From Moniliella sp. 'wahieum' (Eukaryota): a stretch of DNA of 64,000 nucleotides. The stretch is from positions 186,001 through 250,000 of the forward strand of contig RSEE01000001.1 in NCBI GenBank assembly GCA_003971905.1, given 5' to 3'. Of this stretch, positions 1 to 64,000 are shown piece by piece. The first letter of the stretch is position 1. Every line of letters begins with the position of its first letter. The notes under the pieces are model-generated. The model saw only the letters and a program-made list of their open reading frames with translations. It was not told the origin of the DNA and ran no database searches. The translations under genes were made by a program, and so were the position numbers.

Positions 1-2202
1 GGTGTGAGCGCAGCAAATATGGTAAAGGTCTGCTCCAACATTGGCGGGGGTATCTCTTCCTGCATCTCCCATAGGAAAGGGACGAGGCCAGGTGAGCTAC
101 GCCCTCCCTCGTTCTCCCCACGAAGAACATGATTCAGGTCCTGCACCGCGTGCCGCACCCCCCGCTCCCATGGCTCCCGCTCCCTCGTCCGCCCCCTCTC
201 TCCTCTTACAGAATCCGAAACGAGCGATGTGTGGCGGCTAGCGTGTCTCCGCCCACGTTCCTCCGACACAGTAGAGCTCGGTGCCAACGATGGGCGGCGG
301 GGGGATGGGGACGTCGTCCTCTTTCCTTTCTCTTCTTCCTCGGCAGTCTGCGTGCCCCCGAGGCTCAGGGCATGAGCCACCGCCTCGAGCGGACGGCTGT
401 CGGTAAGGAAAATCTGGACTCGTTTCCGTAGTGGGCGGGTGAGGGTGCTGCCTCGATCGGATATTTGGCTTCCTCCTGGACGGGAAACAGTGCGGACCGA
501 GGAGTGGGGCGGGCGCGGGGGAGCGCCTGTACGCGAGGGCCGGACGACCATGTAAAACCTCAAGCAGGGAATCTTACCTTCTCGTCCAGAAGGGCCTGGA
601 CTGGACGGGGGGTACTTCCCCCGTTACAGGGGTAGAGGAGGATCGTTTTTCCTTTCTTCCTAGTGCGGACATGAGTGATTGCACAAAGGAGAGAGTCCCG
701 GCGTTTGGGGTGGGGGGAACCTCCCAAACACATTCGAGTACCCACTCCTCATCCACCTGCCACGCATGGTATAGGATCCCAAAGCATCGCAGCGCATACT
801 TGATAAAGCTCATCACTTTTTCCCCTGGTTCTTGTGAGGGGTTGAGCAGAGTGAGGAGGACGGACCCTTCGGAGACTAGAGATGGCTGAGCCGACAAGGT
901 TGGCTGCTGAACGCGGGAAGGTGAAGGGGAGGTGACCGCTCTCGAATGGGAGTGAACGTGAGACACGTGCTTGCCCTGTCTTGTCCACCAGAAGCGGAAG
1001 ATTGATCCGGTGGGTGGGTGGGGTAGGCACAAAGGTGGAAGACTTGAATTCTTTGACGCCCCTCTCCGGCGGAGGGGGAGTCGCCCGCCAACAGCTCGAA
1101 ATTGCGCATCCTTTGTATCGCATCCATGTCCAGTAGCATTCCTGTCCGTCTTCTCAACTCGGGGTCAGGCACAAGCGCAACAGCTCGCTGAGCGCGGATC
1201 GCCATGTTGCGCAACGAGCTGGGATGTACCCAACGGGTAGCGTACGCCGGTCAAGACTCGCAGCATGGTCACCCCCACGGTCCAGGCATCAACCTCGGGA
1301 CCCCAGTAGGTCGCTGCTCCCAAGGGAGGAGAGCGCGTGCACAATCTCAGGACAATGAAAGGCAGGGCTGCCGCAGCATGTGCTGAGCTTGGCTTGGGAT
1401 TTGGAGTAGTGGGTGGCCAATCCAAAGTCGAGGAGCTTGAGTTGTAGAGTAGTTGGGTGGACAAGAATGTTCTCAGGTTTAATGTCCCGGTGGCAGATTT
1501 GCAAGGGGCGATGGATGGCGTCGACAGCGAAGGAGCTGAGGGGGGAAAACACTTTGCTCCCCACATCGGCGGGCAGCAAGGGAAGGCCAGGAGGGGGACG
1601 GTGCTTTTCATCAGGAGCAGCTTCTCGAGTGTCACGTAACCGCCCAGGTACTCTTCGATGAGGTAGAAGTGTCCCGGGGTCCGAATCGTTTCGTATACAG
1701 CCACCAGGTTGGGGTGAGGCGGCAGTTCGGCGAGCAACGTAGGCTCCCGCAGCAACCGCGTGGCGATCAGGATGTGAGGGGGAAGAGCGGCGTGTGCTTG
1801 AGAGCATAGAGTCTGCCCTGCTTGGCGGCAAGGAAAACGGTGCTGAACTTGCCGCGGCCCAGGATTTTGGGCAACAGGGTATAATCCCCAATGCCGGTAG
1901 CAAGCAGCCGATCCGCGCTCGCACCTCGGCACCTCGGAAGGAGGAGCAGCCTCGATGCGGGCAACAGGGGAGCACATCAGCGGCGCCCCACTCCTCGGGC
2001 GGGCGGGCGGCATGGACACGCCGCCAGTTGGGCTCCTCGAGCAGACGCAGGACACCGGCGCCGGCGCCGCGCGTGTGCTCCCACTCGGCGCGCTCCTGGG
2101 CGAGGGCGGCGTCGCGGCGGCGTTGCTGCTCGGCGGTGGGGCGGGGCGGGCCTTGGAGGGCCGGGAGGCGCCGGGCGGGGCGGCGGGCGAGTCCGGGGGC
2201 AT
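1..2202 (-). CDS. Ser/Thr protein kinase, CAMK/SNF1-like; frameshifted; 3' end probably runs off the window
   Basis: Kinase subdomains are spread over overlapping minus-strand ORFs: LGRGKFSTVFLA..YALK (1767-1964), HPNLVAVYE (1165-2517), HRDIKPENIL..LLDFGLA..CCGSPAFHCPE (1289-1975), GPEVDAWTVGVTM. Probable ATG at 2202. Confidence 0.88.
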
Positions 2203-2982
2203 GGCCTCTGTACCGGTGTGGCCAAGGCAGGCCCCCGTGTGGACGAGGTGGTCTGGGTGGGGAAGGTGGTGGAGCGCGGGATGGATGCTGGGCCGCCGCG
2301 GCCAGCGGCAGATAACGCGGAGTTTGGGCGGTGGCTGAGTGTGACGGGGACGGTGACGGGGGATGTTCACGTGCGGTGCGCCGGGGGGACGCGTGCGACG
2401 ATTATATCGTGGCTGGGCTGGCAAGCGAGCCTGTGGGGGATGGCGAGCAGGTGGGGCTGGCCGACGGCGGCCCCCCTTAGTCAGTACCCAGTGCGTGCTA
2501 CGCCGTGTGCTCACCATGCCATCTTCCCGCGCCGCGCTGGGCCGCCCCCGCGCTTATTCGCGGCCTTGTGCGCGCCTCCCACTGGCGCCCCCACTGCCTC
2601 CGCCGCCGCCGTTCGCATCTGGAAGCGGAAGGACACCCACGAGCCCCCCCCCCCAAGCTAGCCTGCGGAATGAGGTGCTGCAGCAACAGCCACCCTTGCC
2701 ACACCCACCTCGGGGGCTGCCAGGCGCTGAGGAACCTATTCTGCACCAGCTGCCCTTCCCTTCCCTCTGGCCGCTCTATGTCCAATCAGCCTTGCGCTGC
2801 GCATCCCGCGCTGCCTAGTAGCTCAACCAGCCCAGCCAGCCCCCTCCCCTGTCTTAAAGCATGCGGCCCAAGTTGAGCCGCATCTCACACCTCATATACC
2901 CACAGACGAGATGATTCATTCCCCAGAACGTCAACGCGCAGCAGCCAGCAATCGACGCTGAAATCGACACCGTGCCCTTAGC

Positions 2983-3651
2983 CTAGCGGTTGATGGCGAT
3001 CGCATTCTCCGCCGGCCCACCTGCACTCTCGGGCGGGAGCTGGTCGAACGGCTTTTGCCGTGCGATATCAAATCCCGCACCTGGTCCGCCACATCGCCCT
3101 GCACCACAATTTCCTCTACTGCCGGGTTCTTGGCAGACTTGGAGATCGAGGCCCCCGTGGCAAAGCGGGAGGAAAGGCTGTGTCCAGGGAAACAGGTTAG
3201 TCCACCTCCCACAGATCAGGCACTAGCCAGAGAGCGCCGAAGCAAACTATACATACCCTTTGGAGATAACCTTGAGCCGGCAGAGGCGGAGTGAAGACGT
3301 GCAGCCCCTCAATGGTGGTATCACCTTTTTCTTGGTCCGCGCAGTACGAGAAACAATGATCTTGTTTTGTGCCTTTTGCGCACGCTCCCGCTCGGCCTTG
3401 GCTTCCGCCTTGCGCTCTTTCTTGGCGCTGTCCTTCTCCAGCTCTTCCGCCGCCTTGGTGCTCATGGAAGCCAGCTTGGCCGCCGTGCCTGTTCCCCCAC
3501 AAGGCAGAGTAGGCATCGGGGTGGGCCTCCTCGAGCCAAGCACGACACTTGCTCACACTGTTTCCAAACTCACAGTACTCGGGGGGAAGGTGCACACTTG
3601 ACAGTAGAGCACTGTTTGTGGCGTGGGTGCCACGGCCGTCGTCTCGCTCAT
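2983..3651 (-). CDS. TMA22: Translation machinery-associated protein 22 (DENR homologue, SUI1 domain)
   Basis: Reconstructed N-terminus MSETTAVAPTPQTVLYCQVCTFPPEYCEFG..KCRAWL; C-terminal SUI1-like RFATGASISK..EEIVVQGDVAD. Several frameshifts. Confidence 0.92.
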
Positions 3652-5062
3652 TCTCAACCGGTCCAGCTGCGATGGTGGTTAGAAGGGACTTGCGACGCGG
3701 CGGAATGGCATGTCGGGTGGTGCGCAGAAAGCCGAAAGCAGCGGAATTGGCATCGTGGATCACACAGCACGTCACGCGTCACGACGTCACATGCCGCGTG
3801 TCACATGTCACGAGGTTTGAATTGTTTCCCCTTGTGTTCACCACATTCACCCACCACACGACGTTCACCACCTGTTGCTGCAGATGGACAACCTGGTCCT
3901 GGTGTCTCGACACCCACGTGGCACAGGCAACACCACTTGTACTCGGCCGTCGGCAACGGCCAACCCAATCGTCAAGTACACCAGGACTCAACGGTAACCT
4001 CGTTGACCACCCCTTGTACCTCCCGCGGAGGTGCACATGGTTCTCACCCGCGACAACCGTGCTGTTTGCTGATCACTTCCATCGACCATACCACCACCAT
4101 ATCCTATCTCAACCACGCGGAAGCCTAGATGGCGCACGCTAGAATCCGTGCAGCCTGGATGTGAGCGTGGGTGCCAGCACGTTCTGGACGTACCAGGTGA
4201 TAGAACGAAGGGCCAAGGCCGTCGGGACCTGGCAAGTAGAGGCATACTTTTTAGTAGTACTCGGGCCCTCCTCCGCGCTCTCCCCTCTACATGCGGAAGG
4301 AAAACCCAAGGAATGAAGGTCGTATACTGTGAGGGGACTTGATACCGGGATGGAATGGAAGAATGGAGGATGTTGGCATGACAGCGGCGGTGGTGTGCTG
4401 AAGACAACTCACCGATCATGATCAACGTCCCCCTGGGATTTGCAGTAGTCGGGATGGCGGCGTTTTCGGCGTTGCGGGGTAGGAAATATATCTGTCTTGC
4501 GTCTCATCGTCTTGACGTACGTATACACTTGGGCAGACTGCCTACTAAGTACTAAGTACCAGCCGCCTAATCAAGCGTAAAGCTTAAGCACTAATTCGCT
4601 ACGGTTGCGTTATTTGCAGGGCTGAAAATGGATCCGAGCGGTGTACCTTTCGGCTAGATCAATTTGATGTCATGATGAGCATGTGCCTACCGCTGCTTCA
4701 TCCGGCAATACCCCCTGCCCCACCTGGGCCTAACGGTGCGTCACCAGCCCCTCTCCCCCCACGCCGCGTCATATTGACGACGCTGACGCATTGGCGCAGG
4801 AGCCCCACGCTTGATAGGCTCTTTGGCGGCGTGCTACTGAGAGACGCAACCAGGGCACAAGCCTTGCTGGGTTTGTGAGATAAAACACCGGCTGCAGCTG
4901 TCCCCAGACCGTAGGTACCGGGTTGGACAAAAGGACCCTTTGGACGGCAACAGACGCCCATATCTCTCCTCTCTCTCCTTCGCTCCCCTTGCCTGCTTTC
5001 GTCTCTTCGTGCCTCCACCCTCCACCCTCCGGCTCCTTCTCCCCTGTCCTCGATGCCACATA

Positions 5063-7132
5063 ATGCCCCTCTTTGCTCGCAAGCATTCCCCCCACCTTCC
5101 ACCCCCCTGGCTCGCCCACCGCACCCACCACACGCCGCTCGCCCGCCGACGCGCCACCCTCGCTGGGTTCCTGCCGCGTCGTCACCGGTCCACCGCCGCT
5201 CCTTCACCACGGAGTTCCCGGCCCTGTCCTCGCCGCCGCTTCCACCCCTTTCACCTGTTGTTTCCCTCCCCGTTTCTCCCCCTGCCACTAATCCGGCCTT
5301 TGGCCCCCCATTGCACGCCCCATAATAACCCCGTACTCCCGGTGGCGCAAGTGGCGTTGCAGCTTCGCCCTCTTTGTGTACCTTGCCCCCCTCCCCCTCC
5401 TCCCCCACATCGCCCTGGCCCCACTATCTGGACCCGCGTCCCCAAAACGCCGCTCTCGCTGTGGGCTAGCAAGGAGACGCCGTGTCCTGCTTTCCCGACC
5501 ACTCAACTGGCAGGCCAGCGCACCCATTCCCATTCCCTTTCTCACCCCCACTCCCACGCCCGCACCCGCACCCGTACCCACTCCTTTGCTGCTGCCCTGC
5601 GCGCCAGTGCAGGCTTACCAAAAAAGTACAATGAGCCGCAACAGTCGATTGGAAGCTTAAGCAGCGCCTCGCTCGCCTCCACCGCGGCCTCGACCACGAC
5701 GGTGGGTAGCGTCGCCGGTTCCATGATGCCCACCTCTCCCAAGTACGCCAACTGGGGTCCAAACCATTGATGGGGGGAAACCGTGTACACTCTGTGGCGA
5801 GCGTCTCTCCCACCGGATCCGGGGTGAAAAGGCCCCCTTTGTGCCGGCCTGTGGACAGTCATGCACGCCCACTGTTTCGCCCTTTTTACCGACGGGGGAA
5901 AGTGTGCACAATGCTGCGGCCCCATCAAGGCATCTCCCCCGCCCACTGTCGTCCCAAGTCCCACCATCGCTTCACCCCGACAGTGCGAGGTGCGTCTGCC
6001 AGCATCCGACGCAGCTCCGCCGTCTAAAACAGCCTTGCCTAACGCAGCCCTTTGGCTGAACTGGGCTCAATGGGCCCGTCAAGGCAGAGGGGAATGCGCC
6101 TGCTACCTCGGTCCCATTTCCTACGAGCCCTACCCACCCCTGCCGTCGGAGCAAGCTGGGCTAGTCGCCCCTGGCTCGCAGCAGGTAGATTGGGTGGCTG
6201 TTAAGGCGCGCAAGTTCCTATCCTTCTTGCCCACGAGGCAAAGGGGATGCTCCGACGGCTTGTAGCCCAAGGAGGATTGTCGCCACGAGGAGCAGGTGTA
6301 TGGCGCCCCCGAGCTGGCCGAGTGGCTTGCGGTGGAAACGCATGCGGGAACGGTCAGTTCTTGGTGGTACTGATGCAAAAGGCGCTCCTACTCTTTTGGG
6401 AGCTTCAGGGACAGCTGCAGATCCAAGGACGCATCTTCCACTACCACCAGCCTTTGTATCGCCTTGTTGCCCCGAACGAGGTGGAAGTAACCCTCTCGAA
6501 CGCTCCGCAGGATCCTTGTCTCCTCCGTTTCTCATCGACTGGAGGCATCCGCCTGGTTCGCTCGCTTGGTATACGATCGTATGCGTGCCCGTGCGGCTCC
6601 GGCACCATTGCCATCACCGACGAAGAGCCCCAACCCGTGGCGCTGGATCTTGTCCTGCTTCTGTCCCAAGATACCCCACGGGCGCGTGCGAGAGAAATTA
6701 TTTTTTCCCTGGGCCGGTTTGATCGAGTCGCCTTGCTGGTCTTCTCCTTTGATACAAGGAGGAAGAGGAGGCGGTAGAAGGAACGAACAGCATTGGCAAA
6801 CCCCTCTCTTATCGCCATGGAAAACGAAGGGCCAAAGTCACCTTGACCATTTCCTCCTTCACCGTGCGTGCAGAGGTGCACCAGGCTTGCCGAGCGTCCT
6901 GCCTCAAGCCAAGGAAATTCTTCGTTCCTGTATTTCCTCCACCAGGAGGGGGTCTGCTTGTCCTCCCCGCCCTACCCAATGGGATGCAGAGACTGGTCTG
7001 CGTCCCACCATCTGGGGCGATCACACGCTCTGGATCTTGCCCGTAAATATCCCTCTGCTCACATTCCTGTATCATCTCTCTCCTTTGCTTGGCATGCGAT
7101 GCTTGTCACGCCACGCCACGCCACGCCTTTAG
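5063..7132 (+). CDS. Hypothetical protein: Pro/Ser/His-rich N-terminus, Cys/His-rich (LIM/zinc-finger-like) segments
   Basis: Coding-like pieces across frames: MPLFARKHSPH.., KPCTLCGERL..MHAHCF, GKCAQCCGPI..LHPDSARC, GECACYLGPI. Boundaries uncertain. Confidence 0.4.
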
Positions 7133-7211
7133 AATGAACTGCCAGCCTATCCACTTGCCCCAACCATTGCCCGGATAAGTAGCATGCACTGTCCAGATCT
7201 GTCCAGCCCGT

Positions 7212-8944
7212 TCATTGCGCCGGGGCAGAGCGGAGGTCCTTGGCCAACTGCGCCTCTTGCCCTTCCAGCCTCCCTCCCCCCGCATCCAACGCAGGGAGCG
7301 CGTCCAAGTCGGGCACCTCCTCCGTCTCCCCAGCCTCACCCTCGGCCTCAGGACTCTCTGCCCCCTCCGCCACCTCATCAATAACAAAGTGGGAGCGTTC
7401 CTGGGCGGCGGCCTGGCGCAGCTGCTCGGCCGCAAGCTGGGGGTTATGCACCAGGTCGTCTTCTGTGCCCTTGTCAGAGACCACGGGGGCGGAACGGCTT
7501 CTTTCGGAGGGCGCTGGCGGCCTTTCGCCCCATGCTGAAGCACGTACGGCACCAACCAACCGTGCTCCAAAGTAGCTTTCCGCTCGGCCGCACGCTGGTC
7601 TCCCTCTTCATGTACAAACGAAGGCACGGGGCCTACCACGCTCTTGGTCTGTAGTCGGGAGCCCACCGAGTCGGCCAGCTGGTCCATCTTGGCTTTCCCT
7701 TCCTCCCCAGCAGACCACCTAGGAACCCACTACGCGCCCGCGTGCGCCAGGTGTCACGTCGCGACTGTAGCTCGAGGAAGCGAGGGAGGATCCTCCGGCG
7801 CCTGGCAAGGCGCGTGGCGTCGACCCCGAGGTGGGCGCGGCATGCCAGGCAAATGCCCCGCCACTTTCACTGCGCTCCGGCGGCACAAGCGAGAAAGACT
7901 GTGCAAGTCCGTTTCGAAGAAAGATTCGAGCACGGGGGAAGAGAGCGCAAGCAACCGCATGTTGCAAGGGAGACAACGGCTCTTCCTGAGTTTCCGCAAT
8001 CGTGGCTTTGTTTTTTGTGGTTGTGCGGTCTTTGGCGCGTCTGCCACCACCTCATCTTTCATCTTGCTCTGGCCCCGGGGCTGGGCTGACCGGAACAGGA
8101 GAGGAAGCCCGGTCTGGTACGGTGCCGCTCCTCTGACCTGGCCTCCTCTGTAGGAGTAGGCGTGGCGTTGGGTACTTCCCCCTTATTCTGGGCCAGCTTG
8201 ACAGCCCGATCGTACGCAATGGCCCACAGGGCTTCCATGTCGCGTTCCAGTTCCTCTTCCCACGCCGCCGCCGAACCCCGAGGGAGGACGAGGCTGGTGG
8301 GGAAGGCGTCCGGATCGGCCTGGCTCGCCTCGCCCAGCAGGTCCTCCAACTCCTTGGCCAGTCCTCCTGACCACGGCCATTGACGAACGTGGTCCATAGC
8401 AGAGCTGGAAAGCGCTGCTCGTACAGCGCATTGAGCTGGGCAGGCGCGCTACGTGCCGCATCCCCCTTTCGTTGCTCGCTGGCGCTTGGACCCGAAAGGA
8501 CAGTAGCGCCAATGCGCGGGTGGGATGTGGCGAGGCGGACCGGTCCTCCTCGTCCCAGCGGGGATCGTCTTCAACACAGTACCGCGCCACGTCCAGCAGC
8601 CCCTCGTACGAGTCGGGGCGGCTGTCGGCGTCGAGCTCGGCGATGGCGGCGGCAGCCTGGGCGGCGAGCTGCTGGGCCAGCGCGGCAGGCCGTTGAGGAG
8701 GTGCGCCAGGAGCGGAGCCAGGTCCGCACCGAGAGCTCGCCAACACTTGTCTCGGGCGGGCGTGCCAGGTCATGGCGGTGGCGCGCCAAGTCGCTCGGCT
8801 GCCTGCGGGCGGACCCAAGGCTGGCCACGGCAGTTGCCAGGTGCTGCGCGCGGCGGGGGGGGCCGTGCGCTCGTTCCGCTCCATTCCGCTGCGCCGCTCT
8901 CGGGCTGAGGTGGGTAAACATCGATGTCGGGTGCTGCTATCATG
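7212..8944 (-). CDS. Hypothetical protein (frameshifted)
   Basis: Collinear protein-like minus-strand ORF segments (8183-8977, 8059-8397, 7754-8062, 7212-7559), e.g. LAAQAAAAIAELDADSRPDSYEGLLDVARYC, WEEELERDMEALWAIAYDRA, and an acidic tail. No family recognised. Confidence 0.5.
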
Positions 8945-9918
8945 GCCTCGTTGATTTTGGCGGGGTGGCTTGCTCATAAGCAGAGGTGTGCAGCAGGAGT
9001 ATCTGTCTGTCTGGTACGATCACTGTGCTTCTTCCTGGTCCAATTGTGGGCTTTGTTGTTGTGCAGATGCCAATGCCCATCCATCAATCATGTATTCATA
9101 TACACTTCTTCCACCGTGCGCCGAGCGCACTGATGTTGGCAACTGGCTATCATGATCTAGATCTAGACAAGTTGCATGGTTCGGCTCAGGCACACGTGGG
9201 ACAGACCGAAGGATAGGGAAGCGGCGATGGAGGTGAGGTTGCGCCTGGTGTGGCTGGGCCTCTGCTCAGGAACCGAGCGAGCTGAAGCGAGCGCCCAGGG
9301 ATACGTTGAAATTGAGCATTGAATATGGAGCAATGTGCACGCGACGCAGCCGACGCACCGACACCAACGCTGTCGCCCCGCATCGCTGTGCCTCGTGCGG
9401 CCTGCGGAGCGGAACAGGACGCGCCCTTAGCGGACACGCCGCCACTGCCATCCCCCTCCCACGCCCCGCACCGCAAGTGCCCACGTGGCGGCCCGGCAGG
9501 CTTCTACAATTTCAACTTTCAACCCTCGCGGCTGCATCCCCGGTGGCTCGCAGGCCGCACATCCACACTGGCGCTGTGCCCCCGCGCTCCACACCACCTG
9601 GGCGGGCAGGCCCGAGAGCATCGCACGGCGCCGTGTGCCATCCGCGTTTTTTTCTGCTGTGCCAGCTTGCGGCGTGGCGTGTGTCGCGTGACACGTGACA
9701 CGCGTGACACTCGACGCGTGATGCGGGAGGGCCACCGCCGATCGCAGCCCGTCAGGCTCCGGCGTGGAACCCGCCAGGCACCCACCACCCACCACCCATC
9801 CCCCATCCCCCATCCACCCATCCCATCATCCCCCATCCCTCATCCCATCATCCCCCATCCCTTCATCCCCCCACACCCCTCCCAACGTCGCCCCCTCCCA
9901 ACCTCCTCGAGAAGCAGG

Positions 9919-11850
9919 ATGCTCTCCTCGCTCGCTGCCTGGCTGGGCGGCGGGAACGGTGCTGGCGACAGCAGCGGCGGTCGGTACGCGCCCGGAGCGC
10001 GTCCGCCGCTTCCCCCGTCCTCTCCTCCTCGCCTCGCCGTACTCCCATTATGGTGGCGGACCGCAGCGACGATGAGCTCCGACATGTTCGCCACCACTGC
10101 TGCGCCACGGCGCGGTGTGCCCCCGGCTACGCTCTCCCCGCCTGGCTGGATTCCCGAGCCAACTCGCTCGCTGTGCTCGCTCCCCCGTGGAGAGTGGAGT
10201 GGAGATGGAGGAAGAAGATCCCTTGACCGCCAGCCACCGGCCTGCTCCTCCGCCTGCACACTCCTGGGCACGTATTCGCGCCTGGGCCGAGGAACACTAC
10301 CCCGAAGTTAACGATACGCTCAACTCACCCGCCCTGGAGAAGACGTGGAGGAGCTGGAGCGCCCTTGGTCGTCTCTTCCGACGGCCGTGCGAGCGAGCCT
10401 GCTCTGTGTAAATGGCCAAGGACGTGGAGGCGTACGCAACTGCTGTACCGGGCGGCTCCTGCACCGACGGGCTCTTTTTCGGTCTGGCTATGCTCTGGCC
10501 GAGCAGGCGCTGAGGGAATGGTCGTTCTGGCGACACGTGGATAACGATCCAATACGGGGCGCGTCGGCGGCCGTCAAGGCCAACATGTCCTCCTGTCCCG
10601 GTGGGTGGGTACGCGCAAAGTATTCCGACTCGGGCTGGATCCCCCTGATCACAGACCGTGTGGGGAACTACATTGGGTGGACCTCACTCCGCCCGGTAGC
10701 GACGACACCAACTTGGAGACGCGTTATGACAGCCTCTCCTCGCCCTTCCACCTCCACCTCTTCGGATCCACCGGGCAATCGCGCAGCGGCAGGGCAGGTG
10801 ATCGCGTTTGGTCGTGATTTTGATACAAAGGTGGTATTGTGCCCTGGGGACGGGCCCGAAGGGTGGGCTCATTTCCTTTCCTGGTTTGCCGACGAATTGG
10901 AGGCAGGAACTCTGTACACGCTGGATGCGAGTGAGATGCTCGACTCGGACGCAGACGAGGACCTAATTGGTTACGAGGGTATTTTTCAGGATCTGCCCAT
11001 GGTGCCGGTGCATCAGGCAGGGGAGGTGGGGAGGCCGCAGGAGATGGCCTGGCGGGCTTCGCCTTGAAGGGGGATTATGCAGGCTGGCCTACGCTGGAAG
11101 CCATGGCCGATCGCTCCGCACGGATCTGGGAAGCGGGTGGGTACACTCCAGGTACGCCAGCGAATCAACTGCCCGATTACCACCCGAAGAGGAAGAGATG
11201 GAGGACACATCGTCCAAGCGGCTGTCGCAGTACCCTTATCTCCCACCTACACTTTTGGTCCAAAAGCCTGAAGAGGAAGAGAGGCATCTACCGAAGCACC
11301 GCCCGCGCCTGTTCCGACGAGAATGGGCATGTGGAAGCGATGCTGGCTTCTCCCCTGGCAAGGACAGAGGATAGCAACACTTCTGTCTCGCCTGTTTCTC
11401 CCACTTCTCCCAGTTTGGGCTCGAGTGCCCGCCGTCCCCCTCCTCCTCCTGCGCCCACAGCGCTTCTGGATCTTCCTACCCTTGCGGACGTCAAGGCGGC
11501 CGAGGCAGCTGCGCTGGCCCAATTGGCCAGGGGCCAGAGTCAGCAGCACGAGTTGGACTTGGGGCCCGACGTGAGCCTACGGGATCCGTATCGTCTCCCG
11601 ACGTATACACCACGTCAGGGCCATGGGTTGGCGCTGAACATTCCCTTGGAACCGTCTTCGGGCTTGGAGTCGCCTTCCGATCTGGGCGGCACACCACGAG
11701 TGGTAGCCTATTCGCCTCGGTTTGGCCGGCAGATGAGTGCCTCGCCTGTGCCTCCCTTCCCGGGGAAGAGAGGAGGACAAGTCTCTGCCGCCTACGCCTA
11801 TGCCCCTGAACCCTCTCAGCCGTCCTATCGTAGACCAATAATATACGCTC
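9919..11850 (+). CDS. SMI1: Cell-wall assembly / glucan synthesis regulator SMI1/KNR4 family
   Basis: SWARIRAWAEEHYPEVNDTLNSPA, LPTAVRASLLCVNGQ, GWIPLITDRVGNYIG.DL, GQVIAFGRDFDTKVV: KNR4/SMI1 motifs. 3' end approximate. Confidence 0.88.
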
Positions 11851-11970
11851 GCTTGGCACGTACCCCGTGCCTCCTCCTTCTCCTTTATCTCCCCTCATCC
11901 ACGCCCTGCTTCCAGCACTGTGTGTCAACCCACCTGGATGGACTGTATTCACGAGGATCAAATTTGATAG

Positions 11971-13121
11971 TTAAGACAGGTAGCCCTTGGCCAGCGCAAT
12001 CTCAGCGTTCATCACACTCGATGGCAGCGCCAATCATTACGTTGTTGGAAAGGACGACAAACTTGATGTCCAATACGGGGCACTCGCGAATCCGACCCAC
12101 GTTGACCCCAGCGCCGTTCTGGTGGTCGCGGTCCAAGCGCGGTTGAGGCCGGTCGGGCTCGTCGTGAACCGTGATGACCTGTTTCGGAGCGGAATGGCAT
12201 CCGAGCGTCTGTGCCTCGCACGTGTAGTCGCGCAGAACCTGGGCCACCTGCTCGGGGAAGGCGCCGGGCGACGCACAAAGCTTACACTCACCGTCTCCGT
12301 GTGCCCATCCAACACGGGCACGCGGTTGCAGTGCGCCGAGACAACCGTCTTGACCTCCTCGTAGCCCGTGCCGTCGGCATTTACCTCGCCCAGGATCTTG
12401 CGCGTTTCGCTCTCGATCTTCTCCTCCTCCCCCGAGATGAAGGGGACGACATTGTCGTGAATGTCAAACGCAGACACACCCGGGTAGCCGGCACCCGACA
12501 GGCCTGCATGTGTTGATCAGGACCTTGTCCAGCGGACCAAACGCGTCCTGCAGGGCCTTGAGCGGCACCACAATGCCCGTAGTGGAGCAGTTGGCATTCG
12601 TGATGATGTACCCTTGCTTGGGCGGGGGCGAAAGGGTGGTGCGTTGATGCGAAATGACGCTAAAGTGCGACGGGTTGACCAGGGGAACGACAAGCGGGCA
12701 GACCGGGTCCATGCGGTAATTCTTGGCATTGGAAAACACACGCACATCCGCCGCTCGCAACGCAGGCTCAATTTCCCCGGCCGGACCCGAGTCGAGACCA
12801 GAAAAGACAACCGTGCAGTGCCGAAAGGCGTCGGGCGTGCATGCTTGGACAGGCATGCTGACCACGTTGGCGGGGATCGGCGACGTTTGCTTCCATCGCC
12901 CGGCCACGGCCTGGGCGTAGGTCTTGCCTACACTAGCCGACGAGGCGCCAAGTGCGACGAGCTCAAACTGGGGGTGGTTCGCCAGCTGAAGAATGAAGCG
13001 TTGTCCGACGGTGCCTGTGCCGCAGAAAGGGGGAGGGGAGGTCAGGGTGTGTGCGGTTGGGGGCAAGGAAAGCGCGTACCTGTGGCACCAAGAACGCCCA
13101 CGGGGACCTTCTGTCGGGCAT
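11971..13121 (-). CDS. HOM2: Aspartate-semialdehyde dehydrogenase
   Basis: VGVLGATG / TVGQRFI across a GTACGC..CAG intron at 13015-13079; catalytic [53 protein letters not shown]. Confidence 0.96.
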
Positions 13122-13791
13122 GGTTGTGGCGAGAGTGGGTGGGTGTGGGAGCGGGAGAGAGGGAATGGAATGGGAATGGGAATGGAAGGGAAGGGAAAGA
13201 AGGCTGCTGGTGATGGAGATGGCCAAGGCAGTGTGCTAGAAGACGCAGTTAAAACCGCGAGGCCAGCAGAGAAAGGCGGAGAAAAGCTGGGCGGCGCTGA
13301 GTGGTACTGAGTCTGAGTCTCAGCGCGGACGGGGTCCAAGATTAGGCCTTAGGATGCAAGTGGTGTCACGGCGTGTCACCGGTCACCCAGGCGCCGGCCC
13401 AGGGGCAGTGTGCGTCGCCCACGAAGTTTGCGGGACTGCAATTTCAAACGGTGGTTCCGCTCTGTTCCGCCAGAATGTGCGCCCACTTGGTTGCGATTCG
13501 GTGTTTGGCTGTGTGCTGCGCTGCGGTGCGAGCCGGCCCAAGCGGATGGGAGACCAGCGCCCACTGACAAAGATTTCATTGCTGATCTAATCAGTCCAGC
13601 CGGTATCCGCCAACTAGTACCCCTACCAACAGGACCACCCGACGGAGCCCCGCCACGGCACGGCGTGTGTGATGTTGATAGTCGCGCGACACGCAGCGCG
13701 GGGGCCCAAACCACCGCCCGGACCCGGACACGACAGTACCCGCACGACTGAGCCTCAGTCATCAGAGCATCTGCGCCTCCCTCGCCCCAGC

Positions 13792-14623
13792 ATGCTCCCG
13801 GGCGGTGTGCGGCATCACCCGACCTTGGCTCCGGCCCCGACCCCAGCGCAGGCGCTTCCGGCGCTCGTCCGCGCTTACCTCGTCGCGTACAACCTCGCCG
13901 CCCTCTACCTCTGGACAGTGGTGCTCGCCACGACGCTCCAGGCGCGTTCCCACCCTACGCTGCCCATTTTACCTGATCTGGGCGCTGCGTTGGCTTCCTG
14001 GCGTCCCTATGGGCTTGGCCACCCATCCGCGCGCGTGCACTACGCGTAGGAAGCCTGCTCTGCACCACACAGACACTGGCGCTGGTCGAGGTGTTGCACA
14101 GTGCTTTTGGGTGGGTGCGAAGCCCCACCTCGGCTGTGGTCACAACTCTTTGCGCGCCTCTGGTGCGTGTGGGGCGTGGTCGAACATTCTCCCACCGCAG
14201 CGGGGTCGGGATGGTTTACCGTCATGCTGGTGGCATGGAGCGTAGGCGAAGTGGTGCGCTACCCGAATTACGCCATGGCCATCTTAGGTTCATCCTCCTC
14301 GCTCCTGACTTGGGCTCGGTACGTGCATCAATCCTTCCTCTCCATCCGGCGCTGGCGGGTGCAGCAGGAGACGATATTGCGCAGAGGACGAAACGCTGAT
14401 CCATACACACAGGTACACCTTGTTCCTCGTCCTCTATCCGCTCGGTTGCCTGGCAGAGACGATGCTCATGTGGCGCTCGCTACCGGCGAAGGGCGAGCGG
14501 TGGGGGCTGGTGGATGGGGCCAACGCCGTATTCATTCCGTTGTGGTGGGGAGGGCTGTATGTGATGTACATGTACATGCTCGCCCAGCGCAGCAAAGCCC
14601 TGCGCCCCGTCATACTCCAATGA
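13792..14623 (+). CDS. PHS1: Very-long-chain (3R)-3-hydroxyacyl-CoA dehydratase (PTPLA family)
   Basis: YLVAYN, EVLHSAFGWVRSP, QLFARL, AWSVGEVVRYPNY, WARY / TLFLVLYPLG..E, YMYMLAQRSKAL. Intron 14319-14412 (GTACGT..GCTGAT..CAG). Confidence 0.92.
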
Positions 14624-14999
14624 ATGGACGGATATGACAGATGCACCTTAGCCTGAGCAACCCCCAACCCCACGATGAGCATAGCCAGCTGACAAGCCCT
14701 GGTTCGTTCCTTGTCCATTCCCCAAGCCTTGCTCTTCCACTGAGCCAGTGGATGTGCGCTCAAAGCAGGATCTCCTACATCACTCGAGCGTCGCGGCGAA
14801 AACAACGACAAACCCGTGCGGACATCTGTTCCTTCGCCTCTGTCACACAGCAAAAAAACGCATGATGTGCTGACAGTCGACTTGATTTAAGTACGACCTC
14901 CCCCCCCCACTCTCTTGCCTAGGTTGCTATTCACACCGTCTTCGACGCCGCTGGGTCGATACAAGCGTATATAGCCGGTGTTGAGCTACCGGGTGACTC

Positions 15000-15880
15000 G
15001 TGAGTTTGGCCAAGGCCCCTTCAGTCCCCATTGCACCCAATAGGCCACACATCCTCCAGTCTAGTTATAACACATGCTGGCAACAAGATACATGCCTCCC
15101 GTACAGTCGACTCGGAATTTGCCACGCCCCACCTCACATTCAAGGGAGGGGCTTACATAGTTTGACTCCGATATGGTAGAGAAAATGGTTGGAACTACTA
15201 TAAAACAGAGTATACGCTCCATCCCCGACACCCACGTCCGCAACGAACCACTGGCTGTGGAGGAAGAGGATGGGACGAGGCGCGGACGGAGGGCTAGGCG
15301 CACGGACTACCACGTGATGGGGCCCGGAGCACTCGGAGGATCAGGAATGGAGGTAGACCACACGCTGCGCGACACGGGATCGCAGGAGGCGCAGAGCGCG
15401 TACCGGAGGGTGGTACATGAAAGCACCGCCATGCCCCTGGAACGCCGGGAGAAGGAGCTGCTTCGGCTGCTTGAACAAGCAGAATGCGACAAGAACATCA
15501 AGTACCAGGGACGTACCCAAAAGCCGTTTTTCCCCCTGGTTTTGACGACGCGAGGAAACTACCGCACCAAGAAAGCGGGCAAGTTGTTTGCGCATTGGAA
15601 GGATCTGGCGACTAAGTCTCAGTGGAAATGGTTGCTCGCCCGGATGTCAACCACGTTCATCCGTGTCTACACGCGCTTCCTAAGTACGGGACCGGATGGT
15701 GACCACCGGAAGGTCCTGATATCCTGGCGATTCCCCTGGTTCCTTAACAGGGGTGGCGCTACCAAAAGTAACACACGCAAATGAACGGGTCGGTTTAGGC
15801 GTAGCGTTTCCTTGTCCCAGCCTGAAGCTCTGTTAATGATATATGGATGCATCATATCGGTATGGACTTCCATTCAACCG
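15000..15880 (+). mobile_element. Degenerate CRE/Cnl1-like non-LTR retrotransposon fragment (restriction-like endonuclease region)
   Basis: ORF 15173-15784 has the RLE pattern EP..RTD..G..EVDHT..DKNIKY..FFPLVLTTRG. It is homologous to 34570-35060 (-) and 45810-45960 (+). 15781-15860 matches 43926-44010. Confidence 0.75.
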
Positions 15881-16959
15881 TAATAGTTTTTCCCGAGTTT
15901 GCACCCGTCCTCGCCCCGCAGCAGTTTAGCTTGCGGGACTGTGTCCGTTCAAAACATTTTCACTCATTCCCCAATCGTTCTTCACGCGTAAGTTTTCCCG
16001 CCGGACTGAGCAACAACACCCGGCTGGACCAGAACGACTTTAGTGGTGTTGTACACGGGAACCAAGAAAATTAAGTCGAATCAACCTGGGTCTGAGGGAA
16101 GGAGACAAACCAGCTCCCCACGGCGTGTACTTCTGAATGGTTCTCCTTACCCCAGTTATCGGTGGCGCGATTCAGCACGAAAAGCGTATGTTCCGACCGA
16201 GACCGTTCCAGCCACCCAATACAATCTAGCAGGAAGGAAGGTTATGTTTCTAGGGGCGCTTTCCGAAGATGCCGTAACGGAGGCGAAGAGGGGCCACCTC
16301 ACAGGCACGAAGAAACTTGGTGTTTTCGGGTTCGGCACGTTCAGCCCCAACGTTTTTTGGAACGCAGCATGACCGGGTGCATGCCATTATTGTTGCCGCC
16401 GGTTCTCATCGGCGGGCCTGGCTAAGGAAGATGTGTGGTCGAGGGAACGGAGTGGGCATCTGACAGGGTTTTTTGTTCAGGCACGACAGTCTGTCCTACC
16501 TTGAAGACATATGTTTTTTGGTCAGGCCCAGGCACAACAGTCCGAACGTGAACATAGTGACAGCGCCAAAGCAAGGGTGGGTCCCCAGCGCGTCAGCCAG
16601 CTCTGGCTCAGTTTCAGTCGGCGGCGCGTCATTGACTATCCGTAATCCTTTCGCCAAGACCCGTAGATGGAGAGGGGGTTGTCTTCACAGGGCATCATAT
16701 AGCTAATAGAAGTGGGGCTGGGGGGGGAGGGGGGGGTAAAAAGGTGCCGTTTTGGAAAACCTGTGCATTCTGACCGGCAGAGACGGCATGTTCTCTCGGC
16801 ATCGCGGCAGCTGGTTCGGCCAACACACATGGGTGAGAAGTAGGAAGAATGCAGTATGGTGAAGAGGGGAGAAAGGGAACAGATGGAAGAGGATATAGGC
16901 GCTGTTGACGCGCCTCGACCAGAAAAGGCACGGTGCATACTGTAACAAACCCTCGCAGT

Positions 16960-18650
16960 AATACTAGTCACTAGTCCCTGTCACCAGTCAAATTTCAAAG
17001 GTCAAATGACCGGACGGCCGGTAAGATCTAAGATCTAAGATTTGAAGCGTCCTTTCATGACATGCATGATGCATGATGCATGAAGCATGGAGCTCATGAT
17101 GCATGATGCATGAAGCTTGAAGCTTGGAGCTTGAAGAAGCTTGAGCTTGACGGGTGAGCGGTGACCGCCGGCTTGTGGCCTATAAAATCGCAAATCAGAT
17201 ACCAGAAATTTTGGCCACCGCCTCCCCGCCTACAGTTGTCCCGAGTGGGTGGCGCATTGCGAGTGGCCAGGTGCGAGGGCTTGGCATGTTTCACCAACGC
17301 TGATGTGCTTCAGTGAGGGCATCGGCGCATCATGCATCATGCATCATGCATCAATGTCAATGGATCAGCGCCTCAGCCGGTAAGTGCTAAGATAAGTACT
17401 AAGCACGAAGCATTATTACTCACTACCTCAGGACTGAGCCTCAGTGTGCAGCACCACCCACATCCCTGTACGAGGTACTCATCGATCATCGTACTCGTCA
17501 GGCATCATACATCAGCGCATCCGGCCCAAGCTCAGGCCCAGGGGCGCTCACCGTCTCAGACCCCCTTTAGCGTAACGCGGGCCTTAGGCTGGCCTTTTCT
17601 GGGCCCCCAAGCCGGCATCAGGCATCAGGGCTGAGGCCTTAGGCCTTACGCGCTTACGCCGTAAGCACGCGGTACGCTCCGCGCTCCTTGTGCCTTTTGC
17701 ATCCAGAGTGGGTGATCGATATATCGATACTCGGCACAGCTTGCATATAATGGTACAGCCCCATTGCGGCCTATTATATTTTCCCGTGACGTGTGACATT
17801 GACAGGTGAGCGGCTGACCGGTGACCGGTGACATCAGATATACAACTTGTTGCCTTTTTGATGCATGGTGCTTGAAGCGCCTTGAAGCTTGAAGCTTGAA
17901 GCTTGAAGAGCTTGAAGAGCTTGAATCTTTTTGTCGATAAATGACTGTAGTGGCAGCCTAGTAGTTTGAAGTGAGTGCTGTCTGACGAGGAAGCGAGTGT
18001 GTGCGTAGACCACGCTGAGAGCTTGCGGCAGTGCACGAAAACTGAGTACATTATTAATTGAGTACTGATGGAGTCTCTTTCTCCACCCGTCAGATCGCGA
18101 ATCATTAATTAGTCAAGCTTCAACCTCTTCGAGAGGAAAGGGATAAATGACCAACCCTCTTGCCCCGAGGCATCGAGCATCCATCATGCATCATGCATCA
18201 TGCGAACATCTGCGGAGATACCCATTACCCGGGGTGTGTCACACGTGTCACATGCTACTGTACACAATGCACGAAAACCAACCCGACCTTTTCAGATGAA
18301 AACAGCCTTGTACAACGTTCAACGTTCAACCGTATTGCGTATGGAGTCCTGCGCCGAGCACTGCGAACAAGAGAGCCGTGAAGACCGTGTCAAAAAAGAG
18401 GGAAGGATTTTGGGCTCTGTTTTTTGCCTGCCATATCTGCTGAGAGTGCGGCAGCCGCCAACTCAAAATCAGAGGTGTGCGTATGGCGGCCTGGACCAGC
18501 AAATCCGCCCAAACCCAAAGTGTGCTTCAAGCGCTTGATTCTAACAACGATAGAAGTACCAGTTGCCCTTCAGGCACAGGCCTCAGTGCCTCATTTACAT
18601 GAGTTCCATCATCTTGAAGCTTGAAGCTTGAGTCTGATCGATGATCGAGA
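16960..18650. repeat. Cluster of 7-bp-periodic palindromic microsatellites (TGA-TGCA, TGA-AGCT, TAA-GATC, TCA-CTAG, TGA-CCGG, TCA-ACGT, TTA-GGCC units)
   Basis: Directly visible arrays at about 16963, 17022, 17058-17147, 17327, 17633, 17815, 17870-17925, 18180, 18313 and 18613. Confidence 0.9.
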
Positions 18651-18843
18651 AGGTTTTGTGGCGTTGCTGCTGATTCAACCAGCTGGAACAGGCTGGAACG
18701 CATGGCTCCTCTCAGATCTCAGGTCCCACATGCTCACTCGTGGCTGTGGTTGTTGTTGCCTGGGATCTGAGACCCCGGTAGACAGAGTGGGTGGTGGATG
18801 TATTTCGCAGTCAATCAATTATTCATTTCGAGTTTCATCGATC

Positions 18844-18852
18844 ATCAGATAA
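18844..18852 (+). promoter_or_regulatory. ATCAGATAA: iron-responsive GATA repressor (SreA/Urbs1/Fep1-type) consensus ATCWGATAA
   Basis: Exact match to ATCWGATAA about 850 bp upstream of a siderophore transporter gene. Confidence 0.6.
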
Positions 18853-19688
18853 AGAAAAATGCCTGTGCGATGAGGCCGATCAGGCCGTTCGGAGATGTGG
18901 CTGATGGCGCTGATGGAACCGGAAAGGGGCCAAAGGGTCACACTTCGATCATCGGTCAGTACTCAGTATCCCTCCAGTTTCATTGCTCAGCGCTCACTCT
19001 CTTCTCGAGGACCGAGCGTTGGGAGTATGCCGTAGAGCACCGGGCCACAGTCGAGTCCAGCACACACACTTGCCGCGCGAGCGCAATCGCAGGTGTTTGG
19101 GGGCCGCAAAACGTGCTCGAAAGCTCGACGGAAGTGACAAAGGCCGGAGGCTCGTCTCGCCCTACTAGTAGGGCTGCCGTAGCCGGTAGTAGGAAATACG
19201 CGGTACAAAGGCTTTTAACCGGTAGGTCCCCGCTGAGCCACTTGCTGCTACGTATCATGCATCTCAAGCAGTAGCCCCCTGTGTTTCGCTTCAGTGTGAT
19301 AGTCATATGCCGGGCAACAGCTCTTTCCCTCGGCACTTCGTCCCCGGGATGTCAGGTACGAGTATCCACCGCGGCACTGCGTGTGCTGGGTTTCACTGGT
19401 ACAGACTATACACGCGCCTTGCTTCTCCTTGGATGAGACGAAGGGGTCCATGATGCATGAGCGCTGAGCACATGCATGGGCAGAGCAAGACTTGAGATGC
19501 TGACGAAAACGAGGCGCTCTTCGCCCTCACCGATGCGAGAGACAGGAGGAAATGCAGCTCGTTGGAGGCATGGCGATTCAAATAAAGACTGCCCTTGCTT
19601 TTCAGCTGAGCGTTGCTGATCCAAATCGTCTCCCCCATTACAGCTGCGCTCTAGCACCACAGGCGCTGGCCTCATCTGTTCTATACCG

Positions 19689-21830
19689 ATGGAGAACGAA
19701 CACGTGCACGTTGCACCCCTGCTGGAGTCGGCATGCCTAGCAACGAGAAGGTCGAGACCCCTTCTCCGCCTGAAAGCCTCAACAAGGCGGACAACTTTGG
19801 CGGGGGACACGATTCGGTTGAGGAGGATCCCTACAACCCAAACCAGAAGGAGAAAAACTTTGCCAAAGTGAACGCTCAGGAAACTCATCTTCTTCAGCAG
19901 CCTGGGATCAACCGTGTTGAGGCATTCAACCGGGTGATTGCTCGTGGCTCAATAGTAGCCTGGATGCTCTACATCTCACTTGCTCTCACTTCTATGGCGT
20001 ACACGTTTGATGAATCGTCCACATCCAGGTACGACGTATTCGCCACAAGTTATTTCAAGGCGTCGCAGTATATGGGCACCATCAGTACGGTGCAGAGCGT
20101 CATCAGTAAGTTTCTCTTTCCTGCGGGTTTGAACGAGTGCGAGCGCTAACCACAATTGGGCGCGTGATCTGTACAGCTGCGGTGTCCAAGCCCTTCCTCG
20201 CGAAGATTTCCGACACATTTTCCGGCAAATTGCATATGCAGTTACAATCGGCTTTTACCTGATTGGGTACATTGTGGTTGCATCTGCTCGCACAGGAGCG
20301 GCACTGTGTGCCGGACGGGTCATCTGCGGTACAGGGCAGGCAGGTCTCGACCTGGTGACCCAAATTATCATCGCGGACATGACGCCGTTGGAATGGCGTG
20401 GTGTCATGACTGCCCTAACCGACTTTTGCTATCTCTTCCTCCCTTATGTTGCATCTACAATGGTAGGAAGCTTGTGTCCCGCCCCGGGAACCCCTAAATA
20501 CAACCCAACTTGCTGGCGTTGGGGCTTTGGCATGTTTTGCATCATCACCCCGGTGCTTGTGACACCAGTCATACTTACTCTGACCTACGCCGACAAGCGT
20601 GCCAAGGAGGCGGGAGAACTTGGCTTGGGGGCCAGTAAGTTTGATGCGGAGAGGCTGGCGCACGGTGAAACCGGAAAGGTCAGCTTTATGACTCGGCTGA
20701 AGCAACTCTACGCTCTTCTCGTCATCATTGACGCGTTCGGTCTGGTCCTCTTGGCATTCGCCTTTGTTTTGATCTTCCTTCCCTTCAGTTTAAACGGGGA
20801 CGCCAAGGGGGGCTGGGACAACCCAAGCATGATTGCAATGATTGTGTGCGGATTTGTCATCCTTCTGCTCTTCTTTGCTTGGGAAGTCTGGGGTGCAACA
20901 GAACCATGGTCAACAAGCGAATTTGGGGGAACAAGACTTTCGTTCTTTCTGCTACGATCGACGTGTTCTACATGTGTACGTGTTCGCGTTCACTTCCTCT
21001 CCATGCATGCGATTGAGATGCTGACATAGTGCTTTCAGGTTCGGGGTCCGTCCGCTCTGCCTACTGGGACCCGTGGATCTTCGTCATTCGCCCATGGTCC
21101 ACCTCTGCTTGGTCTTACTTTACCCAAACCGAGACTGTGTGTTTGACTCTGTTTGGTATCCTCGCAGGCCTGTTTTTGCGGTACACGCACCGCTACAAGG
21201 CTATCCAGCTGTTTGGGCTGTCGGTGCGCATCATCGGAATGGGAATCACCTTTTGGGCGACAGGCAAGCATGCCAACACCACTGCTCTTACTTTTACCCA
21301 AATCCTCATTGGTCTTGGAGGTGCATGCTCGGTGGTGGGTACGCGCGTTGCCTCCCAGGCTTCTGTACCGCACCAAGATCTCGCTATGGTGACTGCAAAC
21401 CTGGCGCTCTGGTCCAAGCTCGGAAGCTCGATGGGATCGGCCATTGGCAGTGCGATCTACACTGGACGCTACAAGAAGAACTTGGTGAGCCAAGGTCTCT
21501 CGCCCCGACGGTGATCAGTGCCCTCAAGAAGTACACCAACGCACATGCCATTCCTTGGGGTCTCCGGACCGGATCAAGGTGATGGCCGCTTACACCCAAA
21601 CGATGAAGCCAATGTTCATTGTCGGCTTGAGTCTGTCGTTTGTTCCGTTGCTGTGTGGTTTGTACATGCCGAACTACTACCTGGGCAAGACCCAGAACGC
21701 CGTTGACGGAACGGCCAACGATGGGCGAGTCATTGAGGATCCCCAAGCCGACCCCAAGGGCGATATGCGCAAGGATATCGACCCTGAAGCCAAGCCTTCG
21801 TTCCTGAAGCGTGTCTGGCATGGCATCTAA
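19689..21830 (+). CDS. MFS siderophore-iron transporter (SIT/ARN, MirB/Sit1/Str-like)
   Basis: PGINRVEAF, TISTVQSVI / AAVSKPFLAKISD, QIIIADMTPLEWRG, WRWGFGMFCII, GGWDNPSMIAMIVCG, ASQASVPHQDLA, MPNYYLGKTQNAV. Introns 20106-20176 and 20976-21038. Confidence 0.93.
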
Positions 21831-22730
21831 ACATGTATCACTGGTATTATATGAGTCTGCTCGAGTCTCCTTGTCTTTACCTCAAGCACGATTCTCCCTT
21901 CCCCCACAAGAGATTGACAATCGTGATCCCTTATTAAACCACAATTCTCGCGATCATGCCGATCATGGGGGTAGAACAACCGGTGTTGCCTTTTTTTCCA
22001 AAAATAACTCTAATGTCGATGATGAGTTCGAGATGACTATATTTCGTGATATGCACACCGCATAATACACGGGGCAACAACACTGTTCTTGACGGCGCGT
22101 GCGATCGACGTGATCATGTAGGTGCATATACTACCCTCACCGGCCTCAGCCTCATATTTCATTTGCGTAGAGATGTCGATGGCAGATTCGTCGGTAGACG
22201 CAGCCCCGCTGTTGATCAACTGGTATTGGGGGAGTCCCGTTCTCTCCGCGCCTTCTTGCTCGTCGCTAGTCTTCTCCTATCCTGGGGAACAGCAATAAAA
22301 GATTCCTTTATTTCTGTGAGTCTTATATTATGACAGGCGCTGGTGTGTCGAACTGCATACATACCATGCCGTACCGCAGTGTTGTGACGTATGTTATGAA
22401 GATGTGACTTCCCTGGTTAGTCCCTCCGCAGCGCCGTTGGCACTATAGAAACCTGCCTTTCCCACATACATGCACCTTCCATTGCGCTCCCCTCTGAACC
22501 CCCCCCCCGCACCCCATTTCTTCCTGTTGTCTCTCTCTTCGCAACTGTTCTACTATACAAAACTCGATATACTTTGTTCTGGCAGTGCTCGGAATTAGCC
22601 ACCTATATAGCTTTTTCTATCAGTCGGGGTCATCTGATTCGACGACCATCGATACCGGAACGACATTACCAGCAACAGGTGACAAATTCAAAGGTAGCGC
22701 TGTCCACCAAAAAAGTCATATAATAGTATT

Positions 22731-22911
22731 TGTCACAGTCGGGGCTAAGGCGAGGGAGACCAGGATCGGACTAGGCCAAGGGGTGTAGCAATCGTTCGTG
22801 GGGAAGAAGCAAGAACAGAGGACATGGTGCGAAGTGGAAGGAACAGGGAAGGAGCGAGACGCTCGAGACGAAGAAATTGGAAATGGGAGCGAGATCAGCC
22901 AAACTATGACA
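22731..22911 (-). repeat. 3' LTR (181 bp)
   Basis: TGTCACAGTC...ACTATGACA. Differs from the other LTR only by three small indels. Confidence 0.97.
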
Positions 22912-22921
22912 TTGCCCCCTT

Positions 22922-25900
22922 TCAGACCTCATCTCCCGGGCGGCGACGAAGGCGAGAGAGGGCGAGTCGGCGGGCATGGGAGACAGGCTTATCGGGGTAG
23001 AGGGCGTGGAAACGAACCACTGGCTCGGCGTCATGAGACATGTCCGCAGCGGGTACCCACTCCCTCTCGTGGACAGGATAGCCCCGGAAGTGAACAAAGT
23101 ACTCAATGCGGCCTCCACGACCCTTGCGGCGAGAGTCGAGGACATGCTCGACCTCGTGATGAACCGCACCATCATCAGCAAACTCGGGGAGAGGAGGCGG
23201 GGGCTCGATCAAGCGGGCAGGGACCACGTCACCAGGGGTGTAGGCTCGCAAGCGGGACACATGGAACACGTCATGGAGGGAGGTGTAGGTAGTCGGGGAG
23301 GCGGACCTGGTACGCGGCGCGGCCCACGGCGCGGACAATGGGGAAAGGGGCCGAGGTAGCGATAGTCCAGGCCGTCAGAAGGCCGCTGGCTGGACACATA
23401 CCCGTCCCGACGGACCAAAACAGGCTGGCCAGCAGTGAAGGAAGCCGCCTCGGTGCGCTGCTGATCGGCATAATGCTTGTAGCGTTCTTGGGCCGCGGCG
23501 AGCGTGCGGGGGCCACCGCCTGGGCCGAAACGCAAATCCTCCAGATAGCAGAGCATCGGGCACGGGCGAAGTGGAGGGCTCCAACTCCCCGGGGGGAGGT
23601 AAATAGGTGAGGACAAAGGGGGACTGGTGGGTGCGAGTGGGAGGACGAGTGTAGGCGAATCGTGGGGCCGTGGGGAGGAGATCGACCAGTGGACTGCTGC
23701 TCGTCGAGGGTAGCAGCGGAGGTACTGTTCGAGGAGGATCTGGTTGAGTCGCTCAGTCTGGCCGTCCGTCTGGGGGTGGTACGCGGTGCTGAGGCTCGAC
23801 TTGATGCCCAAGTCGGCACAACAAGGCTTGCCAGAAGTGGCTTGTGAAGGTCGGTCCCGATCACTCACCAGATCCCGGGGAGGCCATGGTAGCGAAAGAC
23901 CTGGTGTACAAACTGGCGTGCGAGCTGGGGCGCAGTGTCCGCGTGTGGGCGGGAGGGAATGAGTGACCCTTTTGGTAAAACGATCCACCACCACCAGAAT
24001 CGCGTCGTAACCATTGGATCGGGGAAAGCTGGGTAATGTGGTCCATCGTCAAGTGGGTCCACGGGCCTTGGGGGGGGAAAGGGGCTGAAGGAGTCCAGCG
24101 GTTGGTGGCGAGGCGCTTTGTCCGTTGACAGCGGTCGCACGAGCGCAGTAGGCCCCACACGTCGGCTGACAGGATGGGGGCCACCAATATTGAGCGCGGA
24201 CACGGGCCAACGTCTTGTCGCGCCCTTCATGGCCCGCCAATGCCGAGTCGTGGGCTTGGTGGAGAATGGCAGCGCGGATCGGCGGGTCGCTGGGGACGTA
24301 TACCTGGTTTCCGTGCCACAAAGGCCGTCGCGGACCGTCAAAGCATGGCGGGTGGGCGTGGAGCCGTAGCAAGGGACCAACGAGGGTCACGAGGCAGGAT
24401 TGGCGGATGCGCTGTCGAATCTCGTCGGCAGACACTCGCCCCACCACCGGTGTATCGGGGTCCGCCGCCATGAGCTCGAGGCGGCGGCAGAACGTTCGGA
24501 CATGGGCTCCACCAGTACTTGAGGTGCCGCGTCAGGGCGGGGCCCCTCAGCGAGGTCGGGACGGCGCGACAAACCCGTCAGCCGCACCATTCTTCTGCCC
24601 GGCACGGTACACCATAGCAAGGCGGTAGGGGACAGGGTCTGGCGCCATCGGCCCTGGCGGCGGTTCAACAGGCGGGGACGGCGGAACGTAGCAATGGCCT
24701 CGTGGTCCGTAAGCACTTGGACAGTCTCAACACTTTCGACGTAATGGCGCCACACCTCCACGGCGGCCACGATGGCCAGCACCTCCTTTTCGGACGTAGT
24801 ATAGTTCAGCTCGGCCGCGGTGAACTTGCGAGAATGGAAGGCGACCGGCCGCCAACGACCGTGAACATCCTGCTGGGCGAGCACCGCACCAAGCGCCGCG
24901 TCCGACGCGTCAGTCTCGAGGCGAAGGGGGCGAGTGGGATCAAAGTGGCAGAGGAGGTGGGGCGAGGCAAAGACGCGCTTGAGCTCGGCAAACGCCTCTT
25001 CGCAGGCTGGGGTCCAAGAAAACCGCTGGTCCTTGCGTGTCAGGTCGGACAGAGGGGCTGAGATACGGGCAAAAGAACGGACGAAGTGACGGTAGTAGTT
25101 GGCGAAGCCGAGGAAGACTTGGACTTGGCGAGGGGTTCTGGGGTTGGCCACGACCGAATCGACTCAACCTTGGACGGGTCCATCCCGATCCCGTCAGGCG
25201 AAACGACGTAGCCCAGGTACTCGGTGCGGCGTGTGTGGAACTGACACTTGTCGGGTTGAGGTAGAACTTGGCCAGCTGCAGACGCCGGAGGACCTCGGCA
25301 ACGTGGCGCTCGTGCTCCATCTCATTAGTCGAAAAGATGAGGATGTCGTCGAGGTATCCCAATACCGAGACGTCGAGGAGGTCACGGAGGAGGTCGTTCA
25401 TCACAGCTTGGAAGGTGGCAGGGGCGTTGCAAAGGCCAAACGGCATAACAAGGGATTCAAAGTGTCCGTACCGAGTGCGGAAGGCAGTCTTACTCTCGTC
25501 GCCTTCTCTCACCCGCAACAAGTTATACGCCCCACGGAGGTCAAGCTTGGTGAAGATGCGGGCCCCCGAGAGGCGGTCCAACGAGTCACTAATCAGAGGC
25601 AGAGCCAACCGGTTCTTGATCGTAACCGAGTTGAGCGCACGATAGTCCACGCACAGGCGCAACGAGCCGTCCTTCTTTTTGACAAACAGGACGCCCGCGC
25701 CGAAGGGAGACTTGGATGGACGGATGAACCCTGCAGCCAGGTTCTCCTTGAGCCACTGGGACAAGGCCTGCATTTCGCCCGTCGACAAGGGGTAGAGGCG
25801 AGTGAGTGAGGTGGGGGGCGGCGCCGGGGACAAGGTCGATGGCGTGATCGGCGGCACGATGGGCGGGGAGCGTCTTAGCCCCTGACTTGGAAAAGGCGCT

Positions 25901-28268
25901 AAGGAAGGAGTGGTAGCGGGAGGGACTGTCTGGCGGACGTGCTCGAGGTACTCGGGTGTGTCACACTCGTCGGGAAAACATTGGCTCGGGACCGCCAGCG
26001 ACGCGACGGACGAGACGGCCAACTCGGGCTCAGGGGGAAATGCGACGTTTACCATGGCCTCGGGTTCCTTGACCACCTCGAGCTCAAACTGCTCCAGAGA
26101 GAGAATGTCAATAGGCGGTCCAGACCGAGAAGGCAAGGAGGGACCCGGGCCAGAGGGCGCCGAGGAGGGGGTGTGGGGAAGAGGCTGCGTACCGCGCGAC
26201 GGGGGGGACGACGAAGTGGGTAAGAGAGGGAGGAGGGGACGGGCTGGGAGGGGAACCGAGGAGGGAAAAGGAATCGAGTTGACAGAGGGGGGCGAGATGG
26301 GGTTAGATGGGTAGTGGGAGGTGGACTTGGGCCGGGGCCCGGGCGAGTGCTGGTGCTGGTGCGTAGTCTTGGTCTTGGGCTGGTCTTGGTGCTGGGGTGG
26401 TTTGGTGCTTGGTCTGGTCTTGGTGCTTGGGCTGGTCTTGGTGCTTGGGCTGGTCTTGGGGCTTGGGGGGGTTGGGGCTGAGGCCGGGGTACAGTCGTGG
26501 AAGGCATATGGTGATCACGGCACTGCACCTTATCAAAGTAAAGGTGTGTGCGGGGGTAGTCGGTGCTGGGGTTGTGAGTCTCAAGGAAAGGGAGCGAGGA
26601 TGAGGGGGTGATGGAGGGAAGTGAGGAAGAAGAAATCCTCAGTTGAGACATGGGAGCCGATCACGACAGGCGCCTTCACCGCTTGGGTCACCAGACCCGA
26701 GGAAATGGGACGCCCGTCTACTACCCTGACGACCACAGGCGACGGCAGCGTGCGAGGAACCAGGCCATGCTGGCGGGCAAAACCATGGTCCATGAAAATA
26801 CTGTTCGCACAGAGTCGACCAAGGCGGTGACCGGGATCGGGGAAAAGGGAGACGGAGACGAGGGGCCAGGATGCAGATGGGCGAGTACCGTGAAAGACCG
26901 AGAGGAGGGGGGACAGGGCCCCACTGCGCCTCAGACAGAATCAGCGGCGGGGCCGAGGAGGCGGCGGGGAGACCTGGACGTGGGGCACTCGGCAATGAGG
27001 TGGTCACGGGAACCGCAGTAGAAGCACGCACCTTGAGCGCGGCGCTCGGTGCGCCGTGCCGCCGTCGGCGGTGGCGGTGGCTGCGCTGAGGTCCATGGGC
27101 TCGGCTTCGGGCGACGAGGGCCGAAACCAATGATTGCCGCCCGATCCCGGGGAGGTTGCGGTACCATGAGCGCCCAACGATTGCGATTGGTCGATGTCAA
27201 TGGCCGCTGTCGCAGTTGTTCGAAACTGATCCGTCCAAAGTGAGCCGACTCGCCGCGGGAGGCGATTGCGTCACGCACCACCGCGGCTTCAAGCCGTACA
27301 GAAAGTGATAGTAGCGGTCCTCATCCGACGCGTTGGGGTTCCAGCGACGCAGCAGAACCGTGAACGTAGCGGAATAGTCCGCTGCAGATCCCGTCTGCCG
27401 AAGACGACCAAACTCCTCAAACGCCTTCAGCGCCGGGTTGCGCTCGCCCCACTGCTCCAGGAAAAGCTGCGCGAAACGCAGGCCAAGACCGGAGGGCGGG
27501 TGTGGTGCGCGCCTCCAGGGGAAGGGCCACCTCCGAACCGAACTGCTCGACCCAAGTGAGGGCCTCCCCCTGCAGCAGGCCCATGAAGCGGTCGATCCAT
27601 GCCGCCGCGCCCAGATGCGTGAGGGCGACGCGCGCGTAAATCTCGAAGGAGGTGACGACGTGCTGGGCCTGGACCCGGTCCCGAGAGTTGGGATTCGCAC
27701 CAGACGACGGGCGGAAACGAACGGGCTCGAACATCTTCGGCTCTTCCGACACCTTGTTCGGGATGGCGGTCAGATCACCATAAGGCCCAGGGGCGGGAGC
27801 GGGGGCGGGGCCCGAGGACACCACGCCAGTTTGAGCCTCCCGTACCGAGGCGGCCAACCGGGCCTCTTCCGCGGCGAGCGCCGCCTCCTCCCGCCGCTGA
27901 CGGAGGCGGTGCTCACGGCGCTTCGCCTCTTGCTCATCCTCGAAAGCGCGGCGCTGGTCCTCCTGGGCTGCAAGGTAGGCCTGGTGTTCCCGGGCCTCCG
28001 TCAACAGAAGCTGGCGCATTCTGCGGGCCTCATCGACCCGGCGCTGAGCGGCCTCGAGGTCCAGGCCGGACAGGTCGGAGGCAGGCAATGTATACCCCGG
28101 GGGCGCGGGCGCAACAGACGGAGCTGCATGGGGGGGTTCAGAGGGGCCAGCCGGGTGGAACCACTCCGGGCCATCGTCGTCGAACGGAGCGTCAGGGGGG
28201 GTCGGACGGGGGTCGGAGCGGGCCGCGCCGCGCGATGGGGTGCGGCGCGCTAGGGTTACTGGGGTCAT
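22922..28268 (-). CDS. Gag-Pol polyprotein of the chromovirus (frameshifted in the assembly)
   Basis: Gag ([25 protein letters not shown] knuckle); protease ALVDS; RT ([39 protein letters not shown]); RNase H LETDASD; integrase ([30 protein letters not shown]); chromodomain [22 protein letters not shown]. Confidence 0.96.
26370..26470. repeat. 18-bp tandem repeat (CTTGGGCTGGTCTTGGTG) between protease and RT, encoding (APRPAQ)n or (QDQPKH)n
   Basis: Repeated units are visible in the DNA and in ORFs 26049-26651 and 26303-26584. Confidence 0.8.
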
Positions 28269-28334
28269 GGGGGTTGTCGTGGATCGAGGACATCTCTGGT
28301 CGGGCTCGCCTGTTGACGGTTAGACGAACGATAA

Positions 28335-28516
28335 TGTCACAGTCGGGGCTAAGGCGAGGGAGACCAGGATCGGACTAGGCCAAGGGGTGTAGCAATCGTT
28401 CGTGGGAAGAAGCAAGAACAGAGGACATGGTGCGAAGTGGAAGGAACAGGGAAGGAGCGAGACGCTCGAGACGAAGAAGAAATTGGAAATGGAGCGAGAT
28501 CAGCCAAACTATGACA
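28335..28516 (-). repeat. 5' LTR (182 bp)
   Basis: Near-identical to 22731-22911 and adjacent to the gag start side. Confidence 0.97.
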
Positions 28517-29987
28517 GTATTCACTCTCTCTTCGCAGCGTAGAAATAAGCGTTGCTCATTTTTGCCAACTCTCAAGTATAAAGCTTGCGGCGAGGGCATC
28601 ACAGGAATTAAAATGCTAGGGACTGTGGCAGGAGGACGTAGTATACCCAGGCGGTGGCAGACGGTGTGGCTGTACCTGTACCACAGAGACAGGATATATA
28701 TACCCACATAACCCAAATGGTCCGTGCGTGTGCTGGGGTGACCGGTACAGTGACCCCTATAATACGACCTCGTAGAGATCTTTTGTCATCACCACAGGTA
28801 TACTAGTAGTACTGAAGAGGTGTGTGCAGTAGTCTCTCTCTATACGCTTGCCACATCCCTGCGATCTTTGGTACTCAACACAGCATTAATCGAATCAATC
28901 GCTTGCTCTGTTGGCTCTCTGACACAAAAATATAACCTTTTAACAACCCCTTGTGGCCCCCGTGACATATAATAAAACGGCGCCAATATCTATGACCACC
29001 CACAGGCGAACACACGGCCCCCCGCACTGTTATTATACGTATACTAGTACAAGAACCCGGGGCAAGTGGGGGACGGTTCTATATGTAGGGGTTAAACGTT
29101 AATATGTCACAAACCCCCACAATGCTCCGTCTCTGTAAAGCATGATATATCTGCCAGGACTTCCCGCGGCCGCAGCAATAGTCCGAGGAGTCATCATTGC
29201 ATCATTACTACTAGTACTAGTATGCAGTAGGAGTATATTGAGCGTACAACGCAGTGGTGAGAACTACACCCATATTGCAGAAACTTATTTTCCGCAGCGA
29301 CTAGTAGTGAGCTCGAGAGGGTGTGTGAAGTGAGTGGAGCACAGCTCATCGCTCCAATGCGCAAGCATTGCGCACAAGCATTGGGGAAGTAATAGCTTTA
29401 CGCTTTTCAAGTTTCCCCCATCAAAAATTCTTCAAATGAAGGCCTCTTAAATGATTCCAATATGTTCTTCTGTGGTTAGTAGTGCAGATCATGGTAATGA
29501 GATTGTGTGTGGGTCACCAGTGTGTGTACAGCCAGACGTTGCAAAGCACCTCGATCATCGACCTAACGCGCTCCCACATTCTCTCCCTATTACTCACTGC
29601 ATGTATGAATGACCGCTGCAGTATGCCGTTATGTTTGACACCGCACACAAAACATACACAACGCAAAAGAACATCCACACCCGGTGGCCCGTCTCCCGAC
29701 GCGCAGCAGGTATCCTCCCGTGGTATCATGCATCATAGCACTCTCCACACTCTTGTGGTAGTAAGAGAAAGCATAATACGATTGACCCTCTCATATATAC
29801 AGCTACGACCATGTTCTCACACAGTTGTGCCCATTGCGGTCCTCGTCTTATTCCTTTAAAACGCAGTTCTTATCCCCGCACAACTCTCCTGCTGACTTCC
29901 TCCCCCCTGTGCGCCACCATCACCAACCCAGCTGCCCCATCACCAGGTCCTTGCCCAGTCCTCTCCACTTCAGCCTTAGGACCCACG

Positions 29988-32900
29988 ATGCAGTCGCAAA
30001 CCCCTTTGAAAGCCTCCTTTCCGCATTCCAAGCCCGTCAAGCCCGCCTCCGGACTGGGATTGGCGTCCGACGCAGTTTCGACCCAAGAACGAATTTCGGC
30101 GGGTCTTACGTCCCGACAACCAACTTACAGGACATCAAACGCGTCAGCTTGCAAGAGGGACAGAAAGAAACCGATCTTTCTGCGAACCCCAAAAAGAAGG
30201 CAGGGCCACAGAGTTCGGTCAGATGCCATCATTGGTTGGATAAAGGCGCGGGCCTTCAATACCCGTTACCTCAACCCCCCGCTGAACTACTCACCCCCTT
30301 CTGTCTACACTTCCAACAATGTGAAAAGGGGTGGATTGGAACGCATAAGCTATCTGCTTCACACTTCTGCCGAGTTTATCGGATTCCAGCGATCGGACAT
30401 TGAGACTCGCACGGTGGAACAAACCGAGCTGGATGAGCACAAGAAACTAGTGTGGGAATACCACTTGGTTTCCTCCATTATTCCAGACAAGTTTTTGGGC
30501 TTTTGGTGGATTCACACAGGAATTGCCTTGGCCACTATCTGTCTGTCTCGTTCGTCGCCCACTTTATTTGGGCGGGGTTCGGTGGAGCAATGCTAGTGGG
30601 CTCAGTGGCCGCCGTCTACTGGAATGCCTCTATGCACCGGACTCACGAGCGGCTCAGGGACAACATTAGACGTGAGCTCAAGGGAAAGCGCATGTCTGAT
30701 CAGTACGAGACTATGGAGTGGTTCAACTTTTCCCTGTCCCGCTTTTGGCCCATATTTGAGCCAATCGTGAGCGGCATCGTGGTTTCTCAGGTCGAACAGC
30801 AGATCCGCCAAATTCTTCCCAAATTGATCCAATCGGTGAATTTGTTCGTTTGTCTCTCTCTGAAAACACACTGCGGAGAAGATAATTTTTCTGACTGTGA
30901 GCAACCAACAGGTCGGAATTTACGTTAGGGAGCAAACCCCCTCGTTTTGAGCACGTCAAGACCTTCCCTGATCCGCCCCATGATTTGGTCGTCATGGACT
31001 GGAAACTGAGCTTTACTCCCAACGATAACATTGACCTCACCGGCAGTCCGCCCAGTTGGTCAACCCATGCATCCGCATCTCTATCACCTTGGGCATAGGA
31101 AAGGCTACGGTTACGCTTCCAAGCGACTTGGTGGACTTTACGTTTCAAGTATCTATTCGTCTGCGGCTCAAGCTAGTTACCAATTTCCCCACACCAATCA
31201 GCCGATGTCACCTCTGTTGGACGCACCGTACTATGACTACGTCTTGAAACCGGTTGGGGGGCGCATGTTTGGATGGGACGTGAACAACATCCTGGTTTGA
31301 CAAATTTGGTCCGCAGCCAGGTGGACAATGTGCTTGCCCCGATGATGTATGCACCCAATGCGTTCACCTTTAACTTCGAGGAGATGTTGGCAGGTCAGCC
31401 TTTTGACGCAGCAACTGGGGTGGTGCAAGTTACATTGACCAATGCGATCGACATTAAAAAGGTCGGCGTCCTAGGAGGCAAGCCGATCCATATGTGACCG
31501 TGTCGGTGGACGACGGGGAGGTGCAGGCCCGAACCAAGACACTCTCCTCCACTAACACCCCTCCTGGAATGAGACGCAACACGTACTAGTGCGTAACCTG
31601 CAAGGGTTCTTGACCATACAACTCATGGACTTCAACGAATTCCGCCCTGACGCGGTTGGGGGCGGTCTCCTTCCCTCTTGACAAGTTTGTCAACGAGACT
31701 GAGCACACCGGCCTTTCCTCTCGCATGACCATGGGTGGGAAGTACCACGGAACACTCAATTACTCGCTGAAATACTTCCCCGTATTGACAGCTACTAAAA
31801 GCCCTGATGGACAACTGGAACCGATTCCGCAGTCTCAAACGGGAATTGTACGGTTAAGTGTATATGAGGCGAAGGACGTTCCAAAGAATGCTTTCGCGGA
31901 TGAACCGTCGACGTGGGTCTGCATCTCGGTAAATGGTACGCAGGTGGGGCAATCAGCTAGTCAGAAGCGGACAAGTGCTCCCAACTGGGCCTACCCAAGG
32001 AGTTTCTATCAACCAAAAGCAAGCTTGCATGGTGACCATTCAGGTTGTCTCATCTGAATTTGGCACCACGTCGGTGGCGGGACAAGTGTCCAAACCACTC
32101 TCAGACTTGATTCAAGCCAAAAACTCTGGAACAAGAGTGGTTTCCCCTTGGAGATGGAGCTCAGATGCGGCTGGCGACGGTTTGGAGGCCTGTACCATTC
32201 CGGGCGGAGCAAATGGGGGGGAGGGGTATACTCGTCTCCAATTGGATACTCAAAGTATGGGCAAGCGTGCGGAGGACATCAAGAATGCCCATACCGGGTT
32301 TGCTGGAGGGAAGAGTCATCCATACGTCCAACTTCGGCTGCATGGGGTAATTATGGATAGGACGTCTGTGCAAGAGGACAACTTGAACCCTGTATGGAAC
32401 CAAACATTGTACAGCCCTGTCCACAGCCTGAACGACTCGGTCTTGTTGGAGCTTCTCTGCTATCAACGCCAAGCTTCCCATCACCCCCCGCTTGGCTGCG
32501 TAATGATTCCTATTGCTGGATTGGCCGAAAGAGCAAAGAGCTTAGTGAGGTCCCCTTCAAGTCACTAGGGAAGGAGCATCATCGCCAGATGATCTTGTTG
32601 GGCAAGAGCCAATACAAGGGAGTCATCGAGTGCAGCGTCCAGTTTATTCCGACACCCAACATTCAAGGGGTGAACTTCCTCGCAGCGCACCGGGAAGGGG
32701 GAAGAGGGATATGTGGAGCATCCCTACTAATGAAGAAACGATGAATAAAGAGTGATGCCGATGCATGACGACCGAGGTGGAGTCAGAAGAAAGCACAGGA
32801 ATGGTGGCACACAATAATGAAAACTATGGCCACACGACCGGAGAATCAAGGGACGAACAACCCTCTCGGAGCTCTTGAAAAAGAGCCAAAGCGGACTATT

Positions 32901-34050
32901 TGTGCTGAATATCCTTTCTGCGGTCGTCGATGCAGACCAAACATCTATTGAGGTGTGGTTTGATGATTTAATCTGGCCTACCTACCAAACCCGTCCTACA
33001 AGATACAGAGGGTCTATTCAGTTGGACGAAATTGTGGAACGAGCTATGGGGGAGCTGGCGCATTCACAGATGTATATTCATTTCCGGAAGGGGACGATTG
33101 AGGGAGAAGGGGATGTTTATGCCAAATTCGAGGGGTCTACTAAGGAAGTGCTAGCCAAATCATTTTACAAGCCTACCATTTTAACCTCTATCACCTACCT
33201 ACGACTCCTCTAACACCAACAACACCATCACATTGATGTCTAAGTTTGTCCCTGCCCAGTGGGACTTGGACTGGTCGGAGCAGTTTATTAACACGGCTAT
33301 CTTACGGTCCGCCTTATATCGGGAAAGGAATTGTGGGCAGCTGAATGATGGCAATTCTCTTAGCTTATGTGTTTTTTACATCCTTGTCGAGGGAGAAAGA
33401 AGGGCTAAGTCGAAGGTAGTGAAGAATACGTCAAGTCCCAAGTTCGATGAGACCTTGGAGCCCATCGTAATTGCCTCTCGTGCGACTCAGAAGGTAACTT
33501 TGAGCGTGTACCTTTGGGATGCGATCGGCTCGTCTGAACCGCTTGGTGATTCGGCAATTCCTCTGACCGCTTGGATCCGGAGCAAGATACCAACATTACC
33601 CTTGATCTTCAAAAATCGGGGACGGGGAAGGGAAAAGGAATGGTTAACGTAGATTTGACCTGGAAACCGGCATGGATTGCTCCAGTTTCTCCGTACGGTT
33701 CCACGGGGGGGCAAAACACTCTTGCCCTCCATACCAGAATGAACAAGGCGGGGCTCAATGCCCAGAATATGTTGGACAGCAAAACAACGGCATCACTCGG
33801 TACGAGCATCAAGATCACAGGATTGGATAGCCATGGGCACGGCTCGCTTCAGTCGCTTCGAAGCATCTCGTTTTCCTCAACCCCTCCAACTTCCTTGCAA
33901 CAAGTGAAGGAGACAACGGAAATGTGCCCTTCACTCCTTCGCGCCAGAGTTCGCTGGCTCCCTCCTTTTCTTTGGGGAACATGGTTGCAGCTGAGACAGC
34001 TGGAGTCAAAGCGCCGCCTTTTATTATGCGAAGTGACAACATCACGAAGC
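29988..34050 (+). CDS. Tricalbin / extended-synaptotagmin-like protein (TM hairpin, SMP domain, multiple C2 domains); many frameshifts
   Basis: RLRDNIRREL..ETMEWFNFSLSRFWPIFEP, FTLGSKPPRFEHVKTFP, DYVLKPVGG.MFGWDVN, APMMYAPNAFTFNFE; C2 motifs PDPYV, SHPYVQL..NLNPVWNQ, KSKVVKNTSSPKFDE. Intron about 30844-30911. Confidence 0.9.
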
Positions 34051-34569
34051 TTTAAATGAGGCCATCCTTCCGTTTTACATTCAGAACACCCATGTCAAGA
34101 AAAGAGAAGATGAATTTGTGGGCACCACCGAAGATTTCACAATATATCTTCATCGGTCTCTCCCCCTTCCACATCTCATCTTATGGGTTTGTCAGTTCCT
34201 TCCTCTTCCCATGTCCTGCCTCACCTGCTCATCCGCTTCCAAGCATTTCTCTGTACTAAGCAAAGAAAAATATATGCTACTCGGTACTCATTCAATTCTC
34301 CGGTGTAGCCACATCATTTATACAGAGCTTAAGGCAGAGTCACTGCCATAATATATGGACAAAAGAATGCCGCCCGCCCAAAGCGACCTGCACCCGGCGT
34401 ATGTTGCTTGTTGGCATTAAACACGTTTACGAAACTAGGGGAGCAGCCCCAGGTCAGGACCCCATGGCGCCTGCCATTTCCTTCCCTTCTCCAAACAGGA
34501 CTCGGGAGCGTGTGCGTGGATACGATGAAGCGTGGCAGGCACCCGGGCTGGGAATCATAGTACCTAGTA

Positions 34570-35440
34570 GTAGTAATTATTGAGACTTATATAGTATCTA
34601 GTAGTATTATTGAGACTTACATTCGTTCTTTCCAGCGTCCAAACCATTTTGCTCGCCATCTTGGTGGCATAATAGTATCATCGTGTCGTCATAACCACAC
34701 GAGAGAAGAAGGGTGCTTAGGTGCGTCCAGTTGGCACGCATTCTTGTTGCATTCTGCTTGTTCCAACAGTTGAGGCAACTCTCCTTCTCTGGCGTTTGAA
34801 AGGTGCTGCGGGGCCCTCATATGCCTCACACCTCTGATACAGAAAAATCACTTCCCGTCTTCCCCACTCCGCAACGTGTATATACTATAGTTCACTACCT
34901 CCATTCCTGATCCTCCGAATGCTCCAGGTCCCATCACTCTTTCGTAATCACCAGGCATCGCCTTCCTCCCACGCCTCAACCCTAACCCTTTTCCCTCCAC
35001 AGTTGGCTCGTAGGGATGTGAGTGTCGGGATGGAGCGCACACACTGGAGGAAGGGCATGTCCGTTCCGATTTGGGCAATGCACCACACTTGGACTGGGAG
35101 CTGGTGCAAGCATGATGTGCTCATCAGCTGAGGACATATGACAGCCACTTGCACATCAGTTACACAGGTTGCACGGAACGGCACAAGTTGTGGAGCTGAG
35201 GCCAATCTGAACCTACCTGCCGCTGTCATGCGCTCGACCATCCGCACGTTACATCCTCCACTCCAACATTATACGCGATGCTACTCCCACAGCTGAGTAG
35301 GGAGAGGCCAGCTGTTGGCAGCTGAACTACCGAACGAGGTCTTTAGCACGCAGACGGTAGATCAGTCCCCACAGGCGATGGGGCGGTTTCCTCTCGTTGG
35401 CTTTTCTAACAACGGAGAAGGACCTATAACCACCTGGGTG
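34570..35440 (-). mobile_element. Internally deleted CRE/Cnl1-like non-LTR element
   Basis: Minus strand reads PLLEKPTRGNRPIACG.LIYRL (early RT motif), then RMVERMTAA, then directly the RLE region (VMGPGAFGGSGMEV..LLEQAECNK), which aligns with 15215-15620. Confidence 0.72.
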
Positions 35441-35747
35441 CCCCGTGCCCCTGTGGGCTTACGCGCTTACGAGAGAAGCGATAGCGTGAAGCCTGCGTGA
35501 TGCATGATGAATGGTGGACGATGGATGATGCCTGTTGCGCGCACCATGAATACCTTACTAGTCACTAGTCACTTGTCACTGTGACCAAGTTACTCAGGCC
35601 CTCAGGCCCTCAGGGAGGGCGCCCATTGCTTAAATGTTCAAGCTCACACTCATGTGGAACCCTCGACAACTGCAAATCCCAATCGTGGCTACGCCTCCTG
35701 GAGCGTCACCACCACCAACGTCACTAACGGTCTCCTTGATGGAGACA

Positions 35748-37049
35748 ATGCCTGTCAACCGCCTTTTCACCAGAGCGCGTCGTAAGGGACATTATGCGCC
35801 AGAAGCTTGTCATTGGCCTCTGTGCATTTGTCTGTCCTCTGGCTCTTCTGGCCTCGGGGCCACTCCAGCCCAAGCCCACCCAAGTCAAGGATTCACCGAC
35901 GCGTGGTCGCGTGGCTGACCTGCACGGCGATTTGGAGCATGCCCATCATGTCTTGCGCATGTGGGAGTAATTGATTCGAATGCTAATTGGGCTGCTGGAG
36001 ATTGACATCCTCGTTTCCACCGGCGACATTGTTGACCCGGGAGACGATACGATTGCTCTTACCGTCTCTTTGACCGTTGCGAGAACAGGCGCCTTTATCG
36101 GGTGGGCGTGTGCTCAACTCTCTGGGAAATCACGAGTTTATGAACGCAGCCGCGGATGGCGCTATGTGACAGAAGGTGCATCAAGTCGTTTGGGGGGCCG
36201 GTTGCCGCGGCGCAATGCCATGTCGGACCAGGGGTGGATCGGGCAGACATGGAGTGCCAACTACTCGGTAAACCATGTCGTATCGCTCCTTCTCCGAACA
36301 CCCTGGTGGCCAGCGCCAGGTCTCCATCCATCGGACCAACCAAGCTACCACCCTCCTCGGGCATCCTTTGTTCACGGCGGCATCACGCATGCTTATGCCG
36401 TCGTGGACCGGTCTAATCAACCAAGTTGGCCAATCGTTCCTTGACCGCCTCCTTGCCATGCCACTGGACAAACTCATCTGGTCATTTACCCCCCTCGACC
36501 CCCAGTGACGAGAGAGAGTTATATGGGTCGGATGGGCCCCTATGGTACCGCGGTTATGCTCTGGACTCGGAAGAAGAAGCCTGTGGGAATGCCGTCCAGG
36601 CATTGGGACGCACTTAGTACGCACCCTTCCCACGATGTGACTGGTGCCTTAGCTCAGGGACCAGTAAACCACCTCGTCATGGGTCACACGCCGCATTTTG
36701 ACGGCCACGTGGTGCGCTGCTCCCAGGCCCAAATCCTGCTCATTGACACGGGCATATCCCGTGCCTATGGAGGGGAACAGAGCGCTCTGGTCTTTGAAAA
36801 CGGACCTTGTTCCCGCGCGGGGGGGTCACAGTCGGTAGCAAGCACTTCAAACTGGGATCTGTTGTCTTTACTGTGGCGATGGACCCTTCCCCTCCCTTTT
36901 ACTGCAGGCGGGGAGGCTGGCGAGGCTAAGAGAGCTCTCGCCTCATTCGTGTGACGCAAACTCAGAAGGTCACGTCATACTACTACGGACGCCTACCCCG
37001 GACGGTCCTCCAGACCCAGCAAATCGTACAACTAGAGCTAAGACTATGA
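35748..37049 (+). CDS. Calcineurin-like metallophosphoesterase (Shewanella-like phosphatase type)
   Basis: ADLHGD, TGDIVD.G, LGNHE, FVHGG, GPLWYRGYA, VMGHTP and IDTGISRAYGG motifs across frameshifts. Confidence 0.88.
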
Positions 37050-37158
37050 CCGCCTATCTCCCATGGGGGCCAGTAACTGATGCACTACCCACACTTGTTC
37101 GCATCCGTAGGCCAAATTACCTCTCCCGTCTTGGCGAGTTGGACATAGGCTACACAAC

Positions 37159-37987
37159 TCAGGGGAAGGATTCCCTGTTCGCGTTGTGCTTTTGCCTTCT
37201 TGCCTTGTGGATGCTTTTTGCGTGAGGAAAACTTAGGTTGTCCCTCTGCGATGGTCTTGGGGCTGCTCGGAGGTGGGGGGTGGGCGCGATGGATTCAGCG
37301 GTTGGTTTGGAAGGCTCTGTAGGGGGACTGTAGGGTTTCCCAGGAGTCAATACGGCCCATTGGATGCCTCCAAAAGGTCGATCCTTGCTCCAGCACTTTC
37401 TCGGGGTCCACATGAACCAAAATGGAGGATGAGGAACGCATCCCGCTGATCACGCCTCCGTCGGAAGGAAGTCCCTTGGCCAGGTGGATATGATTGCGTC
37501 CCATGGTCAGAAGCCCGCCGGTGGTGAGGATCGCTTCCCACGCTGTTTCAGTAGTGCCATGGATGAGAGTGTAGCGGGGCCCAGAAGCCACCACTGCAGA
37601 GGGCGCGGCAGCAGCCAAGTGGTTGGGGAGCGTGGCAGCGGTCAAGCGGGTCATCTCAACGGCATCCACGTCTTTGATACTGTGGCCTTGAACAGCCCGT
37701 AGGAGCCATCCTTCCTGCTCCTGTACAAGCTCGTAGCGTTTCTTGCTGTCAGCGGCAACGAGGGCGTGAATGTCGGCTTCGGTGGGAGCGTGGGTAAGGG
37801 CAGTCCCGTCGTCGCCGGGGAGAGAGGGCAACTGGATCTTGCTCACCCGCGGCACAGAGAGCAGGGCGGAGAGCGGGACGAACCCATCGGGGCGCATGGG
37901 AAGTTTGTGTGCCTGCGCGCCATGACGCAGCAGGTAGGCCAGCGTCTTGGACAGCTGCACTGTCGGCGACTCGGGTGGACGCGGCAT
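37159..37987 (-). CDS. TPT1: tRNA 2'-phosphotransferase (Tpt1/KptA)
   Basis: LSKTLAYLLRHGA, RAVQGHS, IHGT, GLLTMGRNHIHLA, ISGMR, SNG.VLTPG. Confidence 0.95.
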
Positions 37988-38863
37988 GGCGGTGGGGGGT
38001 AAAAGAGATGCGAATACCAAAAAATGCTGGCCATATTCAATTTCAATTTTGTCGGTTGGCGATGACTTCGATGACTTGGCCAGCTCCAGCGAAGGGCTTC
38101 TGATGGGGCAGCTATTGATTAGATGCATCGGGTTTGCTTCAAGAGCCCTTTCAACTGCCTTTACTTGAGCCGTATAAGCGCGACTTGTGCGCGACTTGTG
38201 CATGAGGCACCAAGCCGCGCATGGCTGCTGCAAGAGCATCACGTGCATCACGCGCACTACGCCTGATGCATGACATGCATGACAGCCGATGAGACGGAAG
38301 CTCACTCCAATTTCCAATTCTGCCGCGCGCGTCTGCCACTTCCCGCTTACCTCGTCTCGCTCTGCCCTCGTTCCTCCCGCCGCCGCCCCCAAGAAGAATG
38401 CACGCCAACTCAGAGTACCTGCAGCCTCCTTGCTATCTGGTCTCCTCTCCCGCTCAGTTTTGTCTGGCGCAGTGCAGTGCCAAAGAAGTTAACATCTCAC
38501 CGCGGTGCCCCCGCCATCGCCCCTCCCTCCTTTTCGCACAACCACAGCCCACGAACGTTGAGCACACAATGCACCAATGCGGGCCGCGCGAGGACTCCGC
38601 CTCGGCTGTCAGGCGGCCAAAGGGAGTAGAAATGTACATTGAGTAGAACCTGATCAGGAATACCTCATGGGTAAGCTGGAAGTAGCTAAAGCCATGCCTA
38701 GCATTGGTAACCTCCCCCCCCTCTCACGCACACGGGAGGGAGAAGCAAGACGTCGTCTCAGGGCGATGAGAAAATGGGATGGCACGGGCTTGTAAGGGCT
38801 TGTACGGGCTGATACGGGCTTCAGCGCGCGGCGCTAAGCGATTAAAGCTTAGGACCGGCATAA

Positions 38864-39516
38864 TCACATAAGCAAGCACCCTTCCTGCTTGGCCGACGGG
38901 GAGGGAGGCCTAGATGGTTCGGGCTGCATGCCCTTTTCGCTCTCTTGCAGGGCCAGCTGGAAGGCCTCGTCTGAACACGCCTCGTTGGGTTAGCATACGA
39001 CGTCAGTGTTGGCAAAAAGGAGCGGTACGCACCGACGTTGGTGTTGTCCAACGCTGACACCTCATATAGGGTACACCCAGGTCCTTGGCCAGCGCCTGGG
39101 CATCTTCCGCAGGCACCTGGCGGATCTGGTCCAAATCGGATTTTTGGCCAATGAGCACGGCGGGGATGACTTCGGTGCCAGTGTAATCAGTGATCTTGGC
39201 GTGGATCGTGGTGATAAGGTCAAAGGACGCGCGGCTGGATAGGGCAAAGACGAGGAGGTATGCATGGATACCGAGCGAGTGACGTGTATTGAGGATGCTG
39301 AACTCGTCCTGCCCCGCCGTGTCGTAGATCTCACACTGGAATGTACGCCCACGGTACTGGATGTCCTTCTGCAGCACGGTCTCGATGGTGGGGTAGTACT
39401 TATCGTCGAACTTTCCCTCGGTGTAGCGTTTGAGGAGGGATGACTTGCCAACGCCGCGCGAGCCCAATCACGAGCTTGCGCCGCAACTTCGTCTCGGGGT
39501 TGGCAAAGGAGGACAT
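38864..39516 (-). CDS. RHB1: Rheb small GTPase
   Basis: GSRGVGKSS (Rheb-typical Arg in the P-loop), YYPTIE, DTAGQDEFS; intron 38971-39032; C-terminal CAAX CLLM*. Confidence 0.93.
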
Positions 39517-39918
39517 GATGGTGGTTCAAAAGGACAGAGGTGTACGGGATCAGCTGGTGACAGCTCCAGCACGATTAACGTATCATCGTGTTGATTACCT
39601 AACGCATGGATCCTATTTTCTAAGGTCGAGATGAGGCTTTCACCATTCACCACGATTAAAAGCTTTTATGCATGCCAGTTGAAGTTCATCTTCGCAGCTC
39701 TCAACTCAGCCTGAGCACCAACCCCAACCTTCAGCGTCTCCAACCATTCGTGCCAACCATTCGTGTCAACCATCGTGTTCATGAGGTTACGAGTCCATAT
39801 CATATCCGCATTCTCTAGTGTCATCGGCCTCGATTCACATTCATCCATCTTCACATCCACAGCATCTCAAGAAGTACCGCGGGTTTCAAGCTGCGCTACC
39901 TGTAGCACACTGATTAGG

Positions 39919-41881
39919 CTACAAGCAATCCAGATGATCGATGAGTACTGAGTGGGCATAATCGATAATCAGAGTAACATAGCTGACTTGAAGGCAGAGA
40001 GTGATCATAATCGATGTATGTGCCGCGGCATGCTTCTCAGATGTCATACATATAAGCGGGCAGATATAGTACTCCCGGCCTGGATGGTTTTGACGAGCGT
40101 TTTGGACCCGATTCAGGCGTCCCAAAAGGCGTCCCAGTCGGCCTCAGTAGGCGCAGCGATAAGCGCATCGAGTCGCCCCAGCAGTCCCTGGATCATCTCC
40201 ATCTGCTCCCCCAAAAGCGCAGCTGAAAAGTCCACCAACCTCTGGCCATCAGGAGGCAGTGAGGTCATTTGTTGCACGCGCGCGAGCGCAGCGGCGTATC
40301 GCGGAGCCGGGCAAGCGCGCCGAAGGGCGTGGCAAGGAGCTTGGCCGCGTTGAGCGAGTTGCCTGCCGACCGCACTAGCCCCGACACGGCCTTCTGCCAC
40401 CGATCCAGGTTTTGCTGTGTTGCTTCGTGGTCGGATTTGTAACAGGAAAGACACCACATGGTCATGGTGGTACGCCAACTAGGGTGGGTAGGTACCGGCT
40501 GCTCTTGGATAGTCCAATCACCTGCGTACCCTGCTTCGTCCAGTACGGTGCGGGGGTGAAGCGGGTGGCCCGGTTCCAACTTCAACATCAAGGCCAGCCC
40601 CTCCAGCACAGCGTTCACTGCCTCGTCTAGATTCACGTCGTTGTATCGGTTCCATCCGGTTTTGTCATCGCGTGTCAGGACAAAGCCATACTCAGCAAAG
40701 AGGAACTGAAGTCAGAAGCAGGCTTGGGTCAGGACCGATAGTTACTAACACGGCAGGAAAAACACAGTCAACGTACCGGGTTCGAATGCGGGCCGTACTG
40801 GAGGCAGATGGCATCGCCTTTGCGCAGCCCGCGCCAATGATCTCCATCCTTCTGCGCGTCGGTATTGGGTGGAGCGCACAGGTCCAACCCCCCACGCGCG
40901 GTGTGGTGCACGCGAAACGCGGTCGCAAGGTCATTCGTATGATTTGCCATATCAATAATGGGCATCAAGGTAAAGTTGTCAGCTCGTGGAGCAAGTTGCA
41001 GCTCGTAGAAGATGCACCGGCTGGGTCGGTGAGGAAGCAAAGGTCAGATCTGCAATACCCACAAGCAGCACAGGGGAAACACTGTTTACGCATAGCCAGC
41101 CCCAGACAAATACCTCCTTCGAAAGAAGAGGGAGAGGCGTACGCCAGCGCTCGGGAGTTGGCACATCGGGGAAGAGACGATCGCGAAGCGCGTTGGTGGT
41201 GGGAACATGCTCGTAGGCAGTACAAGTTGCGGCCCAGTCGCGACGGAAACGATGGTAGACCGCTTCTACCAGGGTGCGCACCCGAGGGGTGAAGGAGGCC
41301 CAGAGAGTCGAATAAAATTCATACGAGTCCGACGGTGGGCGAGCAATGCGGTGGGCATACAGGTAGATCCAGAGTGGGTGGGTGGAGAAGAGGGAATCGG
41401 GCATGCTATCAATCATCGGGGTGAAAGTAGCGAGAGGGGGAGGTAGCCTGTCGCGAGGGAACTGACGACAAACTGCAAGATAGAGCGCAACAAGTGCAGT
41501 GTGGCTCAGAGGACCAGGCGTTGCGTGGGAGTCGACGGTACCAGGGCGGGCATGAGAGGCAGTACCCCAGTCGGGATTGCGCTCATGGTCATCCACAGCG
41601 GTTGGGGGTTCTGGGAGTGGGGCCCAAAGAGGGGAGGGGCGTGGGATGAGAGATGGAGGAAAGACGGAGCGAATAGTCTTGATATTGAGCAGGGCACTGG
41701 ACGGCACACTGAGTACGGTCTGGCCAGGGACGACGGCGTCGGCGAGAACGAGGGTGCGGCCCTGGTCTGGGGTGTGGTGAATGTGCACAAGCGGGGGGCG
41801 GGGCTCCTGGGGCGCACCAGAAGAGCTGGGCGCAGTCTGAGCCGAGTGTGCTGCGACAAAGTCCAGCAGCAATTGCTCCAT
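39919..41881 (-). CDS. SET-domain lysine methyltransferase (Rkm2/SETD4-like, Rubisco-LSMT type)
   Basis: GRTLV..GQTVLSVPSSALLN, FVWGWLCVNS.RC, TLMPIIDMANH, KGDAICLQYGPHSN. Confidence 0.85.
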
Positions 41882-42304
41882 TGGACCTCTGAGCTCGAGC
41901 TTCAAGACGGGGCGCGGGAGCCAGCCAGCGTGGTTGAGAAGGTGCAGGGTGGGGATGCTTTGGGCGAGAAAATCCAAGTGCAGCAGGCCAATGAACAATG
42001 GAATTAATGGCCGTCGATATCTAACGTTCAAAAATCTGAGCCTTTGCTAGTAGCGCGTAGGCCATTTTTGCCATTTGAAAGCTGGAAAGACGCAGGAAAG
42101 CGCGTGCGGTTGCAATTGAAACCAAGCGCAGCTGGTTATACGTGCGAGCTGGCACGAATAGGTGCGCTTATTTCATCTACGTCCTTAGCTAAGAATTAGT
42201 CCTGAACCCCGCCAAAGCTGAGGCCGTGCACTGACCTCTCCTTGGTGGGTTCATCGCGGCCTCCTCGTCTCCCGCCACCGCTGTCAACACACACCCCAGT
42301 TACC

Positions 42305-42843
42305 ATGGCCGACGCCCTCACTGAGCTCACGTCCTTTGTCAAGGACTTCTATGTTCTCTCCGACAAGAACACCGGCCCCAGTCCTGCCCAGTACGCCGCC
42401 GCCTTTGCACCGGAGCCAGATCTGGAGTACGTTCAGGTTGGCGCTATGGCCCCTGCCACAACTCTTGCGGCCATCAGTGCCTGGCGCGCACCAGCTTGGG
42501 AGGACATTTTGCGTCGCCATCACCGTGTTCATGGAATTATATCCCGCGGCCGGTTTGCCGCTGACGACAACTGGTCCGTGGGACGTGCTGGTCCGCGGGG
42601 ACCTTGCGTCGGGCCGAAAGGATGGCTCGCTCCGCTATGTTAGCTTCACTTCGCGGTTCAAGGTGGCCGCGCTCAATGCAAATGGCGAGCGTAAAATCAC
42701 GTTGTACCAAGTCTGGCTGGTACGTGGACCTGCTTTCGACAACGAAGGCTGTTTTTTTCTGTGCGGATGGACTAACCAAGGAAAAACAGACCCCCGAATC
42801 AATTACCCCGGAGGCTCAAGCCGAGTACAACAAGTTGGCGTGA
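42305..42843 (+). CDS. Small hypothetical protein, SnoaL/NTF2-like fungal family
   Basis: FVKDFYVLSD..YAAAF..WEDILRRHHRV..VLVRGD..KITLYQVWL. Probable intron at about 42720-42789 (GTACGT..ACTAAC..CAG). Confidence 0.6.
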
Positions 42844-43925
42844 TATTCATTGTTGTGAGGGGTCGCTACCTGGAGGAATTGACCAGGGAAAACATGGCTC
42901 GAAAATGAGAGTCGAACCCATGACTTCATTTCTTGATCCGGGACGCGTATCCGCCTCGCTCTCCAGTTGGGGCTGGAGCAGCTGCAGAACCACACAGTCT
43001 AGCAATTGTCATTCTCATTTATCTCCTGCATGCGATCCCTTTCTGTATGCTTTTTTCTGCGCAATACGGTACTACCGAAGGATGCTCATCAAAATGCATG
43101 ATGGGGTTAAGTCCAGGTTGGAATACGGAAAGAGGCATATGCCTGCGCCAGGCGGGAATGGGTTGGACGTGGTGTGTTTGTGAATGAGCACACAAGAGTC
43201 GGTATGCGGGCTATTCGTCCACGGAGGTTGCTGTTTCTACCGATGCAAAAGACCTCTCTGGTACAGGCTAATGTAGTAAGATCACGCCCAAAAGGAGTTA
43301 CATTATTTCTTGTGTGCTGTATACTCTGGAGGGGGGGGGGTGCCGATGATGCGTTCGTCGATGAACTTGATTCCACAACGGGAAACGCCGCATAATCAGC
43401 AGCTGGCCCCGGAGAGCTTCAGCAGCTAGCTAACGAGCTTCCGTGTGCCCCAAGACAAGATAAATCCACACCCAGATGCATCAAGTATAGTCACTCCGTC
43501 GGGTGCTCAATACCAGTGTGCTGACGCTCCACACACCACCAGGGTTAACCTGGTGGCCTAGTGACCTAGTGACCGCTCTGACCCTCCTTACATCGGAAGG
43601 GTGCGTGCAGTCGATGCCAGGGAACGACAACTTCGGAGCAGGCAAGCCCGGGGGAGGTGTGGGGTGCTGGGAACAACACCAGACCCTCAGTACTGTCCCC
43701 GTGCAGTGCGTGTCTGCGGAGTTAGTCGCGAGGGATGTTTTTGGTAAGCATCGCTTCGCACCAGAGCATGTAGAACCGCATCTACTCGGTGTAGACCCAG
43801 CTGTGCCAGCCAGGAAAGGAGCACTAGGCCAGTCCCGACCTGTCCGCAGTACCTGCTCTCCACTCCGACCCATAAAGGACAAAAGCACAGGTGGTAGTAC
43901 TATAATACCACACAACACATGCCGG

Positions 43926-46060
43926 ATGAACGGGTCGGTTTAGGTTCAGCGTTTCTTTGTCCCAGCCACAAGCTCTGCCCAAGGATATGCATACCGAATA
44001 GACCTTCAACACGCGGATCCCCCCGACCCAGTCTCCAAGACCAACCAACTTAACTGGGGAGGGCTGCCTCAGCCGCGCAGCAAGTACCCTCACCGGCTTA
44101 TCCACCATTGCCCTCTCACTCCAGAGACCCAGACAAGCCTCGAAAAGCTCCATCCTGTTGGAGATGCGAACCCCTTCAACCTCGGTTCGGGCACAGCCTT
44201 TGGCAACACAACCCGCCGCACTCATCCTTCCCATCATACAGGCCGAGTGGTATCGCCGAGCACCTCACCCCCGCCGACGCGACGGACAGTAACCGTGTCT
44301 GTCAGACTCACGCCGTGCTAGGGGGCCCTTGGCCCACTAGGCCCGTATGGGCACTATGGCGTGATTCTTATCAGTTGGGAGATCCTGTGTCCACCTCTCG
44401 ACTGTGCCCCCTTCCTGAGGAGGTACATATACCTCCTGTGCGTCCATAGATGTATGCAATCTATCTGCACCCTTTCCCCCATCTCCGTTCCTGACAGGTT
44501 AGATCCCACTCAGCCTTCCAGGCTCGCGAGCCCCGCGGACATCTCTCCTCCACGGCCTCGGCCGCCCTCCTCCCCGCCCCCGATGTCCGCCCGTCCGCAC
44601 GGCACACTGCCGCCGTGCGCTGACTTCTACCAGGACGCCTTGCAGGTCGGCGTCAGGCCCCTCACCCCCCTCCCGTGGCCGCTGTCCCCCACGCGGACCC
44701 CCTCCCCGCCACGGCGCGTGAGACGGCCCCTTCCGTTCCGGAATCCCCTACCCCTGGCCTGGCCGTGACCGACGCTCGCGCCCTCATCACCGCCACTATT
44801 CAGGCCCTCCTCCCCTACCTCTACTTCCCCGCCCACCCCACCCCTGCTGCCCGCCGCTCCGCCATCCCTCTCCTGACAGTGTCGAGGGGATTTGGACGAA
44901 ATCGACTTTGTGCCACTTTGATTGCCACATTTCCATCGATGTTGGGGCAAGTCTATCCGGGTGGACCCAACCCCTCCTACGTGCGGCCCTCGAATGCGAC
45001 CGCTCCGTTGACTTTCTCACCGCCCTCACCAAGGGTATTTACCACGGAACTGCTCCGGACCGTGTGCTCCTGCTTGCCTCCCGCCTTACCCCCCTTGGAG
45101 AAGGCAACGACGGGAGGTATCCGCCCCATGGCCTTTGGGGAGCTGATCTACGGCCTGTGTGCCAAAGGCATCACTGGAGCGACCGCTCCCGATAGCTGGC
45201 TTCTCCCCATCACTCAGCTGCGAGTAGCATCGCAAAACAGAGTGGAGCCTATCGGGCGGATGGTCGAGCGCATGGCAGCGACATGCGGGGAGAATGACGA
45301 GAGGGAGGGGGAGCTGGACGATGTATTGGCCGAAATTGATGCCTTCATCTGCACGGAGTTCAGACGGATCCAGAGCGACGAGGACCCCCAAGGTATGAAG
45401 GATGGCCACTTCGACATCTTCATGAGCTTTTGCCTCTCCGGATGGGAGGATGCGGCAGGCAGCCCGCTCTACTTGTATATCGCGCCCCATGCACGTGCTG
45501 CGGCCAACGAGGTCAACGACTATCTTATATTACCACTTATGATGACCGTCGGATGCACGCACGGCGACGGCGAACGCATTTACGAAGGAACGCCAGCGCT
45601 GCCGGGAGATGAGAGAGAAGAGCCGACAAGGACAGCTCCAGAAGCTGGACGATGCCGGCGGTCGCAATGTGGTCGAGCACAGCAACCCGCTCAGCCACAC
45701 TTGGCTCTCCTCCCCATTCCATCAGCCCGTGCCTCCGGCTCAGCGACAAGCATGTTGAGGTTTGGTCTCCAGACCGCACGCTGTGCTGCTCCATACGCAG
45801 CATATGTCCATCCCCGACGCCCACATCCACAACGAGCCGACTGTGGAGGAGGAGGATGGGACGAGGCGTGGGAGGAAGGTAATGCGCACTGATTACAGCG
45901 TGATGGGGCCTGGAGCAATCGGAGGATCAGGAATGGAGGAGGACCACGCTGCTCAACTCGGGAACGCAGGAGGCGCTGGCTGCGTACCGGAAGGTGCCCA
46001 ACCCTACTCTCCAGCGTGGAACGGGGGCTACGAGGGCGAACAGGATGGAACGGTGGCTAA
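43926..46060 (+). mobile_element. Degenerate, rearranged CRE/Cnl1-like non-LTR retrotransposon
   Basis: EGCLSRAA..EKLHPVG; SGWTQPLL..LLASRL.PLEKATTGGIRPMAFGELIY; thumb motif LPLRMGGCG; LRLSD; RLE start (NEP..RTDYSVMGPGAIGGSGME). No YxDD seen. Confidence 0.8.
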
Positions 46061-46150
46061 GGTGGCGAGCAGGCTGGGAGTGAAGCTTGAAGCCCCATCA
46101 GGTGACCGGCCCGCAGGCCCGGTGGTCTCCTAGTTGGAAAAAAGATGGAA

Positions 46151-46206
46151 CGGCAAGCGGGGAGCGGCAAGCGGGGAGCGGCAAGCGGGGAGCGGCAAGC
46201 GGGGAG
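46151..46206. repeat. 14-bp tandem repeat (CGGCAAGCGGGGAG) x4
   Basis: Four consecutive copies, with a 7+7 substructure. Confidence 0.9.
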
Positions 46207-46399
46207 AGGATAACGCAGACACTGTCAAGGCAGGCCTGAAATTTGAAATGCAAAACGGGACTGAGAAGCGGAAAAGAGGGTCCAAAGGAGCCGATGGGCG
46301 ATCGTGAGGTGTGACGCGTGAGGTGTGACGTGTGAGTATCTGGCCGAGAGTATGTGCTTGCAGGCCACTGCGACACTCTACCACCCCCTCCGTGACAGG

Positions 46400-46715
46400 G
46401 TGATGCATGATGCATGATATATGATGCACGTTGCATGACATGTGCATGCCACATGTCACATGTCACGTGTCACATGCATCACATGTCATGCATGTCACTA
46501 GTCACTAGTCACTCTAGTCACTAGTCACTGTGACATGTAGAACTGCAGGTGGCTGGTGGCGGCCACTGGGGCCGGGACACTGGTGGGGTGCGGCCCCGTG
46601 GTAGGAAGGAAGCTTCGGGCCCAGCAGCAGCCTGTGGTCACCTAATTCAGCGACGGGCTGGAGCAGGCCATAGCCCGTCAAGCTAGTCACTAGTCACTAG
46701 TCCTAGTCACTTGCC
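46400..46715. repeat. Dense 7-bp palindromic microsatellite array (TGA-TGCA / TCA-CATG / TCA-CTAG)
   Basis: TNA triplets spaced mostly 7 nt apart (occasionally 9) from 46401 to 46531, and a second run at 46683-46712. Confidence 0.9.
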
Positions 46716-47823
46716 ACTCGCCCAGCGCAGGATAGCGCACTGCTGGCTCAAATCTTTCCTCAGCGTGCGGGTTGCAATGCAACGCAGGCAACGTTGTAAA
46801 ACGCTGACGGCGAACGCTTTGATCGGGATCACGCGTCACGCTTTTATTACATGGTAACCGGTAAATCCGGTAAATGCTAATGCACTAATGCTCCCTGTTG
46901 CATGTTACCGGTTGAAGCTTCGCGCTTACCACTCTCAGCGCTCGCAGCCCCGGCCCAGGCCTCAAGCTTCAAGGCATCAGGATCCAGTGGGCTGGTCCTA
47001 TACAGCCGGTTGCATGGTACACATGCTGTGGGCTGCTACAGCGTGCTACAGCTGCTCTAGCTGGGCTGGCTGGGCTGGCTATTGAGACGCTGGCTGATGT
47101 CACTCCACTCTCCACGGGTTGGGCCGGGTGATGATCGATGATCGATGTCGATGACTGCCAGTGCCCCCGTATGCTCGGTGGTGAAACACATGCATACGTA
47201 CCGGGTACCTCGTTGGCCACGGCAGCACCGTGGATCGGAGGCAGCCGAGGAGGTGGCACTTGGTGGCACCTGGGGCCTGGAGGCCGAGATGGCACAGGCC
47301 CGTGCTGCTACGCACTAACAAAGCGCTATCGTGTATCGGGGGACATGCGATGGATGATGCACGCATACGTGAGCGCTGAGCGGCTGAGCGCCCAGGCTAA
47401 GCGCAGGATGCGTCCGATCGGACTGCAGGGGCAGCCACGGCAGACGCACTGGCGCACGCTCTGTGCACGCAGCAGCATGCTTTGAACATTGCAGCTCGCA
47501 CCCCTCGGCCTCAGCATCTCGGATCTCAGATCTCACGCGTCACGCATCCACTCTCGGGCCTGCGTACTGCGTCTCAGACAGCATCCAACGCCCCGTGCAG
47601 GCAGCCCGCAGCCCGTACGCGGCCGGCCAAGCCCCGTCCGTATTCCATCCGCTCTGCGCCGCCCCTTCCGCTCCCACGTCCCAGCCCCTCCTGCCCGCCA
47701 CCGCCACCGCCACCCTCACCACCACCACTACCCCCCTCATCACCACCACCCGCCCAATTAGCCCCCCCTGCACACGCCCCCCCCCCCTCGCGGCGAGTGC
47801 CACACCAATATTCCTTCCTCATC

Positions 47824-50800
47824 ATGGACCCCCGCCGCCCCCCCGACATGACCGTCGCCCCCTCCCTCGACCCTTCCGAGTGGGAAAAGTGGCTGGCACG
47901 CTACCGGGCGGGCACGTGGAAGGATCCCAGCATGCCCCTCCTTCCCCGCTCCGCCTCGTCCCGCATCATACCCACCATTCCTCCTCTGCTTCCCAAGCCC
48001 AAGCGGGCAGCGTCGAGCGTCCACGCTAAACGGGCAGGCGTCTCCTTCGAGACCTCCTTGGCCAGCGCTGCGTCCGCCACCGCCGCTCATGGCACTTCCG
48101 CCTCCGCTGCGTCCAAGTCCCGTCGCCAGCAACGACGCCAGGCGCGTCGCGAACAGAATTTTGTAACCGACGCAGCCGGCGAGCGGCTGAACACACTCGG
48201 TGCGTATACGTTTTCCCTCTTTTTCACCCAGCGATTGTGCCCAGCCCTGCGCACGAAACTCGGGTCTTGATCTCCAGTGGGGTTCCTCTGTGAGCTAATC
48301 TTCATGTCCCTGCAGACTTTTTCAAGAAACATGGGTACATGAATGCCCCCAATGTGCTGGGCAAGAAACGCTCGCGTCGTGCTGCGCTCATCCGCCATGG
48401 GCTGTATCCATTGAAAAACCACCCTTTTCTCCAACGCTACGTCACGTTTCTTCAGACAGCCTTCAAAGTGCCCTATGCTGCAGTGACCATGCCGTCCGAG
48501 AACCAAGAAAACATTAGCATTGTGTCCCAATCGGGGGGCGATGCGAACATCACAAGCATCCCACGGTATAAATCCCTGTGTTCGCACGCAATGCTCCAGG
48601 ATGGACTGTTCATCGTGGAGGACATGCTGCAAGACTGGCGGTTCAAAGAATCTCCTTCCGCTCTTGGCGAGGGGTTTGAGGCCGTCGAGGACGGGCAGAC
48701 GTTTCGCTTTTACGCCGCGGTGCCCATCAAACTGTCTCTCCCGGCGCAGGATCCACGCTTTCCCGATGAGCACGTTGATGTCGGCCGGCTGATGATTATG
48801 GACCATATGCCTCGCACGCTCGACGATGCTGATTTGCATGTGCTCAACGACATCTCATTTATGGTGTCCGAAGCGTTTGACAATGCCTATCGTGAGCAAT
48901 TGGGCGAGAAGACGGCAAGGATGGCCCAGAGCTTGGGGTATCTGGCACTATCGGTTGACAATCCCAAGTTGCTGCGCAAGTTCAACAAGATACCCACGGG
49001 CGGGAGCATGACTTCATCTACCTCGGAAACGTCCGAATTGGACGAAGAGACCGAGTCGTGTCAGCGCACCCAACTTGTCTGTCAATCGCTCCGGTCCACT
49101 CTGAATGCCGAGACGGCGTTTGCGATTGACGTGCGAGAGCTCAATTTGAATGTGCCCAAACCACGCAGCCATCGGGATCGCCAAAAGCGCCGCGCCGCAT
49201 TCCCCCGTGCATCTTGGTCCCAGTCCTCCATCTCCCCGCTGCCTACACCCGAAACAGAATTCCCCTTCACCACATTCAAGCCCTCCTCCTCCACCGGCAC
49301 TTCCGTCACGGTCCCGTCCACTTCGGCCTCAGCGGTTTCTACGCCCATCCCCGTCCCGTCCGCCCCCCGGCCGCGGTACCGGAGCTATCGTCCCCCAAAA
49401 TGGACAACTCCGAGGCCTACTCGCCCGGCTCGACCAACCTGTCCACTCCCACCTCCGTCGCCCCGGGTCACGGCAGCCTACATTCCCGACACCATCACCT
49501 ACGGTCCCGATCTCTCTCGTCTCCAGTTGGGCCATAATCCGGCCGGGGAGGAGGAGGGTGGGGAGCAAGCTGTTCTGCATGCGTTTGATGGGCCGAACGA
49601 AGAGGAGATGCCCGATGTGAGTTCGATTGAGGCCGTGCGGGAGTTGAAAGAGCTGTTGTCGATCGCCCAGCAATCCCACAACCCGGGCCAAGCGCACTTT
49701 TGGGCGCATTTGCCCGATGGCGGTAGCAACTACCCTACCGATTCCGAACATGAACCGTCCACGACCGGCTCGGCGTCCAACCCGGGCATCTCGGACACGT
49801 CGGATGGTTCGGTCGACTTTAGTCCGCTGTCGGCAATTGTGACCAAGCAGACGCGGATGTACGCCACGGTGCCTGTCTTGTCGGCGTCGCGGACCAAGAT
49901 TCGCCAAGTGCTGGTGATTACGTTTACGGCGCTCCAAGCGCTGGACCAATCCGATCTTCTCTTTCTCCATGCGGCCGCCAACATTTTGCATACCTCCTCA
50001 CACGCCAAGAGGCCGCGGCGGCCGAGCAGGCGCAACTCGCGTTTATCCAGACGGTGCAGCATGAGCTTCGGACGCCGTTGCATGGCATTTTGGGTGTAGC
50101 GGAGGACCTGCGTCACGCGCTGCACAACCGCTCCCTCGGGACCGAAGCCGAAAAACACTGTTTGACCGAACATGAGTACCTCGATCGTTCGCTCGAGGTG
50201 ATTGAGCTGGCCGGCTCGTCGCTCACGCGTCTGCTGGACGACGTGCTGGACTTTGGCCAGGTGACCGGCGTCAAGTCCACCTCGGATCCCATTTCGCGCG
50301 CGGGCAAGGTGGATGAGACGGAGGTGTTTGAGACGCTGGACATTGCTGATTGGATCGAGGGGTTGGGGCGGCAAATCTATGCGTACGAAAAGATGATGCG
50401 GCGGGTCAAGTCGGGCCAGTTGACCTTGTCGCGTGCCAAGGAGAACCGACAGATGCCGGACTTCATCATCATCCTTTCCGACGAGGTGCGCGCCTGGTCC
50501 TGGGTCACCCGCACCACTACCCTGACCAAAGTCTTGTCCCGTATCGTTGGCAACGCGTTCCGCTTCACCCGCGCGGGCGAAATTGAGTTGCGAGTGCACG
50601 TGGTGGAAGGCCAAGGCAACGAGGACAAACTCCTGTTCACCATCTCGGACACGGGCGCTGGTATGTCCCAAGAGTTTATCCGCAACCAACTCTTCCGTCC
50701 GTTTACCAAGGGATCTTCCTTCACCCCGGGCGCCGGACTGGGCATGACGTTGGTCGCGCTGCTGGCGCAGGAGATGAATGCTCAGCTGCACGTCACTTCC

Positions 50801-51983
50801 GAGCGCGGGACCGGGACGCAGATCTCGCTCTGTGTGCCTGTGGAGCGAGTGCAACGGCTCGAAGGGGAGGAGGAGGAGGAGGATCTGGTGGGCGGGGGCG
50901 CGGGCCCAAGGTCCTCGTCGTCGGGGCTCAGCTACTATATCGAGCCGTCGCCCAAAGTGGCCTTGATTGCCTTTGCTCGTCTCGGTCTGGTCAAGAGCGG
51001 CTTGGTCCCGGCCAGTTCCATGGCCGAGGCGGACGTGGTGGTACTGGACACAGTGGACACGTCGGTGTTCAACTTGATTTCGGTCGATTTGCGGCCGAAT
51101 GCCAAGGTGGTACTGCTGGGTTCGTCCGGGATGGCGTTGCCTTCGACGGGGAGGTTCATTGGTCATCCCGTGCACGTCATGCGCCCGCCGCATGGCCCGC
51201 GAACTTCGGCGCATGATGACGTTTGTGTGCAGGACGAGCAGGCGAGGGTGGTGCACGATCCGGCGGTGCTCCTGCGGGACTGGGATACCGTCTCGGTGGC
51301 GTCGTCCACCGCCACCTCCATCTCACCTTGGAACATGCGCAAGCGCCTCGACCCACCTCTCTCGCCGCCCACACCTTCTGGCCCGCTTGCGCCCCCGGGC
51401 CCACGACACTGGTCCAGACCAGCTCGGCGGTGCCGCATCCGGTCTTGCCCGTGGCCGAAGCGCTGGCGCGTCCAGACGAGTTTAAAGTGCTGGTGGTGGA
51501 GGACAATCCGATCAACATGCGGCTATTGACCACGATCGTCAAGCGACTGGGCTTCCACTATGCCGAAGCAGTGGATGGCGCGGATGCGGTGACCAAGTAC
51601 ACACGGCGTTCCAACCGGTTGTCGTCTTACTTGACATTTCGCTTCCCGTCCAAGACGGGTTTGCTGCCGCGTTGCAGATCCGTGCGAGTGCGGCGCAGCT
51701 GGGCCTCACCCCTCTCGTGGTCGCTATCACGGCCTTGTCCTCCGAACAAGACCAGCAACGCGGGCTGTACGAGTGTGGGATGGACTTGTGGCGGACCAAG
51801 CCCGTGTCGCCGCGCTCCTTGTCGGCTGAGTTGCAAGACTGGTTCCAACGCTGGCTTGCTCAACCCACTGCCTCCCTTCCTGCCTCGCCCGGACCAGTGC
51901 CTACGCAAGCCCACGCGCCGACGGACAAAGACGCACCTCGCTGGCCTTCGCTGTTCTCGTCCGAATCTGTACCGTGGAGGTGA
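47824..51983 (+). CDS. Hybrid histidine kinase (GAF - HisKA - HATPase - receiver)
   Basis: GAF SLCSHAML..DWRF..FRFYAAVPI; H-box QHELRTPLHGILG; GNAFRFT, ISDTGAGM, GAGLGM; receiver VLVVEDNPIN..LDISLP..TKPV. Intron 48200-48315. Confidence 0.93.
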
Positions 51984-53131
51984 CGGGGGAACATGGCGGG
52001 TCCCTGGGCTAAGAGGGTTAGCGATGACGCATTTGGTTGGTTGGGGGGCTGGTCCCGTGGTTCTGGTCCCTGGGTATAAGGCCCCGTCCCCGCCCCCGTT
52101 CCGGTTCCAGTTTCGGTTTGGGTCGACTGTTCTGATTTTGTTTCCTTTTGGTCCCCCCTTTTGGTGCCTCCCCCCTCCTCCCCCGGTTGTATGTCCGTTC
52201 CGGCGTTCACCCACCTGTACTGTTGTGGCAGCTGCCACCTGGGGTGGGATTGGACCGACCACACACTTTACACGGTGCCTCGGTTCTGGATTCTGGATTC
52301 TGAGTTTTCGTTTTTGGGTTCTTGGTCCTCGGTTCTGGGTTTACGCGTTACGCGCGGGACGTGTGTATGTGGTTGTTGCTTTTCATCTTTGGCTTTGACT
52401 ATGGCTTTGGCTCTGGTTTTTTTGTGGTTTGGTTTGCTTTCATGGTTTTCTTTTTCTTTCGCACTCGCACTCGTACTGTTCCTCGTATCTTCCTCCACTT
52501 CACTTTGTTCGTCTCGGTCTTTATTCTTCCGGAAAGGATTCTTCTCTGCACCCCCCCCTCCCCCGGCTCTGTCCCCCCTCTCCATTTGCCCCCCCCCCTC
52601 TACCCCGGTCTGACTGGCATAGCTACAGACCCTAGTTGATGCGCTGTAATTGCTATGTTTTCGCACTGGACAACCTAGCCGGTACGACGGCCAGGATGAT
52701 TCATGTGCAGGCAGGGAACGACGCGAGCCAAGCACCGAGGCAGCGCTCTCTTCCCCTGCTCGGTCCGTACCGAATTAAGGACTAGGATAGTGCTGATGGT
52801 GGGTAGCTGGCACGGAGATATAAGCTGGGTTAGGCACACAACAGAAAGATGAATGCCAGATGAGGACGAAATGGGCAAGGGAGGGGTGGCTTTGATTAAT
52901 TTTGTTTGGGACAAGAAAGATATTGAGGCAGATACAAGCCAGGCGGGAAGGACACAGACAAGGACAGACACGAAAGGGAGACAGGAGATCCCCGCCCAAG
53001 TAGGACTGGCAAGGCGCTGCCACAATGAACGTGTTGTGTTCTATACCGAGTCGCGGGCAGTTTGGGTCCGGCTTGAAGCTTGAAGCTGGAACGCTGAACG
53101 TTGGGCGTGAGGCTGGCGAGGACCTCGCATG

Positions 53132-56100
53132 TCACATCGCATACCCCGGCACGGGCGGCGGAGGGACGGCCGAGCCCACCTCGGCCTCTTCGGCCACCGT
53201 CGAGGGCGGAGCAATGTGGAGCGCATCAAGCAAGTCCGCCACCGAGCTTGTCTCGCCCGCAGGGAGGGCAGGCGTACGACCCCGCCGCGCCCCGCCCGGT
53301 GCATGACGATGGGAGCCCCCTCGGCCCTTGGCCACCGGCACCAACACTTCCTCCCTTCCCTTGGATGCGGTGGCGCCCGGCCGGTCCGCCGAGTCGGCAT
53401 CGCTCGAATCGTCCTCGTCCGACTCGAGACGGGCTGACGGCGGCGGCACACCGGCCAACGCCGAACGTAAGTCCGATACCGTCGTCGGTCCCGCCCCTCG
53501 TGTCTCGGCGCCCGAGGGAGCACGGCGGAACAGCGATCCCGATCCCACCTCCTCCGACGTGTTGGTGCCATTGCGACCCGCCACGCCGGGTAGCATCGAG
53601 CGTTCCTTGGGCCCTACACTGCCCCCGCCCACGCTGCGGCGATACGAGGCGTGCGAGTCACCTGGCAACCCGCCGCGCCAGGTTGCCCCCCCCCACCGAC
53701 CAAATGGGGCTGAAGCAACGAGGCCGAGGCGAGTGATTTGCCCCCATGTCCGGCGGACCAGGCCGTGGGGGAAACCAGGTTGAGCCCCGAGTAATCCGAA
53801 GGACCAAAGCCCGTGTCGTCGGCCTTGGCCGCAAAGGGAGAGGTGCCATTGAAGCTGTCGGACACCGCTTGCTCTACAGACCAGGGGCGGCGGAACCATT
53901 GGGCCAACTGTGCCTGGCTCAACGTCGTGGCCGCCTGCAGACCAGGCGCTTTGCTAAAGTACGAGATGAGCGTTTCGTGGTCAATCACGGGTAGCATCTT
54001 GAGCACCGTCTCTTCAAACCCAGCCGGCGCGTCGCCAGGGGGGAAGGGCGACACATCTTCCGGCGGCTGAAGCGACAAGGGCGCCAAGGGCATGTTCATT
54101 TCTGTCGGTGGGAGCGTTTCGAGGTGCTGACAAACAGAAGAGAGGGAACGTTAGCGTTAGCCATGGACAAAAACAAGTAAGAGACGGGTATCCGACGATG
54201 CAAGACATACGTCCAGGAACATGTTGTGCAGTTCGTAGGCGCCCACTTTTTGAGCCGCCAAAGCATACGTGTGAAGGATAACCCCCTTGATCGCGTACAG
54301 CCGCTGCACCTCGATCCCACCCCACAATGTGGGGATGAGGTAGTGTTCGCGCCGCTCAAACTTAGACGCCAGGCGCGAGGGGGCTTGGTCTTCGAGGTAC
54401 ATCAGCATGGGCAGCAGAGCCAGTAAGGCCGAGACGGGCAGGTGGTTGACCGCGTTCTCCAGGATCGCCTTGATCGCCCCATAATCAACGGGATTGGCCG
54501 ACGCAATAAAATCGGGCACAATCGGCCGTTGCGCGTTGCTGTTGGTAACTTCGACGCCAACGAGCAAGTCGAGGGTGCGAGGCGATGTCACATTATCCGG
54601 CACAAACAGGGCACGCGCTACGCACAGCTCAAACAACCCCGCCGACACGGCATGGAGTGTGCCGATCGTCTGCTCCACCGACCGAATGTAGGCATTGTTC
54701 CACGGTGTCTTGCCGACGCTCGCCTTGGCCTCCTCGGTAGCCGGCAGCTCGCTCACGGCGGAGCCAGTCGATGTCGTCTCGGCGCGAAGGAAGAGGACCA
54801 GGGTCTGGGCAAAGGCGAGGCGGCAAATGGCCGAAGGCCACGCCAAGAGTCCTGAAATGGGGTGCAACACACTCAGCGGAATGTTAGCCACCGTCTTGTT
54901 GGACAATGCATGAGCCGGTCGTTTCAAGCCTCCCTTGGCGCCTGCCGCTGAGGGGCCAGCCAAGGGTGTTGACCCGTCGATCGGTGCCACGTCCGAGCCA
55001 TCCTGGCTTCCGCGCTCTGCATCTTCAAACACGTCCCCTTGGGCGTCCACCTCGATCTTGGCCGCAGGCTGGGGCAGCAACGTATCCGAGTTCAAGTTGC
55101 GCAGGGTGGCCATCAATGCATAGAGCAAAACGCGAATGCTCTCGTCCTTTTGCTGTTCTTCATTGGTATCAGCCTGGTGAGCGGGGGCATGACCGCCATA
55201 GAGCGATTCGGTCTCCCCAGCCGCGACGGCGACAATGTCCGATTCCGGCCGTTGCAGAACCTCAATCCGCTCGGAAATTTCTTCGGCAATGTCGGCCATT
55301 TGCTCGGCATAGTACACATGGTTGCTCAGCGCCCCAATCGTACGCACCAAGGCGGGGAGCAAAGGGTCGTCCAAGTCGGCATGCACACGCTGAATGGTCA
55401 AGCTGAGGAAGTTGTCGACCAACTCGGAAGTGGCCAGGCCAATGAGGGACACATTGCTCTCCAACACGCGTTGAATCATCATCACCAGCGTTACTTGCTG
55501 CACACTGGGTTGGGTTGCGATGCGGTGGGTGCCACGCGCATCGGTGCCAGCGTCCATCAGCCGATCGGCCAGTACATGGACTACCGTGCAGCGGTACTGC
55601 ACGCCAGTCCACAATACGTACAGGTTGGCAAGCCAGGTGCACCACGCCGTAGCTCGCCAGTAGGAGTGGGCAGCGGGACGCTTGCCTTCGATAAAGTCCA
55701 GCGTCTGGACAGTCAACAGCTGCAGTTGGCCGGCATCTGCGCTCGAGAGGAGGGCATGAAGAATGCACATTGCCTCTTGGGCCACGTTGCGCGCCGACAA
55801 GGTCGGATCGTGCGCAGGTGCCGCCCCATTCTCGGCTGCCTCCGTGTGCGCCCGAGCGCGCTCGGCGGCGTAGTGGGACGGGGAGGTGCGCGAGGCGAGC
55901 TGGCCGCGCGTCGAGTGCGCGGCCGCAGCCAGGTCCTCCTCCAAGTCGGACGGCGTCAGCTCGCGAGCGGCCTCGTCGAGATAGGCGAGATCGATCGTGT
56001 CGCCAGCCACGGGGCCGGCCGCGGTAGCCGAGGCAGACTTGTCGGAGGTCGGCGTCACGTTGACCAACAGCGCGGGGAGGAGATGGCAGTGAGTTGGGCA

Positions 56101-56735
56101 AAGTTCGAGCCATAAAGTAGTTCCCCGCTCACCAGCCCGCGCAAGGCGGCGAGCCCGGCAAGACGCGCACGTGCCGTGTCGTCCTGGTCCAAGCCCTTGA
56201 GGTTGGCCGAGGGGTCGGCACAGGCCAGCGCGGCAAAATCCACCAGGAGCGCGCTGAGCGAGGAGCGCGATCCCACGTCGAGGATGGTGATCTGGGGGTC
56301 GATGAGGGTGGTGAAGGCATAGAAGAGGCTGGCGGCGCGCATGGTGAGCTCAATGTCGCGCTTTCCGCCGGGCGCGGCGGTGCGGGCAGCGCCGAGGGTG
56401 GCGAGGAGAATGGCCTGGACGGGCTTTTCAAAGTAGTTGAGGCTCAAGGGGGTGTTGTGGACGAGGGCCTCGGCGATGGCGAGGGTGACCATGAGCGCGG
56501 CCTTGTCCTGGTCGTGGGGGCGGGCGAGATGGCGGGCATAGCCCTTGGCGCGCTCGGCGAGGACATGGCCGACCTTGAGGAGCTTGGGGGGCTTGTTGGC
56601 GGCGTAGTACTCGAGCTTGCCGAGCTCGTTGGAGTTGGGGCGGTACTCGGGCGCGGCGGCGAGGAGGGCCTTGGGGGGCGGGTAGCATGCATCCACCAGC
56701 GCGCGGTGGTTTGGCTTCGGCAGCCCAGGCGGCAT
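53132..56735 (-). CDS. EFR3: EFR3 (plasma-membrane PI4-kinase complex scaffold)
   Basis: N-terminus PNHRALVDACYPP..PNSNELGKLEYYAANKPPKLLKVG; later LVRTIGALSNHVYYAEQMADI; long armadillo-like helical body; intron near 54105-54210. Confidence 0.9.
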
Positions 56736-57062
56736 CGCTGCAGGGGGTGGTCGCTTGGAGCACCGGCGCCGGCGGGCAGCGCGCCCGAAGCAGCCGGCTT
56801 CTGCGTGGGGGCAGTCGGCGGGCGCCTGCAAGGGCCCGCCCGCACGGCGCCCCTCTGTGACGTCGCCCGCACGCGCTCCCTACGAGCACTGGCCCCCTGC
56901 CTGTCTGCACTGCGCTTGCGCTGCCGCTGGCTGTCTTCTGCTGCGGCCGCAGCCGCTGCATCCTCCCAGTATCCATCCACTCATTAACACACGCCCGCCT
57001 CTGGCCGCCGCCCCCTCACGCTCACGCCTCACGTCTCCCACAGCCTGCCAGTCCACACAGCG

Positions 57063-59047
57063 TCAGTACCCCGCCTTTCCCGCCGACCTCCCCGGACAAG
57101 TCACGCACAGAGGCACCGACACCACCGCCGCCGCCGCCGCCAAGCCGCCTTGGCCACCCACACCGTCCCCGGCATGCCCGCCGGCAGCGACCAGGCATAG
57201 ATCCCACTCAGCAGCAGCGGCGTCACCGAGTACACCAGCGCACACATCATCTGCGACGCCGCCAGCGCCTGCGCCTGCAGGTCCTTGGGCGTCTGGTTGA
57301 CAAACAATGCCGTCCGCAAACTTGTTCCGCCCGCGCCCATCTCGAGCAAGACGAGTGCCGTGCTCTGCACCCAGAACGGGTGCCGTCCCATCCACCCCGG
57401 CGCACGCCGATTGCCGCTGACGGCAATCAGCAGGAACGCAGCACAGCTACACAGGTACGACAGCACCATGATCCCCGCGTCCAGCGCACCTACCTGCGCC
57501 TCCTCCTTATCGGCCCCCGCCCCGGCTGACACTGAGTTGTCGCCCGCGTCACTGTCGCTGCCAGGTGCACCCTCTCCTGCCTCCTCATTCTCTTCGTATC
57601 TTCGGGGCGGGCGAGAGGAGGGCCAATGAACGTGCTCGTCGGCATGGCGCCTGTGCTGCTCGGCGGAAACGAGCAAGGGCGAGGTTTCGCTCGGTTCCGC
57701 CTCCCGAGCGGGATCGGGCCCGGGAGCGGGCCCGGGAGCAGAGTCGGGATCGGGTCGGGGAGCAGGGCGACGGCGTTGGGCCAAGTGGGCAGTGAAGCGG
57801 CGCAAGTGGGTGAGGAGAGAAGGGAAGATGATGACGAGGAACAGGGCACGGGAGCCTTGAAGCACGGAAATCAACATTCCATTTTGCTCCACGCCCGCGT
57901 GCAGGACATCGGCATTGTAGAGCAACAGGAGGGGCAGGATAAACACTTGAAACGCTTCTTCCAGCACAATCACCACTGCCAAGTGACGACGCATCCAACG
58001 CATCCGTTTCCGCTCCGGCCCATCCCGCTTGCCTTGATCTTGCGGCGCAGGGCCAAGGAGGAGAACAAGAGGATAGAGAAAGGTGGGCCAACGAGAATCA
58101 GCGACCTCGGGCTCGGTGGCCGACGTGGCCGACATGGTACTCGCTCGACTTCCTAGCCTGGGACGGCCATGCGCACAATCCCGATCGTACCATGTGTGGC
58201 GGGCAAACGAGCTTCCTGGGTCGGGCTCGGCCCGCCCGGACGCCGACGGCTCCGACTCGGTCTCGTACTGCCACCCGTCCCAAAAATGGTGGGCAGTGGA
58301 GCGCTTGGATTCGGGCACGCTGACCAACACATAGCCGAAGCCCACGGCAAACGTAAGCGAGGCCGCATAAAATGGGGCATCAAACAAGCCCGTCAGCGTA
58401 GGCAGGTAGCCACCCAGCGATGAGCCAGGGAACGCGCCCAGCTGGCCCACCCCTTCGATCAGCGACAGCATCCCGGCCCGGTCGTCAGGCCGGGTGGTGT
58501 CGACAACGTACTCTTGCATCGCGGTGCGCAGCACAATGCCCTGCGCGGCCTCGAGAAAGATAACGGCAACAAAGATGAGCGCGGCCGATGCAATCGCGTC
58601 CGGCACGAGGGGTGCCACGGCGTAGACATTGTACCCGATGGTCAGAACGAGGAGCGTGACGAGCAATAGCGGTTTCCTACCAAAGCGCTCGGTCAGCGCT
58701 GTGACCCGGGCAAGGACAAGAAGAGCAAAGAGCGCGCCCGTGGTGGCCATGGCGGCGGCGTAGTTGGATGTGCGCTGAGCGACCCAGGGATCGTCACAGC
58801 TCGTCTCACCGTCGGGTGCGCCGAGGGCGGGGCCCCAGGCACTGGCCTGGACGCGGCACACGATGCGCTTGTACACGGCAAACATGTTGGCCAGCGGCAC
58901 GCTCTGGGCCAGGCTAGTGAGCAGCGTCAAGACGGCCATCTTGTACGCGCTGCGCCTGCCGGGGCGCAGGTTGCGCGCCAGGCGACGGGCGGTGGCGCTG
59001 GCGCGACGCACGCAGCCACCCAGCGAGCGGGGGGGAGGGTCGGCCAT
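57063..59047 (-). CDS. MFS transporter (TetA/SLC46-like) with long hydrophilic loops
   Basis: Motif A LTERFGRKPLL, YVVDTTRPDDRA, PGSSLGGYL, VPES; about 12 hydrophobic segments in ORF 57101-59200. Confidence 0.88.
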
Positions 59048-61979
59048 GCGGCGAGATGGAGAGGGAAGAGCGAGCGAGGCGGGCAGAGGGGGGGTTGGGT
59101 CTGCGTGGCCCAGGCTGGCCGGCTGCCCCGTGCCCGAGAGGGGGCAGCTGGGCAGTGTGCCGCCTGGCGGCCTCCGATCCAGTGACATCATCAGCATCAT
59201 CTTTGCCGTAGTGCTAGTGACCTAGTGATCGATGATCGGTGACTGTCTCTTGTGACATGTGACAAGCTCCAACGCATGTGCACCGGCGAGCCGGCGACCT
59301 AACATGCTGACATCTGAGTCTGAGGCGAGAGCAATGGCCCAAGCAACCTGCCCCGTAACACGTAACCCTCCAACACAAGTGAATCCAGGCGCTGCTCTGG
59401 TTGTTGTACCGCACCCCACTGCCCACGCCGTCGCCAAGTGAGCGCTGAAAGCAGGGTATAGGTCATGGGGGTCGCGAGATGGGCCCCACTGTCAGCGCCA
59501 TCATGCATGCAGCTGATCACGCATCACGCATCGCGCTGTTCTATCCGACTCTCCCCTATGTTCTGCCCCTCATGGGCTCCTCTCTTGGAATAGATCCATC
59601 ACCTCCTCTCTCTCTCTTCTTCTCTCCGTAGGCCTTTGTCCTCGTTATTAACACCCACCCCTGGAGTTTAGGGTTATGGTTTGGACGGCCAATCGGAGCC
59701 ACGTACGGTATTTTTGGCCTCGGATCCTGGTCCAACCGAGCTGGTGGAGAGGCGAGGGAGAGACCCTCTAGTTAGAGTGGCTGCCTGCGTGCAAAGGCCC
59801 TGTTGAAGGGGTCCAGGAACTCTGGGGTAACCTGGATTACCTGGGGTGTTGTCACATTCGACGCGCTGTAATAGGCGGAATCAGACGGAGTCCTAATGAA
59901 GAGCAAGAGCGAGTAACTTCCGCTTGCAGTGGAACCGAGACGCGAGTCGTAAATTCGTAAGGGTGGTAGAAGGTGGAAGGGCAAGAGAGGGATGGAAAGG
60001 TTGTAAAAGGGGCATGTGTAACAGGGTGAACAGGGTGGTCAATAAGGACCACAGCGAGCAAGCCTTAGGGCTGCTTATATACAGAAGGAACCAGCCCTCA
60101 AGTGCCTCATGACAGGTATAAACAGATCCGGGGAACTTTCCAGAGAGGTGAAGACTACTTAATACGCAGCCCATGTTCTCACAGGCGCTGACACTGGGCG
60201 ATCGGGCGCAGCAGGTAAATGGTTCTGCCAAGACTACTATAGGCGTGACAGGCACAACGCATCGTACCGATGAGTCCATGCGACCATGGCGGGCCACGGG
60301 ATGATATCCGCAGCATCAGTAGATAAGGTTTCCGCTGGTTCTTCTCTCTCGCTAATAGTCTAACGGGACTGACGCGTGTTTCTGGATGAGAGATGTCTAC
60401 GACATGCGGGGTTCAGCGTCAGGAAATAACCGGAGCGCCCCGTCCTACTCGCCATAGTGCCGTCGAGGCCGACCAAGACGAGCACAAGAGAGCCCCACAT
60501 GGGCTTTGATCGGTATATCATGTTGAGCCATCGGGTGGCTCGTGCTTTGGCCAATGTCCCTTCAGTTCCTCCTCAGGCCTGGGAGTTCCGTTGTTTTCTC
60601 TCTCTTGTTTTTCCCTGTTCCGCAGCTTAGCCCCTGGTGGCGACTCGCTGCTTGGTGTTCCTCTGTAGACGTTGCTGGTTGGCTTAGACCATTACCACCA
60701 CCACTAGTGCGATTGCATCACCCTCGAGGACCATCTGGACTCCAGGTCTCGTCAAGCTTGAAGCTTTGGAAGGGAAATGGTATTGTCCAGGGGCACCGCC
60801 CTGCCCCGTTCGGCGCTTGTCTCCCAGTTGCCTCCCTTGTACTGGCATATACCACTGCCCCATCGCCACCTACTCAGTACCTGTCTTGTGTGACTCTCAC
60901 CCGACGGCGCGCCATCGGCCCCTGCTGGCACCATACATACATCATGCATCGTCACCTGCCCATCCCATGTGGCTCCACACGCGACCTCCATCCACCGTCC
61001 ACTGAGCATCGCATCAGTCCTCAATTCTCAAAGGCCTTACGGCCTCGTCCCGGCCTCCCGGCCCCAATGCCAACTATGCTTCAATCCTCCATCTTCGCTT
61101 TTCGCACATCGTACCCTATGCCACTGCCTATCTCGGTTCGTATATGCAATGGTACAGGGAAAATCTCCTACCCCCGACCGCGCACCGGCACCGGTCACCT
61201 GGCACCTGGCACCCCTGTCAGCCCTTTGCAGGCCAAAGTCAGCTGGATGCAGAATGTGAATTGCAACAGAGCAGGAGGGAGTGAACATCCGGCTGGACCG
61301 TCCTACGCCACGATGAGTACCGGACCGTGCGGAGTGGGAGCGAGAGTGAGGGCGTGCTGTACTCTTCCGCGCCCGGTCCCCGGTTGGCACGGGCAAGGCG
61401 CAAACCAGCAGCAACAGGAGAACAGTGAGGAGAGAGAGAAAAAAAAAGGATGGGGGTCAAGGGAAATGGGAAATGGGCACTGGGCAATTGGCAATGAGCA
61501 ATGGGCAACAGTGGTCAAAGGCGAACAGAACATAATAGAACACGAGGAGCAGCACGACGGCGAGACAGACAGAGGAAGAGGGGAGCAGGAGGGTGGGACA
61601 AAGGAGCGGGAGGGGAAGGAGGTCGACAAGGGGGTGGTCCATGAAACCAGACGTACCAACGTTCCCACGCATGCAGACAGAGGGTCGAGAATTGCAGCAA
61701 ACAGTAGTAAGGCCGAGAATGGGATGGGGGGGAGAGTAGGGACAGGAAGATGCGGGAAATGGGCACAGCAGGTAGACAGGCAGGAAGGCAGGCATACAGA
61801 CTGGGCACCGCACCGCCGCACCGAAAGCAAAGCCACGGGGTGGTGGTGGTGAGAGCAGGGTGAGCGGTTGGGTGGTGGGGTGGCGATACAAGGCTCCGAG
61901 GACTCCCCAAGGCGACCACCGATCACCGACCAACCCAATGCAATCCAATCCAATTCAACTCAATTCCATTCCATTCCAT

Positions 61980-64000
61980 TCAGAGGGCACAGTCGAGCAC
62001 CGCTCGTACATCTTGCACGCCAACCAAGTCTTGCAGGAACGGGCACATGTCCAACAACTCGGTATCATGCGGGTCGGAGAACCATGACGAGACGGGAACG
62101 GCGTTGGTGGCGTGGAAAATGTACGAGGCCGGCGAGTTGTCAAGAATGATCACATCGCCTACCGGCCGGCCCAGTTGTGAGAGATCTTTGACGAGGATCC
62201 CACGGTGTTGCAAGCATGATTCGCGGAATAAGCGGTGGCGAACGACGTGGTGTATGTCCAAGAGATCCAGTACAGGGTCCGCGTACTTCCCAACAGCACC
62301 CAGGCCAAAGTCAGTTTCCCAGCAAACGCACACACTTGGACAAGGGGGGGAAGAGGGGGAAGCGGGGGAAGAGGGGGATGCATACCTTGCTCAACGAAGC
62401 GGTAAAGACCACAATCTCAAATAATTCCCCCATCCGACGCAAAAACTCGTCCACCCCAGGCCGCTTGACCACGTACACGCTGTGCACCACCTCCTCAATC
62501 TCTACCGGCACAATAAAGTCGGCATTGGGGACGAGTTTGAACGAGGAGTGGACCAAGGTCTCATCCAAGTCGAGTACGAGACACTTGCGTCCTTGGTCGA
62601 CCGGAAGCAAGTCGGAAAGCAAGGGGTGCGGGTTGCCCATCTCGTCGTGAGGGATGCCTGCACCACCTTGCATGATCAACCGTTGTTCTTGCTGCTGTTC
62701 CCATTGAAGCCATTGCTCATCCAGATAGGCCGCCTGGTCTTCGGACACCCCCTCCCCTTCGTCCGTCTCGTCGGCCAGGTAACTGCTGCCGCGCCGTACG
62801 TCTCTCCTCCTCCTCCGACGAGACGACGGGGGCTGGAGAGGGCGTGTCTGCCATCTCCCCTGCGGGGGAGAGAGGGTGTGAGGATCCAGGCCAAGACCCT
62901 GACCGACTCCTGGGTCTCCGGCTGGGACGATGCTATTGTCCTCAGGGGCTGGATCGCCGTGTGCTGCCTCTAACAATTCCACCACCGAAGAGGAGGAAGG
63001 CGTAATGGTCCGCACCGATCGATGGTCCATCTTGGGCGTTGGCGGGGCCAAGGCCGAGCCCGGCGGCATCACTGCTGCTGACAGCACATCTTCCGTTTCG
63101 TCCCTGGGCAAAACGGTGCCTCCGACGATCGCCTGGTTCCCGGCAAAGAGCGAGCTGCTACGTGAATCATGGGTCCAGCGCGAGTCAGTCGAGCGCTTGT
63201 GGCGCATCGAAGGTGCTTGGAGGTTGTAGGCCACCGAGGGCGTGGCAGGAATGGCAGGCGTGCTGGGTTCGGGGATATCGTTCAACGTTCGTGCGCGCAG
63301 AGGGATCGGCCGTGTCAACAAGGGTCGTTCTTGGTGGATGGCGCCAAGGAACTGGCGGTGGCCATGTTCTTGGACAAGGTGGATGTGCCACCTGCTGCGC
63401 TCGCTCGTCCATTTTCTTCGTCCAGCGTAGGCGTGGTCGTATCCCGTTTGCCAGGAGAAGCCGACGGCGCCGAAGTCAGGGTTTCTCCGGTCGAAAAGGT
63501 GTGCCAGAGTGGGAACCCTGGGACGTGGTGGGCCGCAGGCAGTGGAGGGCGATTGGGTAGCAGGTTGTGGGGGGGTCAGCTGCTTGCTGCCCCCTGCTGG
63601 CGGGGGCTTCTCGTGGGCGCACGATTCATTGGATGTGGGCGGGGCAGGGTCGGGAGCTGACGGATGAGCAGGTAAGGAGCAAGAACAACTTGTACCACAC
63701 CTGGCATCGGTGCCGAGAAGCGCGATGGGGGCGGGAGCGAGGGCGTGACGGGCTGAGGCAAAGGCAGAGGGAACGGTGGCCGAAGCAGGTTTTTCGCTGT
63801 CGGCGGCTAAGGACTGGTCGACGGTGGTCTGGCCTGCGACGGCCGGGGCAGAGGTATGCGTGGGCAGGGGCGATGGCCTGGGGGCCTGGGCGATGAGATG
63901 GGGAGGCGGGGGGTGGGGATCGGCGGAGGAGGTGGGGCGCAGCGGGGCATGGGGAGGAGCCTGGGGGTTGGGGGCCGAGGGGCTGAGCGGGAGCAGGAGC
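61980..64000 (-). CDS. PSR1: CTD small phosphatase (NIF/FCP1-SCP family, Psr1/2-like); 5' end at or beyond the window edge
   Basis: [34 protein letters not shown] / [10 protein letters not shown] (intron 62286-62385), [24 protein letters not shown]. Confidence 0.93.

Follow-up and report, generated by a model that had tools for sequence, protein, structure and literature searches.

TNA-palindrome heptamer arrays that look like mutational scars in the non-coding DNA of Moniliella sp. 'wahieum'

Between the genes of Moniliella sp. 'wahieum', a member of the Ustilaginomycotina (the smut subphylum), short repeats of differing sequence follow one pattern, in which a TNA triplet recurs every 7 nt and is separated from the next by a 4-bp palindrome. 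The question raised by the stretch analysed here (the window, 64 kb) is what produced this pattern. The original prediction called it a non-coding code and offered two candidate explanations, (a) an enzyme making 7-nt staggered cuts at symmetric nnTNAnn sites followed by fill-in and (b) a DNA-binding protein that reads shape or symmetry. The analysis below does not justify the word code. The arrays look like mutational scars, neither a code nor, at birth, ordinary slippage microsatellites, and the rule itself looks like a repair scar.

The heptamer rule and its distribution

Links were listed strictly, as T-N-A, a 4-bp palindrome and a second T-N-A with the same N. The window contains 71 links at 54 separate loci (Table 1), whereas 200 dinucleotide shuffles of the same sequence gave 2.08 ± 1.49 (never more than 7). 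In a non-coding subset of five stretches (9363 nt in total), 56 links were found against 0.47 ± 0.65 expected, so the excess of palindromic cores survives a dinucleotide-shuffle control. The arrays originally described are real and more strongly enriched than had been claimed, and 26 of the 28 positions cited for them are in the strict list. The two exceptions are 16963, a perfect run of 14 nt at period 7 with its second TNA broken, and 60754, where N differs (TCA-AGCT-TGA). Perfect tandem runs numbered 28 for period 7, exceeding periods 6 (17) and 8 (2), and there were 2 for period 9. Among perfect period-7 runs of at least 14 nt, 27 of 44 obey the rule, a class that by simple arithmetic makes up about 2.7% of heptamers by chance (448/16384).

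Only T and A are fixed in the unit. Replacing TNA by ANT, GNC or CNG gave 1, 5 and 3 links against 1.6, 7.8 and 7.4 expected, and no other triplet class or spacer length showed a comparable excess; the sole other clear excess was a rarer class with a 6-nt spacer. Fourteen of the 16 possible palindromic cores are present, with their first bases used near-evenly, and N is C or G at 44 of the 54 loci. In the 77 cases of TNA, 4-bp palindrome and TMA, N and M are the same base in 71 and complementary in just 2. Additionally, 6-bp palindromes of the form ANNNNT are enriched (263 vs 160 ± 13), with no excess for CNNNNG, GNNNNC or TNNNNA. Odd palindromic spacers of 5 nt occur in 7 cases, compared with 71 for spacer 4, and no case was counted of two adjoining 4-bp palindromes, the predicted double-P product.

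The spacing between neighbouring loci is uniform modulo 7, so the loci are independent and out of phase with one another. Lag-7 identity fell from 0.321 to 0.276 once 15% of the region was masked, indicating that the DNA around the arrays is not a single large decayed array. The arrays comprise 2 to 7 units with irregular copy number and phase, and no orientation pattern was visible by eye in the ordered list. At single-link loci, the run does not reach 14 nt (two periods) in 28 of 41 cases, and runs of under two units are about 35 times as frequent as by chance.

None of the 54 loci falls within a Pfam-supported coding segment or within the LTR retrotransposon. In three coding stretches taken together with this retrotransposon, none of 45 TNA-centred palindromic heptamers belongs to an identical tandem pair and 1 of 45 merely has TNA again 7 nt away; in the five non-coding stretches, 32 of 107 form such pairs and 60 of 107 have TNA at +/-7. 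The early impression that few arrays are found in coding regions is thereby confirmed. The majority of loci are in 5' intergenic regions, but two (52341 and 53074) lie in a 3'-3' region between convergent genes, and TGA and TCA forms are mixed inside one promoter region. The transposable content of the window consists of one LTR retrotransposon and some retroelement fragments.

Table 1. Array loci in the window, with their composition and gene context (copy numbers follow the unit in brackets)
Position	Arrays and links	Context
3770..3811	CG-TCA-CG x2, then TCA-CATG-TCA	Upstream end of DENR gene ORF (minus strand)
4543..4587	(TAAGTAC) 2.4 copies; TAA-AGCT-TAA	
9685..9710	Period-9 product CGTGACA + CG + CGTGACA (7-bp direct duplication, 2 inverted bases)	
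13342..13385	TTA-GGCC-TTA; TCA-CCGG-TCA	Between aspartate-semialdehyde dehydrogenase (minus) and PTPLA (plus) genes
16963..17160	Dense cluster: TCACTAG, TCAAATT, (TAAGATC)2.9, (TGATGCA)n passing in phase into (TGAAGCT)n	
17097-17120	Hetero-core chain (TGATGCA)n/(TGAAGCT)n; ancestral heptamer CATGAAG	Within cluster 16963..17160
17327..17403	(TCATGCA) 3.9 copies, then degenerate TNA chain, TAA-GTAC-TAA	
17479..17660	TCA-TCGA-TCA; (GGCATCA)2.3, a plain 7-bp duplication; (TTAGGCC)2.1	
17800..17925	(TGACCGG)2.6; (CTTGAAG)4.0, then period-9 units CTTGAAG+AG	
18059..18330	TGA-GTAC-TGA, TCA-AGCT-TCA, (TCATGCA)3.1, (TCAACGT)2.6	
18613..18996	(TGAAGCT)2.7, (TGATCGA)2; single links with cores GATC, TCGA, GTAC, GCGC	
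18900	Period-9 GCTGATG+GC+GCTGATG	Within 18613..18996
19451..19467	Hetero-core chain CA-TGA-TGCA-TGA-GCGC-TGA-GC; ancestral heptamer CATGAGC	
29093..29735	Two isolated links, TAA-ACGT-TAA and TCA-TGCA-TCA	Upstream of tricalbin-like gene
35498..35580	TGA-TGCA-TGA; (TCACTAG)2.4	
38060..38284	Three period-9 products (GATGACT+TC, CATCACG+TG, CATGACA+TG) and one period-7 link	5' part of Tpt1 ORF region, upstream of its Pfam-matched domain
39935..39968	Hetero-core chain GA-TGA-TCGA-TGA-GTAC-TGA-GT (ancestral heptamer GATGAGT); TAA-TCGA-TAA	
46081..46336	TGA-AGCT-TGA, TGA-AATT-TGA, TGA-CGCG-TGA within alternating-core TGA chain	
46401..46529	Longest composite array: (TGATGCA)n, one core being TATA, followed by TCA chains (cores CATG, CGTG, CTAG, plus period-9 AGTCACT+CT)	
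46683..46971	(TCACTAG)2.9; TCA-CGCG-TCA; GG-TAA-CCGG-TAA, then period-9 GGTAAAT+CC+GGTAAAT; TCA-AGCT-TCA	
47130..47542	(TGATCGA)2.6; (TGAGCGC)n; hetero-core chain TC-TCA-GATC-TCA-CGCG-TCA-CG	
52341..53091	(TTACGCG)2; (TGAAGCT)2.4	Between histidine-kinase gene (plus) and EFR3 gene (minus)
59226..59448	TGA-TCGA-TGA, (TGTGACA)2, TGA-GCGC-TGA	Immediately upstream of MFS transporter ORF (minus)
60752..60772	Near case TCA-AGCT-TGA-AGCT; N complementary between triplets, giving a 10-bp perfect palindrome	

Flanking dinucleotides and the period-9 class

At 43 of the 54 loci, half of the core is the dinucleotide flanking the array, compared with 5 of 54 for a wrong-half control. On the upstream side, the flank is identical to the second half of the array's first core at 25 loci; on the downstream side, it is identical to the first half of the array's last core at 33. 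Both flanks are symmetric at 15 of the 54 loci; among the 41 single-link loci, both flanks are symmetric at 9, one flank at 23 and neither at 9. Of 13 multi-link chains, 5 change core with both cores palindromic, and both outer flanks fit in 4 of these 5. Adjacent intervals may thus bear different palindromes, built from both flanks of one ancestral heptamer, as at 39935 (GA-TGA-TC.GA-TGA-GT.AC-TGA-GT), and such hetero-core chains include a non-palindromic middle heptamer. One-sided or unfitting flanks, runs of less than two periods and different palindromes around one TNA together mean that the symmetry was written, not read, by the event. The palindrome is therefore its product, made by copying the flanking dinucleotide in inverted form, and the site need not be palindromic beforehand.

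The 6-nt-spacer class forms a second product. Across the 9.36 kb of non-coding sequence there are 11 instances of TNA-6-TNA in which one end of the spacer is a 4-bp palindrome (0.74 ± 0.82 expected), and 8 of 19 period-9 candidates in the whole window consist of an exact heptamer, 2 inverted bases and the heptamer again. This class is a complete 7-bp direct duplication with its copies 2 inverted bases apart. In an unbiased search for 5-mer direct repeats whose 2-nt spacer reverse-complements the two bases beside it, the TNA class gave 82 hits and the next classes 9, 8, 5 and 5. In this search, which was blind to the triplet, TNA was exactly central in 8 of 12 right-copy-type hits.

These data bear on the known marks of hairpin-type excision. 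A target of fixed length is directly duplicated across the scar (71/77, 8/19 and 8/12 in the three counts above), and a loop-less inverted copy of the flank lies at the junction (43/54 vs 5/54, and 4 of the 5 chains). Slippage alone leaves the repeat unit unconstrained beyond composition and starts from chance proto-repeats, whereas here 27 of 44 runs fall in the ~2.7% class and the links number 71 rather than 2.08. The arrays do resemble ordinary microsatellites in comprising 2 to 7 units with irregular end phases, and paralogous copies in a Lactarius-like contig (L062) likewise differ by whole units (7 and 14 bp). However, as the original prediction held, plain slippage is insufficient: it predicts neither the fixed TNA and obligatory palindromic core nor flank-templated cores, hetero-core chains and abundant runs of under two units.

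Candidate origins of the arrays

From this anatomy we infer an elementary event that would act on a heptamer w1w2-TNA-w6w7 in non-coding DNA and yield one of two alternative products. The first would be w1w2-TNA-w6w7 followed by the reverse complement of w6w7 and by TNA-w6w7, or the mirror image (net +7), leaving a 4-bp palindrome between two TNAs; the second would carry the heptamer twice in full with 2 inverted bases between the copies (net +9). A 7-bp staggered cut centred on TNA could generate a 7-bp target-site duplication, and the duplicated ends might be capped as hairpins, opened 2 nt off the tip and later rejoined, which would give a filler resembling P nucleotides. Growth could follow from repeat events on both sides of one TNA, re-use of the new palindromic heptamer and replication slippage, so that arrays of 2 to 7 units would be built by repeated events plus slippage. 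A plain 7-bp tandem duplication cannot explain the 28 of 41 single-link runs that fall short of 14 nt. Of explanation (a), the 7-nt staggered cut with fill-in comes near this anatomy (same N in 71/77, full 7-bp duplications), but the need for a symmetric nnTNAnn site does not hold (both flanks symmetric at 9/41).

The reading that we favour, at a little under even odds, is that the rule reflects repair scars left after a DNA-cutting enzyme, most likely that of a jumping gene, has acted. The likeliest agent would be a hAT-like cut-and-paste element (of hAT7 or Kyakuja type), non-replicative and low in copy number, that leaves one scar per jump; a transposase-derived host nuclease could leave the same scars. 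Scanning the window for inverted repeats, with 10-nt seeds spaced by 40-8000 bp, revealed no element that carries a duplication of 7 bp or of TNA, and no ORF of at least 125 aa in the window matched a transposase family, so the 64 kb hold no element or transposase making the same duplication at the same target. Several observations weigh against transposon scars. With 54 loci across 64 kb and 56 links within the 9.4 kb of non-coding stretches, the density is high and demands very many jump cycles, and the outcome, with spacer 4 dominant, is unusually uniform for end joining. In addition, the 9 of 41 single-link loci without a fitting flank need later mutation or another route, indels between the paralogous units in L062 show no peak at 7 (7 bp, n=3; 6 bp, n=11), and plain heptamer duplications, free of inverted filler, are few.

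A bolder possibility, to which we give roughly one chance in four, is that the scars are written by an undescribed hairpin-forming, TNA-targeting nuclease activity, which prefers basidiomycete promoters and continuously makes 7-/9-bp insertions that seed microsatellites. The activity would belong either to a transposase that is new or domesticated or to a highly mobile element of low copy number. The basidiomycete scope comes from the chains in this Ustilaginomycotina window and in L062. If so, the arrays would be a readable genome-wide log of the activity and a source of regulatory variation.

Template switching during replication or repair, with slippage then extending the arrays, would dispense with a dedicated enzyme and is the least improbable of the rivals, though still unlikely. 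A polymerase copying TNA-xy would jump briefly to the complementary strand, add y'x' and realign at the T of TNA, since T-N-A is identical on both strands except for N. This accounts both for the 2-nt inverted copy templated by the flank and for N being copied directly, and it requires no transposon, consistent with none having been found in the window; single arrays can also fold into hairpins of modest stability whose triloops are TNA (-2 to -6 kcal/mol). However, A-N-T, G-N-C and C-N-G hinges should suit this process as well, and none of them is in excess. The full 7-bp direct duplication in the period-9 products arises more simply from a fixed staggered cut, and viral and metagenome DNA shows no general excess of such units. 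Nor would fold-back within one molecule be expected to give loop-less palindromic junctions.

Selection is an improbable explanation, whether for a promoter-binding protein or for DNA shape (hairpin or cruciform, nucleosome exclusion). Most loci are 5' intergenic and the arrays are partly self-complementary, as cis-elements might be, but with 14 cores there is no conserved sequence, recognition site or half-site. Moreover, N stays the same and is neither free nor complementary, TGA and TCA forms occur together in one promoter region, loci between convergent genes exist, copy number and phase are irregular, and the folding energies are modest (z-scores -0.7 to -4.2, mostly -0.7 to -1.9 for single arrays). 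Explanation (b), the symmetry-reading binding protein, thus finds no support.

The repair-scar reading differs from (a) as originally put, in which a dimeric enzyme recognises symmetric xy-TNA-y'x', cuts with a 7-nt stagger and leaves ends that are filled in, the palindrome being the precondition. The period of 7 suits such an enzyme, as do the modal phase of perfect runs (starting at x in 7/26 and ending at x' in 7/26) and the 15 loci with two symmetric flanks. The one-sided single-link loci already largely refute it, and the sub-14-nt runs and the non-palindromic middle heptamers in hetero-core chains add to the case. Lone symmetric heptamers are not depleted in non-coding DNA (21 vs 14.2 and 10 vs 6.5 expected), and a protein would probably be unable to read symmetry over free sequence. 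We regard this mechanism as very unlikely.

Excision footprints of PIF/Harbinger-type elements (PHIS, e.g. NuwaII) appear marginally less probable again. A 3-bp TNA duplication plus 2 nt from each terminus, TNA + xy.y'x' + TNA, explains the identical N, the symmetry and 3+4=7, and for NuwaII C|TNA|G target duplications are described in two basidiomycetes in the text of PMC4482050. Fourteen cores would, however, require about 14 families with differing termini, there is no C...G bias beside TNA (G..C cores make up 14 of 59 chain-core counts), and remnants of termini should be unrelated to the flank, whereas core and flank match at 43 of 54 loci. In addition, excision is mostly precise according to the yeast data given in PMC2836001 (109 of 110 events). 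An assembly or sequencing artefact can be practically set aside, as nothing favours it and it is opposed by the confinement of loci to non-coding DNA, by 54 independent loci with lawful flank relations and by similar chains in L062, an independent contig of another basidiomycete.

Comparison with known systems

P-nucleotide chemistry operates at hAT, Transib and Mutator donor sites and at V(D)J coding ends. The arrays share with these footprints a directly duplicated target and a short, loop-less inverted copy at the junction, here of 2 nt. Unlike classical hAT elements, whose duplication is 8 bp, the duplication proposed here would be 7 bp. For hAT, Transib, MULE and RAG, PMC5499845 describes hairpins on flanking DNA that are opened by host nucleases such as Artemis, with end joining then producing footprints. 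Footprints of hairpin-forming transposons are known singly, at known donor sites, and we found no description of them as a genome-wide array family; the present scars are much more uniform than typical end joining at such footprints, and no element is present in the window.

Sections 3.1.2 and 3.2.1 of PMC12730594 report 7-bp target-site duplications for the hAT7 families of Pucciniales and for Kyakuja of Laccaria bicolor. These are basidiomycete DNA transposons whose duplication has the length proposed here, although in those sections they come from Pucciniomycotina and Agaricomycotina and not from Ustilaginomycotina, and the likeness is one of duplication length. Kyakuja has CA..TG termini and no inverted repeats. 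NuwaII likewise has, in some basidiomycetes, a TNA target with any N (as given in PMC4482050), but its 3-bp duplication and the usually precise excision of such elements (as stated in PMC2836001) leave the flank-templated cores and 7-bp duplications unexplained.

Heptamer arrays in Ustilago maydis, mentioned in the original prediction, had no match in a literature search on heptanucleotide microsatellites in Ustilago. Bacterial intergenic heptamer repeats (Xanthomonas/Nostoc), as treated by Rehm et al. 2015 (PMC4692102), share the period of 7, the intergenic position and often the capacity to form hairpins. Unlike the units here, which are self-complementary, those of the prokaryote hosts are mostly not, and two facing non-palindromic arrays form one long hairpin, as in contig L010. 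Many contigs of bacteria and phages contain (TGAAGCT)n itself. A count in viral contigs gave 27 loci for (TGAAGCT)3, where scrambled controls gave 6 and 7, but 2 loci for (TGATGCA)3, where the controls gave 9 and 1. At 121 metagenome loci with (TGAAGCT)3, the other perfect period-7 runs comprised 107 outside the rule and 3 within it; the rule is not universal among heptamer repeats.

TNA arrays in the window and their placement

Tandem Repeats Finder detected many period-7 arrays at the places cited in the original prediction, which held that seemingly unrelated intergenic microsatellites share a TNA triplet every 7 nt separated by a 4-bp palindrome. The predicted excess of period 7 was borne out, with 28 perfect tandem runs at period 7 vs 19, 17, 2 and 2 at periods 5, 6, 8 and 9, respectively. 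Perfect period-7 runs reaching 14 nt or more numbered 44, and 27 of these can be rotated to the form T-N-A plus 4-bp palindrome, a class comprising approximately 2.7% of all heptamers. We defined a link as a TNA, a 4-bp palindrome (the core) and the same TNA, and a chain as a run of such links. The excess of palindromic cores persisted after composition correction: 71 links were counted, whereas 200 shuffles that preserved the dinucleotides of the window gave 2.08 ± 1.49 (maximum, 7). Five non-coding stretches (9363 nt together) contained 56 links vs 0.47 ± 0.65 expected. No enrichment was found when TNA was replaced by ANT, GNC or CNG (1, 5 and 3 vs 1.6, 7.8 and 7.4 expected), and enrichment was only weak when the palindrome between the TNAs was 3, 5 or 6 nt long (12 vs 8, 7 vs 2 and 2 vs 0.6). 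All but two of the 28 positions originally listed were recovered in the strict list; the two outside it are 16963, a perfect period-7 run whose second TNA is broken, and 60752, a near case with a complementary N. The arrays of TNA plus 4-bp palindrome are thereby confirmed as real in the window, and they extend to 2 to 7 units. Off-rule tandem repeats were also present (see table).

The 71 links formed 54 chains (41 with two TNAs, nine with three and four with four), none of them within a Pfam-matched gene segment or within the LTR retrotransposon. Coding parts were defined by Pfam on open reading frames; a GC3-based coding map did not discriminate. The majority of loci were found in 5' intergenic regions; the histidine-kinase and EFR3 genes face each other with their 3' ends, and two loci (52341 and 53074) are situated between them. 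Identical tandem pairs of TNA-centred palindromic heptamers accounted for 0 of 45 such heptamers in three coding stretches and the LTR element, and for 32 of 107 in the five non-coding stretches, where the TNA was repeated 7 nt away in 60 of 107. TGA and TCA forms intermingled inside single regions. Neighbouring chains were out of register modulo 7, indicating that they are separate loci rather than fragments of one large decayed array. In a self-BLAST of the window, the only repeats were the LTR pair and retroelement fragments; no array cluster was a copy of another, and no informative 7-bp indels were seen between the paralogues of that pair and those fragments.

The 16-bp inverted repeat at 18984-19470 consists of two oppositely oriented GCGC-core chains; it was considered as a MITE and rejected, the rest of the stretch not being MITE-like on reading. 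The (TGATGCA)n and (TCATGCA)n arrays are reverse complements about 215 bp apart, and a long stem could form between them, although the pairing may be due to chance given the many arrays.

Features of the window with their coordinates
Feature	Position	Strand	Description
Period-9 product	38061		GATGACT-TC-GATGACT
Period-9 product	38237		CATCACG-TG-CATCACG
Period-9 product	46860		GGTAAAT-CC-GGTAAAT
Period-9 product	18900		GCTGATG-GC-GCTGATG
LTR retrotransposon	22731-28516	minus	RVT_1 and RNase H matches; gag and integrase matches weak
Off-rule tandem repeat	46147-46206		(GGAGCGGCAAGCGG) 4.3 copies
Off-rule tandem repeat	61461-61508		(GGGCAAT) about 7 copies
Off-rule tandem repeats	9779-9900		C-rich 7/15/37-bp arrays
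Off-rule repeats	26351-26467		18-bp repeats within the LTR retrotransposon
Inverted repeat	18984-19470		16 bp, arms 487 bp apart, TGC-TCA-GCGC-TCA ... TGA-GCGC-TGA-GCA
Array	17062-17113		(TGATGCA)n
Array	17327-17353		(TCATGCA)n
Repeat family	15150-15832, 43926-45996, 34895-35037		3 copies/fragments, mutual identity 76-88%, long ORFs without Pfam match

Anatomy of the period-7 and period-9 loci

In TNA-palindrome-TMA sequences, M was equal to N in 71 of 77 cases and complementary to it in 2 of 77, indicating that the triplet is directly duplicated; neither a hairpin nor a symmetry-reading protein would require M = N. The perfect period-7 run was only 10 to 13 nt long in 28 of the 41 single-link chains and, being shorter than two periods, cannot be the outcome of duplicating a palindromic heptamer alone. 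Extensive later decay of duplications that were initially symmetric was rejected as the source of one-sided flanks, since little residual lag-7 identity was left in the surrounding DNA (0.321, falling to 0.276 once perfect links, 15% of a 3.85-kb region, were masked).

The dinucleotides outside the outermost TNAs (the flanks) were related to the cores. Of the 54 chains, 25 had an upstream flank identical to the second half of the neighbouring core and 33 had a downstream flank identical to the first half of the core next to it; at least one flank fitted in 43 of 54, whereas the wrong half was matched in only 5, roughly as often as chance would give. Single-link chains comprised 23 one-sided fits, nine two-sided fits and nine with neither flank fitting. 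Additionally, the core switched between intervals in 5 of 13 multi-link chains, both cores being palindromic, and both outer flanks fitted in four of these five. The flank match and the core switching together indicate that the palindrome belongs to each spacer and was templated by the adjoining dinucleotide. At 39935, for example, the sequence reads GA-TGA-TCGA-TGA-GTAC-TGA-GT, with TCGA matching GA and GTAC matching GT, which is the exact product that would be expected from two events flanking one putative non-palindromic ancestral heptamer, GATGAGT. A two-event fit was also obtained at 17097 (CATGAAG), 19451 (CATGAGC) and 47526 (TCTCACG).

A second product class had a period of 9. Across the five non-coding stretches (9.36 kb), TNA, a 6-nt spacer (4-bp palindrome plus 2 nt) and the same TNA occurred 11 times vs 0.74 ± 0.82 expected. 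Eight of the 19 period-9 candidates in the whole window were exactly a heptamer, 2 nt and the same heptamer, and the 2-nt filler in those eight was the reverse complement of the first two bases of the heptamer. A triplet-blind search, in which a period-7 match had to consist of a directly repeated 5-mer and a 2-nt spacer reverse-complementary to the 2 nt beside it, returned 82 matches of the TNA class, the next classes having 9, 8, 5 and 5. For the period-9 type, 12 matches were found vs about 0.24 expected by our own arithmetic, and in 8 of the 12 a TNA stood at the exact centre of the heptamer.

One-sided period-7 loci fitted downstream in 16 cases vs upstream in 7. The flank-fitting period-9 cases comprised seven of the right-copy type, one ambiguous and none purely of the left-copy type. 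No consistent strand or orientation bias was found, as the period-7 and period-9 cases lean opposite ways. A 5-bp duplication with P nucleotides at either end was also considered and rejected, its predicted mirror products (spacer xyN'A or TN'y'x') being found in only 3 of 48 cases.

A putative break-and-repair origin

From this anatomy, we infer the following structure of the events. A TNA-centred 7-bp staggered cut would leave the ancestral heptamer, w1w2-TNA-w6w7, on each side of the break as a 7-bp target-site duplication. Both ends would be hairpin-capped at some stage and opened two bases off the tip, yielding, with no intervening loop, an inverted copy of the two terminal bases, and end joining would retain one extension, with the other end either clipped by two bases (+7) or left whole (+9). 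The +7 product would be w1w2-TNA-w6w7, inverted (w6w7) and TNA-w6w7, or its mirror, and the +9 product would be the heptamer, the inverted 2 nt and the heptamer, so that a single scheme could generate both. Each scar would create a perfect palindromic heptamer and extra TNAs, permitting re-use, and slippage would then lengthen the arrays to 2 to 7 units. Being non-replicative, the responsible element would remain at low copy number and leave a single scar with every jump, and many scars would therefore be compatible with few elements. PMC5499845 describes hairpins on flanking DNA, opening by a host nuclease (for example, Artemis) and footprint-leaving joining as the route of hAT, Transib, Mutator and RAG. 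DNA transposons with 7-bp duplications are reported in Basidiomycota by PMC12730594, namely the hAT7 families of Pucciniales and the Kyakuja elements of Laccaria.

The process would thus operate like hairpin-type transposon footprinting, and the arrays may be scars of such a TNA-centred 7-bp cut and hairpin-type end processing by a putative element. Several observations count against this explanation. No transposon or transposase was found in the 64-kb window, the density of loci is high, and the outcome is more uniform than is usual for end joining. In addition, the predicted double-inverted product (two adjacent 4-bp palindromes) occurred 0 times, and neither flank fitted in 9 of the 41 single-link loci. 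For these reasons we hold the explanation only tentatively, at slightly less than an even chance. A window scan for inverted-repeat elements with target duplications yielded nothing above chance. Because the defining element was not found in the 64-kb window, the arrays were not classified as proven hairpin-type footprints.

Template switching by a polymerase at TNA would yield flank-templated cores without any element, but it leaves unexplained both the silence of the ANT, GNC and CNG hinges and the full 7-bp duplications, and we regard it as unlikely. A cut at symmetric nnTNAnn sites followed by fill-in, as first proposed, is less likely as well; the observation of the arrays stands and its interpretation is supported in part, whereas the symmetric-site anatomy is not. 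A PIF/Harbinger footprint with terminal remnants and selected sites for a symmetry- or shape-reading binding protein are less likely too, the arrays lacking, on checking, a defining feature of either, and they likewise lack one of a slippage-only microsatellite. An artefact of assembly is also a less likely source. No published description of the TNA-palindrome rule was found in a literature that included few subscription journals, which is weak evidence.

If the footprint explanation is true, approximately 15 to 23% of two large intergenic regions (masked fractions) would have been written by one break-and-repair process, with both the target heptamer and the mode of end processing recorded in each scar, giving a rare natural record of how a fungus opens hairpins and joins ends. 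A class of microsatellites would then have a concrete origin in transposon footprints rather than in chance proto-repeats, and a hidden regulatory code would no longer be needed. Other genomes could be searched for the signature TNA-xy.y'x'-TNA-xy, or for a heptamer, 2 inverted bases and the heptamer. The interest lies in a clean lineage-specific mutational signature pointing to a specific, testable enzyme activity, not in a code.

Host setting and heptamer repeats beyond the window

Matches of open reading frames identified the DNA as eukaryotic and fungal, and included EFR3, Tpt1, a Ras-family GTPase, tricalbin C2 domains, a histidine kinase and MFS transporters, as well as Ty3-like reverse transcriptase and RNase H. 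The best named relatives of the Tpt1 domain belong to Ustilaginomycotina (Tilletiaria, 41%; Malassezia, 44-47%; Exobasidium, 42% identity), so the guess of a smut-related lineage was correct at the subphylum level; one further relative showed 64% identity. The tRNA and Rfam scans across the window gave 0 matches. The retrotransposon has LTRs of 181 bp that end in TG...CA and share 97% identity, and its target duplication is the 5-bp sequence GTATT. The three-member repeat family is possibly a degenerate retroelement; each of its copies lies 0.1-1.1 kb from an array cluster, for which gene-poor DNA may be a sufficient reason.

In metagenomes, (TGAAGCT)3 was present in at least 121 contigs. Among the matches listed, other perfect period-7 runs were off-rule in 107 cases vs on-rule in 3, and the 46 extra TNA-palindrome-TNA chains in 732 kb were not above the control level of ANT, GNC and CNG (181 for the three classes). 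Many of the listed contigs were prokaryotic, and in these the array was enclosed by other heptamers in facing arrays. In the prokaryote-like contig L010 (9973-10107), (TCAAGCT)n lies within a facing pair of arrays built from a related heptamer that is not palindromic (AGCTGCA ... CTTGCAG), and in L073 (1-520), also prokaryote-like, such arrays flank a gene for a 23S-rRNA intervening-sequence protein. These two contigs display the facing arrays of the bacterial inverted-heptamer architecture, whereas the window arrays lack a defining feature of it. Viral contigs contained 27 loci of (TGAAGCT)3 vs 6 and 7 for two scrambled controls, and 2 loci of (TGATGCA)3 vs 9 and 1. A universal hairpin-driven preference for palindromic TNA heptamers was unsupported by the metagenome and viral counts, and the TNA rule is not a general property of heptamer repeats.

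One metagenome contig, the Lactarius-like L062, was exceptional in carrying six extra chains in 20 kb, with the units TGAGATC, TAACCGG and TGAAGCT, and from this single contig the rule may reach past Ustilaginomycotina at lower density. Its positions 1-20021 are occupied by four tandem units of approximately 5.5 kb that share 80-89% identity, and every unit contains an intron-bearing Upf1/SDE3-type helicase gene; the helicase shows 85% identity to a Lactarius protein. Between the paralogous units, arrays differed in length by exactly 7 bp (one heptamer) and 14 bp (two heptamers), and the spectrum of indels between units showed no 7-bp peak (1 bp, 17; 5 bp, 6; 6 bp, 11; 7 bp, 3). An excess of 6-bp indels was observed, and several indels make short palindromes beside the flank, for example, insertions of ACTCC before GAGT and of CCCGGG before CCCC.
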